Shown: positions 1 through 64,000 of the stretch, piece by piece
How positions within the stretch are numbered: the stretch's first letter is position 1
How the letters are laid out: each line of letters begins with the position of its first letter
DNA from: a virus
Lineage: Duplodnaviria; Caudoviricetes
Direction: 5' to 3' (one strand)
IMG/VR virus record: IMGVR_UViG_3300025913_000019
Length of the DNA: 64,000 nucleotides
The notes under the pieces: model-generated
Told to the model about the DNA's origin: nothing
The model's database searches: none
The model's input: the letters and a program-made list of their open reading frames with translations, nothing else
Made by a program: the position numbers and the translations under genes

Positions 1-314
1 TCGGGATGCCAGTGGCTCGGCTCGCCAGCCGCAGGAGTGTCCTGCGAGTGGTTGAGCGCGAGGTCAGGCTCGACCAGCGTGGTATCGATCTGCACGGTGC
101 CGCCGGTGATGGCGGCCGCCTGCGCGAAGATGCCCTGGTACAGCTGGCCGTTGTGCACCATCAGCGCCGTGATGGGCAGGTAGATGATGTCACCATCGGC
201 ATCCGCGACGATGGTGACACGACCGAAGGGGGCGCGCTGGCGGGCGACGCCCGAGCCGGAGCCCGAAGCGCCGAGGCCACCAGAGCCGCCACCGTTACCG
301 ACGATTCGGGCCAT
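1..314 (-). CDS. hypothetical protein, 5' part only (runs off window start)
   Basis: AAGGAG RBS, then ATG at 314 directly after the TAA of the 318-1067 ORF; reads MARIVGNGGGSGG...RVTIVADADGDIIYLPI with no stop before position 1. Confidence 0.7.
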   Translation of the reverse strand, partial: MARIVGNGGGSGGLGASGSGSGVARQRAPFGRVTIVADADGDIIYLPITALMVHNGQLYQGIFAQAAAITGGTVQIDTTLVEPDLALNHSQDTPAAGEPSHWHP

Positions 315-317
315 GCG

Positions 318-1067
318 TTACTCCTTGGTTTCGGTCTGGTTGGCGGTCGACTCGACGTGCGTCGGATCGGTCGAGGCTTGCACCTGCGAGTCGGCAGCCT
401 GTTGAGCAGCGACCGCAGCGGCCTTCTCGGCTTCCGCATCAGCCTTGGCCTTGGCTTCCGCGGCAGCAGCCGCTTCGGCTTCAGCCTTGGCTTGGGCTTC
501 GGCAGCCGCCTGGCGTTCGATCGCAGCCTGGGCTTCCTGGGCTTCGGCAGCTTGCACCGCAGCAGCTTCGGCTGCGGCCTTCTCGGCGGCAGCGGCTTGC
601 TCGGCTTCTTCCGTCGCTTCGTCTTCTTCGGTGTCGACCGGCTGGCCTTCGAAGCTGAAGCCCGGCTGTTCGGCGACGGCGACCGGCGGCGCTTGATGCG
701 CGGCGTGCAGATCGGCGACCGAGATGGTGTTGGCGGTGGACCCGGGGATCGGATCGGTGTTCAGCAGCGGGCTGTTGTTCAGCGGCGGCTCCACGATCTT
801 CTTCCCGGTCTCGGGGTCGAAGCGGTCCTTCGCCTTCTCTTCGACCTTGGCCACGAGGTGCGTGACGCCGGAGACCAGCGCGTGCGCGCCCTTGGCCAGC
901 TCGGCCTCGAACTCGTGGAAGTTGTCGCCGATGTGGCCCATCCCGATGTTGGTCAGGTAGTCACGAGCCATCTGGAACTCGTGCTTGAGGAAGCCTTCGC
1001 CTTCGGAGATCAGAAAGCCGGCTTCGGCCATCGCCTTCTTCAGCGGAATCACAGAGAGATTCGACAT
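318..1067 (-). CDS. acidic Ala/Glu-rich hypothetical protein
   Basis: 249-aa ORF with AAGGA RBS, strong GC3 bias and a low-complexity EAEQAAAAEK tract. Confidence 0.75.
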   Translation of the reverse strand: MSNLSVIPLKKAMAEAGFLISEGEGFLKHEFQMARDYLTNIGMGHIGDNFHEFEAELAKGAHALVSGVTHLVAKVEEKAKDRFDPETGKKIVEPPLNNSPLLNTDPIPGSTANTISVADLHAAHQAPPVAVAEQPGFSFEGQPVDTEEDEATEEAEQAAAAEKAAAEAAAVQAAEAQEAQAAIERQAAAEAQAKAEAEAAAAAEAKAKADAEAEKAAAVAAQQAADSQVQASTDPTHVESTANQTETKE

Positions 1068-1136
1068 GTCACAGTCCTTTGTGTGGATCAGAGAGCGGGT
1101 GAGACCGTAGTCCCACCCTGTCTCATGAAATTGCGG

Positions 1137-4100
1137 TCAGCCCTTGCGACCACGACGTTGCGGTTGCACTTCTTCTTCGTCCTCGCCTCCAGCCTCCGGC
1201 GCAGCATCGACTCGGAAATCGAGCGTGTCGTCATCCTTCGGCACCAGCTTCTTGACCTTCTTCGCCTGCAGCTTCAGCTCGTCGCCGTTCATGACCTTGA
1301 CGCCGGCTTGCAGCAGTTGGTTGATGACCTTGGCTGCACCGCTGAGATTGTTGACGAAGACCGACAGGGTCGGATCGGCCAGGCGCCACGTCATGCCCGG
1401 CACCTTGTAGCGGCTGGAGGTCGCCAGCTTGGTGCCGGGGAAACCGCCGCCGTAGGGCAGACACATGTAGGCGACACCGAAGTTCGGGTTGACCCCGTTC
1501 TTCTCGGCTTCACGGATCGCGATCGGGTCGGTGTCGCCACCGTCGGTCACGAGTGCGAAGAGGCAGAGGCTCTTCTTGTCGGCACGCGGCTTGAACTCCT
1601 GCCGCATGTAGTTGCGGAAGTTGCCACCAGCCATGAGCCGCGCGTAGCGCCGGGAAGTCGCGATGTTGCCACCGGTCAGTTCCTGCGTCAGCACGTCGAA
1701 CGCGTCGTTGTCGACCTTGTCGTCGACCTCGAAGCCGGCTTCGGCCCACACTTCAGCCTGCTTGAGGAGCACGCGCGCATTCTTGATACGCGCTTGCATG
1801 TAGGCCGGATCGCGACGGAAGCCCACGGCCTCGAGTGCCTTGACCGCCGACTGGTTCGTGCCGATGTCGTAGGTGAGACGCATGTAGCCGTTCAGCATCG
1901 ACAGCTGCAGCCCGATGCTCATCTTCGACTTGCGGTCGAGGATCTTCACCTGGTTCTTCAGCTTCTCCTTCTCTTCGGCCTTCTTCTTCAGGTCGATCTG
2001 GCGCTGGCTGATCTTCGCCTGCTTGACGACCAAGCCCGGCACCGTGATCGGCGCGGTCATTTCCAGACCGGCCGCCTGCGCGATCTTGTTGCGCATGTCG
2101 ATGCCATTGGTCTCGGTCCGAGTCATGACGAAGACGTTGGTGGCCTTGAGACCACGCGCCTTGGACCCGTCTTCGAGCAGCACGTGAACGCGAGAGATGA
2201 AGTTGCCCTTGCCGAGTGCAGCAGCGCCGAAGATCGTGCCGTCGCCGAACTCGCAGTGGCATCGCATGCCCATGACCTTGGCACGCTGAGCCTTGATGAC
2301 GGCGCTGTCCTTCGAGTCGTCATCGTCGTCGCCGGTCGGCACCTCGTCCTCGTCGTCCTCGCCGGTGAGTTCCATGCCCAGGTAGTTGTCGACCCGGACC
2401 AGGCCCATCTCCGACGCCTTGTAGAGCTCGGTACCCTGGGCGTAAGGCACGCGAGCCAGCAGTGCCGCACCCGGAGGTGTAGGCGCTTGTGCGACTTGCG
2501 TGAACTTGAAGCCGCCCTCGGCAATCATCTTCTCCTTGTACTCGCGGTTCTCGGCCTTCACCGTCTCGCTGAGCATCTCCATCGAGTCCTTGTAGGCAGC
2601 AAGGTTCGAGTCGAAGTCGTTCATCGTGACGATGGTGTCCAGCGTCATCGGAATGACGGGGATCTCCGGGATCGCCTGGTAGTTCGGGTTCGTCGGGTTG
2701 TCGAACTTCGCGAGCTGCACGATCTTGGCACGCAGGCGCGCGGCCTTCGTGATGTCGATCGTCTTGTCAGCCACGATGGTGTCGAAGATCAGCTCTTCGC
2801 GCTTGTCGCCGCCCTTCGAGAAGTTCGGGCGTTCGATACGCGAGTCACCTTGCTCCTGTTCACCCGGCGTCCACACGCCTTCCATGCGGATCAGCATGCC
2901 GGCCTGCTGCAGATTCAGACCGACTTCCAAGCTCTTGCGGATGCCGATCATCCAGCGGATCTTCGGATCTTTCTTGAAGGCGTTGACCATCTCGGTCTTG
3001 CTGCTGGTCTTGTAGAGCAGCCCGCAAGCCTTGAGGTCGTCAGGCATCGCCTCGAACAGCGAGTCGGTGGACTCGTTGTAGTTGGTGAAGACCAGAGCCT
3101 TCGAGTCGTGCGTGTCGAGGTACTCGCGCAGTCGACGCGCCAGCAGCAGCGCCTTCGGGCTCTTGAGGTCGTCGCCCGAGAGCGGCGGCACACGTTGGCC
3201 TTCAGCGTTGATGAAGCCGTTCTTGGCGTACGGATGGAAGGCCGGGTTCGTGACGAAGCGCTCGATGTCGGCCAGGTACGGCTGGATGGCCGGACCGATG
3301 TCGTCCACGTCGTCTTCCGAGTCGTCGTCGGCATCCGGGTTCACGTCGCCGAGGTCGCCGAACTTCTCTTCGTCCTCGGCAGTCGCCTTCTTGCCCGTCA
3401 GCTTCTCCAGAAGTGCCTTCGCGTTCTTGTCGGTCTCGGCGGCCTTGCGGATGCTCGAGATCATGTCGTCGAAGATCGCGTCGTACATCTCCTTCTGCCG
3501 AGGCGTCAGCGTCACCATGGAGAACTGGTCGGAGCGCGGGGGCAGGGCGCAAGCCCATTCCTTGCGCTTCGCCGGCGCCCACACCACAGTCTCCTTCAGC
3601 TTCGACAGCACGGTCGAGACCGCATTCGGGCCGGTCTGGTTCCACTGCAGCACGCGCTGACCGCTGATCTTCGCGCCGTACTTCTCGTTGAACTGCGCAC
3701 GGGTGCCGAAGACCGTCGGGTCCAGGATAGCCATCTGGCCGGGGAGGTCGGACGGCGAATCCGGGTTCATCGTGCCCGAAGCGATGCGCTTCTTCTTGAT
3801 GTCGGCGACCAGGGTCATCACCGACTTCATGCGAGCCGAGCCCGTGTTGCGCAGGAAGTGCGATTCGTCCATGAGGACGTAGCCAGGCTGGAACTGACGA
3901 ATCAGGTCGATGACCGGGTAGACCGTGATGGTCGACGTGCCGTAGACGGTCGCGCGCGAGCGGAACTTCAGCGCGTCGTAGTCGACCACCAGGATGGTGT
4001 TGATCGGCGCCGCTTCCATGATCTCCTTCAGGCGCGGGAGGCCCGAAGTGCGCACGTTGTAGCTCGTGATCGGAATCACGTTGATCTTGCCGTCGGTGAA

Positions 4101-6011
4101 CTCGACGATTTCCGACACGTAGTTGGCCACCAGGTGGCTGGGGCACATCACGAGGTAGGGCGACGACTCGCCGTGCGCGATCTCGTACAGGATGTCCGTG
4201 ATCGCCAGCATCGACTTGCCACCACCGGCGTCGACCGGCCACGCAGCGAGGTCAGGACGACCGCGCATGATGTTGCGGATCTTGGCTTGGTGGGGCAGAA
4301 GACCCGACTCTTCCTCGCTGAACTTGCGCGTCAGCAGCGGGGCTGCCGGCGGAGTCCAGTTCTTGTCCACGCCTTGCAGAGCGGCCGGCTTGTTGATGGC
4401 CGCGGCCTGCACCGTCGTCGTGGCGAGATCAGCGCCGTAGGCAGCGAGCACCTGGATCTGACCCAGCTGGTCGGTCATCGTGGTCACGGCGTACTTGACG
4501 AACAGCGACTCGATGTTCCTCACCATCGTGGCCGCGAGCGTGACGATGAACCGTGCGACGGGCTGGATCGCGAGCTCGGCTTCCACGTCAGGCGAGTTGT
4601 GGTCGCCTCCAACGACGTTGAGGCTGTCCATCAGCCAGTAGCCGGTCATGAACTGCGCGTTCGTCAGCTCGTAGTACTGCTTGAAGGCGAACTTCGCGTA
4701 GTCCTCGATGCTGAGGTCGTCGCTCGCGCCGGGGAAGTCCTCGATCTTGGCGCCGTAGTTCCGGGCCACGATGCTCAGGTTGCAGGCCTCCGCGTAGTGG
4801 CTCATGCGCGTGATGAATGCATCCGGGATCGGGCGCTTCAGCAGGTTCATGGCCATCGACGCGTTGCACTTGCGCATGTGCGCCAGGTCGAGAACTTGCG
4901 GCTTGCCGGTCGAGTCCGAGTACGTGAACTTGTTGTTCACCCAGTCGGTCAGGATCGGGATGTTGATCGGGAGCTGCGGCTTGCCAGCCGAGCCCATCCG
5001 GCGCAGCGCGAACTCGCCGTCACCTTGTTGACCGGCAGCGCTGAACATGGACTCGTACTTGTTCGTGTTGTTGCAGGCACGCGGAATCCAGATCGGCTCG
5101 CCCTTCAGGTTGATGGTGATGTTGTTCTCGTCCACGCGCTCGTCGGACTCGAGATGCTTCGGCAGCGTCTCGGCGATGCGAGAGATCGAGGTCGCGCTCT
5201 TGCCGTACTGACGGCTGACGTACTCGGCCTCGACCCACATCGTGAACAGCGGGTACAGGTCGACCGGACGGATCTCGGCCCAGTCGGTCGAGATCAGGTA
5301 GCAGGCCTCGACCGGCTTGATGACGAACTCGAGGAAGATCGTGACATGGCGGCTGTCAACCTGGTAGCCGACGCCGCGCAGGCACTGGCTGAACATCGTG
5401 GTCGCGTCGGCCTTGATGCCGGCCTTGGCCACGACCTGCGAACCCGGGAACAGGGTGTACTGCGGAGTCTCGGATGTGAGGCCGGCCTGGCAGACTTCGA
5501 TGTACTTGTTGCGGGCTTCGTCGGTCATGGACTCGCCGCCGAACAGCTGCAGCACGAAGTCGACCGATTCAGGGCTCGCAGTCGTCAGCTGGACGACCGG
5601 CAGCTTCAGCAGGAAGTGCGAGTCGTTGCCGGCGTTGACCTTGCGCAGCGACGTGTACTGGTTCAGGCCCCAGTCGATGCGCTTCTTCTCCCACTCGGCG
5701 ATGGCCTGGTTGAGGTTCTTGCGCTCCTTGCGCTGCTCCGGCGTCTTGGCGGCAGGCATCTTGCCGACCGGCATGGCCGACATGTTCATCAGCGGTGCGA
5801 AGGCGAGCTTCAGCATCGTCTTGCGCGGGTCACCGCTGTACATCCAGTTGAAGACACCGAGGAAGCCCTGCTGCTTCTGCTCCTTGGTGACGTCGAACTG
5901 GCTGTTGGGTACCAGGTTCGTGCGCGGCCGCTTCACCAGGGCCGCCCTGAGCTTGCTAACGGGCAACGGCAGGAGCGGTTGGCCGATGCGTTCCGATGCG
6001 ATGGCGTTCAT
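1137..6011 (-). CDS. giant SNF2/SWI2-family (SF2) ATPase/helicase
   Basis: Motif I VDAGGGKS, motif II LMDESH, motif III ASGT, motif V SLEVGLNLQQA, motif VI QGDSRIERP; start moved to ATG 6011 behind GAGG RBS. Confidence 0.85.
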   Translation of the reverse strand: MNAIASERIGQPLLPLPVSKLRAALVKRPRTNLVPNSQFDVTKEQKQQGFLGVFNWMYSGDPRKTMLKLAFAPLMNMSAMPVGKMPAAKTPEQRKERKNLNQAIAEWEKKRIDWGLNQYTSLRKVNAGNDSHFLLKLPVVQLTTASPESVDFVLQLFGGESMTDEARNKYIEVCQAGLTSETPQYTLFPGSQVVAKAGIKADATTMFSQCLRGVGYQVDSRHVTIFLEFVIKPVEACYLISTDWAEIRPVDLYPLFTMWVEAEYVSRQYGKSATSISRIAETLPKHLESDERVDENNITINLKGEPIWIPRACNNTNKYESMFSAAGQQGDGEFALRRMGSAGKPQLPINIPILTDWVNNKFTYSDSTGKPQVLDLAHMRKCNASMAMNLLKRPIPDAFITRMSHYAEACNLSIVARNYGAKIEDFPGASDDLSIEDYAKFAFKQYYELTNAQFMTGYWLMDSLNVVGGDHNSPDVEAELAIQPVARFIVTLAATMVRNIESLFVKYAVTTMTDQLGQIQVLAAYGADLATTTVQAAAINKPAALQGVDKNWTPPAAPLLTRKFSEEESGLLPHQAKIRNIMRGRPDLAAWPVDAGGGKSMLAITDILYEIAHGESSPYLVMCPSHLVANYVSEIVEFTDGKINVIPITSYNVRTSGLPRLKEIMEAAPINTILVVDYDALKFRSRATVYGTSTITVYPVIDLIRQFQPGYVLMDESHFLRNTGSARMKSVMTLVADIKKKRIASGTMNPDSPSDLPGQMAILDPTVFGTRAQFNEKYGAKISGQRVLQWNQTGPNAVSTVLSKLKETVVWAPAKRKEWACALPPRSDQFSMVTLTPRQKEMYDAIFDDMISSIRKAAETDKNAKALLEKLTGKKATAEDEEKFGDLGDVNPDADDDSEDDVDDIGPAIQPYLADIERFVTNPAFHPYAKNGFINAEGQRVPPLSGDDLKSPKALLLARRLREYLDTHDSKALVFTNYNESTDSLFEAMPDDLKACGLLYKTSSKTEMVNAFKKDPKIRWMIGIRKSLEVGLNLQQAGMLIRMEGVWTPGEQEQGDSRIERPNFSKGGDKREELIFDTIVADKTIDITKAARLRAKIVQLAKFDNPTNPNYQAIPEIPVIPMTLDTIVTMNDFDSNLAAYKDSMEMLSETVKAENREYKEKMIAEGGFKFTQVAQAPTPPGAALLARVPYAQGTELYKASEMGLVRVDNYLGMELTGEDDEDEVPTGDDDDDSKDSAVIKAQRAKVMGMRCHCEFGDGTIFGAAALGKGNFISRVHVLLEDGSKARGLKATNVFVMTRTETNGIDMRNKIAQAAGLEMTAPITVPGLVVKQAKISQRQIDLKKKAEEKEKLKNQVKILDRKSKMSIGLQLSMLNGYMRLTYDIGTNQSAVKALEAVGFRRDPAYMQARIKNARVLLKQAEVWAEAGFEVDDKVDNDAFDVLTQELTGGNIATSRRYARLMAGGNFRNYMRQEFKPRADKKSLCLFALVTDGGDTDPIAIREAEKNGVNPNFGVAYMCLPYGGGFPGTKLATSSRYKVPGMTWRLADPTLSVFVNNLSGAAKVINQLLQAGVKVMNGDELKLQAKKVKKLVPKDDDTLDFRVDAAPEAGGEDEEEVQPQRRGRKG

Positions 6012-6321
6012 TGAATTCCTCTTTGGACTTGATGATGGCCTGGAAGTCATCCAGTGTCTTGATTTCGTCGCCTCGGAGTTGTCCCTCCCGAAACGCGAGA
6101 TAGAGTTCCTTGTACCTGCGGGCCGCGAGCGGACTGAGGCTGAGCAGGAACGGTGCATCCCGGAGTTCAGCCTTCATGATCTTGAACTTGGGATGCGTGA
6201 TTGGGTAGCCGCGCCGCTTCAGGAAATCATTCTTGGCGTGGTCGAGTGCCTGCTTGAAGCTGGTGCCCGCGCATTCGCCAGACGCTCCCTGGTAGCGGTA
6301 GTCGAAGCTGACGTAGGTCAT
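5956..6321 (-). CDS. hypothetical protein
   Basis: ATGA overlap with upstream ORF stop at 6318-6321; 3' end overlaps the SNF2 start by about 55 nt. Confidence 0.5.
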   Translation of the reverse strand: MTYVSFDYRYQGASGECAGTSFKQALDHAKNDFLKRRGYPITHPKFKIMKAELRDAPFLLSLSPLAARRYKELYLAFREGQLRGDEIKTLDDFQAIIKSKEEFNERHRIGTHRPTAPAVAR

Positions 6322-7010
6322 AGGTGTCGCACTCCTGTCGAGTCGCGAGCTCGGTACGTGTTCATCAGCGGCTTCCACAGCTCATCGAGGATGAACTGCT
6401 CCTTGGCACGGAGATCGGGACCCGTGTTCATGCCTGGCGCGTAGACCGGCACGAGCGGCGCCCTGATTTCGTAGCCGATGAACCACTGCCGTGGATTCAG
6501 GGTCTCGCGGTTGTAGACGAAGACGAGCAGACCAGGGTCGAGCTCGCACCGGTAGCGGCGCTCCGAATCGCGGATGCGGCTGAACCTGTAACCGCCGGGC
6601 ATACGGAACAGCCGGGTGTGCCACTCGGGGTCTTCGATCTTGAACTGCGCTTGCACGAGGATCGAGAAGCCGTAGCTCTCGATTCGGGCCTGCCGCTCCA
6701 AGTTGTGCCACGGGCTCAGGCCCCGCATCAGTCGGCTCACATTCAAGAACCTGACCAGGTGCCGGCGCTGGGTCCAGAGGTAGTTCCTGATTGCGATGTT
6801 GGTGTCCGCTTCCGGCATCACAAATGGCAACAGGCCAGCCGATTTACAACCCTCCTTGTAGCGTTGGAGAGCGGTAACCCATGCTGACCGTGTGTCGGAG
6901 GGAAGACCCGAGCACGCTGCAAACCAGATATTTACAGCGTGCGGGTTGAAGTTGTGCGGGAAGTCCAGAGGCCCTGGTGGCCGCTGGAGCAGCTTCGAGT
7001 ACGGGCCCAT
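6318..7010 (-). CDS. hypothetical protein (start uncertain, may begin nearer 6820)
   Basis: 230-aa ORF filling the gap between genes; the 5' part is AT-richer and contains two GTAAAT motifs. Confidence 0.5.
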   Translation of the reverse strand: MGPYSKLLQRPPGPLDFPHNFNPHAVNIWFAACSGLPSDTRSAWVTALQRYKEGCKSAGLLPFVMPEADTNIAIRNYLWTQRRHLVRFLNVSRLMRGLSPWHNLERQARIESYGFSILVQAQFKIEDPEWHTRLFRMPGGYRFSRIRDSERRYRCELDPGLLVFVYNRETLNPRQWFIGYEIRAPLVPVYAPGMNTGPDLRAKEQFILDELWKPLMNTYRARDSTGVRHL

Positions 7011-7019
7011 GTGGGACTC

Positions 7020-7772
7020 CTAGATGGTGGGAGGGCCTTGGCTCACGTCGTCGATGAGGAGCGGCTGATCGGTCGGCGGCTCGACGCCACCGTCGTTGTT
7101 CGTCAGCTCCTGCACGACCGGCTCGTCTTCCTCGTCGTCGCCGTCGATGAGCATGTCGAAGGCCGCGCCGTCGGAGATCGGATCTTCGGTCGACGCCAGC
7201 GTCTTCGCATTCGCCATGGCGATCACCTCGTCGTCGCTGAGCGGTCGGCCGGCTTCGGCCTCGAGTTCCGCGCGATAGCGCTTGCCGGCTTCACGCACCT
7301 CGGCTTCGGTGAAGAGGCGGCTGGCCGTCGTGTCGAGCTTCAGCGGGTCTTCGCCGTTCGGATCAGCGGGATCGACGTCGCCTTCCATGATGCACGGCTG
7401 CTGCGCGGAGCTCGTGTCGGCGCCCAGGATCACGTCGTCTGCGGCTTCCGCCTCGTGGTCTGTGGCGGGCAGGTCGCTCGGGTTCGAGGTCGGCAGCGAT
7501 CCGAAGTCCGACGTGTCGTTGGCCGTGACCGGCTTGGACGCGCGCTCGAGCTCGGAGATCAGGTTCTCGTAAGCGGTCACCGCATCGGTGTGACCACGGG
7601 CCTTTGCGGCGGCGTGACCACGGCGTGCATCACCCAGCTCGGTCTCGATCACGCGCCGCGAGTCGTCATCGACGCTGGCGAAGAAGGTGGCCGAGTTGGA
7701 CACGGGCTGCGTCGGCTGGTCGTAGGTCGAGCTGGCGAGCAGGCGTTGCTTGGCTTGGAGTTCGAGATTCAT
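7020..7772 (-). CDS. acidic hypothetical protein with N-terminal LQAKQRL motif
   Basis: Starts MNLELQAKQRLLA; ATGA overlap with upstream gene. Confidence 0.75.
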   Translation of the reverse strand: MNLELQAKQRLLASSTYDQPTQPVSNSATFFASVDDDSRRVIETELGDARRGHAAAKARGHTDAVTAYENLISELERASKPVTANDTSDFGSLPTSNPSDLPATDHEAEAADDVILGADTSSAQQPCIMEGDVDPADPNGEDPLKLDTTASRLFTEAEVREAGKRYRAELEAEAGRPLSDDEVIAMANAKTLASTEDPISDGAAFDMLIDGDDEEDEPVVQELTNNDGGVEPPTDQPLLIDDVSQGPPTI

Positions 7773-7972
7773 TTGCTGTGATCCCAGTGTTTGGAGGTCT
7801 CGGCGAACTCAGCCATCTTTGCGGGATGGCCGCCGGCCGCCTTGCCTTTCGCGATGTCCGCTTCGGTGATGGGTTCGTCCTCGCTCTTGCCCAGCCACTT
7901 GTGGAAGTCGCCGTGCTTGATGGGGCCGATCTTGGCCATGAGCCTGGACTTGGCTTTGAGCTGGAGGATCAT
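7769..7972 (-). CDS. small basic protein with N-terminal LKAKSRL motif
   Basis: 67 aa, MILQLKAKSRLMAKIGPIKHGDFHKWLGK...; GAGG RBS upstream of ATG 7972. Confidence 0.7.
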   Translation of the reverse strand: MILQLKAKSRLMAKIGPIKHGDFHKWLGKSEDEPITEADIAKGKAAGGHPAKMAEFAETSKHWDHSK

Positions 7973-7979
7973 CTTGACC

Positions 7980-8339
7980 TCACGGGCGATAGGGTTTGAG
8001 GGCGGGTTTGCGACCCCACGGGTTCTTCGGCTTCGGCCGCTCGTGGTTGCCACGCTGCAGGTGCGTGTGTCGCGCGTCGTGGCAAGCGCCGCAAAGCGTG
8101 ATGAGATTGCTCATGGTCGTGGTGCCACCGGCAGACAGCTTCAGGATGTGGTGGACGTCCTTTCCAGGTGCTCCACACGCACGGCCTGAGCGCCGGTCTT
8201 GGCACTTGCCATCGTCGCGATCCCACACACGCTTGCGAATCTCCCACCAGTCGGTTTGCGTGGTCGAGTAGGACTCACGCTGAATGCGGGCGGTGCCATC
8301 AGCACGCCGGCGGACGTTGGGTCTGCGTTGCATGACCAT
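7980..8339 (-). CDS. HNH endonuclease
   Basis: C...C-x-DVHHILKLSAGGTTTMSNLITLCGACHDARH matches the HNH/Zn signature; start trimmed to ATG 8339. Confidence 0.85.
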   Translation of the reverse strand: MVMQRRPNVRRRADGTARIQRESYSTTQTDWWEIRKRVWDRDDGKCQDRRSGRACGAPGKDVHHILKLSAGGTTTMSNLITLCGACHDARHTHLQRGNHERPKPKNPWGRKPALKPYRP

Positions 8340-8352
8340 AAAATTGGACCTT

Positions 8353-8685
8353 TCAGCCGCCTTGTCGATCGTGACTGTTGTACCGTCCGTCCAGGTAGTT
8401 GACCGACATGACCCTGGCTCTGACCATGAGGCACTCGAGCTTCGACAGCCTGTAGAGCGTGTCGTCGCCGCAGACCAGGATCGGACCACCCGCGCACTCC
8501 CACACGATGAAGGGTTCGTGCGCATCGTGCTCGTTGGCGAGGTCGGACGAGTCGCGAACGATGGTCTTGCCACGGGTCTTGATGATGCAGCCCTTGACCA
8601 TGCGGTCGCCCGGCAGGAACGACTCGTCGTCCGTGACTTCGAGAGCTTGCAGCAGCTCGACTTGATCGCTGATAGATCGGACCAT
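8353..8685 (-). CDS. hypothetical protein
   Basis: 110-aa C-terminal part of the 8353-9117 ORF; ATG overlaps the stop of 8685-9029. Confidence 0.6.
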   Translation of the reverse strand: MVRSISDQVELLQALEVTDDESFLPGDRMVKGCIIKTRGKTIVRDSSDLANEHDAHEPFIVWECAGGPILVCGDDTLYRLSKLECLMVRARVMSVNYLDGRYNSHDRQGG

Positions 8686-9029
8686 CACACACCCCCACCC
8701 GTGCGGGCTTCGAAGTACCACTTGATGACCGCGGTCTGGAATGCAGCCAGCGGCACGTTGATGGCCGCGATGATGAGGCCGATGTCGGTGCCGTTGCGAG
8801 CCTCGTTCACGTCGGCGTAGTGCATCGACCACTTGATGACGCCGAAGGTGACGAACAGCGTCGCCATCGCCACGATGTGCTTCTCGACATCGCGCTTGTC
8901 GAACCAGTCCCACAGCATGGTCATGGTCGCGACGATCATGCTCACTTCCTTGGGCGGCTGCACCGTGACTTCGGTCTTCACGGTTGTGGTCTCGGTCACG
9001 GCCGATTGTGTGGTGTTGTCTTCGCTCAT
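8685..9029 (-). CDS. two-TM membrane protein, holin-like candidate
   Basis: Two hydrophobic segments (HIVAMATLFVTFGVIKW; IGLIIAAINVPLAAFQTAVIKW) in 114 aa; no endolysin seen nearby. Confidence 0.5.
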   Translation of the reverse strand: MSEDNTTQSAVTETTTVKTEVTVQPPKEVSMIVATMTMLWDWFDKRDVEKHIVAMATLFVTFGVIKWSMHYADVNEARNGTDIGLIIAAINVPLAAFQTAVIKWYFEARTGGGV

Positions 9030-9259
9030 TTTGTCCAGTCCTCAATGATGGGTGTGCCGACCGCAGTCGACGGGGTAGGGACGGTCGTAGGCTGCCACAC
9101 ATTCGGGCCGCAAGCACTCGTCCAGACGTTGAGCCACCTACCTCCGTACCACCGCCTGTAGAACGGCAGGGAACCGAGATGGGAGACGAAAAACGGGAGC
9201 CGAAAGAAGTTCATGGTCACGCTCCTCGAAAGAAGGGTGACCATGAAAGTGACCCTTCG

Positions 9260-9550
9260 CTAGTACAGGTCCTCGCTGAAGAGTTCGGTGGAGTCCGGGT
9301 TGCCGGTCTTGTGACGGATCTGACCTTGACGAGTCGCGATCTCGAAGGCCTGCTCACGATCGAAGAAGGTGCCGAACTGATCGATGAAGCCCTGGATGCC
9401 GTCGGCCTCCGTCTGCTTGAGCCCCATCGCCTTGTACTGCGCCATCATGACCGCGTCGTAGTGCCGCGGGCCGACGATCATGCCCTGCTCGAACAGGATC
9501 GCGGCACAGACGATACGCCGGCGTGCAGGATCGGGAATCCAGTCGCTCAT
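9260..9550 (-). CDS. conserved phage hypothetical protein
   Basis: RIVCAAI..G.RH.D..QGFIDQFG.FFDREQAFEIA..GQI..LFSEDLY pattern typical of a widespread phage family; ATGA-coupled to nrdB. Confidence 0.7.
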   Translation of the reverse strand: MSDWIPDPARRRIVCAAILFEQGMIVGPRHYDAVMMAQYKAMGLKQTEADGIQGFIDQFGTFFDREQAFEIATRQGQIRHKTGNPDSTELFSEDLY

Positions 9551-10617
9551 ACCGCCACCAGCTCTTCAAGGCTCAGCTTGCGACCGGAGAGCTTCGGCTT
9601 GAAGCTCTCCATGTCGTTGAACAGCGATGCCGCCGACAGGTACTCGAGTGCGCCGTCTTCCTGCGGCGCCGCCTGCACCTTGTCCGAGCCGTCCACGAAC
9701 TCCTCCATGTAGCTGATGTTCAGCGGAGGCAGCTTGCGGCTCGTGAGGCCGATGCCGTTCGTGGCCTTGATCTCACGGTAGTCGATGTGGTCGCAGAGGA
9801 TGCCCTCGTTGAGACCCAGGATCGGGCCATGCGAGAACAGGTACTGCGCCCACTGCTTCTCCTGGTCGGCCGCCGTGCGGTAGATCTGCAGCGCGCGCTC
9901 GCGGTTGTCGCCGATGATCTGCACGAACTCCGGATCGTCCTTCGGCAGCGCTTTCAGGATGTGCATGACCAGCGACAGGTGGATGTTCTCGTCACGAGCG
10001 ATCAGCTTCACGACGTCACCCGAACCCGAACACAGCAGGCGCTTCTTGAAGTTGAAGACCGTGGCGAAGAAGTTGAAGAAGCGTAGGGCCTCCAGCGCGT
10101 TGGCCTCGCACAGCGCGAGATACAGGTTCTCCTTCGTCGGGTTCGTCTTCATCCGATCGTAGGCATCGGAGATCGCGGCCGCGCAGTCCGTGATGGCGGT
10201 GATGCCAGGGATCGCATCCACCACGGCAGTGCCGCCGTCAGGGTACACGGCTTGCAGGATGTGCGTGTAGCTCTCGCTGTGGATGGTCTCGAACTGCTGC
10301 CAGGTCGTGATGCAGTTGCTCAGGCTCGGGTCCGTGCAGCTGGGGCCGAAGACCAGAGTCGGCTCCTCGCCTTGCTTCGTATCCAGCATGATCGCACGCT
10401 GGAGGCCCGACGTGAAGATGAACTGCTCGGCGTCGGTCATCGAGTTGTAGGACCGTCGCTCCCCGGACATGGTCACCGTCTCGGGCTCCCAGTTGAAGCT
10501 GCGCATCAACTTGTTGAGCTTGTCGAAGATCGGGTAGCGCGGCTTGTCGTAGCGCGCGATGGGCTTGCCTTCCGGCGCGAAGAAGAGCTGGCTCGGGTTG
10601 GAGTAAAGGGGTCGCAT
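9547..10617 (-). CDS. nrdB: ribonucleotide reductase class Ia beta subunit
   Basis: Di-metal ligands LDTKQG, ETIHSESY (with radical Tyr), EALRFF, DENIH. Confidence 0.93.
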   Translation of the reverse strand: MRPLYSNPSQLFFAPEGKPIARYDKPRYPIFDKLNKLMRSFNWEPETVTMSGERRSYNSMTDAEQFIFTSGLQRAIMLDTKQGEEPTLVFGPSCTDPSLSNCITTWQQFETIHSESYTHILQAVYPDGGTAVVDAIPGITAITDCAAAISDAYDRMKTNPTKENLYLALCEANALEALRFFNFFATVFNFKKRLLCSGSGDVVKLIARDENIHLSLVMHILKALPKDDPEFVQIIGDNRERALQIYRTAADQEKQWAQYLFSHGPILGLNEGILCDHIDYREIKATNGIGLTSRKLPPLNISYMEEFVDGSDKVQAAPQEDGALEYLSAASLFNDMESFKPKLSGRKLSLEELVAV

Positions 10618-10626
10618 CTTTGTTCC

Positions 10627-12993
10627 TCAAATCTTGCAGGCGCCGGACTCGCAGCCGTCGTCTTCGGTTTCCTCGACGCCGAGCTTCGGCGGCTTGCGCA
10701 CGTTCGAGTAGTACGCAGTCTTGTAGCCGAGGTCGTACATGAGCGTGAAGATGGAAGCGAACGTGGACAGCAGGACCTTGCCCGTCTTCGGATCGCGCGC
10801 CATCTTCATCGGGTCGAAGCTGTTGTTGATCGAGATGGCCTGATCGTAGTAGTGCTGCTGCGGAGCCAGCGTCTTCAGGTACGCCACAGGATCGACTTCC
10901 CACTGGGTTTCGTACAGGTGGTTGTACTTCGCGAACTCCGGCACCACCTGCGGCAGCGATCCGTCCTTCGAGTCCTTGACCGTGACCAGGCTCTTCGGCG
11001 GTTCGTCGCCGTTGGTCTCGTTCGCCAGCTGGCTGCTGGTCTCGCTGGGCATGCCAGCCATGAGGGTTGCGTTGCGCGTACCGCCAGCGGCCTTCATGCG
11101 CTTACGCAGCGCTTCCCAGTCGAGAGTCTTGGGCAGCACCAGCTTCGAGTCCTCCCACGGGAACCAGCCATCGCTGTACTTCGTGCGCTTCTTGCACGGG
11201 CCCAGCTCTTCGGCCAGCTCGACCGATGCTTCGATCAGGTAGTAGCTGATGTGCTCGTACAGCTCGTTGACCATGGCGATGGTCTTGGCCTCGCCCCAGC
11301 GGAGACCGTGACGCACCATCCAGTGCGCGAAGCCGATGACGCCGATACCGAGCGGTCGGTACTCCTCGACCGACAGACGCGCTTCTTCTAGCGGATAATC
11401 CTGGTAGCTGAGCAGCGAGTCCTTGGTGCGGACCGCGATACGGCAGACGCGACGCAGCTCGTCCTTGCCGGCCTGCGTGCTGAGGTCGACCTTGCCCAGG
11501 TTGATGGCGCCCAGGGTGCAGAGGGCGATGCGACCGACGCTGTGGTCTTCGGCGCTGACCGGCGTCGTCGCCAGACAGATTTCGACGCACAGATTGGTGC
11601 TCGTCACCGCTTCCAGGAACGGCGTCTGCGTGTTGACCGTGTCGGCGAACATGCAGTAGACACGGCCGGTCTCGAAGCGCTCGAGTAGGAACTTCTGCGC
11701 CATCTCGGCGGCAGGGATCTGGCGCTTCGTGATCTTCGGGTCGGCCTCGTACTTCTCGTACAGAGCCTTGAACTTCTTGAGGTCCGGGCTGTAGAAGGCT
11801 TCATAGAGGCCGGGGACTTCCTCCGGGCTGAAGAGCGTGACGTGCTTGTCCTGCGACCAGCGCTCGAAGAACAGGCCGTTGAAGGCCGGCACGTAGTCCA
11901 GGGTCCGGACGCGCGTCTCGTCGGTGCCCTTCTCGTTCTTGAGCTCGATGAGGGACTCCCACTCGAGGTGCCAGAACATGTAGTTGTAGGTGGCACTCGC
12001 GCCGCGGACGCCGCCCTGGGCGCTGGACTTCAGGTCGCCGTTGAACTTCTTGATGAACGGGATCTGGCCGGTGCTGATGGCTTCGCCGCCGCGGATCGGC
12101 TGGTTGACAGCACGGATGCGGCCGCCGTCGATGCCGATGCCGGCCTTCTTCGATGCGTAGCGCAGGATGGCCTGGCCAGCGCGCTCGATCGAATCGAGGC
12201 TGTCGCCAGCGCTGATGACGACACAGCTGGAGAACTGCTTGACGAGGGTGCGGACGCCAGCCATGACCGGAGTCGGCTCCGACAGGCTGTGCGTCGAGAT
12301 CGCGTCGTAGTAGTCCTTGATAGACTTCATCCGCGTCTCGCGCGGCTCGTTGCTGCACAGCGTGGCCGCGACCATGATGTACGGGAACTGGAACGACTCG
12401 GTGGGCTTCCGGGTCTTGCGGTTCTGACACAGGTACTTGAGTCGCATCTGCTCGGCGCCTGCGTAGCGGAACAGGTCGTCACGCGTGTGATCGATCATGC
12501 GGTTCAGCTGGTCGATCTCGTCTTCGTCGTACAGCTCGTAGATCGCCGGATCGTAGAACTTCATCTTCACGTTCTTGGCGATGACGTAGCTGAGGTGCGG
12601 CGGATGGTTCTGCCCGAACGCTTCCTTCCGGACCTTGAACCAGACCAGGCGTGCTGCCACCTGGTCGTAGTTCGGCGTGTCCTCGGAGATGAGGTCGCGC
12701 GCCGACGCGATCAGCGTGTCATGGATCTGGCTGGTCTTCATCTTGTCGAAGAACTGCAGCTCTGCATTGGCCTCGATGTCGGCGACCGAGACCCCACGGA
12801 TCGGGCCCATGTTCTCGTCGCCGTTGACTGCCCACTCGAGCACCGCGTGGATCTTGTCGATGTCGCGCTCTTGCAGCGATCCGTCACGCTTGGTGACACG
12901 AGCCTTCGACTGGATCTTCGGGGCCGGCACCGCGTTGCCTGCGTCAGCGATTGCAACTGCGGCGGTGTTGTCAGTTTTGTCCATGTGTTCCAT
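10627..12993 (-). CDS. nrdA: ribonucleotide reductase class I alpha subunit with N-terminal ATP cone
   Basis: VTKRDG ATP cone, SSCVV, TNLCVEI, CTLGAINL, RPLGIGV, MPSETSSQ, KTAYY, C-terminal CESGACKI. Confidence 0.96.
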   Translation of the reverse strand: MEHMDKTDNTAAVAIADAGNAVPAPKIQSKARVTKRDGSLQERDIDKIHAVLEWAVNGDENMGPIRGVSVADIEANAELQFFDKMKTSQIHDTLIASARDLISEDTPNYDQVAARLVWFKVRKEAFGQNHPPHLSYVIAKNVKMKFYDPAIYELYDEDEIDQLNRMIDHTRDDLFRYAGAEQMRLKYLCQNRKTRKPTESFQFPYIMVAATLCSNEPRETRMKSIKDYYDAISTHSLSEPTPVMAGVRTLVKQFSSCVVISAGDSLDSIERAGQAILRYASKKAGIGIDGGRIRAVNQPIRGGEAISTGQIPFIKKFNGDLKSSAQGGVRGASATYNYMFWHLEWESLIELKNEKGTDETRVRTLDYVPAFNGLFFERWSQDKHVTLFSPEEVPGLYEAFYSPDLKKFKALYEKYEADPKITKRQIPAAEMAQKFLLERFETGRVYCMFADTVNTQTPFLEAVTSTNLCVEICLATTPVSAEDHSVGRIALCTLGAINLGKVDLSTQAGKDELRRVCRIAVRTKDSLLSYQDYPLEEARLSVEEYRPLGIGVIGFAHWMVRHGLRWGEAKTIAMVNELYEHISYYLIEASVELAEELGPCKKRTKYSDGWFPWEDSKLVLPKTLDWEALRKRMKAAGGTRNATLMAGMPSETSSQLANETNGDEPPKSLVTVKDSKDGSLPQVVPEFAKYNHLYETQWEVDPVAYLKTLAPQQHYYDQAISINNSFDPMKMARDPKTGKVLLSTFASIFTLMYDLGYKTAYYSNVRKPPKLGVEETEDDGCESGACKI

Positions 12994-13018
12994 TCCAGTA
13001 GTTGATCGGATTCGGTGC

Positions 13019-14152
13019 TCAGCAGGCGCGGTCGTGGATCAGGTAGTCGCGCCAGATGTCGGCGCTCTTGCGCACGTACTGGATGAGGGTACGCTTCTGG
13101 CGCTGCTGGACCGAGTCGTTGCCGCTCTTGATCCAGGTGTGATGCATCACGTTCGCGATCTCGGTCACGTTGTTCGGGTCGGCCTGGTAGGCATCGTCGA
13201 GCCACGGGATGTTGGCGCCGACGACCGGCACGTCGCAGACCACGGAGTCGGCGAGCACGATATTGAAGGTCTCCGAGTTCGACACCTGGGAGACGATGTC
13301 CATCTCGGTCAGCAGCTTCATGAAGTCGTGATGGTCCATCCACGGGACCTCGACCAGCTCGTGCGGCTTCATGCGCTCGAACAGGGACTTCAGGCTCCGC
13401 AGCAGCGCGTCGCCCTTGTTCTCGATGCGGCTCGCGTTGATGTAGAACTTGAGCTTGAGGCCCAGCCGCGATGCGACCTTGAGGGCTGCCAGCGCCTGGT
13501 TCATGTTGTTCTTCAGCGGACGGATGGCGCCGAAGCAACCGACGTGGAACTCGCCGTGGTGCTTGACCTTCTGGTGACGGATGACCAGGAGCTGCAGCCA
13601 CTCGCGCGGCAGCGACAGGTGCGTGTTGAAGTCGTAGTAGTTCGGCAGGTAGACGATGCGACCGGGCCGCTCGACATCCGAGTCGCGCACGAGTTCGCGG
13701 ATCTCGCGCGCCGCGTCGGGGCTGTTGAAGCCGACGGTGATGCCGCGCTCCAGGTAGTCCAGCGCCCAGCCGAACACCGTGCCCTCGTGAGCCAGGAACT
13801 CGGTGTTCGAGTGACAGCGGACCATCCACTCGATCTCGGGATTCATGGCCGCCAGCACCTTGAACTTGTCGGGCACGACCCAAAAGCCTTCGATGATGAC
13901 ATGGGTCGGCGCGTAGGACACGACCTCCTGGTGGATGAAGTTGTTGTCCTGGACCTGGACGAGCTTGGCCTCGATGCCCATGTCTTCCAGAGCCTTGACC
14001 ATCTGCTTGACGCTGACGCTCATGCCCGAAGGGAGCAGGCCGCCGTTGGCACTGTAGCCCCAAGTGCCGTAGCCACCGCTGGGCCTGGCCTTGAGGACGA
14101 AGAGGACACGAGGACAATGGTGGTGGTGATGTGGTGCGTGACCGAAGTTCAT
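13019..14152 (-). CDS. GT-B fold (GT4-like) glycosyltransferase
   Basis: VGCFGAIRPLKN and SETFNIVLADSVVCDVPVVG resemble the GT4 nucleotide-sugar binding motifs. Confidence 0.75.
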   Translation of the reverse strand: MNFGHAPHHHHHCPRVLFVLKARPSGGYGTWGYSANGGLLPSGMSVSVKQMVKALEDMGIEAKLVQVQDNNFIHQEVVSYAPTHVIIEGFWVVPDKFKVLAAMNPEIEWMVRCHSNTEFLAHEGTVFGWALDYLERGITVGFNSPDAAREIRELVRDSDVERPGRIVYLPNYYDFNTHLSLPREWLQLLVIRHQKVKHHGEFHVGCFGAIRPLKNNMNQALAALKVASRLGLKLKFYINASRIENKGDALLRSLKSLFERMKPHELVEVPWMDHHDFMKLLTEMDIVSQVSNSETFNIVLADSVVCDVPVVGANIPWLDDAYQADPNNVTEIANVMHHTWIKSGNDSVQQRQKRTLIQYVRKSADIWRDYLIHDRAC

Positions 14153-14210
14153 GAACTTTCCTTTGGAGTCGCCAAAGGGTCCGCTTGGGACCCGTTGACC
14201 TCTATTTACC
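14145..14210 (-). promoter_or_regulatory. GTAAATAG motif followed by two hairpins and a 14-bp palindrome over the glycosyltransferase start codon
   Basis: GGGTCC/GGACCC (14177-14193), CTTTGG/CCAAAG (14161-14177), AAGTTCATGAACTT (14145-14158). Confidence 0.5.
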
Positions 14211-14217
14211 GTTTGAA

Positions 14218-15702
14218 TCAGAAGTACGGGAGCCCACGGTATGCTCCGTAGGCACCGCCGTACAGGCTCGCGGGACTGATGGTGATGCCCACCGCTCCCA
14301 TGGCGCCACGCTGCAGGGCGCCGAAGTTGCCGTCTCCATTGGGGCCCGATCCATCCCCGTTTTGGTTCCCCTTGATGATGAGGTTCTGCTTGAACGGCTT
14401 GAGCTCGTTGTCCAGTGCCGACTGGATCTTCGAGGCCATGTTGTCGAGGTACTGCGTGCGATCCACATCGAGACTGATGTTGGCGCCGCTGAAGTTGAAT
14501 GCCTTCTCACCCTCCAGGAGATACTGCGCTTCGAGCGCGTACTTCTCTGCGCACAGCAGCCAGTACTCGCGCACCGGCCCCATGGCGTTCGTCATCGTCA
14601 GGCTGGAGAAGACGCCCGCGTAGCCGTTGAAGAAGTCCATGCCGCGGCGCAGCCACTTCATGATCTCGGTCGACGGGAACAGGGAGTCCGGCGTGCCATA
14701 CAGCGTCGTGCGTGCCTTGTTGATCTTCGCCTTCACATCCTCGATGGCTTGGATCATCGAGTCGGTGACGATCCACAGCTCGGTGGCCTGACGGAAGGTC
14801 TGCGCCGGCACGTTCCAGAACTTCCAGTTGATCTGATACGGCACGCAGCTGGGCGGGAGACTCGTCGTGTCGATGGTGGCGCTCACGCAGTAGCCGCCCG
14901 CGATCTTCTCCGGGTTGAGGACCGGCATCGAAGCCAGCACCTGACCGCCTTGACGCAGCTCCACCACGTAGTTCTGGTACAGGTCCTTGGTCGCGAACAG
15001 GACGGTCGCGGGATCACCCTGCATCTCGATCGAAGGCTGGCAACCCAGCTGCACATCGATCAGACCTTCGACCGTGATGGCTTCGAACTGGTAGATGTTC
15101 TGCTCGCCGACTCGCAGCGTATAGCGCAGCTGGTAAGGCTTGCCGACCGACGGCGGGATCGACGACGGCACGTTGATGACCGAGCGAGCGATCACCGTGT
15201 TGGCAACGCCCGTAGCCATGATGCGCATGTCGAAGGCATTGCCCGAGGCGTAGACGGTGCCCGTCTCGTCCAGGATGTCCCACAGCACGTAACCACCGCT
15301 GGGATCGAACGTGTTGGGGAACGGGATGGCAGCGACCGCGACCGCGCTCTTGCCCGCCTGGATCGAACCCACGAGGTCCTGGTACGAGTCGGGGTCTGCG
15401 TTCGGGTACGGATCGAACGAATCGGAGATGACGTTGAGCGCCACCGTGAGCACGAACGTGCGCAGGTTGGTCACGAACGTCAGCGGCCAGCCGTAGCTCA
15501 CGCCAGTCGAGCCACCGGTGGCCGTGAATGCGACAGGCAGCGCGGTGCCGCTGGTCACGGTCAGGGTCGGCGCACCCGTGTCCGCAGGCGTGACGGCACC
15601 GACCGAGATCGATGTCACGGTCTCACCTGCTTGCAGCGCCGGCGTGAACTGGTTCGAGATGTCGGACCCGTCCTTGGTGAAGACGTAGAGCTTTTGCATC
15701 AT
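14218..15702 (-). CDS. probable virion structural protein (beta-rich N-terminus, possibly neck/adaptor-like C-terminus)
   Basis: 494 aa with Thr/Val-rich beta-strand pattern and a helical C-terminal region; structural role inferred from composition and context. Confidence 0.5.
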   Translation of the reverse strand: MMQKLYVFTKDGSDISNQFTPALQAGETVTSISVGAVTPADTGAPTLTVTSGTALPVAFTATGGSTGVSYGWPLTFVTNLRTFVLTVALNVISDSFDPYPNADPDSYQDLVGSIQAGKSAVAVAAIPFPNTFDPSGGYVLWDILDETGTVYASGNAFDMRIMATGVANTVIARSVINVPSSIPPSVGKPYQLRYTLRVGEQNIYQFEAITVEGLIDVQLGCQPSIEMQGDPATVLFATKDLYQNYVVELRQGGQVLASMPVLNPEKIAGGYCVSATIDTTSLPPSCVPYQINWKFWNVPAQTFRQATELWIVTDSMIQAIEDVKAKINKARTTLYGTPDSLFPSTEIMKWLRRGMDFFNGYAGVFSSLTMTNAMGPVREYWLLCAEKYALEAQYLLEGEKAFNFSGANISLDVDRTQYLDNMASKIQSALDNELKPFKQNLIIKGNQNGDGSGPNGDGNFGALQRGAMGAVGITISPASLYGGAYGAYRGLPYF

Positions 15703-16709
15703 CAGCCTTTGGGTACGTGATAGAGACGGGGAAGCCCCTGCTCATTGAACTTGGCGAGCGACGGCCACGTGATCTGCACGGGAGCGCCCGTGTAGTGGAG
15801 CCGGAACTTGAACGCGTAGGTCTTGCCCGCCTTGTCGAGTTCGCCCTTGATGGCACGACCGTTCTTTTCCAGGATCGCAGGGCCCGGGACGAAGCCGTCC
15901 ATCTTGTGCAACGACTTGAAGTACGAGGCGTCGACACGCGGACCATACTGATCCGTGTTCTTCTCTTCCTCCTGTGTGCGCTGCAGGCCGGTCTTGTACT
16001 CGTAGTCGTCGGTGGGATCGAAGCGTCGGGGGTCGAGGCCAACGTGCACCATCCAACGCTGCCAATCCGGCCCGTGGCCCTGCGCTGTGCGGTCGTGTAC
16101 GTGATCCACCGTCCACACCGCCTGGTGGCACATTTCGTGGAGAAAAACCTCCAGAAAGAAGGGCAAACGGGCGTTCCACATGATCGTATTGAACCAGAGG
16201 AATTTGGTCCGAAAACCGGCTTCTCCGACGTGCAAACCGCGTGTCGATGGGCGACTGCCGATGCCCGGAACCTTTGCGTCCGAGACCAATTTCGGCAGCT
16301 TCATGCGGCCCTGGAACTTGTGCTCGTTGTAGTACTCCCACAGCGCCTTCATGAAGGCTTGCCGCTTGGAATCCGAGACCTGCGCCTTCTGGTACATGGC
16401 CTCGAGTTCCGGGGTCACACCGCTCGACTTGGACAGGTGGGTGTCAGTCGCCTTCTTCTCGGTGCGCTTGCCGGCGTCGATGAAACGCACGACGTTGTTG
16501 CTGGGGCTGACGCCGAGCTTGCCCACATCCGGGATGTCGTAGACGGCGACCGTACCCTTGGCCGCCATCGTCGGCTTGACCGAGATGACCTTCGGGTTGA
16601 AGAAGCGGAACTTGAAGGTGTAGGTCGCTGCTTCCTCGTCAGCCTTGATGAGGCTCAGCTCCGTGAAGCTGAGCCGCGTCAGCAGCGACTTGACTTCGGT
16701 GATGTTCAT
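15702..16709 (-). CDS. SprT-like zinc metalloprotease
   Basis: LEVFLHEMCHQ (HExxH) followed by GHGPDW; start at ATGA overlap 16709. Confidence 0.8.
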   Translation of the reverse strand: MNITEVKSLLTRLSFTELSLIKADEEAATYTFKFRFFNPKVISVKPTMAAKGTVAVYDIPDVGKLGVSPSNNVVRFIDAGKRTEKKATDTHLSKSSGVTPELEAMYQKAQVSDSKRQAFMKALWEYYNEHKFQGRMKLPKLVSDAKVPGIGSRPSTRGLHVGEAGFRTKFLWFNTIMWNARLPFFLEVFLHEMCHQAVWTVDHVHDRTAQGHGPDWQRWMVHVGLDPRRFDPTDDYEYKTGLQRTQEEEKNTDQYGPRVDASYFKSLHKMDGFVPGPAILEKNGRAIKGELDKAGKTYAFKFRLHYTGAPVQITWPSLAKFNEQGLPRLYHVPKG

Positions 16710-17668
16710 TCCTGGGCTCCGTTCTTGCGAGTCCACTCCGACATCGCGTGCTCGAGCCTCGGGTGCATGGGCTCGGGCAGCTCGTCAGCGCCGCACCACT
16801 TGTAGTCTGTGTGCTCTTCGTTGAGCGTGGGCTCGAACTCGTCGGGCACGACAGCCATATGGTTGTGGAAGATGAAGTTGGGCTGGACGTCGCGATGCAT
16901 GAACAGCAGTTCGATGGGCTCATCGTAGCCGCACTCTTCCGAGAGCTCGCGCTTCGTGCCCTGATCGATGGTCTCGCCATCCTCGATGCCGCCGCCGGGA
17001 ACACACCAGGTGCCAGGGCAGTCGCCAGTCTCCGAACGCTTGATGAACAGGAAGCGACCCGTGGCCTGGCTGTAGAGCAGGACGCCGCCGCCGAAGCCGG
17101 TCTCGCGGCCAGCCTGCGTCCGTCGCTTGTAGGCGTCGAGCAGCACCTGCTGCGAGATCGCGGCCTTGACGACCTTGGCACCCGCAGCTTTGAGGCTCGC
17201 GAGCTTGGCTTCTGCGCGTTCGATTGCCTGCTCGGTCGACAAGGCCATGACGTCGAAGCTGACGATGTTCATCGTGCCGTCTTCTTCGTTGTAGCTGTCT
17301 GCGAGCTGAACGGTGAACTCGCGCTCGGTATCAGCGGTCAGCTTGCGCACCAGCTCTTCACCGACCGGGCGATCCATCGAGCCGATGTCCACGGACTCGG
17401 GATCGAAGTTGTGCCGACGCTCCGGCATCCGATCCAGCTTGTCGACCGCGACCGCGAGCTCGTGATCGGCGCTCATGCCATCGTGACGCGGGACCACGCG
17501 GTCGAGGTCTTCATCGGAGGCAGCGAGCTCGCGACCGCGGGCTTCCGACCAGGCAAGACCCGAGTACGGCAGGCCGTTGCGGCGTTCGTGCAGCCGCTGC
17601 AGAGCCATATCGATGTCGATCTTGGCCGCGAGCCTTGTCGCGGCGCGAAGTTCTTTGGGTTTGGTCAT
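16706..17668 (-). CDS. Nudix hydrolase with unknown N-terminal domain
   Basis: Nudix box GGGIEDGETIDQGTKRELSEECG, plus LNEEHTDYKW. Confidence 0.85.
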   Translation of the reverse strand: MTKPKELRAATRLAAKIDIDMALQRLHERRNGLPYSGLAWSEARGRELAASDEDLDRVVPRHDGMSADHELAVAVDKLDRMPERRHNFDPESVDIGSMDRPVGEELVRKLTADTEREFTVQLADSYNEEDGTMNIVSFDVMALSTEQAIERAEAKLASLKAAGAKVVKAAISQQVLLDAYKRRTQAGRETGFGGGVLLYSQATGRFLFIKRSETGDCPGTWCVPGGGIEDGETIDQGTKRELSEECGYDEPIELLFMHRDVQPNFIFHNHMAVVPDEFEPTLNEEHTDYKWCGADELPEPMHPRLEHAMSEWTRKNGAQE

Positions 17669-18201
17669 GACGGTGAGAGCGGATCGTTGAAGACGAGCTG
17701 GGTACCACGCATCATGAAGTTGCGTGTGTAGAGGTCCAGCCGGTTGAAGTGCTTGGCCATGAAGACGCAGAGCTGTCGCTCATCGATGCCCTTGGCGAAG
17801 CGGACAGCCTGCATCCACTCCGGGTACGAGAGTCGGGTCTGCTCACTGAAGCGCTTGAGGTCAGCACCCGGCGCCAGCGTCTGAAAGCCCAGGACCACAT
17901 CCTTGTCGGTCGCGGGCTTCAGAACCTTCATGAACACGATGTCGATTCGCTTGTCGTCCAGCGTCGACTCGTTGACATCGATGATCTCGGGCAGCCACGG
18001 GTTGCCCTTGTTCTTGCGACAGAACGCGACGTACTGCATGTACGCATCGTCGGCCTTGACGATCTTGACCGCCACGTCCTTCATCGTCGGGTGCTGGAAG
18101 ATGACGCCGAACTCACCGCTGGCGATCTCGGCGACGTCCAGGTCTCGAAGACGCTTGATGTACTCGTCGTAGGTCTCGGCCAGCAGTTGGTTCGGTCCCA
18201 T
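17665..18201 (-). CDS. Ser/Thr protein kinase resembling the T7 gp0.7 kinase domain
   Basis: SGEFGVIFQHP, VAVKIV, DAYMQYVAFCR..GNPWLPEI, catalytic loop DLYTRNFM, NDPLS. Confidence 0.75.
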   Translation of the reverse strand: MGPNQLLAETYDEYIKRLRDLDVAEIASGEFGVIFQHPTMKDVAVKIVKADDAYMQYVAFCRKNKGNPWLPEIIDVNESTLDDKRIDIVFMKVLKPATDKDVVLGFQTLAPGADLKRFSEQTRLSYPEWMQAVRFAKGIDERQLCVFMAKHFNRLDLYTRNFMMRGTQLVFNDPLSPS

Positions 18202-18202
18202 C

Positions 18203-19396
18203 TCAGTCGCCTTCGTTGATGATGTTGCAGAGCTTGCGCACCTTCGTCGGGCTCAGCTTGTACTTGTCTTCCATGAACTCGAGGTCGATCGGATGGACGC
18301 CCTCGGAGTGGTCCATGTTCGAGAACGTGAAGGTCAGCACGTTCTGGTCGCGCCGGACGCGAATCTGCGTGCCCTTCTTGCGCTTCACGATCGCCTTGAG
18401 TTCGAGGAAGATTTGGGCCTGAGCCTCGGCCACCTTCGCAGGGTCGTTCGTGTTGAGCGTGAAGATCAGCTCGTCGCGTGCGGCATCGACCGACTCGATG
18501 GCCTCGGCTGCCGAGAAGGCTTCACGGCGCAGGCCACCGGCCGGCTCGCGAATCTGCATCGAGACCGGGAGGTTGCCGATCTGGCTGGAGAAGCCTTCGA
18601 GGCTCATCTGCTTGGCGATGGCCTGCGCGGCCGTCGTCAGGCTGGTGATGGTGTGCCCGCCTTCGAGCTTGCCCGGCGGCACGAAGTCGTGGTCGATGAA
18701 GAGCTCGACGTTGCCGCCGACCGTCCACTTGACCGCGATGTAGAGGTGGGGCACGTCCTTGCCCTCGTCGTTCACCGCGTTCTGGAGGATGATGTAGCCG
18801 CAGAAGACCAGCTGGTCTTCCTTGTCGAGCGCGGCGTACGTCATCGTCTGCAGCGACTCGCACTCGATGTACTTGTTGTTCTCGATTTCTTCGGCCAGCG
18901 CCTTGACGAAGTTCTTGTACTGCTTCGGTGCGTGTCCTTCAGCGATCTTGGCCAGCGCCTGGAACAGGGTCTTGAGCGAGTCCTCGATCTGCGTCTTGAG
19001 CTTCTGGAAGCCGCCCAGGACTTCCTGGAACTGCTTCGAGTTCTCGCCCCGCATGTTCATCTTGAACTCGTTCTCCGCGTTCACGAGGAACTTGTAGCGC
19101 TCGCTGAGCCGCTCGGTCAGCGCGTAGTGCTGCTTCAGCTCGTCGGCGTTCGGGACCTCGACCTCGGGGAAGTCGATGTTCATGGTGCGGCGACGCTTCT
19201 TGCCGTCACCGCTGATGTCGAGCGTCTTCACGTCGAGCGCGATGACCGGAGAGGCCTTGACGACGCGTGCGATCTGGCTGAGTCCGCGGTCGACCATCTG
19301 ACGGTCGAGGTCGAACTCCTTGGTCTGCTCTTGCAGGAAGCGCTTGACCTCTTCGAGGCTGCGGAACTTCGTGGTCTGATTGGAGGGCATGTTCAT
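18203..19396 (-). CDS. hypothetical protein with coiled-coil segment
   Basis: 397-aa ORF, strong GC3 bias, ATGA-coupled. Confidence 0.75.
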   Translation of the reverse strand: MNMPSNQTTKFRSLEEVKRFLQEQTKEFDLDRQMVDRGLSQIARVVKASPVIALDVKTLDISGDGKKRRRTMNIDFPEVEVPNADELKQHYALTERLSERYKFLVNAENEFKMNMRGENSKQFQEVLGGFQKLKTQIEDSLKTLFQALAKIAEGHAPKQYKNFVKALAEEIENNKYIECESLQTMTYAALDKEDQLVFCGYIILQNAVNDEGKDVPHLYIAVKWTVGGNVELFIDHDFVPPGKLEGGHTITSLTTAAQAIAKQMSLEGFSSQIGNLPVSMQIREPAGGLRREAFSAAEAIESVDAARDELIFTLNTNDPAKVAEAQAQIFLELKAIVKRKKGTQIRVRRDQNVLTFTFSNMDHSEGVHPIDLEFMEDKYKLSPTKVRKLCNIINEGD

Positions 19397-20379
19397 TCCT
19401 TGTCGTCAGGTTCGGGATACACGACGTCGCGTGTGTAGGTTCGTACTTGACCGTCGGAGCCGTATCGGTCGTTGTAGGCTTGGGCGCTGTCGGGCCCGAT
19501 GTTGAGCATCAGGTTGTCGCCGTGTTCGCAGCTGAGGCGGGCCATGTCCTGACCGACCTTCATCATCTCAGGCGGGATGCCCTTGACCTGCATCCGATCG
19601 GAACCATCGCCGTCGACGAACATGCCGACGACGACGCTGTGACCGGCGGTGCCTTCCCATTCGACAGCTGCCAGGAAGTGAGCCATCGCACGGTACTGCT
19701 CCTCGGATGCGAACCCGAGCTTGAGGTCGAGGTGGAACGGCAGGTCATCGATGTGCTTCCGAGCCTCGATCTGCTCGCGCTGCGCTTCGAGCTCGATCCT
19801 GGCGCTCATCTTCTCGGCTTCGACCATCAGGGGATGGATGCCTCCTGCGAGCAGCTCGACCTCACGGGCGCACATGGCGCACGCCAGACGAGAAGAAGGG
19901 CCGCCGCACTTAGTGCGAAGGCCGTCGGGACGAGGAACCACGTGACCATGGACTTGGAGCGGATCGACATACTTGGCGATGAAGTCGTGGACGTTGATGG
20001 TGTACAGCGTCTGAAGATCGGCGTGCTCGCCGTTCGACAACGTGCAGGTGTAGATCCCGTCGTGGTAACGCCCGTGATACGAGTCGGCCACGGGCTGACC
20101 ATTGACACCGACGGTGAAGGTGTGGATCGGATGGCCGGGCTCACCGACGATCACGATCTCGTGGTTGCGCTCGAGCTCATGAGCGAGACTGCGAATCACG
20201 GTCGCCCTGCAGTCGTTGCCCTTGACCGGCATCAGGCCAGCGCCCATCTGCCCCATGCGCTTGAGGAATGCTTCGACGCTGACGTTGCCACCGTCGCCCA
20301 CCTGCTTGGCTTCAACAGCCAGGAGCGCTTCGATGAGTTCGAGCCTTGCGGCCGCGTGTAGCTGCTTGACTTTGGTCAT
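19393..20379 (-). CDS. hypothetical protein with N-terminal LHAAARL motif variant
   Basis: 328-aa ORF with ATGA overlaps at both ends. Confidence 0.75.
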   Translation of the reverse strand: MTKVKQLHAAARLELIEALLAVEAKQVGDGGNVSVEAFLKRMGQMGAGLMPVKGNDCRATVIRSLAHELERNHEIVIVGEPGHPIHTFTVGVNGQPVADSYHGRYHDGIYTCTLSNGEHADLQTLYTINVHDFIAKYVDPLQVHGHVVPRPDGLRTKCGGPSSRLACAMCAREVELLAGGIHPLMVEAEKMSARIELEAQREQIEARKHIDDLPFHLDLKLGFASEEQYRAMAHFLAAVEWEGTAGHSVVVGMFVDGDGSDRMQVKGIPPEMMKVGQDMARLSCEHGDNLMLNIGPDSAQAYNDRYGSDGQVRTYTRDVVYPEPDDKE

Positions 20380-21023
20380 CGCATCAGCTCCGCGATGATG
20401 GCGTTCATCTCCGCCAGCTGGTTCTTGCAGTCGACCAGCGCATCATGATCGCCCGGCAGCCGAGGGACGTCGCGGTCGAACTTGCGTCCGGCCTTCTGCC
20501 GCGCCACTGCCTTGATGGCGTTCATGTCGAAGTACTCGTAGTGGAACGTGCCGTCGACCGGCGTGTCGCCATCGTAGTGGCTGAGATCGATCACGTTCTT
20601 CATGTAGAGGAACAGGATGTCGGTGGGCACGCAGTCGCCGCACGGACTGACCTTGCCTTTCCACGTTCCGAGCCACTGCTCGAGCAACGACCGCGCCATC
20701 TTGTAGTCGATCTTCGACTCGTTGGCCTTGCGGTAGATCTCGGTCAGGTGCTTGCGCGCGAAGTCCGAGGTCGGCGCCAGGTCGGTGTGGATGAACAGGT
20801 TCAGCGTCGACTCGTCGTCATCGAAGTAATCGGGTCGGGCGTACGCCTTGCCGTTCCATTCGAGCTTCAGAGCCGTGAGCTGGATGATGTCGTCCTTCTT
20901 CGGATCGAGGCCGGTCATCTCGCAGTCGAGCATGACCAGCCGCTCCGGCATGAACAGCGGACTCGGGTCCATCGGTTGTTCCGCGCTCAGGAGGCGCGCC
21001 TTGGCTTTCAGTTGGAGTTCCAT
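20376..21023 (-). CDS. DEDDh 3'-5' exonuclease, oligoribonuclease-like, with N-terminal LKAKARL motif
   Basis: ExoI LVMLDCEMTGLDP, ExoII region VPTDILFL, YFDMNAIK, ExoIII HDALVDC; start ATG 21023 behind AGAG RBS. Confidence 0.85.
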   Translation of the reverse strand: MELQLKAKARLLSAEQPMDPSPLFMPERLVMLDCEMTGLDPKKDDIIQLTALKLEWNGKAYARPDYFDDDESTLNLFIHTDLAPTSDFARKHLTEIYRKANESKIDYKMARSLLEQWLGTWKGKVSPCGDCVPTDILFLYMKNVIDLSHYDGDTPVDGTFHYEYFDMNAIKAVARQKAGRKFDRDVPRLPGDHDALVDCKNQLAEMNAIIAELMR

Positions 21024-21037
21024 CTTGTTCTCTCTGG

Positions 21038-22294
21038 TCAGAACGTGAAGCTGCTGCCACCGTCGGTGATGCCGCTGATCGTGTTCGCCTTCGACGGCGT
21101 CGCAGCGTTGGTCGTCTGCTCCTTGACCATGACGTGACCACGGACTGGGAGGATGCGCCAGAGCTCGGCCGGCTGCGCGACTCGCACCTGGACCTCTTGA
21201 CCGAGGAAGTTGCGATCGCGCGTCGTCCACGGGTTGACTGTACCGACGATCAGCAGCCGCCCCGATTGCGACTCGGCGATGATGTCCAGGGTCTGGACTT
21301 CCGGGCACTCCGGGCTCATGAGGATCTGGAACGGCTCGGTCTTCTCGAACACCGAGATGTCCTGGCTCTTGCCCTTCTTCGGGAACTCGAAGTACACCGG
21401 CTCGGGGTTGAGACCGGCCTGGGCCTCGAAGTGCGTGACCGGGTCCTGGCTGTTGATCGTGATGGTGTGAGGCCGACCGTCAAACCAGTTGAGGACACGC
21501 TTGTTCATCGTGTCGGTTCCGTCGATCAGGATCTGCGCCCTGACCATGCGGTCGCCGTTCATGACGCGGAAGCAGTCGACGACGGCAGCACCGAGAGGCA
21601 GGACCATGACGAACGTGAAGGTACCGGGCCGTAGGGCCAGCGGGCTCGTCGTCAGGTCGAGAGTCGACGTGGTCTGCATCCGGGTCGCATCCACGACCTG
21701 ACGCCAGCCCCGGAAAGGCGAGAAGCCGCCGATGTACCCCGATCCGAAGCACAGTGGGCAGCTCACGTCGGTGAGACCGATCGATCCGTAGTCGAAGTCG
21801 CGCAGCAGCGCGTCGATGTCGGGACTGAACATGCCAGTCTCGGTCATCGTCGGTTCGTCGGTCACCAGGTTGTTTGTTCCGTCGTCGGGACCCGCGCGCC
21901 GCAGGTCACCGAGGAACTGATTGGTCGCGTTGTTCGGGCTCGTCTCGTGGTCGTGGAAGTTGTCGATGTCGTCGAACTCGGAATCCGGCGACAGCGGGTT
22001 GTAGGCGCCGACGCCGAACTTGGATTCACCGGTCAGCACGCGATTGATCGTGCCTGTGTCGGCCTTACCATCGGGATTCAACTTCAGGCCCACCGCCTTC
22101 TCCGCACCCTTGCAGGTGCAGGCGATGCCCTGGCTCAGTCGCGAGTAGAGGATGGCCTTGAACCCCTGGACACGAAACGCAGCGATCATGCGCTGCTGTT
22201 GCATCGATGCCACGTGCTCGACCATCGTCTTGGCGACATCCGACGCCCGCATGTTCGCAGGCGTCAGATTGGAACGGTTGTCCATCAGCGGCAC
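21038..22294 (-). CDS. probable virion head-completion/neck-type protein
   Basis: CTC...CPLCFGSGYIGGF Cys pattern; AAGGAGG RBS then GTG 22294; function inferred. Confidence 0.5.
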   Translation of the reverse strand: MPLMDNRSNLTPANMRASDVAKTMVEHVASMQQQRMIAAFRVQGFKAILYSRLSQGIACTCKGAEKAVGLKLNPDGKADTGTINRVLTGESKFGVGAYNPLSPDSEFDDIDNFHDHETSPNNATNQFLGDLRRAGPDDGTNNLVTDEPTMTETGMFSPDIDALLRDFDYGSIGLTDVSCPLCFGSGYIGGFSPFRGWRQVVDATRMQTTSTLDLTTSPLALRPGTFTFVMVLPLGAAVVDCFRVMNGDRMVRAQILIDGTDTMNKRVLNWFDGRPHTITINSQDPVTHFEAQAGLNPEPVYFEFPKKGKSQDISVFEKTEPFQILMSPECPEVQTLDIIAESQSGRLLIVGTVNPWTTRDRNFLGQEVQVRVAQPAELWRILPVRGHVMVKEQTTNAATPSKANTISGITDGGSSFTF

Positions 22295-22305
22295 GTTGGC
22301 CTCCT

Positions 22306-23187
22306 TCAGTTGCTGACCGCGGACTCGAAGTCGTCCCACACCTTCGAGACGTAGGTCTTGACCAGATCAGGGTCCACGCCCTTCATCAGCGCCTTGACCC
22401 GCGGGTCCTTCATCACCAGTTCGGTGACCTTGGAGACCGGAGTCGGGCTCTTCAGGTTGTAGATGGCGATCCTTGTGATTGCGTTCTTGAGGTCGGCGCT
22501 CAGCGACGCAACGATCAGGCTCATGTTGAGCTTCGTCGGTGGGCCGATCTCGACGCAGCGGATGATCTTGAACTTCGGGTACTTGTGACCCTTCTCCTTG
22601 CGGAAGACGCGCTTGGCCTGCTCGGCATCGACGCAGTGGTCGATCTTGATGCGGGCCGACGCGAGGTCGCCGCCCTGGCGCGGATCTTCGTAGCTGATGT
22701 AGAGCTCGAAAATCTTGTCGCTGGCGGCGCTGGCTGTTGTCTGCACGTGCGAGGCCACGAGACCCTTGCCCTTGCATTCCTTTACGACGTAGGCCTTCGC
22801 GTCGTACAGGTCCTGGTGGGTTGCACCCGTCGACATCGACCCGAAGTACTTCTTCGGCTTGCCCGGAATGTCGACCTCGAACACGTCGACGTTCTTGCGA
22901 CCTTGCTGCTGGACGCGGATCACGGCAGCCATCGTGCCGTTCTCGTCGTAGTAGTCGATGCGACCGAAGCCTTCTTCCCAGTGGCCTTCGGTGGCCAGCA
23001 GGCGGCTCTTGGCCTGGAGCTCGAGCGACGCATGGCTCATCTTCTTGAAGATGTTGGTGACGTAACCGTAGTCCTTGGCGTGGCCTTGCTTGCCAGCCGC
23101 TTCCTTGGCGTCGTCCCACTTCTTCTCGAGTTCGGGCACGGAGCCCTTGCCTTCGCGGCTCAGTTTCTTGATGTACGGTGTCGGCAT
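22306..23187 (-). CDS. hypothetical protein: small N-terminal helical domain plus internal LQAKSRL motif
   Basis: MPTPYIKKL..KW..AK..Y.YV..IFKK, then MSHASLELQAKSRLLA starting at in-frame ATG 23040. Confidence 0.75.
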   Translation of the reverse strand: MPTPYIKKLSREGKGSVPELEKKWDDAKEAAGKQGHAKDYGYVTNIFKKMSHASLELQAKSRLLATEGHWEEGFGRIDYYDENGTMAAVIRVQQQGRKNVDVFEVDIPGKPKKYFGSMSTGATHQDLYDAKAYVVKECKGKGLVASHVQTTASAASDKIFELYISYEDPRQGGDLASARIKIDHCVDAEQAKRVFRKEKGHKYPKFKIIRCVEIGPPTKLNMSLIVASLSADLKNAITRIAIYNLKSPTPVSKVTELVMKDPRVKALMKGVDPDLVKTYVSKVWDDFESAVSN

Positions 23188-23199
23188 GTTCAGCTCACA

Positions 23200-23577
23200 T
23201 CAGTCGTAGTACGGAAGAGTAGACTGCTTAGCCTTCTTCGGGCCAGTGATCCAGACGTAACCTTTTCCGTTGATGGTCACGGTAGCGACGACCGCTCCTT
23301 GGTACAGGAGTCGCACCGCTTTCGGGTCAGTCGCGTACTCGAGATTGCGTTCAACCTTCCAGCCGTTGGACTCGAAGGTCTTCACAACGTCCTCGATCTT
23401 GCTCGGATCGAGCTGACAGGTCATCTGCTGGAAGTCTTCGTAGGGATTGGAATTTCCCCACTGGCCGTGAGCTTTGGCTCCCCAGCGCTTCACCAGCAGA
23501 TTGCGGATCAGTGTCGCAGTAGGCTCCGACACTTTTGCTGCTGTCATTTGCAGACGGGATTTGGCTTGGAGTTTCAT
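23200..23577 (-). CDS. hypothetical protein with N-terminal LQAKSRL motif
   Basis: MKLQAKSRLQ at ATG 23577 behind GAGG RBS; more AT-ending codons than neighbours. Confidence 0.7.
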   Translation of the reverse strand: MKLQAKSRLQMTAAKVSEPTATLIRNLLVKRWGAKAHGQWGNSNPYEDFQQMTCQLDPSKIEDVVKTFESNGWKVERNLEYATDPKAVRLLYQGAVVATVTINGKGYVWITGPKKAKQSTLPYYD

Positions 23578-23584
23578 CTGGTCC

Positions 23585-25210
23585 TCACGAGTCATCGCGG
23601 AGAAGCTTCTCCAGGAAGCTGGGTGGGCGGAAGCCCCAGCGGGCCCACAGCTCGGCTTGCAGGTCACCGTCGATGTAGGACAGCGCCGCAGTCGTGCCGG
23701 TCACGCTTTCCTTCTCGGTGCCGACGCCACGCTTGTGATTCAGCAGCTCGCCGACCTTGGCGGTCATGGCCTTGTACCGCTCGAGCGCTTCCTTCTCGTT
23801 CGAGGGCGGCCGACGCGTCTGCGCGTCCTTGTCGATCAGCTGCTTGAAGAGCGTGGTACCGCGACACGTGCGCAGCTTGTGGACCGTCACCGACTCGGGT
23901 GCGCCGAACGTGTGGAACGCCTTGTTGACATCGGCCGGGCTGACTCTGGCGATGCGGCCGTTGACGTTCACGGTGTAGAGCCACATCGACGGCTTCTTGT
24001 CGCCGATGAGTTCGAGCAGGCGCTTCACCAGCAGCGCGTGCTCCGGGCTGTCGGCCTTGCGGATGATGTGCTTCGTCGGGATCGAGTCCTTGCCGATGTA
24101 GGCGAGATTGACGCCGGCTTGCGTGATCGACGCGTTCTTGACCAGCAGCGTGCCGGCACCGCGGCCAGGGGCCGAACCGATGCGAGCAGCGTAGGTGTAG
24201 AGGATCTCGAGCACGACAGCGGAGACGCACAGCTTGTCAGCCGGGTTCCACTTCTTGATCTTGGCACGCCACGCGTTCTGGATCGAGCCGATGTTGCGCA
24301 TCAGGTCGGCCACGTGCTCGTACTTGGCGCTCGACTGCGAGCGACGGAAGTTGGCCGTGTAGCCGTAGGCGACTTCGCCGTCGACCTTGTAGGCCTTGAA
24401 GACCCAGTTGGCTTCCGGGTCCTTGCCGTCGTTCATCGCGACGTGGGTGTAGGTGTTGAGGTTCGGCACACCACCGATGAGCTCGCCGTCCTTCGTGTAC
24501 CAGTTGCCCTTGTCGTCGATCAGGCCGTCGAAGCCGGGCACCATCGAGTGGGTGAAGCCCATGCTCGTGATCTGCTTGTAGACCTTCTGATAGTCGGCCT
24601 TGTCCTCACCGCTCTTGCGGATCAGGTTCGACAGCGTGGCCTTGAACTCCGCGTTGTGGGCCTTGCGATGCTCGACGTACTGCGCGTATTGCTTCGGGTT
24701 CGTCTCCTTCAGCATCTCCGACTCTTGGCGAGTCAGGTGCGTGCCGTCGCGACCGACCAGCGACTTGACGACCTTGCGCAGCGCCTGGTTGTCGGCCTTC
24801 GGGATCGGCGGCGTGAAGATGGCGGCCATCTCCGGGGAGCCGAAGGTCGACGCGTTCTCACGAATAAACTTCAGCGCCGACACGGAGTCCGAGGTCAGGT
24901 AGGTGCGCAGCGCGTTCAGCATCCGCAGTTCCGGAGTCGTGTACGCGTTGTTGGCCTTGAACTCGGGGAACGCGGACTTGAGCTCGCGACCGAGTTCGAC
25001 CAGAGCCTCGATCTTGTTGGTGCCCGAGGTCGCAGCCTGGATGGCATCAGTCAGCCCCGGCAGCGTCTTCCACTTCGGAGCCGCCTTGACGTAGGGCTTG
25101 AGGTCGGCCTTCATCGCGGCCTTGGGGTTCGAGATGTAGTCCGCGACCAGCGCGCCAAGGATCTGGAGCAGCGAGGTCAGCTGACTGGCGGTGAGTTCGT
25201 AGACTTCCAC
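23585..25210 (-). CDS. type IB DNA topoisomerase (bacterial/poxvirus-like catalytic domain)
   Basis: Catalytic pentad in order: AARIG (R), YIGKD (K), HKLRT (R), LLNH (H), LSYID (Y); GTG start 25210 behind AGGA. Confidence 0.8.
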   Translation of the reverse strand: MEVYELTASQLTSLLQILGALVADYISNPKAAMKADLKPYVKAAPKWKTLPGLTDAIQAATSGTNKIEALVELGRELKSAFPEFKANNAYTTPELRMLNALRTYLTSDSVSALKFIRENASTFGSPEMAAIFTPPIPKADNQALRKVVKSLVGRDGTHLTRQESEMLKETNPKQYAQYVEHRKAHNAEFKATLSNLIRKSGEDKADYQKVYKQITSMGFTHSMVPGFDGLIDDKGNWYTKDGELIGGVPNLNTYTHVAMNDGKDPEANWVFKAYKVDGEVAYGYTANFRRSQSSAKYEHVADLMRNIGSIQNAWRAKIKKWNPADKLCVSAVVLEILYTYAARIGSAPGRGAGTLLVKNASITQAGVNLAYIGKDSIPTKHIIRKADSPEHALLVKRLLELIGDKKPSMWLYTVNVNGRIARVSPADVNKAFHTFGAPESVTVHKLRTCRGTTLFKQLIDKDAQTRRPPSNEKEALERYKAMTAKVGELLNHKRGVGTEKESVTGTTAALSYIDGDLQAELWARWGFRPPSFLEKLLRDDS

Positions 25211-25274
25211 GATGGGTCCTTTGTTTGATGCGTAGTGACAGCGTCGTATGCGCATAAAATTGGGACCCAGGAAT

Positions 25275-25310
25275 GCAAAAGGGCACACGGAGTTGCCACC
25301 GTGTGCCCTT
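25275..25310 (-). terminator. intrinsic terminator
   Basis: Perfect 12-bp stem AAGGGCACACGG/CCGTGTGCCCTT (25279-25310), followed by TT-GC on the minus strand, at the end of the thyA/folA run. Confidence 0.7.
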
Positions 25311-25313
25311 CGA

Positions 25314-25547
25314 TCAGTCGTCAGAACTGGAGTGCGGAACGCCGTCTTTGACGGTGACCGTGACGCCGCAACTGCGGCCGCTTGGCGCCTTCTCGGTCTC
25401 GAACTGGTAGGTGCGACCTGCGCCGGCCTTGTCGAGAGCCGCGAACTGGCACACGTTGGTAGCCTGGATGCCGAGGTATGACCCGTCGGCGGGGACCTCT
25501 GTACCGCGTGCCACGATCGCAGCCAGGTAGCGAAGTTCGACGGCCAT
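25314..25547 (-). CDS. hypothetical protein
   Basis: 77 aa; ATG abuts upstream TGA. Confidence 0.55.
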   Translation of the reverse strand: MAVELRYLAAIVARGTEVPADGSYLGIQATNVCQFAALDKAGAGRTYQFETEKAPSGRSCGVTVTVKDGVPHSSSDD

Positions 25548-25861
25548 CAGTCGTCCTCGTCTTCGCCGTCGACGCGGTCGTGAACGTCGATCCAGTCCTG
25601 GTCGGTGTTGTCCCACACGACTTCGCCGAGACCGATGATGGCGTCACCCGTCAGCACATCGTCCAGCGGGTTGCCGTCGAACCGGTACATGCGACGCTTC
25701 TCGACTGCCATGAGACACGCGTCGAGCGGGACGCGAACCGTGACCTCGAGCATCGTGCCCGTCTTGGTGCCGACTGCACGACTGCGCAGCACCTCGGGCG
25801 TCAGGCTGTTCTTGACCAGCAGCGGCGTCTCGACTTTCTTCTTGCTTTCTTCGTTGGTCAT
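25547..25861 (-). CDS. hypothetical protein
   Basis: 104 aa; GGAGG RBS; ATGA overlap with folA. Confidence 0.65.
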   Translation of the reverse strand: MTNEESKKKVETPLLVKNSLTPEVLRSRAVGTKTGTMLEVTVRVPLDACLMAVEKRRMYRFDGNPLDDVLTGDAIIGLGEVVWDNTDQDWIDVHDRVDGEDEDD

Positions 25862-26409
25862 GCGTCCTCCCGATCGATTTGGTGAACCGGCCGCGCCAGA
25901 CCGTTGTGGCGCAACCAGCGGGTGACAGCGAACTTGCGACCGTCAGCAGCAGTACGTGAGTCGATGTCGTTCGCGTACCAATGCTCGCGATGCCAGAACG
26001 GGAACAGGACGTCACCGTCGATCCGTTCGTGCAGCGTCGTAAGCAGCAGCTCGTGAGCGTATGGCAGCGCCTGCTCGTACATCTGCGCGCCGCCAGCGAT
26101 GTAGATCGGCACGCCGGCATCGCACCGATCATCGAGGACACGAAGCGCGTTCATCAAGTCCGTGAAGACGTGAGCGCCCTTGGCCTCGTAGCCCGGCTGG
26201 CGACTGATGACGATGTTCTCACGGTACGGCAGCGGCCGGTACTTGGGCGGGATCGATTCCCAGGTTCGACGACCCATCACCACGTAGCGACCCGTGGTCG
26301 TGGCCTTGAAATGGGCCATGTCCTCGGGCAGATGCCACGGGATCGAATTCGAGTCCGAGCGGCCGATGACTCGGCCTTCCGCCATCGCGGCGATGAGTAC
26401 GATCTTCAT
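25858..26409 (-). CDS. folA: dihydrofolate reductase
   Basis: LIAAMAEGRVIG, IPWHLPEDMAHFK, VVMGRRTWESIP, PLPYRENIVISR, IAGGAQMY, GDVLFP. Confidence 0.96.
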   Translation of the reverse strand: MKIVLIAAMAEGRVIGRSDSNSIPWHLPEDMAHFKATTTGRYVVMGRRTWESIPPKYRPLPYRENIVISRQPGYEAKGAHVFTDLMNALRVLDDRCDAGVPIYIAGGAQMYEQALPYAHELLLTTLHERIDGDVLFPFWHREHWYANDIDSRTAADGRKFAVTRWLRHNGLARPVHQIDREDA

Positions 26410-26421
26410 GTCGAGCCCTGG

Positions 26422-27927
26422 TCAGACGGCCACCGGTGCCTTGATGGACGGATGGTGCCGGTAGTTCAGCACCTCGAAGTCCTCGGGCTCGTAGTCGAAG
26501 ATCGACTCGGGCTTGCGCTTGAGGCGGAGCGTGGGGAAGGGATACGCTTCACCCACGCGCGCGAGTTGCGTTTCCACCTGTTGGGTGTGCGACTTGTACA
26601 GGTGGACGTCGCCGCCGGTCCACACGAAGTCGCCGACGGCCATGCCGACCTGCTGCGCGATCATGTGCGTCAGCATCGCGTAGCTGGCGATGTTGAACGG
26701 CACGCCCAGGAACGTATCGCAGCTGCGCTGGTACAGCTGGCAGCTGAGGGCGCGACGCGGCACCTGCTGCTCGTCCAGGAACTTGTGCATGTGGGCTTCG
26801 ATCGCTGCCGCATCCTCGTCATGCAGCGACCAGGAGCCGACCAGGCCCGGGCCTTCGTACAGCTTCGCGCGCTCGTCCACCGTCAGCTCGTGCGAGTAGA
26901 ACTGGAACAGGCAGTGGCAGGGCATGAGCGCCATCTTCGAGAGCTCGGCCACGTTCCAGGCCGAGACGATGATGCGCCGGCAGTCCGGGTTCGTCTTCAG
27001 GCGGTTGATGACCCAGTCGATCTGGTCGATGGGTTTCTGGTACACAGTGGCGGGCGGGCGGCCCTTGCCGTCGATGTCCGTGCTGGCGATTTCGACCAGC
27101 GTGTTGCAGCCGGGAGGCACGGCGCCGCCGGGAGCCGTGACATCGACCTGGCCGGGCCACGCGCGCCACTGCGCACCGTAGACGGGACCGAGGTTGCCGT
27201 CCTTGTCGGCCCACTCGTCCCAAATCGTGCAGCCGCGTTCCTGCAGCCACTTGACGTTGGTGTCGCCGCGCAGGAACCACAACAGTTCGGTGATGACCGA
27301 CTTGAGGGCCACCTTCTTGGTCGTCACGAGCGGGAAGCCCTTGCTCAGGTCGTAGCGCAGCTGGTAGCCGAAGATCGAGGTGGTGCCGGTACCCGTGCGA
27401 TCACCCTTGTAGCGGCCGTTGTCACGGATGTGGCGCATCATCGTCTCGTACTGCACGTCCGGTGCAGCTTCCGGCGTCGTCGGCTCCGGGAAGAACGCTG
27501 CATCGTCGACGATGACCATGCTCGGGGTGACACCACGCTGCTTCGGCTCCGACTTCTCGGTCGCCTGGCTGAAGTCAGGATGCGCACGCGACCAGCCGGC
27601 CTTGTGACAGGCCGGGCACGCTTCCTTGGCCAGCGTGCAGTCGCCGCAGAGGCAGCCTTCGGGAGCACTGGCGTGCATGTAGTTCGTGTTCATCGTCTGT
27701 TCCTTGTCGTTGAGACTCATGGCATAGGCCAGGAGATCGTTGAGGTTGCCGGGGGTGATGTGGATCGTTCCCCTCGGCGACTCGGGGTTCTTCGTGCCGT
27801 CGCGGTAGTGGAAGTTCGCGACCAGCCCGACGACCTGCATCTTGCGCTCGGGCGACGACCTGATCCAGCAGCCCTTCATCTCCCGCTTGACGTTCAGTAC
27901 GAACGTGCTGTGATCGTCGGCCATCAT
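26422..27927 (-). CDS. thyA: thymidylate synthase ThyA with ~155-aa N-terminal extension
   Basis: [65 protein letters not shown]. Confidence 0.95.
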
Positions 27928-28505
27928 GCACGCTCCGCTTGTTGACGGAGTCGAGTATCGTCATCGACCGCACCCGTCGTCTTCGCCCCGCCGGTGTGGA
28001 CGTGTGCCTGCATACGTGTCTGCGACCAGCGCAGGCAGTCGCTCTGCGTCAGACACCGCATTGCCATGTTGGACTTGGTCTCGCGGACCTCGACCTTGGT
28101 GCAGACGACACGCGGCCAGTAGCCGTGGATCTTCAACCAGCCGTCTGGCCCGTTGAGGTAGTCGAAGATGAAGTCCGAGAGGCCTTCGCAGCCGGTGCGT
28201 TCGACCTCGACCACCTTGGCCAGACCATGAGCGCGAAGTGCGATCAGGGTATCGCGTTGCGGATCGTCCTGCGCCACCAGCAGCGTGTGGTCGAACCAGT
28301 CCTCGAAATCGTCCTTCAGCGGCTTGAGCGATCCGAAGTCGACCACCCAGTTGCGGGCGTCCAGGTCAGCGGCGCCGAACTCGAGATGGATCGACAGCGC
28401 GTAGCCGTGCACGACGTTGCAGTGGCTGTCGGCACGCCACTGGCGGTACGCGACCGGGAACGCCTCGCTGTACGTCTTGGTCGAGTAGAACGGGAACTCC
28501 ATCAT
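27924..28505 (-). CDS. queD: 6-carboxy-5,6,7,8-tetrahydropterin synthase (QueD/PTPS-like)
   Basis: [40 protein letters not shown]. Confidence 0.88.
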
Positions 28506-28515
28506 GGTCAGCCTC

Positions 28516-28959
28516 TCATCTCATCGTGTAGATGCGACGACCCGGAGTAGGCTCGTCGCACGTGTGACTCTTCTGCGGCTCAAGCCGCCTCTGTACTTCC
28601 TTGGGAAGGTCCTTGGCTTCAACAGGCTTCGGTTCCTTCTTCGCACTCTCTTTATAGTTCCGCCTCGGTGGCAACTCGGAACCAGGCAGAGCACGGAACT
28701 GCGTGGCCGTCAACCTGGTCTGGTGCACAGGAACGCCACAAGCGCCGCCAAGCTCAACACGCTTGCGGCGCTTTCGGATCTTGCGCACGTGTAGGTTCTG
28801 CGCGATCTGGTATGCCATGGGGTCCACGAACTGCTTGTCGACCGACCAATACTTGTGACCTTTCGGGCAATCGTGTGCTATGACCTGGCCCTTGCGACCT
28901 GCGTTGGCCATGACGGACCCGCAGTCGGGACAGCTCAGTCTGCGTGGTCCGCCACCCAT
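28516..28959 (-). CDS. basic zinc-ribbon protein
   Basis: CPDCG and CPKGH motifs; Lys/Arg-rich. Confidence 0.55.
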   Translation of the reverse strand: MGGGPRRLSCPDCGSVMANAGRKGQVIAHDCPKGHKYWSVDKQFVDPMAYQIAQNLHVRKIRKRRKRVELGGACGVPVHQTRLTATQFRALPGSELPPRRNYKESAKKEPKPVEAKDLPKEVQRRLEPQKSHTCDEPTPGRRIYTMR

Positions 28960-28961
28960 GG

Positions 28962-29186
28962 TCAGCCCTTCTTCAGGTACTCGGAGAGCGCCGGTTCCTC
29001 GTGGACCAGGAAGTCGCGGATGAACGAGGTGTTGGAGAGACCGACATAGCGCCAGCGCTCCTTCACCTCGTCACTGATCACGACCTGCTGGCCGTTGTTG
29101 AAGACCTGGAGCTGATCGAAGGGAACAGCGTCGAGGGTGCGAAGAGCCTCGACGTGCGCCATCACTTCCTCGACGTTGATCCTCAT
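28962..29186 (-). CDS. hypothetical protein
   Basis: 74 aa, tightly packed between neighbours. Confidence 0.6.
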   Translation of the reverse strand: MRINVEEVMAHVEALRTLDAVPFDQLQVFNNGQQVVISDEVKERWRYVGLSNTSFIRDFLVHEEPALSEYLKKG

Positions 29187-29189
29187 GGC

Positions 29190-30110
29190 TCAGACTCCTT
29201 CGTCTTCCGGCTCGTCGTCGACCGGCGCTTCGTCGGCCAGGTCACGCGCCACGTCCTGGTGCTCGGCGTCGGTCATGTTGGCGCCGAAGTCCGTCGTGGC
29301 CGTGCCGGCCGAGCCGCCCAGCAGGTTCGCGACGCTGTTCGGATGCGCGTCGGTGCCGCGGGCCGCGATCTCGGCAGCGGAACCACGGAGCATCACGCCC
29401 GACTCGGTGACACCGATCGTGGCTTGCGCAGCGCGCAGGCGATCGTTGGATTCCACCTGGTCGATGTAGGCCTTGGCCAGCGGCAGCGCGAGCTTGGACC
29501 AGCCTTCGAGGCGTTCCTGGACCTTCTCGAGTTCGGCGATCGTCAGCCATTCGCTGTTGTCGATCTGGCCGGCTTCGGGGTTGATCGCCGCCTTCTCGGC
29601 CGCGCTGACGTAGCGGATGGCGACGACGCCGCAGTGCACGCAGCCGACCTCGTTGGTGTCGGCCAGCAGGTGCGTGAAGCTCAGGGTCTGCTCGGGCAGG
29701 CCGGCTTCTTCCGCGAGTTCGCGGTTACCCTCGATGCTCAGCCAGGTCGCGAAGTTCGTGGCGGCGGGGATCGCTTCGTCCATGTGGCCGCCCAGGCCGA
29801 TGCTGAGGTTGCCGATGAGCCGGCCTTCGCCGCCGGCGCCGCCGCGGCTGTAGGTGAACACGCGGTAGTCGTCGTCGATGCAGAGGATGTAGGGGATGAT
29901 CTGGCGCAGGCTCGTGTCGGACTCGCAGTAGGCGCGGTCGACGAGGCGCAGCTGCGTGTTGTCCAGCGAGTAGAAGCTGGAGTCGATCGGCAGCGACATC
30001 GGGCGCGAACCCGAACTCGGCTTGCCGTCGGAGCCGTAGATGGCCTGGTAGCTGGGCTGGAGAGCGGACAGTGCGACGCACAGGGCGTACTTGATCTTCG
30101 GAGCGTTCAT
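29190..30110 (-). CDS. Nudix-family (MutT-like) predicted phosphoesterase
   Basis: RQIIPY..Y.R...E.RL....SIGLGGHMD..RELAEE..VG.VH.G..LEGWS pattern of a non-canonical Nudix clade. Confidence 0.75.
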   Translation of the reverse strand: MNAPKIKYALCVALSALQPSYQAIYGSDGKPSSGSRPMSLPIDSSFYSLDNTQLRLVDRAYCESDTSLRQIIPYILCIDDDYRVFTYSRGGAGGEGRLIGNLSIGLGGHMDEAIPAATNFATWLSIEGNRELAEEAGLPEQTLSFTHLLADTNEVGCVHCGVVAIRYVSAAEKAAINPEAGQIDNSEWLTIAELEKVQERLEGWSKLALPLAKAYIDQVESNDRLRAAQATIGVTESGVMLRGSAAEIAARGTDAHPNSVANLLGGSAGTATTDFGANMTDAEHQDVARDLADEAPVDDEPEDEGV

Positions 30111-30159
30111 GGGAACCTCAGTGTGGTGATGAGCTTGCGCTCGGATTAGAGCTCAGGGC

Positions 30160-30846
30160 TCACTTGTGGAACTTGTTGTCGGACATGGAGACGTTGATGT
30201 CGCTCATGTCGAAGAAGGGCTCGTCCGGCTTGCAGCCGAAGAGCGTGGTCTTGATCGCCGACGCGATGGAGAAGCCTTCCTGCTGTGCGCCGATGATGGC
30301 TTCGAGCACGTTCTCCATCGGCATGCCGAACTTCATGGCTTCGGACCGGCACGCGATCATGAGGGCACCGAGGCCGGAGGCGAACTCGACCATCACGTCC
30401 TTGCGGGCCGACTCGAGATCGTTGCTGCACAGGCGGTTGAACTCGAGCAGTCGCGCCCACGGTGCGTCGAACGAGTGCTCGCCGAACGTCTCCTTCATCG
30501 TCTGCTGCGCACGCGAGAGCATCTCGAAGAGCAGCTGCTCGAAGCCGCGGTAGCCGACGCCCAGCTTGACCTCGTCCGGCGTCTCGTAGTGGCCGATGAG
30601 ACGGACCTTCCAGTAGATCTCGTAGAGCGACTTCATGTGCTTGTCGAGTTCGTACCGGAAGTGGTACAGGCGCTGGTCGGCGGACTCCGGCACCTTGTTC
30701 TTGTCGAAGAGACCGTACAGGCTGGTCTCGGTCGAGACCGGGAGCTTGTTGCTCTCGTTGTAGCGCTCGATGTTGAACGCGAAGTTGTGCTCGCTGGTCC
30801 TGCTCAGGACCTGCTGCATCTGCGAAGCAGTCAGGTGTTGGTACAT
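30160..30846 (-). CDS. hypothetical helical protein, possibly a degenerate MazG/dUTPase-like fold
   Basis: 228 aa from MYQHL at 30846; helix spacing recalls MazG-like NTP pyrophosphohydrolases but the acidic metal ligands are not evident. Confidence 0.55.
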   Translation of the reverse strand: MYQHLTASQMQQVLSRTSEHNFAFNIERYNESNKLPVSTETSLYGLFDKNKVPESADQRLYHFRYELDKHMKSLYEIYWKVRLIGHYETPDEVKLGVGYRGFEQLLFEMLSRAQQTMKETFGEHSFDAPWARLLEFNRLCSNDLESARKDVMVEFASGLGALMIACRSEAMKFGMPMENVLEAIIGAQQEGFSIASAIKTTLFGCKPDEPFFDMSDINVSMSDNKFHK

Positions 30847-30848
30847 GG

Positions 30849-31568
30849 TCAGTCCTTGAAGGTGGGGATGAAGCGCATGAACTCGGCGCGGAGCTCCGGG
30901 GCTTCCATGAACTTGCCGCCGAGCTTCGATGTCACGGTCGAAGATCCCTCGTCGCGGACGCCGCGGCTCTTGACGCAGTAGTGCTCGGCTTCGATCACGA
31001 CGGCGACATCGTCGGTGCCGAGGACGAACTGCAGCGCATGGTAGATCTGCATCGTCAGCCGCTCCTGGATCTGCGGTCGCTTCGAGAAGAACTCGACGAT
31101 GCGGTTCAGCTTGGAGAGGCCGAGCACCTTGTCTTTCGCCAGGTAGGCGACGTGGCACTTGCCGGCGATGATGACGAAGTGATGCTCGCAGTTCGACTGC
31201 ACGCTGACGCTGCGTTCCAGCACCATCTCGTTGTAGCCGATCTTGTTCGAGACCACCGTCGCCTTCGGGAACTTCGCGTAGTCGAGGCCGTAGAAGATTT
31301 CGTCGACGTACATCTTGGCGACGCGCTCGGGCGTGTCGCACAGGCTGTCGTCGGTGAGATCGAGACCCAGCGTCTCCATGATGGCGTGGAAGTGGTACCG
31401 GATCTTGGCCTTGCGTTCAGCGTTGGTCATCGGCGTCGAGTCGCCATTGACGTCGATGATGCCGTTGCGGCCGACCTGCGGGCTCATCGGCGTCTCGACG
31501 CCTTGGGCCTTCAGGTGCTGGTGGACCTGGAAGCCCAGGCTGTAGTCGGTCTTGGTCATGTCGGTCAT
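30849..31568 (-). CDS. folE: GTP cyclohydrolase I
   Basis: DTPERVAKMY, SNCEHHF, LGLSKLNRIV, RPQIQERLT, AEHYCVKSRGV. Confidence 0.96.
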   Translation of the reverse strand: MTDMTKTDYSLGFQVHQHLKAQGVETPMSPQVGRNGIIDVNGDSTPMTNAERKAKIRYHFHAIMETLGLDLTDDSLCDTPERVAKMYVDEIFYGLDYAKFPKATVVSNKIGYNEMVLERSVSVQSNCEHHFVIIAGKCHVAYLAKDKVLGLSKLNRIVEFFSKRPQIQERLTMQIYHALQFVLGTDDVAVVIEAEHYCVKSRGVRDEGSSTVTSKLGGKFMEAPELRAEFMRFIPTFKD

Positions 31569-32428
31569 GCGATTGCGCAGAAGAGGTGTTGCTGGATCGA
31601 GAGCCGGAGGCCGTTCTCGATGGCGTACTGGGCGGCGTAGCCGTAGTTCCTGGCCGTCGCCACGGGGTCGATGAGGTCGTGATCCCAGGCCGAACTGATC
31701 TCGCCCTGGTACGGCTTCTTGTAGACGGCGATCGGGCTCACGTAGAGCGGGATGCGGTGCTCGCGTGCGAAGACCTGGGCCCACTGGGGCACCTTGTTGT
31801 ACAGCGGGTCATCGGCGCTGATGAGGAACTTGAGCGCCGTCGAGTCGAAGACGTTGCGGAGCACGGTCTCGCTTGTCGGCGTGTAGGTGCCGGTGAGCTC
31901 GGAGGCCTTCGGGCTCACGACGATGGTCGTCTTGTCCAGCATCTCGCGGAGACCGAAGGCCGTGTTCTCGGCCTGGCGGAAGAAGCGCGCCTGCGTGCCG
32001 TTGGTCTCGATCTGGATGCGGGAGAAGAACGGCGCCGCCACGTTCATGAAGCGCAGCAGCGTCTGGACTTGGAGCGTCGGCTCGCCACCCGTGATGACCA
32101 GGATCTGGCTGGCGTCGAAGCGCTCGTCCTCGATGATGGAGCGAAGCAGGAAGCTGGGATCGTACTCCGTGGCTTCGCTGAGCTTGAAGTTCGTGTCGCA
32201 GAAGGCGCACATGCCGGGGCTCTTCTCAGCCGTGGTCTTGTCGCCGAAGTTGCAGCCCGCGAGGCGAACGAACCACGCGGGCTTGCCTGCTTCCGGCCCC
32301 TCGCCTTGGATGGTGAGGAATGGCGCGCCGGTGACGTAGAGCAGAGGCGAGTTGTCGAGCTCGGACGGCTTGACGATGCGATCGACGTTCTGGATCACAC
32401 GCTGGATGGGGATGACTGTCTGTTTCAC
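31565..32428 (-). CDS. queE: 7-carboxy-7-deazaguanine synthase (radical SAM)
   Basis: FLTIQGEG..AG.PAWFVRLAGCN, CX14CX2C cluster motif, VITGGEPTLQ, IETNGT, VSPK; GTGA-overlap start. Confidence 0.92.
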   Translation of the reverse strand: MKQTVIPIQRVIQNVDRIVKPSELDNSPLLYVTGAPFLTIQGEGPEAGKPAWFVRLAGCNFGDKTTAEKSPGMCAFCDTNFKLSEATEYDPSFLLRSIIEDERFDASQILVITGGEPTLQVQTLLRFMNVAAPFFSRIQIETNGTQARFFRQAENTAFGLREMLDKTTIVVSPKASELTGTYTPTSETVLRNVFDSTALKFLISADDPLYNKVPQWAQVFAREHRIPLYVSPIAVYKKPYQGEISSAWDHDLIDPVATARNYGYAAQYAIENGLRLSIQQHLFCAIA

Positions 32429-32940
32429 GAGAGGCCCTCGGTCGAGAAGACGTGTTGGCTGTAGGCGGGGAACACTCGCTTGCACGCCTTGATGATCTGG
32501 CGCTTGAGCACGAGCGTTGCGGGGGTCGGGACTTCGATGCCCAGTTCCAGGCCTTGACGCTTGGCCCACATACGGTTCGAGTCGCCGTACTTGTCGAAGA
32601 GCGGGATCAGGTTGCGAGACCCGAAGTAGACGCGCTGGTAGCCGATGGCGGCCGCGGCTTCGAGGAACCGGCCGTTGCGGTTGTCGAAGATGCCGGGCTT
32701 CCCGTCCTGCGTCGGGATCGGCGGGTACTTGATGTACTTGAGGCGCTTCAGGCCTTCCTTCTCCATCGATTGCACCGCGATCATCTCGCGCTCCAGGTAC
32801 GACTGGCCGTAGTCGAAGAACAGCAGGTCGGGCTGCTCGATGCGACGCTCGGCTTCGATCAGACAGTACAGGCTGTCCCAGCCACCCGAGAAGAGGATGG
32901 CGGTGCGGCTCGACTGCCGGATGCGCCAGAGGTCAGTCAC
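32425..32940 (-). CDS. QueC-like PP-loop ATPase lacking the C-terminal zinc domain
   Basis: ILFSGGWDS PP-loop, FFDYGQ..RE, NRNGRFL, YGDS; ends where the T-SC-Y/CxxC zinc region of QueC would begin. Confidence 0.75.
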   Translation of the reverse strand: MTDLWRIRQSSRTAILFSGGWDSLYCLIEAERRIEQPDLLFFDYGQSYLEREMIAVQSMEKEGLKRLKYIKYPPIPTQDGKPGIFDNRNGRFLEAAAAIGYQRVYFGSRNLIPLFDKYGDSNRMWAKRQGLELGIEVPTPATLVLKRQIIKACKRVFPAYSQHVFSTEGLS

Positions 32941-33352
32941 GACGGGTTCGGTCTTGTCCTGCACGACGCAGGACGTATGGAAGGACGAGGGCATGGGGCC
33001 ATTTCCAGTTGAAGGGGAAGAGAGGGCGCGGCTGCATGACGCCAGCGTGGCTGGGGATGTCGAGGCAGACGTGAACGAGCCAGCCGAGGCACCACCAGGC
33101 GGTGCCGAATGCGCAGTAGCTGAATGCGGCCACGAAGGCGATGACCAGCAGCGAGTGGACGAGTCGGTACGGGATCAACTCGTTCTCGGTCAGGGTCCAG
33201 GACCAGACGTACCAGTCGTGGAAGCCCGACTTGCGGAACTTGCGCTCGACCGGCAGCCACACGAGGTCAGGTGCGACACACATGGCGGCGGCACCGTAGT
33301 GGCCGGTGAGCAGGAACGGGATGGCCGAGGCCGCGTGGACAAGTACGTGCAT
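32933..33352 (-). CDS. YdjM-like membrane-bound metal-dependent hydrolase candidate
   Basis: VH..., APDL, VHSLL, GWLVHVCLD, PLFPF with hydrophobic segments. Confidence 0.55.
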   Translation of the reverse strand: MHVLVHAASAIPFLLTGHYGAAAMCVAPDLVWLPVERKFRKSGFHDWYVWSWTLTENELIPYRLVHSLLVIAFVAAFSYCAFGTAWWCLGWLVHVCLDIPSHAGVMQPRPLFPFNWKWPHALVLPYVLRRAGQDRTRRD

Positions 33353-33364
33353 AGGAACTCCTAT

Positions 33365-34702
33365 TTACGGTTTGAGCCCTGCAAAGAAGTCCGTCTTGTG
33401 GTACTTCCCATAGCGCTTGATGATCCAGTACTGTCGGCTCAGGTCTTCCTTCGGAACCGTCTTCACGGTGTCGAAGAGCGTGCCCATCGCTGTCTTCTTC
33501 ACCGAGTAGTCGATGGCACAGGCCTGCTCGTACTTCTTAGTCTGGAGGATCAGATCGAAGGCGCGACCCATGGCCGGCAGCACGCGCTTGTCGAAACCGA
33601 CGCCTGCCTTGTAGAAGAAGCGCGCGATCTCCGTGCCCTTCAGCTTCTTGGCGATGGCGATCGAAGCCAGGCCATTCAAGGTCTCGCAGCCCTTGTTGAT
33701 CTGCTCCGCGTTGTGCAGCAGCATCAGCGTCGGGAAGCCATCCATCCAGTACTCGTACTCGATGAAGTTGCAGATGGGGCAGCTGCACTTGATGCGGCCG
33801 TAGTTCCCTTCGCGCGGCGGGATCGTCCCGTTGATGAAGTTCTTGAACTGCTGGCCGTTCAGATACGTCGTCGAGTCCGAGGTCACGACCTTCTGGTGCA
33901 GGTTCGCGATCACGGCCGCGAGGCTCATGCCGATGACAGAGCTCAGACCCAGCAAGTGGTAGTGCTTGTAGTCGGCCGGATGGAGCATGCCCACCAGCAT
34001 GTGGGCCGCGATCGCCATCGGGTTCGCGCCCACCGCGGTGTCGAGGATCGAGCCGCGCAGGCCTGCGATGCACAGGCTGTCCATCGGCTCGGCGAGCGCG
34101 ATCTTCTGCCATTTGGCGCGGAGCTGCGGTGTCAGGCCGTGGCTCACGTTCATCAGCGCCCACTTGGCCTTGCGCGCCTTGACCATGACCTTGGAATTCG
34201 CGGCCAGCATCCGGGCGCCGGCTTGCACCAGGATCGGATCGTCGACGAGCGAGAGCGGGAGGTCGAGACCGACGCCCGAGTCGGCGAACGTGTCGTGCAG
34301 CGCTGTCAGCTCGATAGGATCGATGAAGTCCTTCAGGCCGGTGAAGAGCTGGAAGCCGCCCGAGTCCTGGATGCGGTAGCACAGCTTGCCGAGCTCACGT
34401 GCTTGATGAAGGTGCGACTCCTTCATCACCTTGTCCTGCGCGTTGTAGAGGCCGAAGTGCGTGCGCTGCAGCAGCTCGCGACCCGGATGCCAGGCGTCCT
34501 TGAGTTTGATGCGCGCGCTGTGAGCGATGCGCTGACCCATGCCCTCCATGATGCGGACGCCGGCAGCCTTGCCCTCGATCTCCTTGCGGTACATGTGCGG
34601 CTCATACGAGCCGTGGAACGGCTTCTTGATGAGAGACTGGTTGTAGAGCTGCTCCATGGCAGCAGGCGCCCAATAGTATCCGGGCTTCGGAAGCTGTCGC
34701 AT
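33365..34702 (-). CDS. tRNA-guanine-transglycosylase-fold protein (DpdA-like base-exchange enzyme)
   Basis: QDSGGFQ, GLDLP, NVSHG, IAGL, YHLLG, TSDSTTY, zinc site CSCPIC...LLHN; heads the que/fol operon. Confidence 0.85.
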   Translation of the reverse strand: MRQLPKPGYYWAPAAMEQLYNQSLIKKPFHGSYEPHMYRKEIEGKAAGVRIMEGMGQRIAHSARIKLKDAWHPGRELLQRTHFGLYNAQDKVMKESHLHQARELGKLCYRIQDSGGFQLFTGLKDFIDPIELTALHDTFADSGVGLDLPLSLVDDPILVQAGARMLAANSKVMVKARKAKWALMNVSHGLTPQLRAKWQKIALAEPMDSLCIAGLRGSILDTAVGANPMAIAAHMLVGMLHPADYKHYHLLGLSSVIGMSLAAVIANLHQKVVTSDSTTYLNGQQFKNFINGTIPPREGNYGRIKCSCPICNFIEYEYWMDGFPTLMLLHNAEQINKGCETLNGLASIAIAKKLKGTEIARFFYKAGVGFDKRVLPAMGRAFDLILQTKKYEQACAIDYSVKKTAMGTLFDTVKTVPKEDLSRQYWIIKRYGKYHKTDFFAGLKP

Positions 34703-34712
34703 CGTCTTCTTT

Positions 34713-35072
34713 CTATTTCGAGAGCAAGAGCTTGCGGCCTCGATCGAGGAACTCGCGCATCATCTTGGCTTGTTTGGCTTCGAGGTTGAAGTTGGCGCTC
34801 AGAACTGTCGCATCAGCGTTCAGCTGCAGGAGGTACTTGTGCTCCGGCTTGAGGACGTGCTTGATGGCCGCAACGGAAACCTCGGCATCGAACTTGACCA
34901 GGGTCCACGTAGGCGTCACTTCGGCGTCGATAAAACTGTTGATCGACTCCTTGATCTTGAGCAGCTCCTGCTCGGTCAGCACCGCATTGATCCACAGCAG
35001 GAAGATGCGGGTCGGCGGCGCTCGGAGCTCTCGTCTCTCATCGACGTAGGTACGTGGTACCAGATCGTTCAT
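34713..35072 (-). CDS. hypothetical protein
   Basis: 119 aa; GAGG RBS. Confidence 0.6.
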   Translation of the reverse strand: MNDLVPRTYVDERRELRAPPTRIFLLWINAVLTEQELLKIKESINSFIDAEVTPTWTLVKFDAEVSVAAIKHVLKPEHKYLLQLNADATVLSANFNLEAKQAKMMREFLDRGRKLLLSK

Positions 35073-35073
35073 G

Positions 35074-35448
35074 TCACCACCTCATTCGGTAGACGCGTCC
35101 ACCGTATTCGTTGGTGGACACGAAGTGTCCGGTCTTGATGTACTGTCGAGGTCCGGAGCTCGTGTCCTCGGGTTCGGACTCCGGTTCAGGCTCCGGCCTC
35201 GGAGGCGGCTCCGGCGGATCACCCGGTTCGAGGAATCGCACGTCAGCATCCGTAGGGCTGGGCCGCTTATGCTGCCGTGCCACATCGAACTTGTTGTACG
35301 ACGGACGGTCGATGAAGCGCAGGCCAAGCGTGAAATGGACATGACCCTCGTCACACCGACGCTTGCGAGCCTCGAAGCGGGTCTCTTTCGTCTTCAGGGG
35401 CAGACCGCAGTCAGGACAGTCTTGTCTCAGGATCGGCTTCAGATACAT
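35074..35448 (-). CDS. zinc-ribbon protein with Pro/Glu linker
   Basis: CPDCG...RRCDEGH; start trimmed to ATG 35448 overlapping the primase stop. Confidence 0.55.
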   Translation of the reverse strand: MYLKPILRQDCPDCGLPLKTKETRFEARKRRCDEGHVHFTLGLRFIDRPSYNKFDVARQHKRPSPTDADVRFLEPGDPPEPPPRPEPEPESEPEDTSSGPRQYIKTGHFVSTNEYGGRVYRMRW

Positions 35449-36422
35449 AGCGCTCTCAGCTGCTTCACTTTCTTCATGGGCATGTTGCCCGGGTCCCACA
35501 GGTCGACGCCCGCGGCCTTTGCTGCCTTGGTAGGCTCTTCCTCGTCACGGTACGGCCAGTACGGGCTGTCCTTGCCACAGAGATCGAAGACCACGACCTT
35601 CACCATCGTCTCGAGCGTCGGCTGTGCCAGCTCCGTTGCCTTGATGCCCGCGTCATCTCCGTCAAATGCTAGGACGATGCGTTCAGCGCCGGTCATCTCG
35701 ATCAGTTGGCTCTTGCGTGTCGACCACGACTGCGTGCCCAGGATCGAGATGGCTGGGATGCCCAGCGTCTGCAAGCGCAGAGCATCGCGCGGGCCTTCGC
35801 ACAGCACGATGGTCTTGAGGCCGAGCTTATTCATCAATGCTACGGCCTGGTCGTAGAGGAATAGCCCGTAGTCATGCGACCAGCCACCACGCGAGTTCAG
35901 ATAGCTGGGCTTCCCGTTCTTGTCCTTGCGTGTCCGTGCACGGATGTAGCCCCTGAGCTCACCCTTGACCATGACCGGGAAGTAGAGCATCTTGGCGCTC
36001 CTGATCCCGTCGTCGTAGATCGCACGGCACATGCGTGCCTTCACAACTTCGAGCAGGAAGTCGGTCTTGATCTCTCGCCAGACCTTGCCTGCGGGCAGCG
36101 GATAGAAGACGAGCTTGACCTCGCCGGGGTCCTGCCTGCGTTCGCGCAGGGTGTGGGCATACTGCTCGCTGGGCGGTGCCCACTTGTAGGCCTTGAGGCC
36201 GAGCATCGGCGCTACTTCATCCCAAGGCGCAGTCTTGCCACAGCCATAGCACTTGAAGAAGCCGGGACTCTTGGTCGACTGCGAGTGGAAGATGCGTCCA
36301 CTCGGTGTGTTCTCGGAGTGGAACGGACACGAGACGAACGTGGTGTCACCAGACCCACGCTTCTTCGGACCAGAGTAGTGGCCGAGCTCTCGGATCACGT
36401 GCTCCAGTTTACGACTGTCCAT
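35439..36422 (-). CDS. DnaG-type primase (CHC2 zinc finger plus TOPRIM)
   Basis: CPFHSENTPS...FFKCYGCG, VLCEGPRDAL, LAFDGDDAG. Confidence 0.88.
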   Translation of the reverse strand: MDSRKLEHVIRELGHYSGPKKRGSGDTTFVSCPFHSENTPSGRIFHSQSTKSPGFFKCYGCGKTAPWDEVAPMLGLKAYKWAPPSEQYAHTLRERRQDPGEVKLVFYPLPAGKVWREIKTDFLLEVVKARMCRAIYDDGIRSAKMLYFPVMVKGELRGYIRARTRKDKNGKPSYLNSRGGWSHDYGLFLYDQAVALMNKLGLKTIVLCEGPRDALRLQTLGIPAISILGTQSWSTRKSQLIEMTGAERIVLAFDGDDAGIKATELAQPTLETMVKVVVFDLCGKDSPYWPYRDEEEPTKAAKAAGVDLWDPGNMPMKKVKQLRALCI

Positions 36423-36424
36423 CG

Positions 36425-37081
36425 TCAGAGTTCCATGGGTTGGCCGAACAGCCTGCGCTCCAGAGCATTGAAGGGCTGGAGCGCATTGAAGTCGGTGCGC
36501 TTGATCCACGTCCACCACTGCGCGCAGATGCGCTCTTGCGGTAGGAACAAGGTGTCGTACGCCAGGGTTGGAAAGCGGTAGAACAGATACCGCAGAGGGT
36601 CGGAGTCGGATACCAGCAGCTGCTGGATGTCCTTCAGGTCGGTTGACCACGCGAGGTAGGAGCCCTTGTGCTTCAGGTCGTGCAGACCGTAGAAGTGAAT
36701 GGGCGTCTCACCGGCAAGGAAGGCAAGGCTTCGATGCGTCGAGGTGGAGACATTATTTACAACACCGATGAAGTCGGGTTGCAATGCTCCGAGCACGTGA
36801 CGCAACTTCTCCCTGTAGTTCTGACCATCGGTCGAGTCGATGATGGACATCATGTCCCGGAAGTCGGGATGTCCACGGGCCGGCAGCCACTGAGCGCCGT
36901 GGTTGAAGAACAGCTGCACCTGCTTGTCCCGCGATGGGATCGACAGCGTGTGGGTCTCAAGGTCGGTGTCCATCTTCCACCGACCTCGTTTCGGACCCAC
37001 GCCCTCACCTTCATACTGCGTGAAGTGAGGGAACACGACCTCTTGCCCTCCACCGAGGGCCATGTAGCCTCTGAGCTTCAT
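36425..37081 (-). CDS. hypothetical protein
   Basis: 218 aa; ATGA-coupled within the replication block. Confidence 0.65.
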   Translation of the reverse strand: MKLRGYMALGGGQEVVFPHFTQYEGEGVGPKRGRWKMDTDLETHTLSIPSRDKQVQLFFNHGAQWLPARGHPDFRDMMSIIDSTDGQNYREKLRHVLGALQPDFIGVVNNVSTSTHRSLAFLAGETPIHFYGLHDLKHKGSYLAWSTDLKDIQQLLVSDSDPLRYLFYRFPTLAYDTLFLPQERICAQWWTWIKRTDFNALQPFNALERRLFGQPMEL

Positions 37082-37599
37082 GTCTTGCGCGCGCCAACGA
37101 GGGCGCGTCCTTTCTCTGTGAGTGCGAAGTCACCGCGGCAGTTGCAGGCACAGCCATCAATGAGACCGCGGGCAATGAGCGACCTCATCTTTGCGAGCAC
37201 GAGCTTGGGTGGCGTCTTGTCCCCTTGAGGAAAGGCTGGCGTCACCGAGTTCTCGAAGCCCGGCCACGGACAGCCTTGGCGTTGGACATGGAACAGACCG
37301 GCGACCTTCCAGTTGGGGAGATCGCGCAGGAGTTCGAGGATCGGCAGGTCGGGGATGTCCTTGCACTGCAAGCGCTTGGGGATCGACGATGCCTCACGGA
37401 CAACGATACCCTGGGCCTCACAACCTGGAGGCAGCTTCGTCGCTCCGTAGAGAGCACCCAGCTCGCTCGTCATCATGAGCGCGTGCTTGGAGACGGGGTC
37501 GGCGATGGGGACGACGGGCTGCGGCTTGAGAGGCCAGCGGATCGTCCACATGCCGTAGTAGTGCTTGTCGGTCCGACGCTTGATGGCTCGGAGCTTCAT
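37078..37599 (-). CDS. conserved phage hypothetical protein
   Basis: QCKDIPD..IL..KL.LAKMR.LI.RGLIDGCAC.CRGDF pattern; ATGA overlap with polymerase stop. Confidence 0.65.
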   Translation of the reverse strand: MKLRAIKRRTDKHYYGMWTIRWPLKPQPVVPIADPVSKHALMMTSELGALYGATKLPPGCEAQGIVVREASSIPKRLQCKDIPDLPILELLRDLPNWKVAGLFHVQRQGCPWPGFENSVTPAFPQGDKTPPKLVLAKMRSLIARGLIDGCACNCRGDFALTEKGRALVGARKT

Positions 37600-40500
37600 G
37601 CTGCTTCCTTCTCTTTCGGTTTGGCCTTCGCGCGCTTGCGGTAGTCCTTGTCGAAGACGGCCAGCGCTTCCTTGATCTCGGCTTCGAGGTCGACGCCCAG
37701 GTACGGGAAGCGCTTGTTCAAGAACGCGAGGCACTCGTCGCTCCGGTATGGCTGGAGGATCTGCTTCATGATCTCGTCCTTCGACTCGGTCAGGTAGCCA
37801 GCCTTCACGCCATCGTCGACCGCGGCCTCGATGTGGGCGAAGAGCTCAGGCAGAGCCCAGCCCCACTTACGGCTCTTCGTGTCCTGGACGCCGATTTCCA
37901 TTTCGATCTCGGGCTCGACCGTGAACTCGAGATCGAACTCGTCCTTGTAGGCCTTGGTCACGCCGTAGGTCGCATCGTACTGGAGGATGTGCATGAACGG
38001 CAGCACCATCGAGTACGGCACCGTGAAGTACGATGCGTCGTGGACGATGCGGTTGAACCTGACCGGGAACTTCGCCTTGGCGTCGAGACCGATCATGGCC
38101 TTGAGCTTCGGCTGCAACCGGTAGTAGTTCATCATGACCAGACGACTGCCCTTGACCGCGACCTCGGATGCGAAGCCTTGAATCGGCGCGTTCATACCAC
38201 GACGCACCTGGCGGCTCACGATCTGGCGATCCTTGGTGAGGGAGGCCCACAGGTGACGGATGCGATAGATCGGGCTGTAGACGTGCTGCTCGTTCTCCGC
38301 CTTGTCACTCATGCGCTGCAGCCACTTGTGACCCATCTTGAACGCCGAGAACATCTTGTCGATGATGTTCTGCGCGTAGTCCTCGCGGTCGTCCTCCATG
38401 AGCGCGCGGTACTGCTCTTCGAGATCAGCCAGCTCCTTCTTGTTGCCGGCCTTGTAGGCGACGCCCATCTTCTCCTTCAGCGCATCGAACTCGGCCTTCT
38501 TCGTGTCGTGCCCGAGGGTCGATGCCGACTTGCCGTAGATGGTACCGAAGACGACGGCCTTGATGGCGTCGCGCAGTGGGTCCGACTTCTCGACCCACTT
38601 GTTGAAGAACCGGTAGACGTTCTGGATGTGGACGTCGCCTTCCTTCTTCAAGCGCGTGGCGATGTCGTCGGTCTCGATCACGCGCTTCAGCAACGTGATG
38701 CGAGCCTTGTCCTTGCACTTCTTGAGCTCGGCCTCGTAGGTCTCGCGGATCTCCTTCGCCATCGGCAGCTTGATGGGCTCGCCCTTCGAGTTGACGAGGA
38801 TCATCGGCGGATGCTTCTTGATCCAGGCTTGGCGCAGACCCTGGCCGACCTTGAACGTCGCCGCCAGGATCTTGTCGAGCGCAACGATAGACCAGCCACG
38901 TACCTCGTGCGCCGAGTAGTCGAACCGGATCTGGAGATGACCATCGGCAGTGATGAACATTTCCTTGATGATCTTCGACAGCTTGCCGCGAGTCGGGATG
39001 TTCTGGAGATTGGGATTTCGGCTTGCGAGTCGACCCGTGTCGACATCGAAGAACACGATGTCGGAGCGGAGGTGATCGTCGAACAGGCCGTCGATCGCCT
39101 TCAGCAGCTTGAGCCATCCCTTGACGTTGGTGCCCAGCATCTTCGACGCCGCGGTGTACTCGCCGAACTTGGCAACCAGGAAGTTCCGATCCTTGTAGGT
39201 CTCGATGAACTCCTTGTCGACCGAGGGCTCCCCCTTCTCGGTCTTGTTGATGGCCTCCATGCCCATGACATCGAAGAACAGCTTGGCCTTGTGCTTCGGC
39301 TTCGTGAACGAGAATGTCCAGGCAGCGTTGCCGGAACCGAACAGGCCGCCGGTCTTGAAGCCGGCCTCGGCCAGCAGTTGCTTGTTCGCTTCCTTGACTT
39401 CGGGGAAGGTCTTGAACTCGTCGCCCAGTTCTGCGATGGCCTTGACCAGCACCGAGTCGGGATGCAGGAGCGAGCGCAGGTACTTGCGGTTGACGAGCGA
39501 GCCAGCTTCCTTCAGGTGGGACAGCTGGTGGATCGTGTCGCTCATCTGACACAGCATGTGGCGGATGAAGAGCGGCCGATAGTTCTTGCCGTCGACGGTC
39601 TGGAAGCCCGCGCGCTCGATCTGCGAACGCTTGATGCCGAGCATCGAGACCGTGTCCATTGCGGCGTACCGCAGGAAGTCCTTGTCCTTCGGACTCACGT
39701 TCGCGACCGTGGCTCGATCTTCCTTCGTGAACCCGGACTCGAGCAGATAGAAGTCGTTGCCGTAGGAGGCGAAGACACCGGCCAGGCCGTTGGCGCTCAT
39801 GCGCTTCTTGCCCACGCCGTCGCCGTAGACGCCCACGTACTTGAGACTCGAGCAGTTCTCGTCGAGGTTGTGCTCGCCTGCCATGCACTCCCAAATGGGC
39901 ATGCCGATGATGTCGAGGTGCAGCGCCTTGCGAATGACGCGCAGGTCGAAGGCACCGTTGAAGCAGATCATGAGGCACTTGCGCTTCATGTCGCCGAACC
40001 TGTGCTTGAGCTCGCGCTTGATGTACTTCCGTTCGTCGATCGAGAACGGGTTGTCCGCGTGCGGGTGGTCGATGGGCAGGACGTAACCCTTATTGGGGCT
40101 GTGGTCGAACGTCATCTGCATCGTGAAGATGCGGTTCTTGTTCACCGTCAGGTTCTTGGTCTCGGTGTCGAGCCCGAACTCGCCGCCACGATCAGCCACC
40201 GCATCCCACTCGACCATCATCTGGTCGAACTTCTTGATCGTGTCGACCAGGACCGGCTTGACTTCGAGGCCCGCCAGGCTATGCGGCAACGTGCCGACGA
40301 GCAGGTTGGCGAGGTGCTGGCACCAGAAGCCCAGCAGGTTGGCGTAGAGCCCGACCTTCTCCAGCAGCCGGCTGAAGTCGACGGTCGACACGACCTTGCG
40401 TCCGTCGATCTCGTGCACCCAGCCGTTCTTCAGCTGAGCATGCTTGATGCTCGGGTACAGCTTCTGCACGTCCCCGCTGAAGAGGATGTGCGTCGGGTTG

Positions 40501-40859
40501 AGCTTCTTGATGATGGTCTGGAGCCTGGCCTTGAACTCCGACTCGGCTTCGGCCTTCGCCTGGTCCTTGAGGTGGAGGTGCCGACGTGCGTTGTAGTTGA
40601 CGACGGCCCACCCGAAGTCGGGTAGATTCGAGTTGCGAAGGCGAGCCATTTTGCGTGCCATCTTCACCGATTCGACGAAGGCGGTACGTGTCTGCTTCGA
40701 CGCCAGCAGTCCCTCTTCCTTGAGGTCGCGGCTGTCGACCGTCTGCAGCACGACCAGAACGCGACGCTTCTGGTTGCTGTAGTTGGGGTCGATGGGGAGG
40801 GTCAGGTTCCAGTCGTGCGGGTTGGTACCTGACTTGTAGGTGATCGTCTTCTCAAGCAT
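37596..40859 (-). CDS. polA: family A DNA polymerase with N-terminal UDG-like domain and 3'-5' exonuclease
   Basis: Exo FGLDTET, FNGAFDL, YAAMD; pol TGRLASRNPNLQNIP, motif A DYSAHEVR, motif B KAVVFGTIYG, NAPIQG, motif C VHDAS. Confidence 0.93.
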   Translation of the reverse strand: MLEKTITYKSGTNPHDWNLTLPIDPNYSNQKRRVLVVLQTVDSRDLKEEGLLASKQTRTAFVESVKMARKMARLRNSNLPDFGWAVVNYNARRHLHLKDQAKAEAESEFKARLQTIIKKLNPTHILFSGDVQKLYPSIKHAQLKNGWVHEIDGRKVVSTVDFSRLLEKVGLYANLLGFWCQHLANLLVGTLPHSLAGLEVKPVLVDTIKKFDQMMVEWDAVADRGGEFGLDTETKNLTVNKNRIFTMQMTFDHSPNKGYVLPIDHPHADNPFSIDERKYIKRELKHRFGDMKRKCLMICFNGAFDLRVIRKALHLDIIGMPIWECMAGEHNLDENCSSLKYVGVYGDGVGKKRMSANGLAGVFASYGNDFYLLESGFTKEDRATVANVSPKDKDFLRYAAMDTVSMLGIKRSQIERAGFQTVDGKNYRPLFIRHMLCQMSDTIHQLSHLKEAGSLVNRKYLRSLLHPDSVLVKAIAELGDEFKTFPEVKEANKQLLAEAGFKTGGLFGSGNAAWTFSFTKPKHKAKLFFDVMGMEAINKTEKGEPSVDKEFIETYKDRNFLVAKFGEYTAASKMLGTNVKGWLKLLKAIDGLFDDHLRSDIVFFDVDTGRLASRNPNLQNIPTRGKLSKIIKEMFITADGHLQIRFDYSAHEVRGWSIVALDKILAATFKVGQGLRQAWIKKHPPMILVNSKGEPIKLPMAKEIRETYEAELKKCKDKARITLLKRVIETDDIATRLKKEGDVHIQNVYRFFNKWVEKSDPLRDAIKAVVFGTIYGKSASTLGHDTKKAEFDALKEKMGVAYKAGNKKELADLEEQYRALMEDDREDYAQNIIDKMFSAFKMGHKWLQRMSDKAENEQHVYSPIYRIRHLWASLTKDRQIVSRQVRRGMNAPIQGFASEVAVKGSRLVMMNYYRLQPKLKAMIGLDAKAKFPVRFNRIVHDASYFTVPYSMVLPFMHILQYDATYGVTKAYKDEFDLEFTVEPEIEMEIGVQDTKSRKWGWALPELFAHIEAAVDDGVKAGYLTESKDEIMKQILQPYRSDECLAFLNKRFPYLGVDLEAEIKEALAVFDKDYRKRAKAKPKEKEAA

Positions 40860-40883
40860 CGGTGATCCTTTGTGTCCCTCTAT

Positions 40884-41099
40884 TTACAGCACCGACCGAA
40901 GTTTAATCATGAAGCGACCCACCTGATCTTCCGTCGGATGGCCCTTGAGTCCGACGTGAGCGCAGAACTCCTGGACCGTCATCTCGTTCGTGGTCGACAT
41001 GCATTCGCCGGTCTGACGATGTTGCCAGTAGCACTTCCCGGCTTCAAGCGGACACTTCGAGACCACGAGCTCTTTGTTCACAGCGACGCAGTGAGTCAT
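40884..41099 (-). CDS. small Cys-rich hypothetical protein
   Basis: 71 aa; ATGA overlap. Confidence 0.55.
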   Translation of the reverse strand: MTHCVAVNKELVVSKCPLEAGKCYWQHRQTGECMSTTNEMTVQEFCAHVGLKGHPTEDQVGRFMIKLRSVL

Positions 41100-41374
41100 G
41101 CTCCCTGTCCCTTCTTCGACATCAGTGACGCAACCTCGGCCCTGAGTTCCTCGGTGCGGAGCTCGAAGTTCGCAAGCTGCACGCGCTTCTCGGCCAGCGT
41201 AGCTTCGTCGGCAGCCATGCGAGTCGGGTGCAGGTTGATCCTTGACGCGTAGCGCGCGCCGGTGCCGTCCGGCTTCGAAACCAGGACGTTGATGCCGACG
41301 TTGATGACCTTGACTTCGGTTGCGGGCCATGCGCCCGACTCGTAATAGGTGAAACCGGCTTTGAGGTCAGCCAT
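41096..41374 (-). CDS. hypothetical protein with C-terminal coiled coil
   Basis: 92 aa from MADLK; AAGGAG RBS. Confidence 0.6.
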   Translation of the reverse strand: MADLKAGFTYYESGAWPATEVKVINVGINVLVSKPDGTGARYASRINLHPTRMAADEATLAEKRVQLANFELRTEELRAEVASLMSKKGQGA

Positions 41375-41771
41375 GGCGCTGCTCCTTCGCGAACTTGATG
41401 ATGTCGGGATGCTTGACCATCTCATCGTGGAGGCTGGTTGGCATCAGTGTGGTGATGAGTGGGCCGCCCGGACCCGACGGAGCCTTGATCTCGGTCATGC
41501 CATCGTCGTAATGGGTGACCGAGCCTCGCTCTTGGTCGAGGTCACGTGGCTGACCCAGGTACTTGATGGCCACGAGTTCATTGGGCTGCCGGTAGAACAT
41601 GTTGCCGTCACCGCGCGCCAGGTTCGGGCTCGTGTTGAAGTGGAGCAGTGCCGAGTGCGGGTAGTCGAAGGCGAAGCCGGCCATGATGTAGGAGCAGGCA
41701 GCATCGTGATCGGCTTGCGCGCGCTTCAGGGCCTCCACCACTTGGTTCTCGTGGCGTTGCTTGCGGCTCAT
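41367..41771 (-). CDS. hypothetical protein
   Basis: 134 aa; ATGA overlap. Confidence 0.65.
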   Translation of the reverse strand: MSRKQRHENQVVEALKRAQADHDAACSYIMAGFAFDYPHSALLHFNTSPNLARGDGNMFYRQPNELVAIKYLGQPRDLDQERGSVTHYDDGMTEIKAPSGPGGPLITTLMPTSLHDEMVKHPDIIKFAKEQRHG

Positions 41772-42286
41772 TGCTTCAGCTCCTTGGCGATGTCATCCAG
41801 CAGTTGACGTGCGAGTTCAGCGTCGCCGACCGACGGACACGTGATGGTCGCGTGCTTCAGGAGATGGATCACCGATGCCATCTTGGAGACGATACCGGGG
41901 TTGAGCTCGAGCTTGACCGGCGAGTCGATCCAGCCGACGCCGTTGACGAAGACCTGCCCGCTCTTGCCCAGCTGCGATCCCATCGTGATGACGTCACCGC
42001 TGGCCACGGCAGTGCTCGGGTCGACGCCACCGATCACGGTTCTGACCTTGCCCGTGATCTGGCCCTTCTCGTCCATATTGATCTCGGAGATCGCGAGCTC
42101 CCTCGGTTTCATGTCGTCCTCGGTCAGGTACCGGAGGATCTTCGGCTGGCAGCACGCCATGATGTGCATGACACCGGGGATGCGATGGCAGTCGCACCTG
42201 CAGTCTTCGCCGAACGAGTCGACACCTTGCGTCGGCAGCGACTGTCCGGTACGGAACGGGTCTTGACCCGGATCACAGAATGTCAT
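41768..42286 (-). CDS. hypothetical protein
   Basis: 172 aa; GGAG RBS. Confidence 0.65.
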   Translation of the reverse strand: MTFCDPGQDPFRTGQSLPTQGVDSFGEDCRCDCHRIPGVMHIMACCQPKILRYLTEDDMKPRELAISEINMDEKGQITGKVRTVIGGVDPSTAVASGDVITMGSQLGKSGQVFVNGVGWIDSPVKLELNPGIVSKMASVIHLLKHATITCPSVGDAELARQLLDDIAKELKQ

Positions 42287-42295
42287 GATCGTCTC

Positions 42296-42745
42296 CTAGA
42301 AGTTGGGCTTGGTCAACGGCTCGCCGATACGCGCGTAGAGATTGCTGATCTCAGGATTCGAGCAGCGTTGCCTGGACAAGCGACGGTACAGCTGCTGCCA
42401 GAACTCGGCGCGATCGTGATGGTAGCGCAGCGGGATCGTGAACATGCGCGCGTAGAACCGCATGCCATGCTGGGCCTTGACGCGCATGAGCTCGTACTGA
42501 CCGATGCGTTCCACGCTCATGGTCTTCGTGTACTCGCCGGTGGCCTTGATGTGATGATTCGGCATCCGGTACACGATGCAGCCGGGCCTGACGTGGAAGC
42601 CGATCATGGGGCCTGTCGACACTTCGTACCCCGTCCGGTACTCGATCAGTTGGCCGGTCTGGAAGTCGTGGACAAGGCTTATGAGCACGCCCTTGTCGCC
42701 GGCTTGCAGGTCTCGATGATCGTAGCTGATTGCCTTGCGTTTCAT
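42296..42745 (-). CDS. hypothetical protein
   Basis: 149 aa; ATGA overlap with the nuclease gene. Confidence 0.65.
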   Translation of the reverse strand: MKRKAISYDHRDLQAGDKGVLISLVHDFQTGQLIEYRTGYEVSTGPMIGFHVRPGCIVYRMPNHHIKATGEYTKTMSVERIGQYELMRVKAQHGMRFYARMFTIPLRYHHDRAEFWQQLYRRLSRQRCSNPEISNLYARIGEPLTKPNF

Positions 42746-43764
42746 TGTCCTACTCCTGACAGGAGACGCTTGCGAAGTGCGAGCGTGCGTTGCTTCAGTT
42801 CGTCAGGCCGTGTCTGGTTCTCCAGCCATGCCTCGAAGAACTCGTCCGAGCTGACCTCGACGCTGCGGCCGCCACTGACCTCGCTGAAGTACTCGGCGAC
42901 ACGGGCCTGCATGGCTTCGACATCGGTCTTGGCGGCCATGACCTTGACGACGTTGAGGTGCGCCCAGTCCTGCGCCTGCATCTTCGACGAGCGCACGATG
43001 AGCTTGACCAGGTGCTCCTTGCCCGTCGGCACGTTCTTGAGATCAGCCTTCGACTCGCACTCGATCGTGTGGAGGGTGTACGTGGGCTTGACCGGGATGA
43101 GCTCGACATCGAACCCATCGTCGTCCTTCACGACGGCGAAGAACTTGGATGCGTCCTCCCCGAAGTTCGTCTGATACAGGGTGCCGGGGTACACCGAGTT
43201 GCGCACGCGCTGGCTCGTGTGGATGTGACCGATCAAAGCGTGCGCCTTGCTGGTGTTGAGGCCCTCCTTGTCGTTGAGCCTGCCGCTGTCGGTCTTCGAT
43301 CCTGCTACATCGATGTGCGCCAGGTTGAACCGCGACTTCGAGAACCTGGAGTGAGGCCACGGCAGGACTCGACACGGAATGCCGCCGATGTCACAGTCGG
43401 TGACCTCCGTGATGACCGTCACGTTGTCGAAGCCCCACAGCTTCAGGACTTCGAGGCTGTGCCCGATGGCCGGATCTTCGGAGAACAGGTCGTGGTTGCC
43501 CAGGTAGAACCAGCAGTGGATGCCGTGCTTCTTCGCCTTGCGGATGATGTACGCCATCGCAAGCTGGGCGCTGTAAGAGAGGCGGGTCGACTCGCAGAGG
43601 TCGCCCAGGAACACGAGGTCACTGATCCCGTGCTTGACCGCGTACCGCATGGGCTGGGATTCGACCAATCGAGCGACCATCATGTCGTGGTCTTCGATGT
43701 AGTTCGAGAGCCCGCCCTTGCCGGTGCTGTCGGTCAGGTGGAGGTCACCGATGCCGACGAACAT
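42742..43764 (-). CDS. SbcD/Mre11 (T4 gp47-like) metallophosphoesterase recombination nuclease
   Basis: GDLHL, FLGDL, LGNHD, GHIH, YPGTLYQTNFGED. Confidence 0.88.
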   Translation of the reverse strand: MFVGIGDLHLTDSTGKGGLSNYIEDHDMMVARLVESQPMRYAVKHGISDLVFLGDLCESTRLSYSAQLAMAYIIRKAKKHGIHCWFYLGNHDLFSEDPAIGHSLEVLKLWGFDNVTVITEVTDCDIGGIPCRVLPWPHSRFSKSRFNLAHIDVAGSKTDSGRLNDKEGLNTSKAHALIGHIHTSQRVRNSVYPGTLYQTNFGEDASKFFAVVKDDDGFDVELIPVKPTYTLHTIECESKADLKNVPTGKEHLVKLIVRSSKMQAQDWAHLNVVKVMAAKTDVEAMQARVAEYFSEVSGGRSVEVSSDEFFEAWLENQTRPDELKQRTLALRKRLLSGVGQ

Positions 43765-43766
43765 GG

Positions 43767-44498
43767 TCAGTGCGTCCCGGCCGCGTACTCTTGCATGATG
43801 CGACCGAGCGTCTCCGCGTCAGCCGGGTCACCGTAGCAGTCGGAGCCCAGGACTTCCATCTTGGTCACCAGCAGCAGCGGACCTTGCTTCTGGCCGCCGA
43901 TCTGGCGATTGCCGCTGATGTCCTCCGGGCTGTAGAACAGGCCGTAGAACGTGTGCGTGAAGATGTAGTGCTTCTCGGGCACAGCGTCCTTGACCTCGGG
44001 GTCCGTGATCTCGACGTAGTAGCTGATCTTCACCGAGGTGCTGGGCCGCGGGTTCTGGCCGAAGATCCACTTGTTGATCTCGCGGAAGGAGGCGCCGGTG
44101 ATCTGGTGGGTCAGCACGAGCTCGCGGTAGTCGTCGACGAGCTCGCCCCGGTCTTCGTCATCGTCCGAATCATCGTCATCACCATCATCGTCTTCGTCGT
44201 CGTCGGCCAGCTCCTCGCTGCTGAGCACCGGACGAGTGACGCGACCGTGCGCGTCGGTCTCGGGACCCTGGTCGTCGGACGGGTCATCGAAGTGCAGGTC
44301 GGAGTCGTCGGCCTCGGGTCCGAGATCGGGCGGAGGTGGCGCCGCCTCGAAGCTCCAGCTGACGATGGTCGACCCGAACTCCGACAGCTTCTTGACCGAC
44401 TTGCCATCGTCGTCGAGCACGTTGATCTCGATGTCGAAGTGGCCGCTGTCGACCGGGAGGTTGGATGCCTTCATTGCGCTCTTCAGTTCGTTGCTCAT
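43767..44498 (-). CDS. highly acidic hypothetical protein
   Basis: 243 aa with a long Asp/Glu tract; first gene of the leftward unit. Confidence 0.7.
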   Translation of the reverse strand: MSNELKSAMKASNLPVDSGHFDIEINVLDDDGKSVKKLSEFGSTIVSWSFEAAPPPPDLGPEADDSDLHFDDPSDDQGPETDAHGRVTRPVLSSEELADDDEDDDGDDDDSDDDEDRGELVDDYRELVLTHQITGASFREINKWIFGQNPRPSTSVKISYYVEITDPEVKDAVPEKHYIFTHTFYGLFYSPEDISGNRQIGGQKQGPLLLVTKMEVLGSDCYGDPADAETLGRIMQEYAAGTH

Positions 44499-44535
44499 GT
44501 GAGACTCATGTGTGGGTTGGGGACAGACACCACTT

Positions 44536-44868
44536 CTTTACAGTCTCGTCAACGTGTGCAGACTGGGCTCCTGTGAGGACTCACTTGTTGCACACGACCC
44601 AAAAGTGAGCTGCCAAAGCAGCGGCCACATAGAGACCGGAACCAACTTCTTTCCGTAGCACCTGGAGGACCGTCAAGGGGATGGATGCAGCATTCTTGTG
44701 TCGGCTTCGCCTCCACAAGGAGGTCGCCCTGCGGGCACGAATTGCTGCATGTAACCCCTGAATTTCGGAACGAAAGTATATGGTTGCTCCATCTTTTAAG
44801 ATACAGAGGTTCCCATATACTTTCACAGTCCGTTCCTAGCAGCTGCCCGAAGGGCAAAGACTGTAAAG
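44536..44868. promoter_or_regulatory. divergent control region with inverted AGACTGTAAAG motifs and a central long dyad
   Basis: AGACTGTAAAG on minus (44536-44546) and plus (44858-44868); GAAAGTATATGG/CCATATACTTTC arms at 44772-44783 and 44813-44824. Confidence 0.6.
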
Positions 44869-44889
44869 GAAGGGGACAGGAGAACAACG

Positions 44890-47082
44890 ATGAACACACG
44901 CACGTTCCACTACATCGATGCGATGCCGGGAGCCGGGAAGACGGAGTACTTCGTGAACAAGGCTGCGAAGCTCTTGCGCGACGGAGGTGACTACATCCTG
45001 GTCTATGTGGCTCCGACCGCACGACTGTTGCACGAGACATACCGACGACTGCAGAGCAAGGTCGGCTACGAACTCATGCTGGCAAAGGTGCAGGTGGTGG
45101 CCGAACCTCATCGCGTGTCGGAGGCATTTCATTCCACACCGTACAAGGTGATCGGTGACCAACCGACGGTGGCACTGAACTACATGTTCGACCTCATCAC
45201 TCGACAGCAGTATGTGGACACGAAGTACCGCGTGGGCTTCAGCCACAGCTTGCAGGCAAACGCGCAGCTCGGTCACGTGGTGATGACGACACATGAGTCG
45301 TTCGTGCGGATCAACCGTCAGGATCAGACGGGTCATGGCTTCGCACTGCTTGGCAAGATGATCGTCGTCTTCGACGAGGCGCGCAAGTGCGTGATGCAGC
45401 CGAGCGACTTCAAGATCCCGAAGGATCAGTGGTCGATGCTTTGGAAGTCGCTGACGGTCGACACGGTCGACTCTGAGACACCTGCCTTCCGCAAGAAGCG
45501 TGAGCTGCCTCCGATCCAACTCGCAGCCGGTGTCGTTCCTCACACGCTCTACCGCATCAAGCAGGTCGAGCCGCTCAAGCGCATCCTCGAAATCTTCGGA
45601 GTCAAGCTCAAGTCGCTGCTACCGCCCGAGGTCAAGGCCATGCTCGCCATGTACCGTGAGTACGCAGAGACAGGTCGAGGTTCCATCTACATCCTGTCGA
45701 CCGTCAACCTCGACGAGATGTACGAGCCGCTGGCGAGCAAGGAGAAGATCAGCGTTCAGATCGTCATGCGGCCGACAGCGTTGTTCGACAACTACCAGCA
45801 CGTGATCTTGACCTCGGCCTTCTTCACCGACAGCCAGATGTACCACTTCTTGAAGAAGGACGGTCACAAGCTCGTGCCGATGCTGAAGCCGAAGAAGCTC
45901 GGACCCGCACTCGCTGCCATCAAGGAACGCTCTGAACGCTTGCGTAAGTCTGCGGCAGAGCGTCTTCACGTGGCAACGCTCCTGAACTCGGACATGCCAT
46001 CGCGGCCTGGCCCCAAAGCCTACAAAGAGAACCTGACCTCGACGTTGCTGACGACCGGCATGGTCTTGCCACGTGCACTTGAGGTCCAGGCACGTGGCGC
46101 ACTTGACCGAAGCCTGAGTCACAGAGAGATCGTCTACAACCTGGCACAGGTCAATGGCCCGTCCGTGTCAGAAGATCCCGACATCGACGCACGACTACGC
46201 GACTGGGCAGTGCCGCCGCTGTGGGTCTTGCTCTTCTACGCAGCCGTGATCGTGCGGCGCTGGATGAACAAGTATGGCAAGCCCGGACAGCGGTCGCTGT
46301 TGACCCTCAACGTCAACGACAAGAAGGTGTGGCTGCCGAACGGCACGCGTTACCTGCGCACCGTCAAGTTCACGCTTGCGCACGGGACGCTTGATCGCAA
46401 GGCTGGCCACTCGAACTCCGATGTCTACGACGACAAGCACCTGCGTGATTCAGCATTGATCCCCGACCTGTGGAGGACGCGTCTGAAGGAGAGCTTGTAC
46501 GATCGGCTCAAGACTTCGACCTTCACGGTACCGCAGTCGCCTGCACTGCACGGCATCAACCGCTACTCGAAGATGTGCGCCTTCACGCACATGGCTGCAC
46601 TGAACCCGAGTCCTACTCAGACACGCTTCTACCGCATGCTCATCCCCGACTACGACGTTGACCAAGATCACAGCATCGAGAATCTGGTGCAGACCTTGTA
46701 CCGGACATCCTTGCGTGATCCAGACGCTGCTGATCCTGTGCTCATGGTCATCCCATACGAGTCGAGCGCACGTCTGCTGGCGACCAAGATCGGTATCCGG
46801 TCTTTCAAGAAGGAGGTGAACAAGCCACCGCTGACGACACTCAGCCACGTGAAGCTCATGGGTGAGGAAGCGCGCGAGCATCAACGCCAGCGGACGCAGG
46901 AAGTGAACCGCAAGTATGACAAGGATCTCAGCAGCGAAGTCGACAAGGCTCGTGCTCGTGTCATCGCCGCGCGCGCGAACTTGAAGAAGGCGCCCGACTC
47001 CAAGGCTCGGCAGGCAACTTTGGCACGCCATGAAACCGCGTTCGAGGCTCTGAAGGCCAAGGCGACGCTGAAAGGAAAGTGA
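44890..47082 (+). CDS. SF2 helicase-like protein, possibly origin-binding
   Basis: Walker A DAMPGAGKT, MTTHES, Walker B VVFDEA, motif VI-like QTLYRTSLR; basic C-terminus. Confidence 0.7.
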   Translation: MNTRTFHYIDAMPGAGKTEYFVNKAAKLLRDGGDYILVYVAPTARLLHETYRRLQSKVGYELMLAKVQVVAEPHRVSEAFHSTPYKVIGDQPTVALNYMFDLITRQQYVDTKYRVGFSHSLQANAQLGHVVMTTHESFVRINRQDQTGHGFALLGKMIVVFDEARKCVMQPSDFKIPKDQWSMLWKSLTVDTVDSETPAFRKKRELPPIQLAAGVVPHTLYRIKQVEPLKRILEIFGVKLKSLLPPEVKAMLAMYREYAETGRGSIYILSTVNLDEMYEPLASKEKISVQIVMRPTALFDNYQHVILTSAFFTDSQMYHFLKKDGHKLVPMLKPKKLGPALAAIKERSERLRKSAAERLHVATLLNSDMPSRPGPKAYKENLTSTLLTTGMVLPRALEVQARGALDRSLSHREIVYNLAQVNGPSVSEDPDIDARLRDWAVPPLWVLLFYAAVIVRRWMNKYGKPGQRSLLTLNVNDKKVWLPNGTRYLRTVKFTLAHGTLDRKAGHSNSDVYDDKHLRDSALIPDLWRTRLKESLYDRLKTSTFTVPQSPALHGINRYSKMCAFTHMAALNPSPTQTRFYRMLIPDYDVDQDHSIENLVQTLYRTSLRDPDAADPVLMVIPYESSARLLATKIGIRSFKKEVNKPPLTTLSHVKLMGEEAREHQRQRTQEVNRKYDKDLSSEVDKARARVIAARANLKKAPDSKARQATLARHETAFEALKAKATLKGK

Positions 47083-47675
47083 TGAACGCCGAAGAGAAGA
47101 TTGTAAAGAAGGGGATGCAAGTCAAATGCGATCGCCACTTCTTGCGCTACGCAGTACCGTCACCTGTGTGGCGCCAGTCCGAGTTCCGTTGGTACCCGAC
47201 CGAGATCGATGGACTCACCCTCGAGTCGCAGATCCACTCGGTCGGGCTCTGGAACCTGAACCCGATCAACGCGCAGACCTTCGTCGTCACCGCGTCCGAC
47301 ATCCTGCGGGCCGAGTACTTCGCAGCCATGCTGGTCGAGGCCCACGTGCGACAGAACCGACATGCCAACGTCCAGTGGCTGCCGATCTACCACGACGAAC
47401 TCGATCGGTCGACAGGGGAGTTCCGACACGCTGTGCCGTTGAGGAAGCAACAGGAGCTCGACCCGACGCTGCTGGTGCTGTCCAACCTGGGCCTCGAGTC
47501 CAGCGACGTGCAGGTCGAGAAGGCGCGCGATGTCATGGCACGCTGGCCTTCGTGTCCGGTCATCCTCATCGGCGCCGGAAAGCACATCGGGCCCAAGGCC
47601 TTCGCCAAATACATGCTGGTCGCGATGCACCGCGCGGTCCACGTCAACTACAAGAGAGGGCAGATCGATGTCTGA
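47079..47675 (+). CDS. hypothetical protein, possibly a degenerate DnaC/IstB-like loader
   Basis: LLVLSNLGLE...PVILIG resembles the Walker B/sensor region; no Walker A. Confidence 0.45.
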   Translation: MMNAEEKIVKKGMQVKCDRHFLRYAVPSPVWRQSEFRWYPTEIDGLTLESQIHSVGLWNLNPINAQTFVVTASDILRAEYFAAMLVEAHVRQNRHANVQWLPIYHDELDRSTGEFRHAVPLRKQQELDPTLLVLSNLGLESSDVQVEKARDVMARWPSCPVILIGAGKHIGPKAFAKYMLVAMHRAVHVNYKRGQIDV

Positions 47676-49197
47676 CCTGAGAGATCCGAAAGCGCTGCTC
47701 GGGCTGCTGCTCGACCACTGGCGCTTGAAGGACGAAGCTACCGTCCACATGACGCTCGACACCCTGGTCTACGAGCAGGATCGAAGGCAGGGCTTCAAGC
47801 CTGCGCCACCGAACACGATGACGCGCCTGCTGGACACGCAGATGGCGGCCAGGACTCCGGTCACTGCGTCGCCTATTGCCATTCCTGGACGACAGGACCC
47901 GGCCTTCATCCCGCCGAAGGACAAGAAGCTGGACGACAACAAGGCCGGCGAGTTCGAGATGACCGCGGGTCAAGCCGAAGCCTGGGCCAAGATCACGGCG
48001 TGGCTCAAGACTGAAGAACCGTTCTTCGTCCTCGAAGGCTTCGCCGGCACCGGCAAGTCATTCCTCCAGCAGAAGCTCGCCAAGTATCCGGGCCACTCGT
48101 TCTACTTCAGCGCTCCGACCAACAAGGCGACGAAGGTGCTGGCCGACTTCATCGGCGAGATGTGCAAGACCACGTACTCGCTGCTGGGTCTGAGGATGGT
48201 GAACGAGGGCGACAAGAAGGTGCTCTCGAACTCGGGCCGATTGCCCGACCTCGGCCACGCACCCATCCTCGTCATTGACGAGGCCGGCATGGTGCCGAAG
48301 ATGCTCGCTGACATGCTGAAGGAACTTTCCGAGTCGCATGGCTGGCGTGTCATCTTCGTCGGCGACCCCGCACAGCTCAACCCGGTCGGCGAGAGCCAGT
48401 CGCGCGTCTGGAAGATGGCGCCGAAGCAATGGAAGTCGCGGCTCACCGAGGTCAAGCGCTTCGACAATCAGCTGCTGCACCTGTCGGTCAAGGTCCGCGA
48501 CTGCCTGCGCAACAAGGACTACTCGCAGTCTCCCATTGCGAACGACAACGATGGGCGCGAAGGCGTGTTCGTCATCGACCGCAAGGCCATGTTCGACGAG
48601 ATCAAGAAGTTGCAGCTGCAAGACTGGCGCACGACCAAGGTCGCTGCCTGGCGCAACAAGACGGTCGTCGCCTACAACAAGATGATCCGCAAGAGTCTCG
48701 GCTTCCTCAACGAGTACGATACCGACGACCTCATCATGCTGGCCGAGCCCATTGTCGACTCGAACGGTCAAGTCATCGCCTACACAGACGAGGAGTACAA
48801 CATCAAGGCCATCGGTAGTCGCGTCTTCGACTTCCCCGAAGGCAAGATCGAGGCCAGAGCCATCACGTTGCAGGACTCGCCACTCGTGCTGTACGTGCCG
48901 GATGACGACGGCTCTTCTGTGCTCTCCATGTTCCTGTCGGAGCGTGCATCGAAGGCCGGTCGCGCCACCAAGGCACACGAGCGCAAGATGCTGTGGGATC
49001 GCTTCTGGCAGATGAAGAACCAGTTCCACGCGATCCGGTATGGCTACGCGCTGACGGTGCACCGGCTGCAGGGATCAACGCTCGACCACATCTACGTCGA
49101 CCAGGCTGACATCCTTTGCAACCAGAACGAGCGCGAAGCCTACCGCTGTCTCTACGTGGCGGCCACAAGGCCTCGGTTCAGCCTCACCACTTACTAG
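47668..49197 (+). CDS. Dda/RecD-like SF1B helicase
   Basis: EGFAGTGKS, SAPTNKA, VIDEAGMV, FVGDPAQLNPV, LTEVKR, YALTVHRLQGST, LYVAATRP. Confidence 0.92.
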   Translation: MSDLRDPKALLGLLLDHWRLKDEATVHMTLDTLVYEQDRRQGFKPAPPNTMTRLLDTQMAARTPVTASPIAIPGRQDPAFIPPKDKKLDDNKAGEFEMTAGQAEAWAKITAWLKTEEPFFVLEGFAGTGKSFLQQKLAKYPGHSFYFSAPTNKATKVLADFIGEMCKTTYSLLGLRMVNEGDKKVLSNSGRLPDLGHAPILVIDEAGMVPKMLADMLKELSESHGWRVIFVGDPAQLNPVGESQSRVWKMAPKQWKSRLTEVKRFDNQLLHLSVKVRDCLRNKDYSQSPIANDNDGREGVFVIDRKAMFDEIKKLQLQDWRTTKVAAWRNKTVVAYNKMIRKSLGFLNEYDTDDLIMLAEPIVDSNGQVIAYTDEEYNIKAIGSRVFDFPEGKIEARAITLQDSPLVLYVPDDDGSSVLSMFLSERASKAGRATKAHERKMLWDRFWQMKNQFHAIRYGYALTVHRLQGSTLDHIYVDQADILCNQNEREAYRCLYVAATRPRFSLTTY

Positions 49198-49205
49198 GAG
49201 TCACT

Positions 49206-49653
49206 ATGAGTGTCCAAGTCATCGACAGCTTCCGTGGCGAGTACATGTTCCTGTCGAACTTCGACACGGAGTACTCAACGCTGTACCGCTCGATCTTCTT
49301 CAAGTCGAGCGAGCACGCCTACCAGTGGGCGAAGTGCGCGAACGATGCTGGCCGCCGTCGGATCAGGGACGCGAAGACACCCGCTGACGCGAAACGCATT
49401 GGTCACCACGTGCTCATGAGGGCCAACTGGGACACCGAGCGCGTCAAGTACATGCGCAATATCATCCACGCGAAGTTCTCGCATGGCTCTGACTACGCGC
49501 GCATGGTTACTCGACACCGGTGACGCATTGCTGATCGAGGGCAACAAGCACGGCGACACCTTTTGGGGTCAGTGCAACGGCGTCGGAGAGAACTGGCTGG
49601 GCATCCTGTTGATGGAACGCAGGGCCGAACTTCGTGCCCTGGAGAAACTGTAA
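49206..49653 (+). pseudogene. NADAR-family protein interrupted by a +1 frameshift near 49505
   Basis: Frame 1 gives FLSNF..SSEHAYQWAK..AKRIG..NWD..MRNIIHAKF and stops at 49523; the +1 frame continues LLDTGDALLIEGN..DTFWG..GENWLGILLMERR to TAA 49653. Confidence 0.8.
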
Positions 49654-49681
49654 AGAAACCATACACAAGGAGTTACCACCC

Positions 49682-50287
49682 ATGAGCACGAACGAGCAAC
49701 AAAGTCAGCCGGCGGAACAGCAGCCGCAGACCATCGACCTGTCGAAGCCGAACGTCGAGCACGGCATTCCCGCGCTGCAGCTCGCCGGCTACTACGACAA
49801 GAGCCGCGGCGTCGTCCTCGGCTTCATCCCTCGCGGCCAGAACGAAGTGAGCCCCGACGACTTCGTGTCGAAGATCACGTACCCGAACCTCACGGCCGCG
49901 ATCAAGGACATGCAGGCGTGCCTGGACATGGCGTTCCAGGCGACGGCGACGCTGGCGACCGACATCGGCTACGCCCGCGGCTACAAGGCGGCCATGAACG
50001 ACGTGGCGGCCAACATCAAGACCGCGACCCGCGTGCCCAACTCCGAGTCGAAGGCGAGTTCGCCGACGCTCGACGCCGAGGACGCGGCAGTCATGGACTC
50101 CGTGGCCGAGCCGGATCGCGTGCAACCTGATCCCGCCGTGGAGAAGGTGGTCGGGCAGAAGGAAGACCCGGAGGACGACCCGCTGAACTTCAGCCTCGAC
50201 CTCAGCATGAGCGGTGCCGACTCCAAGCCGACGAAGCGCAAGGCGCCGACGGGCACGATCAACCTCAACGCCGACGCGGAGGAATGA
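49682..50287 (+). CDS. acidic hypothetical protein
   Basis: 201 aa; AAGGAG RBS. Confidence 0.7.
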   Translation: MSTNEQQSQPAEQQPQTIDLSKPNVEHGIPALQLAGYYDKSRGVVLGFIPRGQNEVSPDDFVSKITYPNLTAAIKDMQACLDMAFQATATLATDIGYARGYKAAMNDVAANIKTATRVPNSESKASSPTLDAEDAAVMDSVAEPDRVQPDPAVEKVVGQKEDPEDDPLNFSLDLSMSGADSKPTKRKAPTGTINLNADAEE

Positions 50288-50655
50288 TGGCCGACCCGTT
50301 CTACACCGACCACCTCGGCTGCAAGGTCACGGCCGACGACGAAGGCGGCTTCGTCTACTACGTGGACCCACCGACGACCCCGGTCATGCCCGAAGGAGTC
50401 GACTGCGATCGCGATGGTCTCGCTGTCGCACGGCTGCAGTTCCAGAACGGCAACCCGCACACGCTGGGCATCAACGGCCTGACCAACGAACACCTGCTGG
50501 CGATCCTGTACCACCGCATCGGCGTCCTCGACGCGAAGATGCCCGACCAGGAGAACAAGATCGCCAAGCACTACGTGAAGAGCGCGCTGACGGCGCTCGA
50601 GCGCAGGACCAAGGCGCGACAAGCGCGCAACGTCGAGGGAACGGACGCGCCCTAG
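50284..50655 (+). CDS. Tad1-like anti-defence nucleotide sponge candidate
   Basis: LQFQNG...G.TNEHLLAILYHRI...ENKIAKHYVKSALTALERRTKARQARNVEGT follows the Tad1 pattern FQxG..LL.I..DRL..EN..A..HV..AL...RR...R..RNV.GT as I recall it. Confidence 0.7.
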   Translation: MMADPFYTDHLGCKVTADDEGGFVYYVDPPTTPVMPEGVDCDRDGLAVARLQFQNGNPHTLGINGLTNEHLLAILYHRIGVLDAKMPDQENKIAKHYVKSALTALERRTKARQARNVEGTDAP

Positions 50656-50756
50656 CCGCGTTCCGAATCGGCGACAAAAGTAGAGCGTAGACACGCCTTC
50701 CAACAGCACCACACGGCAACTGCTTCATCAACTTCTCGCGCATAGCGCACACCATC

Positions 50757-51416
50757 ATGTCCTTCATTCCTTCCCTCGACGACGAAATCACCATTGCCTC
50801 TCTCGAAGAAGGCGACCACACCAAGGCCATCTGGGCACTGAACGGCAGCGCCAACAGCGCGGCCCGCCAGGCCGGCGAGGTCCACATCGGCATCCCGAAG
50901 CGCAACGGCACGAAGGTCGACGACCTGTTCCTGCCGATGACGTGGCTGCCGATCCGCATCACGGACCAGATCCCGCGCGCCCAGCTGCTGGAGAGCTCCG
51001 AGTTCCGCAACGCCGTGAACAACGGCCTGCTGACGCTCATCAGCGAAGAGAAGGCCCGCGCCATCATGAGCGAAGACGGCGCCGCCGACGAGCGCGAGCG
51101 CCTGTCCGAGCGCGCGAAGCAGATTCGTGACGCCACGGCCGCTCGCACGATCAAGGACTCCGGCGCCGAGGTCGTATCCGTGCAGGAGCTGGCCGACGCC
51201 AGCCGCAACCAGGACCAGGCCGAAGAGCGCGACCCGAATGCCCTGGACGCCGGCTTCGTCATGTTCGTCAACGCGGTCAAGGACCTGCCGGACGTCGACG
51301 CCCTCAACCGCATCCGCGGCCGCCAGAACTTCACCCGCCCCGAGATCCAGCACATGGTCAAGGAGCTCAAGGGCAAGGAGAAGGTCGTCGCCTTCCTCAA
51401 GAAGGCGCTCGGCTGA
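50757..51416 (+). CDS. hypothetical protein
   Basis: 219 aa with very strong GC3 bias, followed by a terminator. Confidence 0.75.
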   Translation: MSFIPSLDDEITIASLEEGDHTKAIWALNGSANSAARQAGEVHIGIPKRNGTKVDDLFLPMTWLPIRITDQIPRAQLLESSEFRNAVNNGLLTLISEEKARAIMSEDGAADERERLSERAKQIRDATAARTIKDSGAEVVSVQELADASRNQDQAEERDPNALDAGFVMFVNAVKDLPDVDALNRIRGRQNFTRPEIQHMVKELKGKEKVVAFLKKALG

Positions 51417-51466
51417 CCCCGGTCCACCGCTTGCTTTCCTCCTAGCGCAGACCCCTGTGCTTTCCA

Positions 51467-51501
51467 CCCCGTCACTGGGCCCCTGGTGACGGGGATTTTT
51501 T
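51467..51501 (+). terminator. intrinsic terminator
   Basis: CCCCGTCAC/GTGACGGGG stem followed by ATTTTTT. Confidence 0.75.
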
Positions 51502-51552
51502 CGCCCTGTCAAGGCCCGAAACACCCGTTTTTGACCCGTTTTTGGCTCAAAA

Positions 51553-51630
51553 TTGCACAAAAATGAGGCAAAAACGGGGCATTTTCCCTCTGAAACACGG
51601 TTTTTGTCACATTTCCGGGTCTATAATGGA
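51553..51630 (+). promoter_or_regulatory. putative early promoter, copy A
   Basis: TTGCACAAAAAT...CAAAAA upstream, GGTC-TATAAT-GGA at 51618-51630, phased A/T tracts. Confidence 0.7.
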
Positions 51631-51700
51631 GGCGAGGGACGGTTCGCTCGCCCGCGGTCCGGTGATCCCTCGCATTCCCCATTCACAACGGAGTTCCCAC

Positions 51701-52009
51701 ATGGCCAAGCGCCTCATCTCGAAACAGCAACGCGCCAACATGCTCGACGACGCCGCGAGCATCATCTTCGACAAGCTGCCGACCATCGGCAAGCGCGACC
51801 AGAAGAAGATCAAGCCCGGCGTCATCGTCGTCATCAAGTGGAAGGACTCGATGCCGACGACGGAGATGGTGCTCGACGTGCTCGATGTCAACAGCGACGA
51901 GTGCAGGTACAGCGCGGACGCGAGCCTGCAGTCCTTCAACCTGAAGGATCGCTACATCCACAGCAACGCGACGTGCGACCAGATCGTCGCTGTTCTCGGC
52001 AAGCTCTAA
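51701..52009 (+). CDS. hypothetical early protein
   Basis: 102 aa; GGAG RBS; first gene after promoter A. Confidence 0.7.
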   Translation: MAKRLISKQQRANMLDDAASIIFDKLPTIGKRDQKKIKPGVIVVIKWKDSMPTTEMVLDVLDVNSDECRYSADASLQSFNLKDRYIHSNATCDQIVAVLGKL

Positions 52010-52047
52010 GACGAACAGGGCGGCGACGCCGCCCGCATGAGGAGCAC

Positions 52048-52383
52048 ATGGACAAGAAGCTGATCGAATCCGTTCGCAAGCGTGTCGACTTCGACACATA
52101 CGAGCTGGATCGCAGGAGCGCCGACAAAGACGTGGCGGCGCTGTTGAAGACGTTGCCGAAGAACGGCGCCGACTGCAGAGTCAGAGGCGCACTCCCCGGA
52201 ATGTGGGAGCCGGCGACAGTCGTCGGGTACATGATGACGAGCCAAGGCCTCAAGGCGCTCGTTGTCTACATCGACCGCGAAGACGAAGACAGCGCTGCCT
52301 TCGACTTCGTGCCCCACAAGCGCATCATGCAGCCGCATCAACCGAAACCCAAGCGCGACATCCTCGACCGTCGCAGCCGCTGA
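52048..52383 (+). CDS. hypothetical early protein
   Basis: 111 aa; GAGGAG RBS. Confidence 0.7.
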   Translation: MDKKLIESVRKRVDFDTYELDRRSADKDVAALLKTLPKNGADCRVRGALPGMWEPATVVGYMMTSQGLKALVVYIDREDEDSAAFDFVPHKRIMQPHQPKPKRDILDRRSR

Positions 52384-52406
52384 ACACACAACGCAGGAGC
52401 ATCCAC

Positions 52407-52859
52407 ATGTCTGACTTCGAACTCTTCTCTTTCGATGACAAGCCCGCACGCAAGGCCAAGCCCGTGGCGCCGATCAAGAAGGCGACGCCGGTGCCCAAGG
52501 CCAAGGCCAAGGCCGTGAAGGCGAGCCCGAAGCCGGTGATCGTCGTCGCGCCGGTCGCGCCGGTGAAGAAGGAGAAGGCGATCGCCGTGCGCAAGCACGT
52601 GCGCCAGACGAAGGTGCAGCGCGTCATCAAGGTGCTGGCGGGCAACGTCAAGGTGACGTTCAAGCGTGTCAAGGGCGACGCCGTCGTTGCCTCCATCCGC
52701 GGCACCGGCACGAAGATCGTCGTCGCCCCGCGTCTGGACGCGAACCCGGAGCGTCAGTTCCGCGCCGTCGTCGAGTACAGCACGAGCAACATGGCCGTGT
52801 ACTACGGCCCCACCGCCCGCGAGGCGTATCGTCGCGCGGCCTCCATCGCCTGGCATTGA
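52407..52859 (+). CDS. basic Lys/Ala/Pro-rich early protein
   Basis: 150 aa; AGGAG RBS; KAKPVAPIKKATPVPKAKAK tract. Confidence 0.7.
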   Translation: MSDFELFSFDDKPARKAKPVAPIKKATPVPKAKAKAVKASPKPVIVVAPVAPVKKEKAIAVRKHVRQTKVQRVIKVLAGNVKVTFKRVKGDAVVASIRGTGTKIVVAPRLDANPERQFRAVVEYSTSNMAVYYGPTAREAYRRAASIAWH

Positions 52860-52870
52860 AAGGAATCAGC

Positions 52871-53149
52871 ATGAGCAGCCTCAAAGTGCGCGCCATCAAC
52901 CGTCTGGTGGCGCAACCGAAGCCCTGGAACCAGGGGCCGAAACCCGGCACCCGCAGCGCCTTCGAGCAGATGCGCGCCGCACACGTGCCGGTCAACGAGA
53001 TCAACGTGGGCTCGCGTCGCTGGAAGAAGGCGATGAAGAAGATCGAGCGGAAGCAGCCGATGGCCGGCCGCGTCGAGCGCGTCGTCTTCTACTGCATCCA
53101 GCGCGAGCTCTGGCGCCAGGCCGAGGATCGCATCTACGGCGGACCCTGA
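52871..53149 (+). CDS. hypothetical early protein
   Basis: 92 aa; AAGGA RBS. Confidence 0.65.
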   Translation: MSSLKVRAINRLVAQPKPWNQGPKPGTRSAFEQMRAAHVPVNEINVGSRRWKKAMKKIERKQPMAGRVERVVFYCIQRELWRQAEDRIYGGP

Positions 53150-53207
53150 TCGGGCCCCCACCTACCGCATTCACATTCATCACAACCGAACGAACGAAAG
53201 ACAGATC

Positions 53208-53729
53208 ATGATGAACACCAACCCGCACCGCGCTCTCCAATCCACGAACGGCAAGACGTTCTACGCGCACCCCGATGGCACGTACAGCTACTGGTTCGCA
53301 CCGGCGCACGGCCGCCAGCACAGCGTCCTCAAGCTGCGCTGCTCGAAGGCAGTGATGGCCGCCTTCCGCAAGAGCAGCGAAGGCCGCGCCCAGGATCGCT
53401 TCGCCGACGTGCTCGAGATCGGCAACGGCTGGTACGAGATCACCAGCAAGGACATGACCGAGTGGAACGCGTGGTTCGGCACGAACGCCGACGGCACGAA
53501 GACGTGGCTGAAGGCGTTCAACCTCGCGCACGTCCGCAACGTCGATGCGAACCCGAAGTTCAACATCAAGCGCGTCAAGGAGCGTGTGCGGGCCATCGAT
53601 CCGAACACGCTGCTGACGACGAAGACGCCGCCGCTGTTCGTGCCGACGCCGCGCCAGGTCGTCGATCAGCAGCTCATGCAGCGCAAGCTCGGCGCCCTGG
53701 TCGAACGCTTCGGCCGCAAGGAGCGCTAA
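53208..53729 (+). CDS. hypothetical early protein
   Basis: 173 aa with strong GC3 bias. Confidence 0.7.
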   Translation: MMNTNPHRALQSTNGKTFYAHPDGTYSYWFAPAHGRQHSVLKLRCSKAVMAAFRKSSEGRAQDRFADVLEIGNGWYEITSKDMTEWNAWFGTNADGTKTWLKAFNLAHVRNVDANPKFNIKRVKERVRAIDPNTLLTTKTPPLFVPTPRQVVDQQLMQRKLGALVERFGRKER

Positions 53730-53730
53730 C

Positions 53731-54051
53731 ATGCGGCTCGTCCATCAGCACCTTCCCGTCCACGGCTGCGTCGGCGGTGAAGAGATCATCCTGGCTCGTT
53801 GCAACGAGCAGGGACACCGCAGCGCCGACATCTACGTCTACTACGCGGCGACGCGGAAGTGGAACTTCGTTCGCGCTGCGACGACGCAGGAGATCGTTGA
53901 CACGGCCGACGCCGAGTCGAAGCTCCCCGGCGTTGCCGCCGTCGTCGGCTGCGTCCTTCCCTTCTCGTGGGTTCACACGAAGAAGGTGTGCCAACGCTGG
54001 CAGGCCGCGTTCGCTGCGATGCCCGGCCAGAACCCGAACAACGTCTGCTAA
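53731..54051 (+). CDS. hypothetical protein
   Basis: 106 aa; AAGGAG RBS within the upstream gene end. Confidence 0.6.
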   Translation: MRLVHQHLPVHGCVGGEEIILARCNEQGHRSADIYVYYAATRKWNFVRAATTQEIVDTADAESKLPGVAAVVGCVLPFSWVHTKKVCQRWQAAFAAMPGQNPNNVC

Positions 54052-54060
54052 GGAATCAAC

Positions 54061-54465
54061 ATGGCAACCATCTCCCAACTCCAAGCTGCGGGCTTCAAGA
54101 TCAGCTCGGCACCCGTCGGCACCGATCTCACGCAGGTGTTCCACGAGCGAGCCTTCCGTTTCTGGAACAACCTGCACGAAGACCTGCGGCACAGCGCCGA
54201 CGCCGAGAAGGCGAAGCCGCTTCTCGACGCGGAGGGCAAGGCGCGCGGCTTCGTCATGCTGACGACCGACGTCTGGAAGCGCGGCTACGAGCACACGGAC
54301 GACCCGCAGTTCCCGTTCTCGTTCATCATGGAGAGCGACGCGGTCATGCTCGACGCCATGGACGACTTCGCCGACCAGATGCTGCGCACGGCACACAACG
54401 CGAAGAACGCAGCCGACCGCGCAGCCGCAACGTGCGCGCAGTGCCTCAAGGAGCGTTCGCTGTGA
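54061..54465 (+). CDS. hypothetical protein
   Basis: 134 aa; AAGGA RBS. Confidence 0.65.
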   Translation: MATISQLQAAGFKISSAPVGTDLTQVFHERAFRFWNNLHEDLRHSADAEKAKPLLDAEGKARGFVMLTTDVWKRGYEHTDDPQFPFSFIMESDAVMLDAMDDFADQMLRTAHNAKNAADRAAATCAQCLKERSL

Positions 54466-54773
54466 GCACGATCATGTCGGGCAGCCGCTACCTCATCGTC
54501 AGCGGCGACACCTCCAAGTTCTTCGTCAAGGCGGACATGGAGGACGAGGACGACGCGGATTCGCTCACGAACGAGCCGCTGAAGGCCACGCTCTTCGCCC
54601 ATCCGTCGATGGCTCAGCGCCTGATCGATGATCGCTGGCGCGACATCGTCGCCGAGTGCAAGAGCGGCGTGATCCAACCGGGACAGCTCAATTCGTGGCA
54701 GCTGTTCTGGAAAGACGCGCAGGTCGTCACCTTCCACTTCTCGGTTCGCAAGGAGAACAGTCATGGACGATAA
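54462..54773 (+). CDS. hypothetical protein
   Basis: 103 aa; GTGA overlap start. Confidence 0.6.
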   Translation: MSTIMSGSRYLIVSGDTSKFFVKADMEDEDDADSLTNEPLKATLFAHPSMAQRLIDDRWRDIVAECKSGVIQPGQLNSWQLFWKDAQVVTFHFSVRKENSHGR

Positions 54774-55284
54774 CGAGAACCTGGCCTGGCTCACAGCCGA
54801 GCGTGAGCTCCGGGATCGCAAAGCTGCGAAGAAGAAGCCACGCGAGCCCAGCTCGACCGATGCGCCGCCGAAGTACTGGATGCAGGGCAAGCTGTTCTTC
54901 ATCACCAACAGCGACCACACCCTCTTCTTCGTCAAGGGGCAAGGTGATGTCGGTCCCAACCGTGAGGAAGGACACTGGGTCACGGACACCTTCGCATCCG
55001 CCTCGACGTTCAAGACCTTGCGTGAGGTCAATCACGTCATCGAGGAGTTCGCCGAGTACGAGCGCAAGGACTTCGAGCGCGGCAACGTCGGGCGCTGGAT
55101 GTTCAAGCTGTTCCAGGACGCGCAGCCCGGCGTCGTGGTCTTCAAGTGCCGGGACATTCGTGTCCCGACTCACCTGCAGGCCGGCGACGACGTGAAGCAC
55201 GTTCACAAGTGGGTGAACTTCATGGACAAGGCCGACCGTGTGATCGGGCAGCGCTGCAAGTGCGGTGCCCAGGAATGGTTCTAA
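54763..55284 (+). CDS. hypothetical protein
   Basis: 173 aa; AAGGAG RBS. Confidence 0.65.
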   Translation: MDDNENLAWLTAERELRDRKAAKKKPREPSSTDAPPKYWMQGKLFFITNSDHTLFFVKGQGDVGPNREEGHWVTDTFASASTFKTLREVNHVIEEFAEYERKDFERGNVGRWMFKLFQDAQPGVVVFKCRDIRVPTHLQAGDDVKHVHKWVNFMDKADRVIGQRCKCGAQEWF

Positions 55285-55294
55285 GGAGATCAAG

Positions 55295-55648
55295 ATGGCA
55301 ATGCATCGCTTCACCTACAAGGCATCGGAGGCGACCCTCGGGCTCGCCGCCGTGCAGAAGAAACTGGCCCTGGCGCGCAAGCGCGTGCGTGAGCTCGAAG
55401 CCGAAGAGCTGGGCCTCAAGGGCTTCCTCGTCCCGTACTACAACGAAGGCGAGCTGGTCGATGTCGAGTACCCGGACGGCACCGTCGTCCAAGTCTCGCG
55501 CGCCGAGTTCGAGCGCTTCGATGTCGACGACGAGGCCGTGAAGGCCTTCTACGCGAAACACAACAGGCCCGTGCCGTACAAGAAGACGACGATCAACAAG
55601 TTCACGGCCAAGCTGCTGGGCCGCATCATGAAGGGAAGCAAGACATGA
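55295..55648 (+). CDS. hypothetical protein with N-terminal coiled coil
   Basis: 117 aa; AAGGAG RBS. Confidence 0.65.
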   Translation: MAMHRFTYKASEATLGLAAVQKKLALARKRVRELEAEELGLKGFLVPYYNEGELVDVEYPDGTVVQVSRAEFERFDVDDEAVKAFYAKHNRPVPYKKTTINKFTAKLLGRIMKGSKT

Positions 55649-56007
55649 ACCCGACCCGACAACGCATCCGGGACGCCCGGGATCGAGAGATCAAGCGTCT
55701 CCGATGGGGCGCATTCAAATCGTGGCTGATGATGTTCATGCCCTACGTCATCGCCAGCGCGGCAGCCCTGTACTTCGGTGTGCTGAGGGCGCCGGTGTGG
55801 GAGTTCGTCGTGCTCCACATCATCGCCAACGTGATCCTGGTCGCCTTCGCTGTCGTCTCCTATCGCAGTAGGCAAGTCTACGCGCTTGCCGACTGGGCAT
55901 TCATCGAGCCGCCGCCCAGCATCCTCGAAGAGCCCGACGATGATACCGTCTTCGACGACGCGGAGGACCAGGCAGCGTGGGCGGCGCACGCCCGAGACGG
56001 TAAATAG
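55645..56007 (+). CDS. two-TM membrane protein
   Basis: 120 aa with two hydrophobic helices; ATGA overlap. Confidence 0.65.
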   Translation: MNPTRQRIRDARDREIKRLRWGAFKSWLMMFMPYVIASAAALYFGVLRAPVWEFVVLHIIANVILVAFAVVSYRSRQVYALADWAFIEPPPSILEEPDDDTVFDDAEDQAAWAAHARDGK

Positions 56008-56032
56008 GGATCTCTGCAAGGGGACCTCTATC

Positions 56033-56446
56033 ATGAACGACATCGTTGGCAACTTGAATCCGAATCCGCGAGCCCTGCTCCAGACCCACATCGACGCCCT
56101 GAGCGCGAAGTTCGGCTGGGCTGACTTCAACGCCGTGCGCAGGAAGCACGGCGGCGTACAAGACCCAGGCACTCCGCCGGCACAGCTCAACTACGAGAAC
56201 TGGAAGCTGGTCGAGGCCTACCAGCAGGAGCTGCATGAGATGGCTCGCAAGGTCAGGATCGAGGCATTCGACCTCATGGTCAATGACCTCGCAGCAGCGC
56301 TGGGATCGTCGGCGCCGGAGCACCTGCTGGCCAAGATCAAGGCCGCAGGCATCAAGATCATCGACGATGACGTTCACGTGGTCGACTGGCCACTCTCCAT
56401 CGTCCCGCCCGTCTTCGACGACGAGGCGTGGCGTCTGTACTACTGA
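56033..56446 (+). CDS. hypothetical protein
   Basis: 137 aa, downstream of a GGTAAATAG motif. Confidence 0.65.
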   Translation: MNDIVGNLNPNPRALLQTHIDALSAKFGWADFNAVRRKHGGVQDPGTPPAQLNYENWKLVEAYQQELHEMARKVRIEAFDLMVNDLAAALGSSAPEHLLAKIKAAGIKIIDDDVHVVDWPLSIVPPVFDDEAWRLYY

Positions 56447-56456
56447 AGAGCAAAGC

Positions 56457-56489
56457 GCGAGGCGACCAGGGTGTCGCCTCGCTTTCGTT
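56457..56489 (+). terminator. intrinsic terminator-like hairpin
   Basis: GCGAGGCGAC/GTCGCCTCGC 10-bp stem followed by TTTCGTT. Confidence 0.6.
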
Positions 56490-56514
56490 GACTGGAAGGA
56501 AGAAAGGAAGCACC

Positions 56515-56796
56515 ATGAAAACCATCGACTATCTCCCGTATGCCGTCATCTTGGCCCTGAGCGCTGTGGCCACGACGCTCGTTCTCAACAACTTGAAGAA
56601 GCCGCCCCGGCACGACTACGACGCGGCCGACCTCGCGCGCGACACGCAGGTCTGCAAGAACTTGGGCTTCGGCATCGCCCCGCGCACGAACCACAATCGC
56701 TCGGGCGATCGATGGATTCAGGGCGCCGACTGCATGGGGCCCGACGGCGCGACGATCCCGCTGCCTGCTGTTCCGGCTTCGGGAGCGCAGCGATGA
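56515..56796 (+). CDS. small exported/membrane-anchored protein with Cys pair
   Basis: N-terminal hydrophobic helix; C...C in the downstream part; AAGGA RBS. Confidence 0.6.
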   Translation: MKTIDYLPYAVILALSAVATTLVLNNLKKPPRHDYDAADLARDTQVCKNLGFGIAPRTNHNRSGDRWIQGADCMGPDGATIPLPAVPASGAQR

Positions 56797-57047
56797 GCGG
56801 TCGCACCGTCCACGGCAACATCATGCCGGTCTTCGCGCTCATCGTCATCGCTGTCACGGCCATCGCCTGGCACTCGGAGCCGGTGACCTACACCCAGGAT
56901 GCGTACCACGACGACATGAACTGGTGCATCATCAAGGGCTACGAGGTCGCGTCCTCCGGCATCAACCAGCCGGTCACGTGCCTCAAGGACGGTCAGCCCG
57001 TGGCGATCCCGCCGCACTCCATCAACGCTCCGGAGCACAAGCAATGA
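56793..57047 (+). CDS. small exported/membrane-anchored protein with Cys pair
   Basis: VFALIVIAVTAIAW helix, WC...TC; ATGA overlaps. Confidence 0.6.
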   Translation: MSGRTVHGNIMPVFALIVIAVTAIAWHSEPVTYTQDAYHDDMNWCIIKGYEVASSGINQPVTCLKDGQPVAIPPHSINAPEHKQ

Positions 57048-57394
57048 GCACCACCAAGGAACCGAAGACGGTCAACGGTCTTCTCCAGAGCTTCTACATC
57101 GCGAGCATCAAGTGCAAGAACGGGATGATCGCGACCCTGTACCCGGGCTCCGGAAGCAGCAAGGCCTTCGAGTCGGGACACAGCAACACCCTCTTCTTCA
57201 ACCGTGGGCATGAAGGACACTCGCTCACGCAGTACCGTCTGACCAAGGCGCAAGCGCGCAAGGTCCAGAAGCTGATCGACGACTGCACGCCGAGCTGGTT
57301 CGACACGCACGGCCTGATCAAGCGCACGTTCAAGATCGAGTACGTGATGCACAGCCGCTGCAAGGTCCATCGTTCCGAACTCCTGGGGAAGTAA
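57044..57394 (+). CDS. hypothetical protein
   Basis: 116 aa; ATGA overlap. Confidence 0.6.
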   Translation: MSTTKEPKTVNGLLQSFYIASIKCKNGMIATLYPGSGSSKAFESGHSNTLFFNRGHEGHSLTQYRLTKAQARKVQKLIDDCTPSWFDTHGLIKRTFKIEYVMHSRCKVHRSELLGK

Positions 57395-59296
57395 ATGATC
57401 CACACCACCCTCGCACAACAGAAGGTTCTCTACAAAAAGGCCAAGGCCGCCTATGAGGCGGGCAAGCCCATCATGTCGGACTACAAGTTCGATGAGCTGG
57501 AGGACTGGATCTTGGCCCTCGATCCCAAGTGGAAGGAGCTTCGCAAGACCGGCGTCACCGTCAAGTCGAAGAAGGCAAAGCGTGAGCTGCCGCAGAAGAT
57601 GCCGAGCCTCAACAAGCGCTACCCCGGCGAGATCGACAAGTGGCTCGATGGTGACGACAAGGTCGCCATGGACAAGGAAGATGGCTCGTCGTTGCTGCTC
57701 GGCGCCAAGGGCGGCTGGTTCACGACCCTCATCACCCGTGGCGACGGCAACGTCGGCGGTGACATCAGCTTCCTGCTGCCGTACATCAACGTCCCGAAGA
57801 CGCTCAAGTACAACAGCACCTATTGGTTCAGGTGTGAGGCCGTGATGTCGGAGGCGACGTTCAACAAGTACTACGCCGACAAGTACGACAACCCGCGCAA
57901 TCTCGTGGCCGGCATCCTCAACCGCAGTATGACCGGGGCGCCGACGGCCGAGGAGCAACGCGCACTCCGGCGCACGGACATCATCGTCCTCGGCACTTTC
58001 GACACGAAGCTGCTCGAGGGGCTCGACTTCGCCAAGCGTTGCGGACTCACGGTCGTGCCCCATACCTTGATCCAGAAGCCGACGGCCGACGGCCTGGCCA
58101 CGATGCTGGCGCGAAGGCGCAAGGCCAGCCCGTATGCGATGGACGGTCTGGTCATCGCTGCCCCGGACTTCCAGTACAGCTACAAGACCAACGACAAGCC
58201 GAAGGACATCATCGCCTTCAAGATCAACAGCGAGGCGGACGCGGTCGAGGCCAAGGTCAAGTGCATCCACTGGCAGGTGACGGGTCACGGCCGCATCGTT
58301 CCCAAGGTCGAGATCGAGCCCAAGCGTGTCGGCGGCGTCACCATCAAGCACGCGACGGTGCACAACGCTGCCTGGATGCTGGAGCGCAATATCGGCCCCA
58401 GCGCGATCATCAAGATCGTCCGCTCGGGCGACGTGATCCCGAAGATCGTGGGCGTCGTCAAGGCTGGCAAGATCCAGCTGCCGGAGATCCCGCACAAGCT
58501 GGAGGGCAAGCACTTCGTCGTCAAGCAGGCGACGGCCGGGACGCAGGGGCGTATCGATGTCCTGAACATGCACAAGTTCATGACCACGATGGGTATCGAG
58601 CTGCTGGGCACGAAGACGCTGACGACTCTCCAGCAGCAGGGCTTCGACTCCGTTGCCCACTACCTCAATCAGTGGCATCGTGGCAAGCTCGTCTCGGCAT
58701 TCTTTCACGCGGGCCTCGGCGAGAAGACTGCGGCCAACATCCAGGCGCAGTTCGACAAGGCGTTCAAGGGCAAAATCATCCCGATGAAGGACCTCATGGT
58801 CGCATCGCGGTGCTACCCCGCAGGTGTCGGTGGCCGCAAGCTCTCGGCGCTCGAGGCCGGCGGCATCAGCATGGACGATCTCGTCGCTGGGATCAAGGCG
58901 AAGAAGCCCGTGGCGCTGGAGAAGCGCATCGTGGACGTTCATGGCTTCGAAGCCACGATGGCGCGCGCCATCTGCAAGGGCACGATTGCTTTCGTCGAAG
59001 AGCTGGAGGTCTATCAACGCTACCTGTCGATCGACGGGTCGCTGCCCAAGGCCAAGGCGAAGAAGACCGCCGGCGAGCCGCTCAGTGGCCAGTTCATCTC
59101 ATGGACGGGCTACCGCGACGAGGACGAAGAAGAGACGGCCGAAGGCCTCGGTGCCGACATCGGATCGTTCGGCGCCAGGACCACGATCCTGCTGTACAAG
59201 GAAGGCGGCAAGGCGAGCTCCAAGGTCGACAAGGCGCGAGAGAAGGGCATCAAGGTCATGACGTGGCCGCAACTCGTGAAGGAGTTCAAGCTGTGA
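57395..59296 (+). CDS. ligA: NAD-dependent DNA ligase (no zinc finger, with BRCT)
   Basis: Domain Ia YEAGKPIMSDYKFDEL, KEDG adenylation motif, NPRNLVAG, MDGLVI, IAFK, OB WQVTGHGRIVP..ATVHNA, HhH motifs, BRCT LSGQFISWTG. Confidence 0.93.
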   Translation: MIHTTLAQQKVLYKKAKAAYEAGKPIMSDYKFDELEDWILALDPKWKELRKTGVTVKSKKAKRELPQKMPSLNKRYPGEIDKWLDGDDKVAMDKEDGSSLLLGAKGGWFTTLITRGDGNVGGDISFLLPYINVPKTLKYNSTYWFRCEAVMSEATFNKYYADKYDNPRNLVAGILNRSMTGAPTAEEQRALRRTDIIVLGTFDTKLLEGLDFAKRCGLTVVPHTLIQKPTADGLATMLARRRKASPYAMDGLVIAAPDFQYSYKTNDKPKDIIAFKINSEADAVEAKVKCIHWQVTGHGRIVPKVEIEPKRVGGVTIKHATVHNAAWMLERNIGPSAIIKIVRSGDVIPKIVGVVKAGKIQLPEIPHKLEGKHFVVKQATAGTQGRIDVLNMHKFMTTMGIELLGTKTLTTLQQQGFDSVAHYLNQWHRGKLVSAFFHAGLGEKTAANIQAQFDKAFKGKIIPMKDLMVASRCYPAGVGGRKLSALEAGGISMDDLVAGIKAKKPVALEKRIVDVHGFEATMARAICKGTIAFVEELEVYQRYLSIDGSLPKAKAKKTAGEPLSGQFISWTGYRDEDEEETAEGLGADIGSFGARTTILLYKEGGKASSKVDKAREKGIKVMTWPQLVKEFKL

Positions 59297-59697
59297 CATT
59301 CAAGCCGTGGGAAGATCGCGGCCCGTGCTCCATTCGCATCCTTGAAGGATCGGACGTGGGCCGAGCGCTGTGGGTCAAGAACCCGCATCCGGCGCCGAAG
59401 CCTCACAGCTTCAACATGCCTGGGTCTCAGGTCAAGGGCATGTTGCCGGCCATCGACAAGGCGACGGGACAGGTCAAGACGTTGCTCGTGCCCGAAGACG
59501 TACTGGCAACGATGCGTGAGTGGGCCGAAGAACTGCGCCAGATCGAAGAGCGCGAATCCGAGACCCGCAAGCTCATGAGCTTTCAGCAGGCGGATCACGA
59601 GCGCTTCAAGGCCAAGCGCACGCGAATCCGCGCCCTGGCCTCGTGGTGGCGTCACGAGCGTGACCCGATCAAGAACCGAGCAGCCAACAGGAGGTAA
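59293..59697 (+). CDS. hypothetical protein
   Basis: 134 aa; GTGA overlap with ligA. Confidence 0.6.
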   Translation: MTFKPWEDRGPCSIRILEGSDVGRALWVKNPHPAPKPHSFNMPGSQVKGMLPAIDKATGQVKTLLVPEDVLATMREWAEELRQIEERESETRKLMSFQQADHERFKAKRTRIRALASWWRHERDPIKNRAANRR

Positions 59698-59700
59698 CCA

Positions 59701-59988
59701 ATGCTCCAACTCTTCGTCATTCAAGCCATCTACCACAGCCGCGGGTCGATGCCTGAACCTGGCCACTACCTCGGCTTCCTGGATCAGGCCAGCGCCGAGG
59801 CTCACGTCAAGGCACAGTACGCTGGCCGCGACGTCAAAGGCCCGACGCCGCACAAGTACGTCAATTGGGAGATCCTCGGGCTCAAGGAAGCAGGGTCCAG
59901 GACGGTCGGCATGCTGATCCGCCAGGTGCAGCAGGGCGGCGGCAATCACTTTCGTTTCGACAAACTGGAGGACATGCACGATGCCTGA
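59701..59988 (+). CDS. hypothetical protein
   Basis: 95 aa; GGAGG RBS. Confidence 0.65.
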   Translation: MLQLFVIQAIYHSRGSMPEPGHYLGFLDQASAEAHVKAQYAGRDVKGPTPHKYVNWEILGLKEAGSRTVGMLIRQVQQGGGNHFRFDKLEDMHDA

Positions 59989-60343
59989 TCCAATGTGGGA
60001 CCCACTCGCGAAGCCGAAGCTCCAATCGTGCTTCACCATCAAGCTGAGCGACTATCAGTGTGCGATCGCCGATCTCTGCGAGTACTACGGCAAGGGCTAC
60101 CTGCTGACGCGGGTGAACGTGCCGGCCGAGTTCCGTGGCAAGGGCTATGCCACGCAGCTGCTCAAGCAGGTCCTGGCTGCTGCCGACGAAGCGCAGATCA
60201 CGCTCCTGCTTGAGGTCGCACCTGGCATCGGCTCCAGCATGACGGCCGAGCAACTCCGGGCCTGGTACAGCCGGCATGGCTTCCTCGACTGGAAGGGCAT
60301 CATGCGCCGCAAGCCTCACATCCCCAACAAGGAACCGCAATGA
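59981..60343 (+). CDS. GNAT-family acetyltransferase
   Basis: VNVPAEFRGKGYATQLL acetyl-CoA motif; LRAWYSRHGF. Confidence 0.85.
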   Translation: MPDPMWDPLAKPKLQSCFTIKLSDYQCAIADLCEYYGKGYLLTRVNVPAEFRGKGYATQLLKQVLAAADEAQITLLLEVAPGIGSSMTAEQLRAWYSRHGFLDWKGIMRRKPHIPNKEPQ

Positions 60344-60684
60344 ACGAACTCCAACCGACCTTCTTCATCCTCCCCAACCTCGACGGCAACGACATCCTGG
60401 TGCAGGCGAACCAGATCACGGCCGTGCTACCTCGCTTCGAGTACGAGGACGCGGCGGACGATGATCGAGAGATGCCCAAGCGCGGGCCGCGCAAGATCAA
60501 CGGCGCCATCCTCGGCCTCGGCATGAAGAAGGAGGCCGTGGGCGCCACCGTCGAGCAGGTCATCGCGCTGATGAAGCGCGCTGGCCTTCCCGTCTTCGGT
60601 CTCTCCGACATCAACTGCTACCCTGCGGCGACCAGGCCCCTGTCTCGGTCCGAGGCGTACGGACCGGCCGGTGGCGACGACTGA
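60340..60684 (+). CDS. hypothetical protein
   Basis: 114 aa; ATGA overlap. Confidence 0.65.
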   Translation: MNELQPTFFILPNLDGNDILVQANQITAVLPRFEYEDAADDDREMPKRGPRKINGAILGLGMKKEAVGATVEQVIALMKRAGLPVFGLSDINCYPAATRPLSRSEAYGPAGGDD

Positions 60685-60968
60685 TGGCCAAGCTCGTCTG
60701 GCACGACGCCCGCATTCGTGACTCCGACATCTGGCGCTCCTCGTGGCCGGCAGGGACGAAGGTGCTGGTCGCGAAGTCGGGGCACAAGCTCGCAGTCGGA
60801 ACCATCTGGTGGGTCTTCGACGGCAAGCACCTGCGCTCCGTCGCCGAGCCCCTGCATCGACAGGCGTTCGTGGTCAAGGGCCAGCACTCGGATCAGCGCG
60901 CGTGCAACGCCCATGCGCGCCCCTTCCTCGTCCGGCATATGGAGTTCCGACGCCCTCCCGAGGACTGA
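60684..60968 (+). CDS. hypothetical protein
   Basis: 94 aa; TGATG overlap. Confidence 0.55.
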   Translation: MAKLVWHDARIRDSDIWRSSWPAGTKVLVAKSGHKLAVGTIWWVFDGKHLRSVAEPLHRQAFVVKGQHSDQRACNAHARPFLVRHMEFRRPPED

Positions 60969-61001
60969 AAACGGCCCCTGGGAGGCCGAAAAGTGGGCAT
61001 T

Positions 61002-61079
61002 TTGCACAAAAATTGAGCAAAAAGTGACGAAAAATCGCCCCTGGGGTGGTCCTGGGGGCGATTTTTGGTCTACAATGGA
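61002..61079 (+). promoter_or_regulatory. putative early promoter, copy B, containing a 12-bp inverted repeat
   Basis: Same architecture and spacing as 51553-51630; AAAAATCGCCCC/GGGGCGATTTTT at 61030-61066. Confidence 0.7.
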
Positions 61080-61115
61080 ATCACAGGATAGGGAATCCCG
61101 ACCCTGAAATTTCCG

Positions 61116-61137
61116 ATCCCGCGCAATCCCGCGCAAT
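61116..61137 (+). repeat. tandem repeat ATCCCGCGCA x2
   Basis: Read directly in the leader of the 61167 gene. Confidence 0.8.
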
Positions 61138-61166
61138 GTTCCATCCGTGATCTAGAAAGGTCCATC

Positions 61167-61427
61167 ATGAAGTCCAACACTTTCGCTCCCGTCGTCGCCA
61201 ACGTCAAGGTCGGTGGCAACGTCCACAAGGTGCGTTTCGTCGCCTACCCGAACCGCGTGACCGTCACAGGCCACGGCCTGCCGAAGCTGACGATCAAGCC
61301 GACCAAGGACGGCACGGTCGTCGCGACGGCGCTGGGCGTCACGAAGCGCGGCAAGCCCGTGACCGCCGACGCGAAGACGCCGTTCGGCGCCTTCAAGAAG
61401 ATCGTCGCCGCGGCCTGGAAGCACTGA
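61167..61427 (+). CDS. small basic early protein
   Basis: 86 aa; CTAGAAAGG RBS. Confidence 0.7.
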   Translation: MKSNTFAPVVANVKVGGNVHKVRFVAYPNRVTVTGHGLPKLTIKPTKDGTVVATALGVTKRGKPVTADAKTPFGAFKKIVAAAWKH

Positions 61428-61445
61428 GCGCCGGCGCTCACAATC

Positions 61446-61472
61446 AAAAGGGGACCCTCGTGGTCCCCTTTT
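61446..61472 (+). terminator. intrinsic terminator
   Basis: GGGACC/GGTCCC stem followed by CTTTTT. Confidence 0.6.
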
Positions 61473-61506
61473 GCCGTTCCTGTCCGCAACCTTGGAGGGT
61501 TTGCCC

Positions 61507-61746
61507 ATGCCTCGTCCCCAACTTGTCGCCACGTTCGGCCTCGATGCCGAGCGGCTCAAGCGCATCAACGCCGAGTTCGGCGCCGTCACCGAGAACCCGC
61601 TGGTGATCGAACCGCATCGCACGTTCCTCGAGCATGCCAACGCGTGCGGTGACGCGCAGAACGTCATGCACCTGATCGGCGCCGTCGCTGCCCAGGGCGA
61701 AGACGCGCTGATCCGCGTCGACCGCGTGCTCAATCGACCAGCATGA
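61507..61746 (+). CDS. hypothetical protein
   Basis: 79 aa; GGAGGG RBS. Confidence 0.6.
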   Translation: MPRPQLVATFGLDAERLKRINAEFGAVTENPLVIEPHRTFLEHANACGDAQNVMHLIGAVAAQGEDALIRVDRVLNRPA

Positions 61747-61988
61747 AGCGCCGCCATCTCCGCAGCACGTTCGAGCAGCGAGAGGCGCTGCGGCGCTGCG
61801 TCGACCGTGACGAGGACATCACCTCGTCCGAGCTCGATCTCATCGAGAACTACGAGGAGCGCGATAGCAACATCCGTGAGCAGCGCACTCACGATGAGAT
61901 GATGTCCTCGGTTGGCCTCGTCTTCGCCATCGTCATCATCTTGCTCGTGCTCGTCGCTCTCTATCCCGAGCTCAAGCCTCACCCCTGA
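61743..61988 (+). CDS. small protein with C-terminal TM helix
   Basis: VGLVFAIVIILLVLVALY; ATGA overlap. Confidence 0.6.
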   Translation: MKRRHLRSTFEQREALRRCVDRDEDITSSELDLIENYEERDSNIREQRTHDEMMSSVGLVFAIVIILLVLVALYPELKPHP

Positions 61989-62058
61989 CAGCCAGAGCCC
62001 TCCCAGTTGGAGGGGCTCTTGCCGTTTGTGTCCGCCACCCAGCCTAGAAAGGCATGTC

Positions 62059-62829
62059 ATGAGCCGCAAGATCAAGGCCCCGTTCAAGGGCATCGTCACC
62101 CTCTTCAACATCAACGGCAAGACCAGCCGCAAGAACAGCAACTACGGGCGCAAGATCACGGCCCTGCCGGCCGAAGGCCGCTCGCAGCGATACCCCGCCA
62201 TCAAGATCGTGCATCACCGCGACGGCGAGCGCTACTGGGTGAGCCCCGCGCTCTATCCGGGCGCCGAGGTGCTGGTCATGGCCGGCGACCGCGTGAAGAA
62301 GGGCACGACCATCGCGCTGTATCCGCGTCCCCGCAAGGATGATGCGACGCGCAAGGAACTCGATATCGTGGCACGCGCGCTCAAGGGCAAGAAGGTGCGA
62401 CCCCTGACCCGGAGCGAAAAGGACCTCGTCAATGCGAACATGGTCAAGACGGCGCTGGAACGCCAGTCGTGGCCGTGCCGCTACGGCCGCAAGATCAACA
62501 CCGGCACCTCCTACGGCCTGGTTGAACTCGACTTCTTCGCCAACGAGAACGACACGGTCATCAAGGTCGACATCGGTTACGTCGACCAGGATGATGGGCA
62601 AGAGTTCTATCTGATCCGCATGCCGTTCCCTGAGCGCAAGGCCAAGCCGTGGGTCGTCTACACCGAAGGCATGCGGTGTGACATCGATCCGCAGAAGACG
62701 GCGTACCGCGCGTGGCTCGAAATCCTGGACGGCCTGGGCATCGACCCGGACACGACCACCGACGTCACCGACTACACCGAAGAGGACGAGGACGAGAGCG
62801 GCCCGCACGGCTTCCACTTCCACGAGTGA
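62059..62829 (+). CDS. hypothetical early protein with barrel-sandwich-hybrid-like motif
   Basis: 256 aa; GAEVLVMAGDRVKKGTTIA; CTAGAAAGG RBS. Confidence 0.65.
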   Translation: MSRKIKAPFKGIVTLFNINGKTSRKNSNYGRKITALPAEGRSQRYPAIKIVHHRDGERYWVSPALYPGAEVLVMAGDRVKKGTTIALYPRPRKDDATRKELDIVARALKGKKVRPLTRSEKDLVNANMVKTALERQSWPCRYGRKINTGTSYGLVELDFFANENDTVIKVDIGYVDQDDGQEFYLIRMPFPERKAKPWVVYTEGMRCDIDPQKTAYRAWLEILDGLGIDPDTTTDVTDYTEEDEDESGPHGFHFHE

Positions 62830-62943
62830 TGGCCGTCCTGTAAAGAGAATGAGTCGACCCGCAGCGACATCCACTGCGGGCGTGAGCGAGGATGCTGGTA
62901 GCCGGCCTCGTCAACGTACCATTTGGTTACCTGGAGAAATGAA

Positions 62944-63840
62944 ATGTCGAAGACTGAAAACAAGCTGGTGAACGGTGTCTCTTGCGTCCTGGCCGCGATC
63001 CAGCGTGCCAGCGTCCTGAGCGCCGCCCTCGACGTCGCGAAGTTCCGCGACACCTTCAAGCTCACCTCGATGGGCAAGAAGCGGATCGCGTCGGCCATCG
63101 ACGACCTGCTGACCACGGAGCTGATCGTCAACCAGTTCGGCCCGTGGGTGCTGGCCGAGATCGAGCACCCGAACTACCAGCTGTCGGCCGCGACGGGCAA
63201 CACCGTCGTCCTCTTCCACAAGGAAGGGGCGCCGAATCCGGGCGCCGATGTCGTGGCCGGGTACGGCACCAAGCCGGCGGGCGACGACGAGGACGACTCG
63301 GAGATCGATGATGACCCCGACAACAAGAAGCCGGCCGCGTTCGACGCAATGAACGCGGATGCGATCGACGACAAGGAGCGCGCGGCGTGGGACGCGTTCA
63401 TGGCGCTGGTGGCGCAGGAATACAAGGACGCCTTCACCTGGGCTCAACTCGAGTTCCTGTGGTCGAAGGGTGTCTTCTATGACGATGCCTCTACGGCGCT
63501 CTCGATCCCGTACCTGCGAGTCATGGTCGCCAACCACGACCGTGAGTCGAGCCAAGCGATCAAGGATGCGGAGTCGGACTACTACGCGTCGATCCAGTCG
63601 GAGTTCAAGGCCGACGACTGGGAATGGCTGCTGCGTGAAGGCCTGGTCGGCGAGAACGCGGACTCGCCGGCTCTCGCGGTCGAGAAGCTGCGCGATGCGC
63701 TCGAGCGCAAGGCGCCCAAGACCAAGGTGAAGAAGGCCAAGGCTGGCAAGGCCAGCGTCAAGGAAGCGCTGGCCTCGAACGCGAAGCGCAAGGCAGCTCC
63801 GAAGGCCAAGAAGGCGCCGGCGAAGAAGGCCGGCAAGTAA
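62944..63840 (+). CDS. acidic protein with Lys/Ala-rich histone-H1-like C-terminal tail
   Basis: 298 aa; ends KAAPKAKKAPAKKAGK. Confidence 0.72.
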   Translation: MSKTENKLVNGVSCVLAAIQRASVLSAALDVAKFRDTFKLTSMGKKRIASAIDDLLTTELIVNQFGPWVLAEIEHPNYQLSAATGNTVVLFHKEGAPNPGADVVAGYGTKPAGDDEDDSEIDDDPDNKKPAAFDAMNADAIDDKERAAWDAFMALVAQEYKDAFTWAQLEFLWSKGVFYDDASTALSIPYLRVMVANHDRESSQAIKDAESDYYASIQSEFKADDWEWLLREGLVGENADSPALAVEKLRDALERKAPKTKVKKAKAGKASVKEALASNAKRKAAPKAKKAPAKKAGK

Positions 63841-63850
63841 GGCCGTAGAC

Positions 63851-63882
63851 AAGGGGTCGATCTCAACCGGGGTCGACCCCTT
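63851..63882 (+). terminator. hairpin (terminator or RNA-processing stem)
   Basis: AAGGGGTCGA/TCGACCCCTT perfect 10-bp stem. Confidence 0.6.
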
Positions 63883-63933
63883 CTCCATTTCTGTGTCCCC
63901 AACTGTTCCATCCGACCTAGAAAGGTTACCGCA

Positions 63934-64000
63934 ATGAACCGCTACATCAAGTACGTCACGAGCCTCGGCTTCTCAGGTGTCACCGAAGCCGCGCAGAAGA
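63934..64000 (+). CDS. hypothetical protein, 5' fragment
   Basis: CTAGAAAGG RBS, MNRYIKYVTSLG..., open to the window end. Confidence 0.6.
   Translation, partial: MNRYIKYVTSLGFSGVTEAAQK

What the first reader, a model, noticed from the sequence alone, without database searches (positions are those of the whole stretch)
7020..23577. Shared N-terminal peptide LxA(K/A)xRL on seven unrelated proteins: candidate capsid-loading or maturation signal
Seen: MNLELQAKQRLLA (7772), MILQLKAKSRLMA (7972), MELQLKAKARLLS (21023, exonuclease), MKLQAKSRLQ (23577), internal MSHASLELQAKSRLLA (23040), and looser MTKPKELRAATRLAA (17668, Nudix) and MTKVKQLHAAARLE (20379). The proteins share nothing downstream and the codons vary, so the constraint looks protein-level. 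All lie in the block with probable virion genes and none is in the replication or early blocks. Established: T4 internal proteins use a short N-terminal capsid-targeting sequence that the prohead protease removes. Inference: this is a phage-specific zip code that packages enzymes (nuclease, Nudix) into the head for injection with the DNA.
Basis: partly seen in the sequence, partly recalled or inferred. Interest (0 to 1): 0.82.

Follow-up and report, generated by a model that had tools for sequence, protein, structure and literature searches.

The report
Shared address tag, phiRSL1-like jumbo phage
Seven proteins in this window (15 in the phage record), otherwise unrelated, carry the same roughly 12-residue peptide, and every related phage including Ralstonia phage phiRSL1 has its own version; it most likely labels proteins for loading into the virus head, but no experiment shows this yet.

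Summary
All seven peptides lie at the stated coordinates. L-x-A-K-x-R-L occurs 5 times in the window's six-frame translation and 11 times in the 139-kb phage record. Every hit has an ATG within 7 codons upstream. Shuffles give 0.1 and 0.4 hits. The invariant Arg uses all six codons, and the 15 protein bodies are unrelated. The phage is a phiRSL1/BcepSauron-like jumbo myovirus. Each of about 15 related lineages has its own tag version: LQAKxRL, LNAAxRL, I-x-AAV-x-RL in phiRSL1, NFAxRL.

In an oligoribonuclease-like family, the 25 closest homologues have tag, then a 5-75-residue variable linker, then the conserved enzyme. Distant homologues lack the tag. AlphaFold models it as a short, poorly packed helix.

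Tagged genes sit beside the prohead protease, the portal and the tail tube, in fast-changing islands. The capsid protein's N-terminus resembles the tag and ends in A-T-E/D.

Best reading (0.55): a label read by one phage-encoded partner that loads cargo into the prohead, analogous to the T4 capsid-targeting sequence. Cleavage after A-[TS]-E is plausible only for some tags.

No virion proteome could be consulted. Earlier follow-ups in this scan reported the same tag in three other phiRSL1-like genomes.

The parts
7020..7772 (-). Tagged ORF, 250 aa, very acidic (pI 4.05). Tag MNLELQAKQRLLA is at 7734-7772.
   Evidence: No Pfam or PHROG hit.
7769..7972 (-). Tagged ORF, 67 aa. Tag MILQLKAKSRLMA is at 7934-7972. 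The real start is the internal ATG of a longer GTG-started ORF.
   Evidence: GAGG ribosome-binding site 6 nt upstream. Ortholog in L005 begins MTRRLVLQAKQRLAESKVIAKIGPIKH.
16706..17668 (-). Tagged Nudix hydrolase, 320 aa. Looser tag MTKPKELRAATRLAA is at 17624-17668. The Nudix domain covers residues 196-307.
   Evidence: PF00293, E 1.8e-17; PSSM score 13.3, rank 8. The phiRSL1 ORF109 and BcepSauron gp099 Nudix proteins also carry short tags.
19393..20379 (-). Tagged ORF, 328 aa. Looser tag MTKVKQLHAAARLE is at 20338-20379. Contains a Cys-rich HGHVVPRPDG..KCGGP..C..C module.
20376..21023 (-). Tagged RNase T / oligoribonuclease-like 3'-5' exonuclease, 215 aa. Tag MELQLKAKARLLS is at 20985-21023, followed by a linker; the enzyme fold starts at about residue 25.
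   Evidence: PF00929; 25 homologues have tag, then a 5-75-aa linker, then FLPxRLVMLDCEMTGL; pLDDT 51-58 for residues 1-20 and above 86 afterwards, with a helix at 7-13.
22306..23187 (-). 293-aa ORF made of a conserved ~55-aa N-domain (MPTPYIKKLSREGKGSV..LEKKWD..), an internal tag MSHASLELQAKSRLLATE (22987-23040) and an unrelated C-terminal body.
   Evidence: phiRSL1 ORF112 has the same architecture. In L027 and BcepSauron gp098 the protein ends just after the tag. Highest PSSM score in the genome (29.3).
23200..23577 (-). Tagged ORF, 125 aa. Tag MKLQAKSRLQ is at 23548-23577.
   Evidence: (GAGGA ribosome-binding site).
14218..15702 (-). Context: conserved virion gene (head-tail connector-like, phiRSL1 ORF118 homologue). 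It bounds the variable island that holds the tagged genes.
   Evidence: phrog_17327, E 1e-62. In L015 three tagged ORFs lie directly upstream of its homologue.
21038..22339 (-). Context: conserved 433-aa gene (phiRSL1 ORF115 / BcepSauron gp095 homologue). It forms the other boundary of the variable cargo island.
   Evidence: shared N-terminal NNRILPANARAADVA motif.

Best explanation
The peptide, consensus M-K-L-[QNE]-A-[KA]-x-R-L-L-A-[TS]-(E), is a modular address label. One phage-encoded partner of the head-assembly machinery reads it. The most likely partners are the acidic scaffolding core or the inner capsid surface.

Proposed mechanism:
- The label brings otherwise unrelated proteins into the prohead. 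These include an oligoribonuclease-like exonuclease, Nudix hydrolases, a possible ADP-ribosyltransferase-fold protein and many small ORFans.
- The proteins end up inside the capsid and can enter the host together with the DNA.
- The label is a short basic helix on a flexible linker.
- It resembles the N-terminal peptide of the major capsid protein, so it may dock at the same site.
- Where A-[TS]-E follows the tag, the prohead protease probably removes it. Elsewhere it probably stays on.

Shown here: the motif, its modularity, its clade-wide distribution with lineage-specific versions, and its linkage to head genes.

Inferred: capsid loading, the identity of the partner, cleavage and injection.
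For: 1. Non-random and N-terminal: 11 of 11 strict hits in the record are N-terminal against 0.42 hits expected. An independent PSSM from other phages recovers them.

2. Protein-level constraint: all six Arg codons are used. The tag is conserved across relatives with 49-62% GC.

3. Modular:
- The 15 bodies are unrelated.
- In the exonuclease family the tag is kept while the linker varies from 5 to 75 aa, and distant homologues lack it.
- AlphaFold gives a confident enzyme with a detached, low-confidence N-terminal helix.

4. Lineage-specific versions are shared by all tagged proteins within a genome: LQAKxRL here, I.AAV.RL.ATEV in phiRSL1, LNAAxRL in L011/L013, NFAxRL in L015, KIEAKxRL in L027. 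The internal tags of the conserved N-domain protein follow the same lineage version. This points to a co-evolving partner encoded by the phage.

5. Linkage to head genes:
- Tagged ORFs follow the prohead protease here and in most of the relatives examined, yet their bodies are mostly not orthologous.
- In complete phiRSL1, about 10 tags lie at 58-78 kb around the protease, scaffold and capsid genes, and one lies next to the portal. None lies in the early or replication regions.
- L027 has 14 tagged genes in 9 kb after the tail tube gene.

6. The capsid protein N-termini (..IRAAKSPVLATD/E..) rank 24th of 41,213 positions on the tag PSSM and end in A-[TS]-E/D. Tags often continue RL-x-A-T-E.

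7. The 514-aa protein between the protease and capsid genes is acidic and scaffold-like, while the tags are basic.

8. Dickeya phage JA33 has a protease only 35% identical and no such tag, and its capsid protein N-terminus differs.
Against: - No direct evidence places any tagged protein in a virion. The phiRSL1 virion proteome (Yamada 2010) and the cryo-EM/mass-spectrometry paper (Effantin 2013) are not held in the library.
- Only 14 of 63 tags have A/S-T/S-E/D in exact register. Some exonuclease homologues join the tag directly to the catalytic core with no acidic residue. Cleavage is therefore not general.
- The tag also occurs internally and at the C-terminus. The T4 capsid-targeting sequence is N-terminal.
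- Tagged genes also cluster after the tail tube gene, so a tail or other virion destination is not excluded.
- The protease fold assignment is weak: model pLDDT is 58, and the Foldseek top hits are herpesvirus assemblins at E of about 0.25.
- The window's tagged genes are interleaved with nrdAB and other non-virion genes.
Confidence: 0.55

Rival explanations
1. The tag is an address label for a different phage-encoded hub, not the capsid interior. Possible destinations are the virion exterior (head decoration or whisker sites), the tail, an assembly chaperone or an intracellular assembly site.
For: The lineage-specific co-variation only requires some phage-encoded receptor. Many tagged genes lie after the tail tube gene. 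Follow-ups in this scan on giant E. coli phages read similar N-terminal tags as external docking plugs. From memory, unverified: the phiRSL1 capsid is reported to be decorated.
Against: The recognisable cargo consists of nucleotide- or RNA-acting enzymes (exonuclease, Nudix) and small ORFans, not binding or adhesin modules. The tag resembles the capsid protein's own N-terminal peptide. Tagged genes occupy the slot between protease and scaffold.
Confidence: 0.22
2. The peptide is only a recognition propeptide for the prohead or another phage protease, giving timed activation or removal. It has no role in localisation.
For: RL-x-A-[TS]-E recurs after the tag. A-[TS]-E/D also ends the conserved N-terminal peptide of the capsid protein and, in some lineages, of the protease.
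Against: Most tags (49 of 63) lack the acidic site in register, and some have no acidic residue before the folded domain. The best-conserved positions (L-5, A-3, R0, L+1, A+3) lie upstream of any putative scissile bond.
Confidence: 0.1
3. The peptide is a signal read by host machinery, such as an N-terminal ClpXP/Lon degron, a secretion signal or a membrane-targeting helix.
For: It is short, N-terminal, basic and helical.
Against: It has no hydrophobic core and no twin arginine. The versions drift by phage lineage across hosts with very different GC content, including a one-residue insertion in phiRSL1 and a truncated form in L015. That is not expected for a signal read by a conserved host receptor. 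Internal and C-terminal copies are functional-looking.
Confidence: 0.06
4. The motif is an element at the nucleotide level, such as a translation-initiation or regulatory RNA motif or a recombination cassette boundary, or it is a remnant of paralogy.
For: It lies at gene starts, and the genes sit in rapidly changing islands.
Against: The invariant Arg uses all six codons and the Leu positions use 4-5 codons. The amino-acid motif persists from 49% to 62% GC. There is no similarity downstream of the tag. Internal and C-terminal copies exist.
Confidence: 0.02

Closest known systems
Capsid-targeting sequence (CTS) of phage T4 internal proteins IPI/IPII/IPIII (MKTYQEFIAE), removed by the prohead protease gp21. 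This description rests on established knowledge, not on a paper read here.
   Same: A peptide of about 10-13 residues starting MK, shared by otherwise unrelated and fast-evolving proteins. The genes lie in variable loci of a myovirus that has a prohead protease and a scaffolding core. Many copies end in Ala-x-Glu. The cargo plausibly includes host-directed enzymes.
   Different: There is no sequence similarity to the T4 CTS. The phage lineage and the protease family differ (phrog_18299, no Pfam hit). There are many more tagged genes per genome: at least 15 in 139 kb here and 14 in 9 kb in L027. The acidic cleavage site is present in only a minority of tags. The tag also works in internal or C-terminal positions. 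Packaging has not been demonstrated.
Propeptides and ejection/inner-body proteins of phiKZ-like phages (phiKZ, 201phi2-1, SPN3US), processed at S/A/G-x-E by the prohead protease (PMC5694885, PMC7411985, PMC10052503; listed, not read in detail).
   Same: Jumbo myoviruses that package many proteins. Cleavage occurs after Glu in an A-x-E context, which matches the A-[TS]-E found after many tags and in the capsid protein N-terminus here.
   Different: To my knowledge, no single shared short targeting peptide has been defined in those phages. Here one conserved label is shared by all candidates.
Encapsulin cargo-loading peptides
   Same: A short, linker-attached peptide that docks diverse enzymes to the interior of an HK97-fold shell. 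It can sit at either terminus.
   Different: Encapsulins have no scaffold, protease or DNA. The consensus is unrelated. The analogy is functional only.
N-terminal virion-docking peptides on adhesin-like proteins of giant E. coli phages
   Same: One conserved N-terminal peptide on many divergent bodies in a jumbo phage.
   Different: Those bodies are binding modules thought to sit on the outside of the particle. Here the recognisable bodies are intracellular-type enzymes.

Membership tests
T4-type capsid-targeting sequence system (functional class) | A short terminal peptide shared by otherwise unrelated proteins of one phage | tested here: met
   15 tagged ORFs in G000 with unrelated bodies.
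T4-type capsid-targeting sequence system (functional class) | The phage assembles heads with a prohead protease and a scaffolding core | tested here: met
   Protease phrog_18299 at E 5e-77. An acidic 514-aa scaffold-like protein lies between the protease and capsid genes. Capsid protein phrog_2522. The protease fold itself is inconclusive.
T4-type capsid-targeting sequence system (functional class) | The tag is a detachable module, independent of the cargo fold | tested here: met
   Variable linkers of 5-75 aa in the exonuclease family, untagged distant homologues, and a detached helix in the AlphaFold model.
T4-type capsid-targeting sequence system (functional class) | The tag is removed by the prohead protease at its consensus site | tested here: inconclusive
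   A/S-T/S-E/D is in exact register in 14 of 63 tags. The capsid protein N-termini share A-[TS]-E/D. There are no cleavage data.
T4-type capsid-targeting sequence system (functional class) | Tagged proteins are present inside virions, and the tag is necessary and sufficient for packaging | not testable with these tools
   The phiRSL1 proteome papers are not held. No proteomics tool is available.
T4 CTS (homology) | Sequence similarity to MKTYQEFIAE, and a gp21-family (Peptidase S77) protease | tested here: not met
   The consensus MKLQAKxRLLATE is unrelated. The protease has no Pfam hit.
Sec/Tat signal peptides | A hydrophobic h-region of 10 or more residues, or a twin-arginine motif, plus an A-x-A site | tested here: not met
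   The tag logo shows a single Arg, Lys/Ala/Ser/Gln around it and no hydrophobic stretch.
External docking peptide of receptor-binding or adhesin modules | The bodies are binding or adhesin folds displayed on the particle | tested here: not met
   The recognisable bodies are an RNase T-like exonuclease and a Nudix hydrolase. The others have no family. The display location itself was not testable.

The most novel reading that the evidence does not exclude
The phiRSL1-like jumbo phages have a general cargo-addressing system that can be read from sequence. A roughly 12-residue basic helix mimics the capsid protein's own N-terminal scaffold-docking peptide. It works at either end of a protein and loads 15-25 or more interchangeable proteins per genome into the head for co-injection. 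These would include nucleotide-signal-degrading enzymes and many small candidate anti-defence factors. If so, the whole injected effector set of a phage clade, including cultured phiRSL1 and BcepSauron, could be listed from sequence, and foreign proteins could be packaged by adding the tag.
Probability: 0.4. Interest if true: 0.8.

Novelty: new variant of a known kind. Interest (0 to 1): 0.62.

Why it matters
If the tag does load proteins into the head, it gives three things.

1. A sequence rule that lists the packaged and probably injected proteins of a whole jumbo-phage clade. Most of these are ORFans, and some are enzymes suited to countering nucleotide-based host immunity.

2. A second capsid-targeting signal, unrelated in sequence to the one in T4. 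Its co-evolution with the receptor is visible across about 15 lineages.

3. A practical handle for packaging reporter or cargo proteins into phiRSL1 or BcepSauron particles in laboratory strains.

The claim can be tested directly in cultured phages. I found no description of the tag in the searchable literature. Three other follow-ups in this scan reported the same tag in other phiRSL1-like genomes, so it is not new to the scan.

Tried and rejected
- Pfam and PHROG scans of the tagged proteins and of their tag-less bodies. Only the exonuclease and the Nudix hydrolase matched a family.
- phmmer of the protease against PDB sequences: no hit.
- AlphaFold model of the protease from 11 sequences: poor (pLDDT 58). 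Foldseek top hits were all herpesvirus assemblins but not significant. The fold and cleavage specificity therefore remain unproven.
- phmmer of the capsid protein against PDB sequences: only a distant HK97-type hit (6wkk). No solved phiRSL1-like capsid was found that could reveal the mature N-terminus.
- The phiRSL1 proteome and cryo-EM papers, requested by DOI, are not held. The GenBank and RefSeq phiRSL1 annotations carry no virion evidence. A search for phiRSL1 ORF numbers found nothing relevant.
- The Matilda preprint has infection proteomics but no sequences I could map to tags. FLC6, PaBG and the Iyer et al. jumbo-phage survey do not mention the tag.
- tblastn of the 69-aa N-domain protein against phage records: no match.
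- ESM Atlas search for the 283-aa tagged protein outside the window: only weak leads to ADP-ribosyltransferase-fold families (DUF952, Tpt1, PARP), not a finding.
- Dickeya phage JA33, a more distant relative of the protease, has no tag.
- Rejected readings: an RNA-level motif, a paralogy remnant and a Sec/Tat signal.


Full report
**What the DNA is.** The window is the reverse strand of a virus record, G000. The record is 139,364 bp and CheckV estimates it 59% complete. Window position w equals 63149 - g + 1, and the two copies differ by 12 substitutions. The sequence has 62% GC, and real genes have a GC3 of about 0.8-0.9. The major capsid protein is 64-68% identical to those of Burkholderia phages BcepSauron/BcepSaruman and BCSR5 and Ralstonia phage phiRSL1, and 55% identical to that of Achromobacter phage Motura. 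The phage is therefore an uncultured phiRSL1-like jumbo myovirus.

**Checking the observation.** All seven peptides are on the minus strand at the stated coordinates.
- The strict pattern L.AK.RL occurs 5 times in the window's six reading frames and 11 times in G000.
- Every hit is in the coding frame with an ATG no more than 7 codons upstream.
- Dinucleotide shuffles give 0.10 hits for the window and 0.42 for G000. Residue shuffles of the called proteins give 0.09 against 8 observed.
- With looser members, G000 has 15 tagged ORFs.
- Within G000 the invariant Arg is encoded by all six Arg codons, and the flanking Leu positions by four or five codons. The constraint is therefore on the peptide, not on the RNA.
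- After removal of the tag, the 15 bodies show no pairwise similarity (best E 0.24).
- Only two bodies have a recognisable family: an RNase T/oligoribonuclease-like exonuclease and a Nudix hydrolase.

**The tag is clade-wide and each lineage has its own version.** Loci fetched with the prohead protease as query (15 IMG/VR relatives, 49-78% identity) carry the same kind of peptide on non-orthologous ORFs. So do complete phiRSL1, BcepSauron and a 201.6-kb ENA contig, L027. The spelling differs by lineage:

| Lineage | Tag version |
|---|---|
| Closest relatives | M..LQAKxRLxA |
| L011, L013 | M.IQLNAAxRLLA |
| L017, BcepSauron | MKLEAAxRLLAT |
| L027 | MKIEAKxRLMA |
| phiRSL1 (one extra residue) | M..I.AAV.RL.ATEV |
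| L014, L015 (shortened) | MNFAxRLLAS |

A logo of 63 curated tags gives L at -5 (44/63), A at -3 (56/63), K or A at -2, R at 0, L at +1 (57/63), A at +3 (41/63) and T or S at +4. E is the commonest residue at +5, in 13 of 63 tags. A PSSM built only from the 48 tags of other phages places G000's tags as 11 of the top 14 of 41,213 positions. Dickeya phage JA33 has a protease only 35% identical and shows no such tag.

**The tag is a module.** For the exonuclease, the 25 closest homologues in the protein collection (51-97% identity) all begin with a tag. A linker of very variable length and composition follows, about 5 to 75 residues. The conserved catalytic core FLPxRLVMLDCEMTGL comes next. More distant homologues (41-53% identity) start directly at the core. 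One of these comes from an unrelated 36%-GC phage.

An AlphaFold model of the window's exonuclease is confident overall (pLDDT 91.8). Residues 1-20 score only 51-58 and form a short helix at 7-13 that does not pack on the enzyme.

The tag is not strictly N-terminal. A conserved ~55-residue domain (MPTPYIKK..EGKGSV..LEKKWD..) is followed by the tag in this window (22306-23187) and in phiRSL1 ORF112, each with a different C-terminal body. In L027 and BcepSauron gp098 the protein ends just after the tag. In BcepSauron gp093 a Cys-rich HGHV.PRPDG module also precedes a tag. In each case the internal tag has the spelling used by that genome's other tags.

**Genomic setting.** In G000 the head module runs as follows:
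- prohead protease (phrog_18299);
- two tagged ORFs;
- an acidic 514-aa scaffold-like protein;
- a 226-aa virion protein;
- the capsid protein (phrog_2522);
- further on, the tail sheath and tube, followed by six more tagged ORFs.

The slot after the protease holds a tagged ORF here and in most of the relatives examined. The bodies are orthologous only between close relatives.

In the window, the tagged genes lie in a variable island between two conserved genes, homologues of phiRSL1 ORF115 and ORF118. In L015 the same island holds three different tagged genes.

In complete phiRSL1 about ten tags were found. Nine lie at 58-78 kb around the head genes and one (ORF210) lies next to the portal gene. 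None lies in the early or replication regions. L027 has 14 tagged genes in 9 kb.

The window's island also contains nrdA/nrdB, an HNH endonuclease and a topoisomerase-IB-like gene. 'Virion block' therefore overstates its purity.

**Hints about the partner and about cleavage.** The capsid protein N-terminus is conserved across the clade as ..[IV]-R-A-A-K-x-P-V-[LV]-A-[TS]-[ED]. Even without the Arg it ranks 24th of 41,213 positions on the tag PSSM. Some protease N-termini carry ..AATE too. Tags frequently continue RL-x-A-T-E, and the exact register is met in 14 of 63.

This fits a protease that cuts after Glu in an A-x-E context, as is known for phiKZ-like phages. However, most tags lack the site, and some exonucleases join the tag straight to the core. 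Cleavage can therefore apply only to a subset.

The protease model was poor. Its herpesvirus-assemblin matches are not significant. The scaffold-like protein is strongly acidic, whereas the tags and the capsid protein N-terminus are basic. This suggests, but does not show, electrostatic docking of both on the scaffold.

**Interpretation.** The data establish a modular peptide label whose spelling changes in concert across all tagged proteins of a genome. That pattern argues for one co-evolving, phage-encoded reader, and against host machinery or an RNA element. Three things make prohead loading the best-supported destination (0.55):
- the linkage to the protease, scaffold, capsid and portal genes;
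- the resemblance of the tag to the capsid protein's N-terminal peptide;
- the close formal parallel with the T4 capsid-targeting sequence.

Rivals are another virion site or another hub (0.22), a pure protease propeptide (0.10), a host-read signal (0.06) and nucleotide-level explanations (0.02). No virion proteome could be consulted, so packaging and injection remain inference.

**Relation to earlier notes of this scan.**
- First readers noted the same tags in overlapping windows of this genome.
- Follow-up agents described the same tag family in three other phiRSL1-like genomes and reached the same reading. Those reports are not independent evidence.
- I re-derived the clade-wide distribution, including phiRSL1, myself.

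Noticed in passing
window 22306-23187 (-); phiRSL1 ORF112; L027:9624-9833; BcepSauron gp098 (L028:7001-7216): A conserved ~55-aa domain (MPTPYIKK..EGKGSV..LEKKWD..Y.Y..I.KKM) is always followed by the lineage's own tag. It is a free-standing ~70-aa protein in two lineages and carries unrelated C-terminal bodies in two others. It matches no Pfam or PHROG family and may be a core component of the system.
   Followed up: partly
window 19393-20379 (-) around residues 140-175; BcepSauron gp093 (L028:10229-10603); protein P0013: A Cys-rich module HGHV.PRPDG.R.KCGGP..C..C recurs in three different tagged proteins. In gp093 it lies before an internal tag. In P0013 it is inserted in the linker between the tag and the exonuclease. 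Its function is unknown.
   Followed up: partly
G000 65443-66987 (outside the window; L002:2443-3987) and phiRSL1 ORF134: The 514-aa protein that PHROG annotates as 'ATPase' is an acidic, low-complexity protein with a conserved helical C-terminal region and repeated STHF.NE-like motifs near its N-terminus. It looks like the scaffolding protein rather than an ATPase.
   Followed up: partly
G000 74457-75308 (outside the window; L002:11457-12308): Tagged 283-aa protein. ESM Atlas gives only weak leads from its C-terminal half (residues 149-276) to the ADP-ribosyltransferase-fold families DUF952, Tpt1 and PARP. An earlier first-reader note called it ART-like. That is not confirmed here.
   Followed up: partly
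L025:9369-10588 (36%-GC unrelated phage contig): The untagged exonuclease homologue and the gene before it both start MKISLN. This could be a remnant or a different short shared N-terminus.
   Followed up: no
window 3103 (and 11 other positions): The window and the IMG/VR record G000 differ by 12 substitutions in 63 kb. The one at window 3103 creates a stop codon in G000 inside the large helicase-like ORF (phiRSL1 ORF129 homologue), which is intact in the window. Window 63150-64000 lies beyond the end of that record.
   Followed up: partly
window 17665-18201 (-) and 15702-16736 (-): Two untagged genes sit inside the cargo island: a small protein-kinase-like ORF (phrog_15752, which has a T7-kinase-type annotation) and a 344-aa ORF with a HEMCH zincin motif.
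   Followed up: no

Follow-up and report, generated by a model that had tools for sequence, protein, structure and literature searches.

A predicted 7-deazaguanine DNA modification operon with a zinc-less mini-QueC in an uncultured jumbo phage

Phage systems for dPreQ0 and dADG (PMC6884629; PMC10516641) are the closest described counterparts of the locus reported here, together with the dDG system of Cellulophaga phage phiST, which comprises FolE, QueD, QueE, DpdL, DpdA3 and MazG (Cui 2023). The divergent QueC* of Campylobacter phage CP220 is proposed as an ADG synthase that would stop at or make the amide (Cui 2023), and the homologous system of phage Motura was earlier interpreted as DNA deazaguanine modification (PMC7824862). 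A further relative, Cap9, is the minimal QueC of type IV CBASS (Wassarman 2025; Libby 2026). The operon analysed here lies in a window of 64,000 nucleotides, the whole stretch of DNA studied, from a 139-kb record of an uncultured phiRSL1/BCSR5/Motura-like jumbo phage of rhizosphere soil. With a probability of roughly 60 %, we propose that this module builds a 7-substituted 7-deazaguanine, starting from GTP, and that guanine in phage DNA is exchanged for this base as a defence against restriction.

Operon layout and the route to CDG

The 7-deazaguanine operon runs from 34702 down to 27924, with all genes on the minus strand and closely packed. From the 445-aa TGT-fold gene to the dihydrofolate reductase gene, the order is as follows, preceded by the adjacent upstream ORF.

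34713..35072, minus strand: conserved ORF of 119 aa adjoining the DpdA-like gene on its upstream side (homologs in L002 and L003)
33365..34702, minus strand: large DpdA-like transglycosylase of the TGT superfamily, 445 aa (profile, AF2, Foldseek)
32933..33352, minus strand: YdjM-like small membrane metal-hydrolase-like protein, 139 aa (faint Pfam, ESM Atlas)
32425..32994, minus strand: mini-QueC, PP-loop ATPase of the QueC family, 189 aa, no C-terminal zinc ribbon (profile, AF2, Foldseek)
31565..32428, minus strand: QueE, radical-SAM CDG synthase, 287 aa (phrog_2076, 8e-29)
30849..31568, minus strand: FolE, GTP cyclohydrolase I, 239 aa (PF01227, 2.7e-60; phrog_2197, 3e-71)
30160..30846, minus strand: conserved helical protein, 228 aa (homologs after FolE)
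29190..30110, minus strand: Nudix-like protein of TM1382 type, 306 aa (phrog_8902, 9e-26)
28962..29186, minus strand: small ORF s74, 74 aa (codon bias, GC3 0.85)
28516..28959, minus strand: small zinc-ribbon ORF s147, 147 aa (CPDCG...C.KGH ribbon, GC3 0.69)
27924..28505, minus strand: QueD, CPH4 synthase, 193 aa (PF01242 (PTPS), 1e-14; phrog_2389, 2e-37)
26422..27927, minus strand: ThyA, thymidylate synthase, 501 aa (PF00303, 2.7e-113 over residues 159-501)
25858..26409, minus strand: dihydrofolate reductase, 183 aa (PF00186, 2e-45)

Three junctions overlap by 4 nt, namely mini-QueC/QueE (GTGA, where the GTG start of QueE overlaps the mini-QueC stop), QueE/FolE and QueD/ThyA (both ATGA), whilst the YdjM-like and mini-QueC genes overlap by 62 nt. 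The remaining intergenic gaps measure 2-12 nt with a single exception of 49 nt. There were no terminator-like sites on the minus strand between 25000 and 37800, and codon bias was phage-typical for all operon genes (GC3 0.82-0.93, except 0.69 for s147). We propose that these genes form a co-transcribed module. The operon sits inside the replication and nucleotide-metabolism module of the phage.

All genes listed in the original prediction are present, co-oriented and tightly packed, with identities assigned by profile and structure searches. The interval given there, 27924-34702, contains the deazaguanine genes, but thyA-folA, which it included, falls just outside (25858-27927). Its observation that QueF and a GATase-QueC are absent extends to the 139-kb record, in which QueF, GATase, DpdL and a second QueC were not found; that record is about 59 % complete.

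The first three enzymes are ordinary by family assignment, and a complete predicted route to CDG is present. FolE and QueD were 59 % and 61 % identical, respectively, to their ACP17 counterparts. The Cx14CxxC motif is readable in QueE, which matched TIGR04508 (queE_Cx14CxxC) at 3e-19, under the equivalog cut-off. QueD is extended at its C-terminus and is of the phage CxxxHGY variant, as are the QueD proteins of phiST, Motura and ACP17; its CNVVHGY motif is common to those of phiST, Motura, L013 and L014. Assignment of QueD as DpdL was rejected, as the LxxxHRHxF motif is missing. Given these strong family assignments, FolE would convert GTP to H2NTP, QueD would make CPH4 and QueE would make 7-carboxy-7-deazaguanine (CDG). 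FolE belongs to both the folate and preQ0 pathways. A whole CDG pathway encoded by the phage fits bulk DNA modification.

The helical ORF, also in the original prediction, is found at its stated place, though as a conserved cluster member and not an incidental gene: homologs immediately follow FolE in L002, L003, L013 and L014. It has no match in Pfam, PHROG or NCBIfam, and hhalign detected no similarity to the phiST MazG. Its L002 homolog matches phrog_671 (nucleotide pyrophosphohydrolase, 2e-11) and ESM Atlas gave a PRA-PH/MazG lead at 0.78-0.80, which makes it a possible all-alpha NTP pyrophosphohydrolase domain of MazG/PRA-PH type in degenerate form. The Nudix-like protein matched PDB 3e57 (TM1382) at 2e-11 and Pfam NUDIX at 17.7 bits, under the cut-off of 21.1; its RELAEEAGL fits REUxEExGU, with the full Nudix box unmatched, and a homolog in L003 is located between QueD and ThyA. 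These two conserved accessory genes probably act on nucleotide pools. For s74, there was no family match in Pfam or PHROG and no homolog in related loci. A paralog of s147 lies at 35074-35499 of the window, and both share the CPDCG...C.KGH ribbon and a C-terminal GxRxYxMR with L002:9250-9588. ThyA has the PCH motif and is extended at its N-terminus by about 158 aa, a stretch whose counterpart in L002 is a separate 99-aa ORF; ThyA and DHFR would form an adjoining nucleotide-metabolism block outside the deazaguanine chemistry. The 119-aa ORF has no Pfam match, and ORFs at the same position were 56 % identical in L002 and 28 % in L003.

The DpdA-like transglycosylase and related phage loci

The 445-aa TGT-fold enzyme had no Pfam, PHROG or NCBIfam match, and PF01702 failed to recognise it. 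The best sequence-profile match of its family was arcTGT 1iq8 (E 1.5e-11), its AF2 model reached pLDDT 91, and the top Foldseek matches in PDB were QTRT1, TGT and arcTGT at probability 1.0. Invariant in 40 family members are D113-S-G-G-F-Q118, D147, H188-G, H249xLG, D276-S and C306xC308xxC311...H330, and all TGT catalytic and zinc residues are retained. Proteins of BCSR5 and Motura were found in BFVD at TM 0.72-0.77, and the Motura TGT aligned over its full length (hhalign E 7e-55). The enzyme is assigned to the family of large DpdA-like proteins found in jumbo phages of Motura/BCSR5 type, and in structure it stands separate from the representatives of DpdA1, DpdA2 and DpdA3 with which it was compared. 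It is predicted to insert the base into DNA through base exchange, using Asp113, Asp147, His188, the nucleophile Asp276 and the CxCxxC...H zinc site, and this exchange would protect phage DNA from restriction.

The enzyme shares with tRNA TGTs an exact DSGGFQ motif and a complete zinc site, and its best profile match is an archaeal tRNA-guanine transglycosylase. The enzyme might then be a tRNA transglycosylase that lets the phage increase or change queuosine or archaeosine-type modification of host tRNA, as tRNA boosting has been suggested for phages with preQ0 genes and no DpdA (Hutinet 2019). We regard a tRNA target as very unlikely, however, given that the enzyme lacks a C-terminal domain for tRNA binding, whether PUA or another, that its family was phage-specific in all contexts seen with the gene here inside the DNA replication module, and that every phage with measured 7-deazaguanine DNA encodes a TGT-family DpdA.

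At least six related phage contigs share the deazaguanine module. The order DNA polymerase, primase, DpdA-like, YdjM-like, mini-QueC, QueE, FolE, helical protein, QueD and ThyA/ThyX recurs in L003/L004, L013, L014, L017, L018 and the P0003 contig. In L002, whose DpdA is 82 % identical, the position of the mini-QueC and YdjM-like genes is taken by a canonical 221-aa QueC and an aminotransferase-like gene. Other tailoring neighbours of this TGT family are AsnB-like in Motura, and glycosyltransferase, PIG-L-like and PAPS-reductase-like in BCSR5; end products within the clade are therefore probably diverse.

The QueC step

The unusual part of this otherwise ordinary operon is the QueC step, which pairs a zinc-less mini-QueC with a YdjM-like protein. 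The Pfam QueC match on mini-QueC is limited to residues 33-80, and the protein fails the QueC equivalog cut-offs (23.6 vs 378 bits). Its family profile nevertheless matched Cap9 9nto_B (1e-9, the best PDB match) and QueC 3bl5 (5e-9), and its AF2 model (pLDDT 85; residues 1-20 disordered) gave QueC 3bl5/2pg3 and Cap9 9nto as top Foldseek matches at TM 0.60-0.68. GC3 phase shifts to the mini-QueC frame at ATG 32994. The C-terminus, VFSTEGLS, is native: it is conserved in 11 homologs and stops before the zinc ribbon. That ribbon is present in all characterised QueC, QueC* and Cap9 proteins.

Motifs of mini-QueC comprise SGGWDS, Y62xQ64(x)5E70, R106-N107, Y136xD138-S139 and P158(x)5K164. The PP-loop and substrate motifs were invariant in about 17 homologs of 33-73 % identity, pointing to clear purifying selection. 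Residues essential in E. coli QueC (Y35, R99, Y131 and that at the Y189 position; PMC13329287) are kept, the last as an aromatic, with Cap9-like spacing. The only QueC in the ordinary QueD-QueE-FolE-miniQueC-DpdA(phrog_887)-ParB cluster of L005 is a Cys-bearing relative from the mini-QueC family, so the family is able to serve as QueC.

The 139-aa partner matched Pfam YdjM and Zn_dep_PLPC below threshold and YdjM clusters in ESM Atlas (score 0.90, structure TM 0.70), with H6, D29, E36, H66, D98 and H102 conserved. It lies directly upstream of mini-QueC in 10 of 11 contexts examined (nine by homology, one inferred from ORF size and position), and the two are fused in the P0017 homolog. The known 7-deazaguanine pathway has no place for such a partner.

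Taken together, the most likely function is conversion of CDG to ADG or preQ0, the product then being inserted into phage DNA. In the QueC slot, mini-QueC may adenylate the CDG carboxylate and amidate it with ammonia to ADG, which might pass onward to the nitrile preQ0, possibly acting together with the YdjM-like membrane protein. Counted against this explanation are the loss of the zinc ribbon, the failed cut-offs, the extra partner, the altered QueC signature, the diverse tailoring genes and the incompleteness of the record (about 59 %). Alteration of the canonical QueC signature is predicted to abolish preQ0 synthesis (Libby et al. 2026).

If mini-QueC were not a working QueC, the pathway would end at CDG and the TGT-fold enzyme would insert it as dCDG, either final as in STSV-2 or a precursor altered later on DNA. 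The missing zinc ribbon and failed cut-offs suit this, as do the occurrence of dCDG in a virus, insertion of CDG by DpdA2 in a delta-queC background (Cui et al. 2023) and the BCSR5 locus, which has the large TGT, QueE and FolE with no QueC of any type. It is nonetheless quite improbable, as the mini-QueC motifs and the position beside QueE are preserved across the homologs.

A different product is conceivable, if unlikely. Like Cap9 and QatC, which join CDG to a glycine amine, mini-QueC could use ATP to ligate the carboxylate of CDG to some amine besides ammonia, for example an amino acid or a polyamine, or the YdjM-like hydrolase could further process an intermediate, yielding an undescribed N-substituted 7-amido-7-deazaguanine or related base in DNA. 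Cap9 is the best PDB match (structural TM 0.65-0.68), the spacings of YxQ(x)5E, of YxD(C/S)xxx-aromatic and of P(x)5K are Cap9 variants (PMC13329287), the active site could open without the zinc-ribbon lid, and both the persistent, once-fused partner and the variable tailoring modules would be accommodated. Yet Cap9 retains its zinc site, so the similarity may reflect only a shared minimal size; the cluster has no candidate amine-supplying enzyme; the predicted 7-substituent pocket of the TGT, CIAGLRGSILDTAVGANP, is identical in L002 with its canonical QueC; and the L005 cluster is of plain DpdA1 type.

The likeness to Cap9, and the QueC-like/TGT-like pairing found in type IV CBASS, could also indicate a phage Cap9/Cap10 counterpart that places CDG on a protein N-terminus, e.g. 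for regulation or counter-defence, and s147 does start MGGGP. We give this hardly any weight: a stoichiometric protein tag needs no phage-encoded FolE-QueD-QueE, no conserved CD-NTase or partner with a Gly-rich N-terminus was seen, s147 paralogs have no GGG start and s147 is missing from related clusters, and the TGT family occurs alongside canonical QueC too.

Guanine modification of the genome, of 7-deazaguanine type, is the part of the original prediction that gene content supports well, through the FolE-QueD-QueE route, an enzyme of the QueC family and one of the TGT superfamily whose catalytic residues are all present. The further claim, in which the atypical components are read as signs of a non-standard end product, stays conjectural; several of these features are ordinary in phages. 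The QueD variant also occurs in phiST (experimentally 7-deazaguanine-modified), Motura and ACP17, the large TGT is of Motura/BCSR5 type with a pocket shared by a canonical-QueC relative, and mini-QueC retains the QueC catalytic core and has a relative serving a plain cluster. Two features leave room for such a product, the constant YdjM-like partner and a zinc ribbon that is natively absent.

Comparison with known systems

Phage dPreQ0/dADG systems share the pathway logic and first three enzymes of this operon, and both pair a QueC-family enzyme with a TGT-superfamily transglycosylase in the replication region. Here, in contrast, the 445-aa transglycosylase lies outside PF01702, the place of QueC is taken by a zinc-less protein of 189 aa together with a YdjM-like one, and the product is a predicted one. 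Motura and BCSR5 (Iyer et al. 2021, PMC7824862) have the same large TGT family (hmm E 2e-117; BFVD TM 0.74-0.76), belong to the same jumbo-phage lineage (DNA polymerase 41-46 % identity) and carry QueE, FolE and QueD nearby, with ThyA too in Motura. Neither has the YdjM-like/mini-QueC pair: Motura encodes a canonical 200-aa QueC and an AsnB-like amidotransferase, whereas the BCSR5 locus has no QueC and instead its glycosyltransferase, PIG-L-like and PAPS-reductase-like genes.

Cap9 is similar in size and shares the YxQ(x)5E, RN, YxD(C/S)xxx-aromatic, P(x)5K signature, but it keeps the zinc motif CE(x)6CxxCxxCxD, adjoins a CD-NTase and serves modification of a protein N-terminus; mini-QueC is without this motif and neighbours CDG-pathway genes, not a CD-NTase. 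CP220 QueC*, the other divergent phage enzyme of the QueC family, is a full-length protein of about 218 aa whose SCY...CxxCxxC zinc motif is intact; it has VPFRN/FPDC motifs, matches the mini-QueC profile weakly (E 1.5e-5) and lacks a YdjM-like partner. The phiST system shares the CxxxHGY QueD, the lack of a canonical QueC and a gene beside FolE of all-alpha NTP-pyrophosphohydrolase type, here only possibly so, the helical protein showing no detectable similarity to MazG. It differs in that no DpdL (LxxxHRHxF) is present in the 139-kb record and in its DpdA3, to which the TGT-fold enzyme is not close (hhalign 3 %, Foldseek E 7e-5).

Gene order and source of the operon

The genes from 34702 down to 27924 on the minus strand constitute a genuine Motura-type 7-deazaguanine operon, predicted to modify DNA, in which the QueC step takes a new form. 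The gene series in this region was defined from codon bias and lists of ORFs, where minus-strand genes extend from approximately 44.5 kb down to 0.3 kb of the window.

Genes of the operon and its flanks, in order along the minus strand
37596-40859, minus strand, DNA polymerase A
between DNA polymerase A and primase, minus strand, two unknown ORFs
35439-36422, minus strand, primase
35074-35499, minus strand, zinc-ribbon ORF
34713-35072, minus strand, p119 (119-aa ORF)
33365-34702, minus strand, TGT-fold protein (DpdA-like, 445 aa)
32933-33352, minus strand, YdjM-like protein
32425-32994, minus strand, mini-QueC (QueC-family protein, 189 aa)
31565-32428, minus strand, QueE
30849-31568, minus strand, FolE
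30160-30846, minus strand, helical protein
29190-30110, minus strand, Nudix-like protein
28962-29186, minus strand, s74 (small ORF)
28516-28959, minus strand, s147 (small ORF)
27924-28505, minus strand, QueD
26422-27927, minus strand, ThyA
25858-26409, minus strand, DHFR

Adjacent operon genes overlapped by 4 nt or were spaced by 2-12 nt, apart from a single gap of 49 nt and the YdjM-like and mini-QueC genes, which share 62 nt; no terminator-like sites were found on the operon's coding strand. The gene list of the original prediction was correct, being recovered by codon bias and ORF lists and supported by this tight packing and the lack of a coding-strand terminator.

The window has a G+C content of 62 % and belongs to an IMG/VR virus record of 139,364 bp, estimated by CheckV to be approximately 59 % complete. 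Its final 851 bases (63150-64000) were absent from this record, and the window must therefore stem from a contig version longer than this one. One window protein had an identical copy on a 212-kb contig, and the DNA polymerase displayed 41-46 % identity to those of jumbo phages BCSR5, phiRSL1, BcepSaruman/Sauron and Motura. The DNA occurred in rhizosphere and soil metagenomes (all Logan contigs), with no RNA datasets among those listed as carrying it. A topoisomerase IB gene was also present (23585-25288; PF01028, 6e-16), its long N-terminal half being unassigned; the enzyme is typical of the Motura/phiRSL1 jumbo-phage subgroup (Iyer et al. 2021). The 501-aa ThyA carried its thymidylate-synthase domain in residues 159-501; the Cys-rich extension of approximately 158 aa that precedes it was a separate 99-aa ORF in the related IMG/VR locus L002 (IMGVR_UViG_3300003322_000327), and the window ThyA is therefore a gene fusion or has a missed internal start.

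The transglycosylase and the remaining pathway genes

The 445-aa enzyme is certainly a member of the TGT superfamily. Its AF2 model (pLDDT 91) adopted the (beta/alpha)8 TIM-barrel TGT fold, and the top 50 Foldseek matches were all TGT, QTRT1 or arcTGT (probability 1.0, TM 0.5-0.6). In an alignment of the family (n=40), D113-S-G-G-F-Q118, D147 and D276-S277 were invariant and aligned with the arcTGT and QTRT1 motifs, corresponding to the DSGGFQ motif with its base-recognising Asp, the second recognition Asp and the nucleophile (D276), respectively. The zinc site CxCxxC...H (C306, C308, C311 and H330) was likewise invariant, as were HxLG and an H-G at the position where tRNA TGTs carry Gln-Gly. 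Profile databases did not reveal this relationship: the protein had no match in Pfam, PHROG or NCBIfam, and PF01702 matched neither the protein at E 0.1 nor anything in the whole record at E 1. Only the family profile reached arcTGT (1iq8, E 1.5e-11). An exhaustive HMMER search recovered 244 cluster representatives at 50 % identity, 118 of them below 1e-10. This entire group of large phage enzymes goes unrecognised by the Pfam TGT model, and surveys reliant on Pfam will undercount such systems.

By gene context the enzyme is DpdA-like, with DNA as its predicted target, its gene adjoining those for mini-QueC, QueE, FolE and QueD in the window, an arrangement shared by no fewer than six related contigs. 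By hhalign it matched the Motura 'tRNA guanine transglycosylase' at E 7e-55, the DpdA2-like gp123 of phage ACP17 at a probability of 97 % (E 5e-11, core only), the DpdA1-like protein of comparison locus L005 at 88 % and DpdA3 of phiST at 3 %. In BFVD the model clustered solely with BCSR5- and Motura-type proteins (TM 0.72-0.77), far from nt-1 DpdA2, phiST DpdA3 and actinophage DpdA1. The 119-aa ORF directly upstream of the gene (34713-35072) was kept in L002 (56 %) and in comparison locus L003 (28 %) and had no family match; it may belong to the module.

FolE, QueE and QueD are ordinary. QueE carried a readable C-x14-C-x2-C motif and matched phrog_2076 (8e-29) and TIGR04508 (3e-19, under the equivalog cut-off), whilst QueD was a PTPS T-fold protein (PF01242, 55 bits vs a 22.4 cut-off) with CNVVHGY where CxxxHGH is typical, the catalytic Cys being retained. 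The HGY variant was considered as a sign of altered chemistry and rejected, since QueD of phiST, Motura and ACP17 carries the same residues, making it a common phage form; phiST DNA has been shown experimentally to contain dDG. DpdL (LxxxHRHxF; ACP17 gp125, phiST CGPG_00067) had no counterpart in the 139-kb record, nor did the record hold a second T-fold gene.

The accessory genes were less readily assigned. The Nudix-like protein contained RELAEEAGL without matching the full box Gx5Ex7REUxEExGU (Pfam 17.7 vs 21.1 bits); it was homologous to TM1382 (3e57; E 2e-11) and recurred between QueD and ThyA in L003. A homolog of the helical protein followed FolE immediately in each of four related loci. 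Identification of this protein as MazG/PRA-PH is a lead only: ESM Atlas gave a weak match to PRA-PH/MazG (0.78-0.80) and the L002 homolog, alone among them, matched phrog_671 (nucleotide pyrophosphohydrolase, 2e-11), but the window protein had no Pfam or PHROG match, the short homologs were devoid of the acidic pair of the ExxE...ExxD metal-binding helices, hhalign against phiST MazG returned nothing, and a PDB profile search gave only spurious matches to designed helical repeats. Two ORFs in the window, s147 (28516-28959) and 35074-35499, formed with L002:9250-9588 a small zinc-ribbon family marked by CPxCG...C.xGH and a C-terminal GxRxYxMR(W), with unusually low GC3 (0.65-0.69). The N-terminus of s147 (MGGGP...) raised the idea of a deazaguanylation target, which was unsupported, as the paralogs do not start with Gly and the gene was absent from related clusters.

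Mini-QueC and its YdjM-like partner

The distinctive feature of the operon lay in the QueC step. The match of mini-QueC to the Pfam QueC model was confined to the first 50 core residues, and scores fell below the NCBIfam equivalog cut-offs (NF008317, 23.6 vs 378 bits; TIGR00364, 20.4 vs 150.3 bits). The best PDB matches of its family profile were Cap9 (1e-9) and QueC (5e-9), and the AF2 model (pLDDT 85, N-terminal 20 residues disordered) aligned to both at TM 0.60-0.68. Seventeen relatives of 159-248 aa aligned well, with SGGxDS, YGQxY..E, RN, GxRN, FDKYxDSN and P(x)5K near-invariant or fully invariant. When set against the QueC signature established by experiment (Libby 2026), the PP-loop was present as S36-G-G-W-D-S41, whereas the canonical YxQxHxxE, VPxRN, YPDC and Lys appeared as Cap9-type variants only: Y62xQ64xY66...E70, which has Cap9 spacing, DNR106N107, Y136-G-D138-S139, where Ser replaces the Cys of YPDC, and P158(x)5K164. 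An aromatic residue was retained in the family at the position of E. coli QueC Y189. The zinc motif C(x)8CxxCxxC was absent and no Cys cluster occurred downstream. This truncation is native, because the VFSTEGLS end of the C-terminus (...HVFSTEGLS) was kept in 11 homologs and QueE begins at the mini-QueC stop. A second subgroup (P0014-16 and P0018) retained a CxCxxC tail. A word-based search returned 19 relatives only, but ESM Atlas contains a number of viral clusters made up of short proteins of the QueC family, and the mini-QueC family is accordingly less rare than it first seemed.

The 139-aa YdjM-like ORF matched PF04307 at 15 bits, below the cut-off of 29, yet scored 0.90 against YdjM clusters in ESM Atlas (190 shared features, TM 0.70). 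Residues H6, D29, E36, H66, D98 and H102, putative metal ligands, were kept in eight homologs. A YdjM-like homolog lay directly upstream of mini-QueC in the window and in L003/L004, the P0003 contig, L013, L014, L017 (as an uncalled ORF) and L018. In every case the pair showed a +1 frame offset and an overlap of 8-62 nt, and the same arrangement occurred with the Cys-bearing mini-QueC of L015. In the natural fusion P0017, the N-terminal domain was 35 % identical to the window YdjM-like protein and kept the His/Asp/Glu positions. The fusion and the constant +1 offset prompted the idea of a programmed +1 frameshift joining the two products. No frameshift is needed, given that the overlap varies, that the change of GC3 phase coincides precisely with the ATG of mini-QueC, and that the YdjM tail shows conservation at the protein level; two distinct but coupled genes are enough to account for the arrangement.

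The idea that the YdjM-like protein provides mini-QueC in trans with its missing metal site was weakened because such an ORF also precedes Cys-bearing mini-QueC proteins, by homology in L015 and, for a 121-aa ORF matched by size and position only, in the P0016 contig. The sole mini-QueC locus among those compared without the partner was L005, whose mini-QueC is Cys-bearing. Zinc-less mini-QueC nearly always has a membrane metal-hydrolase-like protein of the YdjM type as its partner, and our literature search found no paper mentioning this association or otherwise linking YdjM with QueC or deazaguanine.

We searched the 139-kb record for missing pathway genes. Outside the cluster, QueF (PF14489), a second QueC (PF06508), PF01702, GATase_7 and a second PTPS were not found, and tblastn returned nothing for DpdL (ACP17, phiST), phiST DpdA3, gp66 and MazG, Motura AsnB and QueC, the L002 aminotransferase-like protein and QueC, or CP220 QueC*; at approximately 59 % completeness of the record, this is not proof of absence.

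A minimal QueC with native loss of the zinc ribbon would here perform the QueC step or modify it. The modified base is most likely 7-amido-7-deazaguanine (ADG) or the nitrile preQ0, with a novel N-substituted derivative possible. A more specific proposal is that the pair acts as a two-component, sometimes fused, enzyme in the place of QueC, yielding a 7-deazaguanine derivative undescribed in DNA. An N-substituted 7-amido-7-deazaguanine arising from amide ligation of the Cap9 kind would be one example, and the Motura-type large DpdA-like enzyme would then install the base. We consider this proposal unlikely, at roughly one chance in five. Deazaguanine modification of DNA is a major anti-restriction strategy of phages, with eight derivatives known; were the two-component proposal true, the pathway would gain a further branch and the list of natural deazaguanine bases in DNA possibly a ninth member. 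The pair also bears on two wider questions, the need for the QueC zinc domain in nitrile formation and the capabilities of YdjM-family proteins.

Related loci and known systems

Two relatives favoured mini-QueC doing the job of QueC. The DpdA of L002 was 82 % identical to that of the window, with an identical TGT pocket segment, and L002 has a canonical QueC; in L005 no QueC other than mini-QueC accompanied the ordinary DpdA and the ParB-like gene. The position of the pair in L002 (11358-12964) was occupied by a 314-aa protein and the canonical 221-aa QueC, the former with a weak resemblance to PLP aminotransferases of class V (PhnW/AepZ, E 6e-10). This looks like a module swap, and the L002 pair may make another product. 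Further variation was observed in L003, where an opposite-strand DUF7487 gene (10470-11519) just upstream of QueD was bordered by a 25-aa piece of the N-terminus of QueD that is present in duplicate (76 % identical), a pattern suggestive of a mobile, homing-type element having inserted there. In ACP17, gp125 (L001:5824-6207), a 127-aa 'hypothetical protein' adjoining QueE, carried the DpdL signature PHRHLF, and the 424-aa gp123 was related to nt-1 and VH7D proteins and had no CxCxxC zinc motif.

Among known QueC-like proteins, QueC* of CP220 (L012:1501-2160) was excluded as an equivalent of mini-QueC. Unlike the shorter zinc-less protein, it is full length at approximately 218 aa and has the zinc motif, with SCYKGGNKPCNVCPTC, and it matched the mini-QueC profile at only E 1.5e-5, over the N-terminus. 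Cap9 was the best PDB sequence match (TM 0.65-0.68), and mini-QueC shares its minimal fold and the spacings of Y/FxQ(x)5E, RN, YxDCxxxF and PF(x)4K, with Cys changed to Ser and Phe to Trp. In contrast to the Cap9 zinc motif CE(x)6CxxCxxCxD, mini-QueC has no Cys cluster. The neighbourhoods also differed, Cap9 being accompanied by a CD-NTase, Cap10 and Cap11 and mini-QueC by CDG-pathway genes, with no CD-NTase family match among the scanned mini-QueC neighbours.

The Motura system has already been read as a DNA deazaguanine modification (Iyer et al. 2021). There, the DpdA-like-family enzyme adjoins an AsnB-like gene. BCSR5 (MW460245; L019:3227-10997) carried a member of the same large DpdA-like family (hmm E 2e-117) with QueE and FolE, whereas QueC was absent from the locus in any form, as well as an Acb2/Tad1-hairpin (anti-CBASS/Thoeris sponge-like) gene between QueE and FolE. 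PAPS-reductase-like PP-loop, PIG-L deacetylase-like and GT1 glycosyltransferase genes lay upstream, and the BCSR5 deazaguanine may therefore be glycosylated or otherwise tailored. The same transglycosylase family has very different tailoring neighbours in different jumbo phages, AsnB-like in Motura and glycosyltransferase, PIG-L-like and PAPS-reductase-like in BCSR5. This counts against mini-QueC doing the job of QueC, and the products of the clade are for this reason probably diverse.

Follow-up and report, generated by a model that had tools for sequence, protein, structure and literature searches.

We identified a cluster of 7-deazaguanine genes in a 64,000-nucleotide stretch of Caudoviricetes DNA (IMG/VR virus record IMGVR_UViG_3300025913_000019), referred to below as the window. 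The genes are the following, listed in their 5' to 3' order on the minus strand:

33365..34702, minus strand: DpdA/TGT-like transglycosylase, 445 amino acids; relatives in jumbo phages are annotated as TGT
32933..33352, minus strand: YdjM-like (PF04307-related), His/Asp-rich hydrophobic protein, 139 amino acids, overlapping the start of the QueC-like gene
32425..32994, minus strand: QueC-like minimal PP-loop ATPase, zinc-free, 189 amino acids from the first ATG (P0001)
31565..32428, minus strand: QueE-like radical SAM CDG synthase (Pfam, PHROG and NCBIfam matches), its GTG start overlapping the QueC-like stop
30849..31541, minus strand: FolE, GTP cyclohydrolase I (PF01227, 2.4e-60)
27924..28505, minus strand: QueD-like 6-carboxytetrahydropterin synthase, PTPS fold (PF01242, 1e-14)

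The QueC-like gene fills the slot of QueC between the DpdA-like gene and queE, and is translationally coupled to queE, whose GTG start (32428..32426) overlaps the TGA stop of the QueC-like frame (32427..32425) as GTGA. There is no second PF06508 gene in the 139-kb record. The TGT profile PF01702 has no match in this record despite the presence of the DpdA-like gene, so the profile is too narrow here; orthologues of the DpdA-like protein that are 58-69% identical occupy the same position in three related loci (L003, L006 and L013). The cluster also contains a small ORF (28516..28959) that would begin with MGGG when read from its first ATG. This ORF is not conserved across the loci of the family.

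The QueC-like frame can also be read from an inner GTG at position 32940, which gives 171 amino acids (32425..32940), and residues 1-18 of the longer form are predicted to be disordered in an AF2 model. The shorter form was described in an earlier sequence-only reading as carrying SGGWDS, DYGQ, RN and Y.DS motifs and ending in VFSTEGLS, and all of these are present in P0001. The protein ends in ...HVFSTEGLS where the Cys4 zinc site of QueC belongs, and stops four residues past the position of the first zinc-binding Cys, with no Cys beyond residue 175. The same reading held that the other frames supply no Cys cluster, that queE begins at the stop and that the gene does not look frameshifted, and our analysis bears this out. 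The three frames downstream of the stop contain no C(x)8CxxCxxC cluster, and the sole Cys-rich stretch there is the radical-SAM cluster of QueE. With queE lying on the stop and all close homologues ending alike, a frameshift or split gene is ruled out. An assembly error does not explain the end either, because P0002, which is 99% identical to P0001 and is on record on 2 contigs, has an identical C-terminus. The GC3 of the frame is 0.89, as expected for a coding frame in 62% GC DNA. The gene is intact and belongs to a virus-only branch of the QueC family that is without the zinc-binding tail.

Its assignment to QueC is real, but weak by sequence and strong by predicted fold. Pfam PF06508 matches P0001 with 26.6 bits (cut-off 22) at profile positions 4-50 only, and phrog_1550 matches with 9e-9. 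The scores against TIGR00364 (20.4 bits) and NF008317 (23.6 bits) lie below the respective cut-offs of 150.3 and 378. When the AF2 model (pLDDT 84.8) was compared with solved structures using VIA-align, it gave a Z of 16.9 to Cap9, the QueC-like ligase of type IV CBASS (PDB 9NTO chain B; rmsd 2.5 A over 152 residues), and 15.2 and 14.1 to QueC structures, with unrelated PP-loop enzymes at 12.7 or less. A profile of the family aligns end to end with Cap9 (5e-13) and with only the N-terminal half of QueC. By profile and by model, the closest solved relative is Cap9, an amide-forming deazaguanine ligase, ahead of QueC.

Within P0001 the following elements could be located:

32872..32889, minus strand: PP-loop SGGWDS, residues 36-41, the ATP pyrophosphate-binding motif, aligning to SxGxDS of QueC and Cap9
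32785..32811, minus strand: YGQSYLERE, residues 62-70, Y-x-Q-(x)5-E, the Cap9-type spacing of QueC YxQxHxxE
32674..32679, minus strand: R106-N107, equivalent to the essential R99 of E. coli QueC and to Cap9 R86 by HMM alignment to Cap9
32575..32616, minus strand: family signature RN-x4-FDKYGDSN, residues 127-140, from family conservation and the alignment to Cap9
32428..32448, minus strand: tail F183-S-T-E-G-L-S189 in place of the zinc knuckle, from profile alignment and family conservation

The DYGQ and YGDS motifs correspond to residues 61-64 and 136-139. R99, Y131 and Y189 of E. coli QueC are essential, and a Y189A variant is inactive (Libby et al. 2026). In Cap9, R86, Y115 and D117 contact the deazaguanine, on which R86 stacks, and Y129 and D131 are the equivalent residues in B. 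subtilis QueC. The three Cap9 residues align to R106, Y136 and D138 of P0001, of which Y136 and D138 are the counterparts of the CDG-recognition Tyr and Asp (YPDC in QueC, Y115/D117 in Cap9). R106-N107 is invariant in our alignments A1, A3 and A5. From the VPxRN and YPDC motifs P0001 retains R106-N107 and Y136-G-D138-S and has lost the Val-Pro, the Pro and the Cys, and in the YxQxHxxE motif, as defined for QueC and Cap9 by Libby et al. 2026, the Tyr and Gln are retained, the His is replaced by Tyr66 and the Glu is shifted one residue on. Among 56 diverse zinc-free members, S36, G37, G38, Y62, E70, R106, N107, G125, R127, D134 and D138 are invariant, and S41, G63, Q64, S139, N140, P158, K164, S184 and E186 are at least 90% conserved. 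In the tail, a profile alignment through Cap9 sets T185 opposite the first zinc Cys and E186 opposite E. coli Y189 and the corresponding Glu of Cap9. The alignment over the last eight residues is short, and MAFFT instead sets V182/F183 opposite Cys/Tyr; under either alignment (Glu186 or Phe183) the essential Tyr of QueC is missing.

The same FS[ST]EGLS tail is carried by all 19 close homologues (115-248 amino acids). The exhaustive profile search (E<=1e-10) yielded 163 representatives at 50% identity, 131 of them near-full-length. In 117 of these the zinc site is missing and the protein ends in aromatic-S/T-S/T-Glu; the other 14 retain a short C-Y...C.C..C site. The clade of P0001 has ten members and 100% local support, and P0001 has the features by which we define the zinc-free family, namely a core of 150-190 amino acids, an RN-x4-FD-x-Y-x-DSN block, no Cys4, and the aromatic-S/T-S/T-Glu sequence within about ten residues of the C-terminal end. 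Judged from these sequences, the zinc-free minimal QueC is a large, virus-restricted and so far unstudied lineage, and we found no description of a zinc-free phage QueC in the literature.

These data also bear on whether P0001 is a decaying or inactive QueC remnant in a phage that relies on the QueC of its host. Such decay would account for the low scores against the curated QueC models and for the loss of the hallmark motif of the family (Libby et al. 2026). However, invariant catalytic residues and the new, conserved C-terminal end are common to the 117 zinc-free representatives, which are at most 50% identical to one another; within its operon the gene is coupled translationally to queE; its GC3 is that expected of coding DNA; and members of the family have been fused to a partner repeatedly and independently. 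The sequence-only reading had named inactivity together with full-length close homologues as the mark of simple decay, and none of the close homologues is full-length. Hardly any room is left for this explanation, which is already very unlikely.

The gene order DpdA, YdjM-like, minimal QueC and QueE-FolE-QueD recurs through 40 related loci, in which the minimal QueC adjoins DpdA and QueD/QueE/FolE and a YdjM-like protein is present in most. The search that the earlier reading proposed for a conserved zinc-less QueC family beside phage dpdA is therefore clearly positive. In 17 representatives the YdjM-like and QueC-like proteins are fused, with the YdjM-like part N-terminal (one such member, P0089, exceeds the PF04307 cut-off), and we found one triple fusion of DpdA, YdjM-like and QueC-like proteins. 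The zinc-bearing sister proteins occupy the same slot, most of them beside a phrog_887-type DpdA. They (for example P0015, P0016, P0017 and P0019) match the zinc-free proteins in size, in the loop deletion and in the FDKY-x-DSN block, but retain a C-terminal Y-N-C-Y-x(8-9)-C-x-C-x2-C that P0001 is without. A YdjM-like gene also precedes the zinc-bearing members in several loci (L014, L017, L036 and L038), and P0074 is a YdjM-like fusion that retains the zinc site, which rules out the YdjM-like partner as a specific substitute for the lost zinc domain.

Canonical QueC (ToyM; EC 6.3.4.20; PF06508 cluster 1; PDB 3BL5 and 2PG3) shares with the zinc-free family the PP-loop Rossmann fold, the SGGxDS motif, the Tyr-x-Gln...Glu and Arg-Asn elements, the Tyr-x-Asp pair for CDG, a conserved Lys, and a position in a FolE-QueD-QueE cluster beside a transglycosylase. 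In contrast to canonical QueC, which has about 220-230 amino acids, the zinc-free proteins have about 170-190. They are without Cys4 and without about 25 residues before RN, have Glu in place of the Tyr (E. coli Y189) and Tyr in place of the His of YxQxHxxE, and carry a new RN-x4-FD-x-Y-G-D-S-N block in addition to having the YdjM-like partner.

We propose that the zinc-free minimal QueC takes CDG through ADG to preQ0 for insertion into DNA by DpdA, and give this proposal as a whole a probability of roughly 45%. FolE, QueD and QueE, encoded nearby, would convert GTP to CDG. The QueC-like enzyme would bind ATP on its PP-loop and adenylate the 7-carboxylate of CDG, and attack by ammonia would give the amide ADG; as with canonical QueC, a second adenylation would most likely follow and yield the nitrile preQ0. 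The adjacent DpdA-like transglycosylase would then exchange the base into phage DNA. The Cys4 zinc knuckle was probably lost long ago in the virus-only lineage and replaced by the short aromatic-Ser-Ser/Thr-Glu tail, and the enzyme may work with the YdjM-like protein encoded just upstream of it or fused to its N-terminus. We infer catalysis and substrate from the conserved ATP and CDG contacts. Zinc-bearing and zinc-free members share one cluster architecture, which speaks for a common function, and the zinc knuckle is regarded as structural in QueC, Cap9 and QatC.

For the endpoint taken separately, preQ0 as the product falls a little short of an even chance, and an amide-level product is a serious but lesser possibility. 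Several features of the sequences speak against preQ0: no Tyr at the Y189 position, the exchange of the YxQxHxxE His for Tyr together with the Cap9 spacing, and a full-length profile match to the amide-stopping Cap9 as opposed to only the N-terminal half of QueC. A separate QueF, which would consume preQ0, was found neither in this record nor in ten related IMG/VR records. The matches to the QueF profile PF14489 are to a single FolE-sized frame per record and lie inside the FolE gene where they were mapped (this record and L018). Nothing in these genomes, therefore, demands a nitrile.

The enzyme might perform only the first half-reaction, releasing ADG made from CDG and ammonia, so that insertion by the DpdA-like enzyme would give dADG without DpdC. 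Tyr follows the first zinc Cys in 14/14 zinc-bearing representatives and follows the position of the lost Cys in 0/113 zinc-free representatives with a readable tail, where Glu is found in 95, so the change from Cys-Tyr to Ser/Thr-Glu coincides exactly with the loss of zinc. Replacement of this Tyr in the Y189A variant kills E. coli QueC (Libby et al. 2026), and Cap9, the nearest solved relative, carries a Glu here and stops at the amide. The absence of the Tyr and the presence of Glu in Cap9 lend some new support to a changed endpoint. Moreover, dADG occurs in phage DNA and a QueC-type ADG synthase has been postulated, and DpdA enzymes tolerate varied 7-substituents, with dCDG being inserted in a queC deletion host (Cui et al. 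2023). However, both half-reactions of QueC share one ATP and base site, which is intact in P0001, and one type of cluster can contain either the zinc-bearing or the zinc-free form. The Glu is replaced in 18 representatives by Lys, Asp, His, Arg or Gly, and a residue as variable as this fits an exposed tail better than a catalytic residue. Nor is the amide stop of Cap9 due to its Glu, because the amine used by Cap9 is a protein N-terminus. We consider an enzyme that stops at ADG unlikely.

An earlier study put forward QueC* of Campylobacter phages as a DpdC-independent ADG synthase (Cui et al. 2023). The sequence-only reading suggested that the zinc-less variant could stop at ADG, which would give such a route, or leave CDG; the route has this precedent, but QueC* is a full-length Cys4 protein unrelated to the variant. 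This protein, from Campylobacter phage CP220, is a phage QueC homologue suspected of giving ADG for DNA. However, it has 219 amino acids, matches PF06508 end to end (156 bits), keeps ..SCY..C..C..C, was not recovered by tblastn with P0001 and falls among the canonical outgroups in the tree, and identity with it is ruled out. The sole published candidate for an ADG synthase thus has both the Cys4 site and the Tyr, which counts against linking their loss to an ADG endpoint.

Cap9 and P0001 share the minimal size (about 185 amino acids), the Y/F-x-Q-(x)5-E spacing, RN, YxD, the R, Y and D contacts to deazaguanine, and the Glu after the first zinc-ligand position. Cap9, however, retains a CE(x)6CxxCxxC(xD) zinc motif, a site described as structural in Cap9 and QatC, whereas P0001 has only T-E, three more residues and the stop. 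Cap9 is bacterial, is encoded beside a CD-NTase with Cap10 and attaches CDG to the N-terminal Gly of a protein; the zinc-free family is viral and is associated with DpdA, QueD/E, FolE and the YdjM-like protein, with no CD-NTase among the neighbours here or in the related loci.

In keeping with these likenesses, the enzyme could be a Cap9-like ligase that joins adenylated CDG to an amine other than ammonia, for instance that of an amino acid, polyamine or protein N-terminus. The product may be an N-substituted 7-carboxamide base or a deazaguanylated protein, with the YdjM-like partner preparing or presenting the amine. Cap9 is the best solved match by fold and by profile, the loop of about 25 residues before RN is absent as in Cap9, which would open the active site, and the additional hydrolase-type partner is unexplained by the canonical pathway. 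The putative MGGG start of the ORF at 28516..28959 also resembles the MGGS/MGTS sequences that Cap9 and QatC target. However, this ORF has a relative only in L006, and YdjM-like proteins begin with MH, MN or MK and would keep the Met, which makes them poor Cap9-type targets. Neither a CD-NTase nor a QatB-like partner is present, and only DpdA, the YdjM-like protein and the CDG pathway are universally linked to the family, a pattern that suggests a free base destined for DNA. This alternative appears improbable.

A further alternative, to which we give only a slim chance, is that amidation follows base exchange: DpdA would insert CDG, and the lid-less QueC-like enzyme would amidate the 7-carboxylate on the DNA. 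It is in line with the loss of two elements that close the pocket in QueC (the loop and the zinc lid), with the single DpdA-YdjM-QueC triple fusion and with the ability of DpdA2 to insert CDG (Cui et al. 2023). However, the idea rests on inference throughout, we identified neither a surface nor a domain for DNA binding, and zinc-bearing members that have the lid occur in the same context.

The YdjM-like partner may supply the nitrogen donor of the proposed CDG-to-preQ0 enzyme, or may stabilise or localise it. The first role is suggested by domain order in the 17 fusions, which is that of two-domain amidotransferases: Gat-QueC, GuaA, NadE and AsnB have an N-terminal hydrolase-type domain and a C-terminal PP-loop ATPase. 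However, the N-terminal domain of the fusions is YdjM/PLC-like, with a His/Asp metal-site pattern, rather than a glutaminase, and a role in providing ammonia is only putative. It is conceivable, although rather doubtful, that zinc-free QueC and the YdjM-like protein form a two-component or fused amidotransferase-like enzyme giving ADG or an N-substituted 7-carboxamide, rather than preQ0, for installation by DpdA. A complex prediction for the two proteins scored 0.00, which is no answer and counts neither way on binding. For the natural fusion P0089, AF2 models both domains confidently (pLDDT 89), but we claim no domain arrangement because of the pTM of 0.59 and a weak linker. We found no paper that links YdjM to deazaguanine. 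In the jumbo phages Peetri, GR7B and PhiXhv-15, the small ORFs that lie downstream of the TGT-like gene are not homologues of the YdjM-like protein.

QueC has been treated as a uniform step of 7-deazaguanine pathways, with the Cys4 zinc site listed as a hallmark of the family. In the zinc-free viral lineage both the zinc site and the essential Tyr beside it are gone while every ATP and CDG contact is kept, and its constant YdjM-like partner is part of no described deazaguanine pathway. Automatic annotation names these proteins '7-cyano-7-deazaguanine synthase', and dPreQ0 predictions for many uncultured phages consequently rest on a predicted activity. If the endpoint is that of QueC, the lineage would define a minimal catalytic unit for nitrile synthesis in which the zinc site is dispensable. 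If it differs, the lineage would provide a missing phage route to dADG or a new DNA base, and more than 100 uncultured phage lineages, among them the phiRSL1-like jumbo phage of the window, would contain dADG or a so far undescribed replacement for guanine, made independently of DpdC. YdjM-family proteins, which have no assigned function, gain a first pathway context.

Among cultured phages, tblastn with the window protein, one fused member and one zinc-bearing member recovered no member of the family; the sole matches were two weak ones in Staphylococcus phage records, at about 26% identity. Achromobacter phage Motura encodes a QueC beside a related TGT-like gene, and this QueC has the Cys4 site.

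The QueC-like gene of the window is the sole PF06508-type gene of a 139-kb virus record that is approximately 59% complete. It lies in a co-oriented block with the order DpdA/TGT-like, YdjM-like, QueC-like, QueE, FolE, a 224-aa helical ORF, a NUDIX-like ORF, two small ORFs and QueD.

Features of the window and of its QueC-like protein
28516..28959, minus: small ORF, 147 aa, zinc-ribbon-like motif CPDCG...C..GH
29190..30110, minus: NUDIX-like ORF, 306 aa, in the deazaguanine block; homologues in related loci L003 and L013
30160..30834, minus: helical ORF, 224 aa, in the deazaguanine block; homologues in related loci L006 and L013
32425..32994, minus: QueC-like ORF, 189 codons counted from the first ATG
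32425..32940, minus: same reading frame begun at an internal GTG, 171 aa (version of the sequence-only reading)
aa 36-41: SGGWDS (PP-loop)
aa 62-70: YGQSYLERE
aa 106-107: RN
aa 127-140: RN-x4-FDKYGDSN block
C-terminus: ...HVFSTEGLS
32933..33352, minus: YdjM-like (PF04307 / Zn_dep_PLPC-related) small hydrophobic His/Asp-rich protein, 139 aa, overlapping the QueC-like start
33365..34702, minus: DpdA/TGT-like gene
35074..35499, minus: small ORF, 141 aa, zinc-ribbon-like motif CPDCG...C..GH

The sequence-only reading had described a QueC-like ORF ending before the zinc domain, with queE starting at its stop and no Cys cluster in the other frames. The ORF, its translation and the motif positions bear this out in every element: the queE GTG start (32428..32426) overlaps the TGA stop (32427..32425) as GTGA, and a QueC-type Cys cluster is absent from all three frames past the stop. 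Since residues 1-18 are predicted to be disordered, either start is possible. A 99% identical protein with the identical end is recorded on two contigs.

By sequence, the assignment to QueC is weak and N-terminal only, with a Pfam match of 26.6 bits over profile positions 4-50, a TIGR00364 score of 20 bits (cut-off 150) and a phrog_1550 match at 9e-9. By predicted fold it is clear. The best Foldseek matches of the AF2 model (pLDDT 84.8) are QueC 3BL5, QueC 2PG3 and Cap9 9NTO, and VIA-align gives Z 16.9 with Cap9 (rmsd 2.5 Å, 152 residues), 15.2 and 14.1 with QueC, and at most 12.7 with the remaining PP-loop enzymes.

A word-indexed search returned 19 relatives of 115-248 aa, the close ones all terminating in FS[ST]EGLS. 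Searching 1.84 billion representatives exhaustively with a profile yielded 2077 matches at E<=1e-3, of which 163 remained at E<=1e-10 and 77 at E<=1e-30. We analysed 131 near-full-length representatives, each one 50%-identity cluster: the Cys4 site is missing in 117, and 14 retain ..C-Y-x(8-9)-C-x-C-x2-C. The ending aromatic-[S/T/C]-[S/T]-X is found in 113 of the 117 zinc-free representatives (X being Glu in 95, Lys in 10, Asp in 4, His in 2, Arg in 1 and Gly in 1), at a median of four residues from the C-terminus in a stricter subset (n=74). Among 56 diverse zinc-free members S36 G37 G38, Y62, E70, R106 N107, G125, R127, D134 and D138 are invariant, and S41, C44, G63, Q64, S139, N140, P158, K164, S184 and E186 are at least 90% conserved. 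The zinc-free majority, shared tail and invariant residues thus identify a conserved family rather than simple decay. In a FastTree tree of 150 rows, poorly resolved with 71 of 147 inner branches open, the window protein falls within a 10-member clade (100% local support), the zinc-bearing forms fall in a single subclade within the zinc-free diversity, and canonical QueCs lie outside. What we draw from this tree is limited to the age and dominance of the zinc-free state in this minimal QueC family.

The family is essentially viral. Most of its ESM Atlas neighbours are clusters of Uroviricota proteins, 173-190 aa long and automatically named 7-cyano-7-deazaguanine synthase. Scanning 185,579 species genomes with a sequence pattern gave a single matching contig (CAYHEV010000011.1, L063), binned as a Bathyarchaeia MAG, on which QueE, QueD, FolE, YdjM-like, zinc-free QueC and DpdA follow one another; this contig is probably viral and was placed in an archaeal bin. 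No family match occurs among 50,697 deposited phage genomes. Another ESM Atlas neighbour is a viral cluster of 268 members (~533 aa) in which QueC (PF06508) occurs together with radical SAM (PF04055), apparently as a fusion of QueC with QueE.

The active site appears largely intact. In a Cap9-CdnD structure the deazaguanine is stacked on Y115 and R86 and read by D117; Y129 and D131 of B. subtilis QueC are equivalent to Y115 and D117, and R99 and Y131 of E. coli QueC are essential (Libby et al. 2026). R106, Y136 and D138 of the window protein align to Cap9 R86, Y115 and D117, and all are invariant. With its intact PP-loop and these kept CDG contacts, the protein would be equipped for ATP and CDG binding and for acyl-adenylate formation. 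It shares the Y-x-Q-(x)5-E spacing with Cap9 and not with QueC, and approximately 25 residues ahead of RN are missing in zinc-free and zinc-bearing members alike.

The tail is less straightforward. MAFFT places V182/F183 opposite E. coli QueC C188/Y189, whereas the family profile aligns with Cap9 end to end, i-F-S-T-E opposite t-Y-S-C-E. Cap9 and typical members share equal spacing from a conserved Lys and a Gly eleven residues past it, and further zinc-bearing matches read [YFW]-S-C-[YE]. From the Cap9 profile alignment and these matches we assign T185 to the position of the lost first zinc ligand and E186 to that of Y189. Tyr is absent at the Y189 position in both alignments, and the chain ends three to six residues on.

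These residues bear on the product. We favour preQ0, with a probability of roughly 0.45: the gene occupies the QueC slot in clusters that are standard in other respects, zinc-free and zinc-bearing forms replace one another within one cluster architecture, the zinc site is described as structural in the literature, and the Tyr replacement varies (Glu, Lys, Asp, His), resembling an exposed tail residue. An amide endpoint is a tentative alternative, within which ADG taken singly is unlikely and an amide with another amine quite improbable. It draws on the perfect coupling of zinc loss to the Cys-Tyr to Ser/Thr-Glu switch, on the essential Y189 of E. coli QueC (Libby et al. 2026), and on Cap9, which is the closest enzyme of solved structure by profile as well as by fold, stops at an amide and carries Glu at the Y189 position. 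Moreover, a QueF search found no preQ0-using enzyme in the 139-kb record or in ten related IMG/VR records. The sequence-only reading, that the enzyme may stop at ADG or leave CDG, finds partial support: the conserved family of zinc-free proteins beside dpdA that it proposed to look for does occur, but ADG is a candidate endpoint that we rank below preQ0.

That family was traced through 40 related loci: 5 metagenome contigs, 11 more IMG/VR contigs (12 found, one duplicating another), 23 JGI/ENA contigs on which a QueC-like ORF could be recognised, and 1 MAG contig. The QueC-like gene is grouped with QueD/QueE/FolE, and DpdA adjoins it wherever sequence suffices. DpdA is of a 440-460 aa type in the window's clade; elsewhere it has a phrog_887 match of its own or a BLAST match to a DpdA that has one. 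In most loci a YdjM-like ORF (116-139 aa) overlaps the QueC-like start or shares one protein with it, and the YdjM-like domain is the N-terminal extra domain fused to minimal QueC in 17 of the 131 representatives. These fused domains match the YdjM-like profile at 1e-10 to 2e-37; against Pfam YdjM PF04307 they score as high as 29.5 bits, the cut-off being 29, and their Zn_dep_PLPC match is weak. In the YdjM-like partner the invariant residues P28 D29, E36, Y62, H66, D98 and H102 form a metal-site-like pattern. P0101, a metagenomic protein of 419 aa, is an apparent triple fusion: a fragment of phrog_887 DpdA at aa 1-93 is followed by a YdjM-like domain at aa 135-246 and a QueC-like domain of the zinc-free kind at aa 257-403. 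It may be a gene call truncated at the N-terminus.

The YdjM-like protein is no substitute for the zinc knuckle, because it also accompanies zinc-bearing members (L014, L017, L036 and L038). In the pathway we propose, CDG from FolE/QueD/QueE would be adenylated by minimal QueC, the acyl group handed to a nitrogen nucleophile, and the resulting base exchanged into DNA by the DpdA-like enzyme. Our best guess is that the nitrogen donor comes from, or is presented by, the YdjM-like protein, since the fusion order, hydrolase-type then PP-loop, mirrors GuaA, NadE, AsnB and Gat-QueC. It is included in no described deazaguanine pathway, we found no paper joining YdjM and deazaguanines, and this obligate partnership is unexplained.

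Minimal QueC is proposed to work like QueC or Cap9, yet it misses defining features of both: their zinc motif, the Tyr189 and model cut-offs of QueC, and the CD-NTase context of Cap9. QueC* of Campylobacter phages, a proposed ADG synthase (Cui et al. 2023), belongs to a different lineage, being 219 aa long with an end-to-end PF06508 match and Cys4 present. A PF06508 survey describes ten clusters, the zinc-free viral cluster not among them, and counts the zinc motif as a hallmark that QueC, QatC, Cap9 and cluster 4 have kept (Libby et al. 2026).

The DpdA-like protein of the window matches neither Pfam TGT nor PHROG. Among cultured phages its closest relatives, at 22-29% identity, are TGT-like genes from jumbo phages infecting Pseudomonas putida, Xanthomonas, Erwinia, Vibrio, Achromobacter and Burkholderia. 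A small Cys-rich ORF that is no relative of the YdjM-like protein follows this gene in Peetri, GR7B and PhiXhv-15; in Motura its companions are a QueC of the zinc-bearing kind and a gene resembling asparagine synthetase. FolE at IMG/VR loci L019:7630-8487 and L027:9445-10278 is 277-285 aa long, with a ~90-aa N-terminal extension and the motif YGIPKGG / YGVPRGG; FolE of other loci (180-230 aa) is without it. The helical ORF has no family matches. The ORFs at 28516..28959 and 35074..35499 are probably paralogues because both match one same L006 ORF, and the former, if its first ATG is used, would have an MGGG N-terminus similar to the N-terminal Gly motifs that Cap9 and QatC modify.
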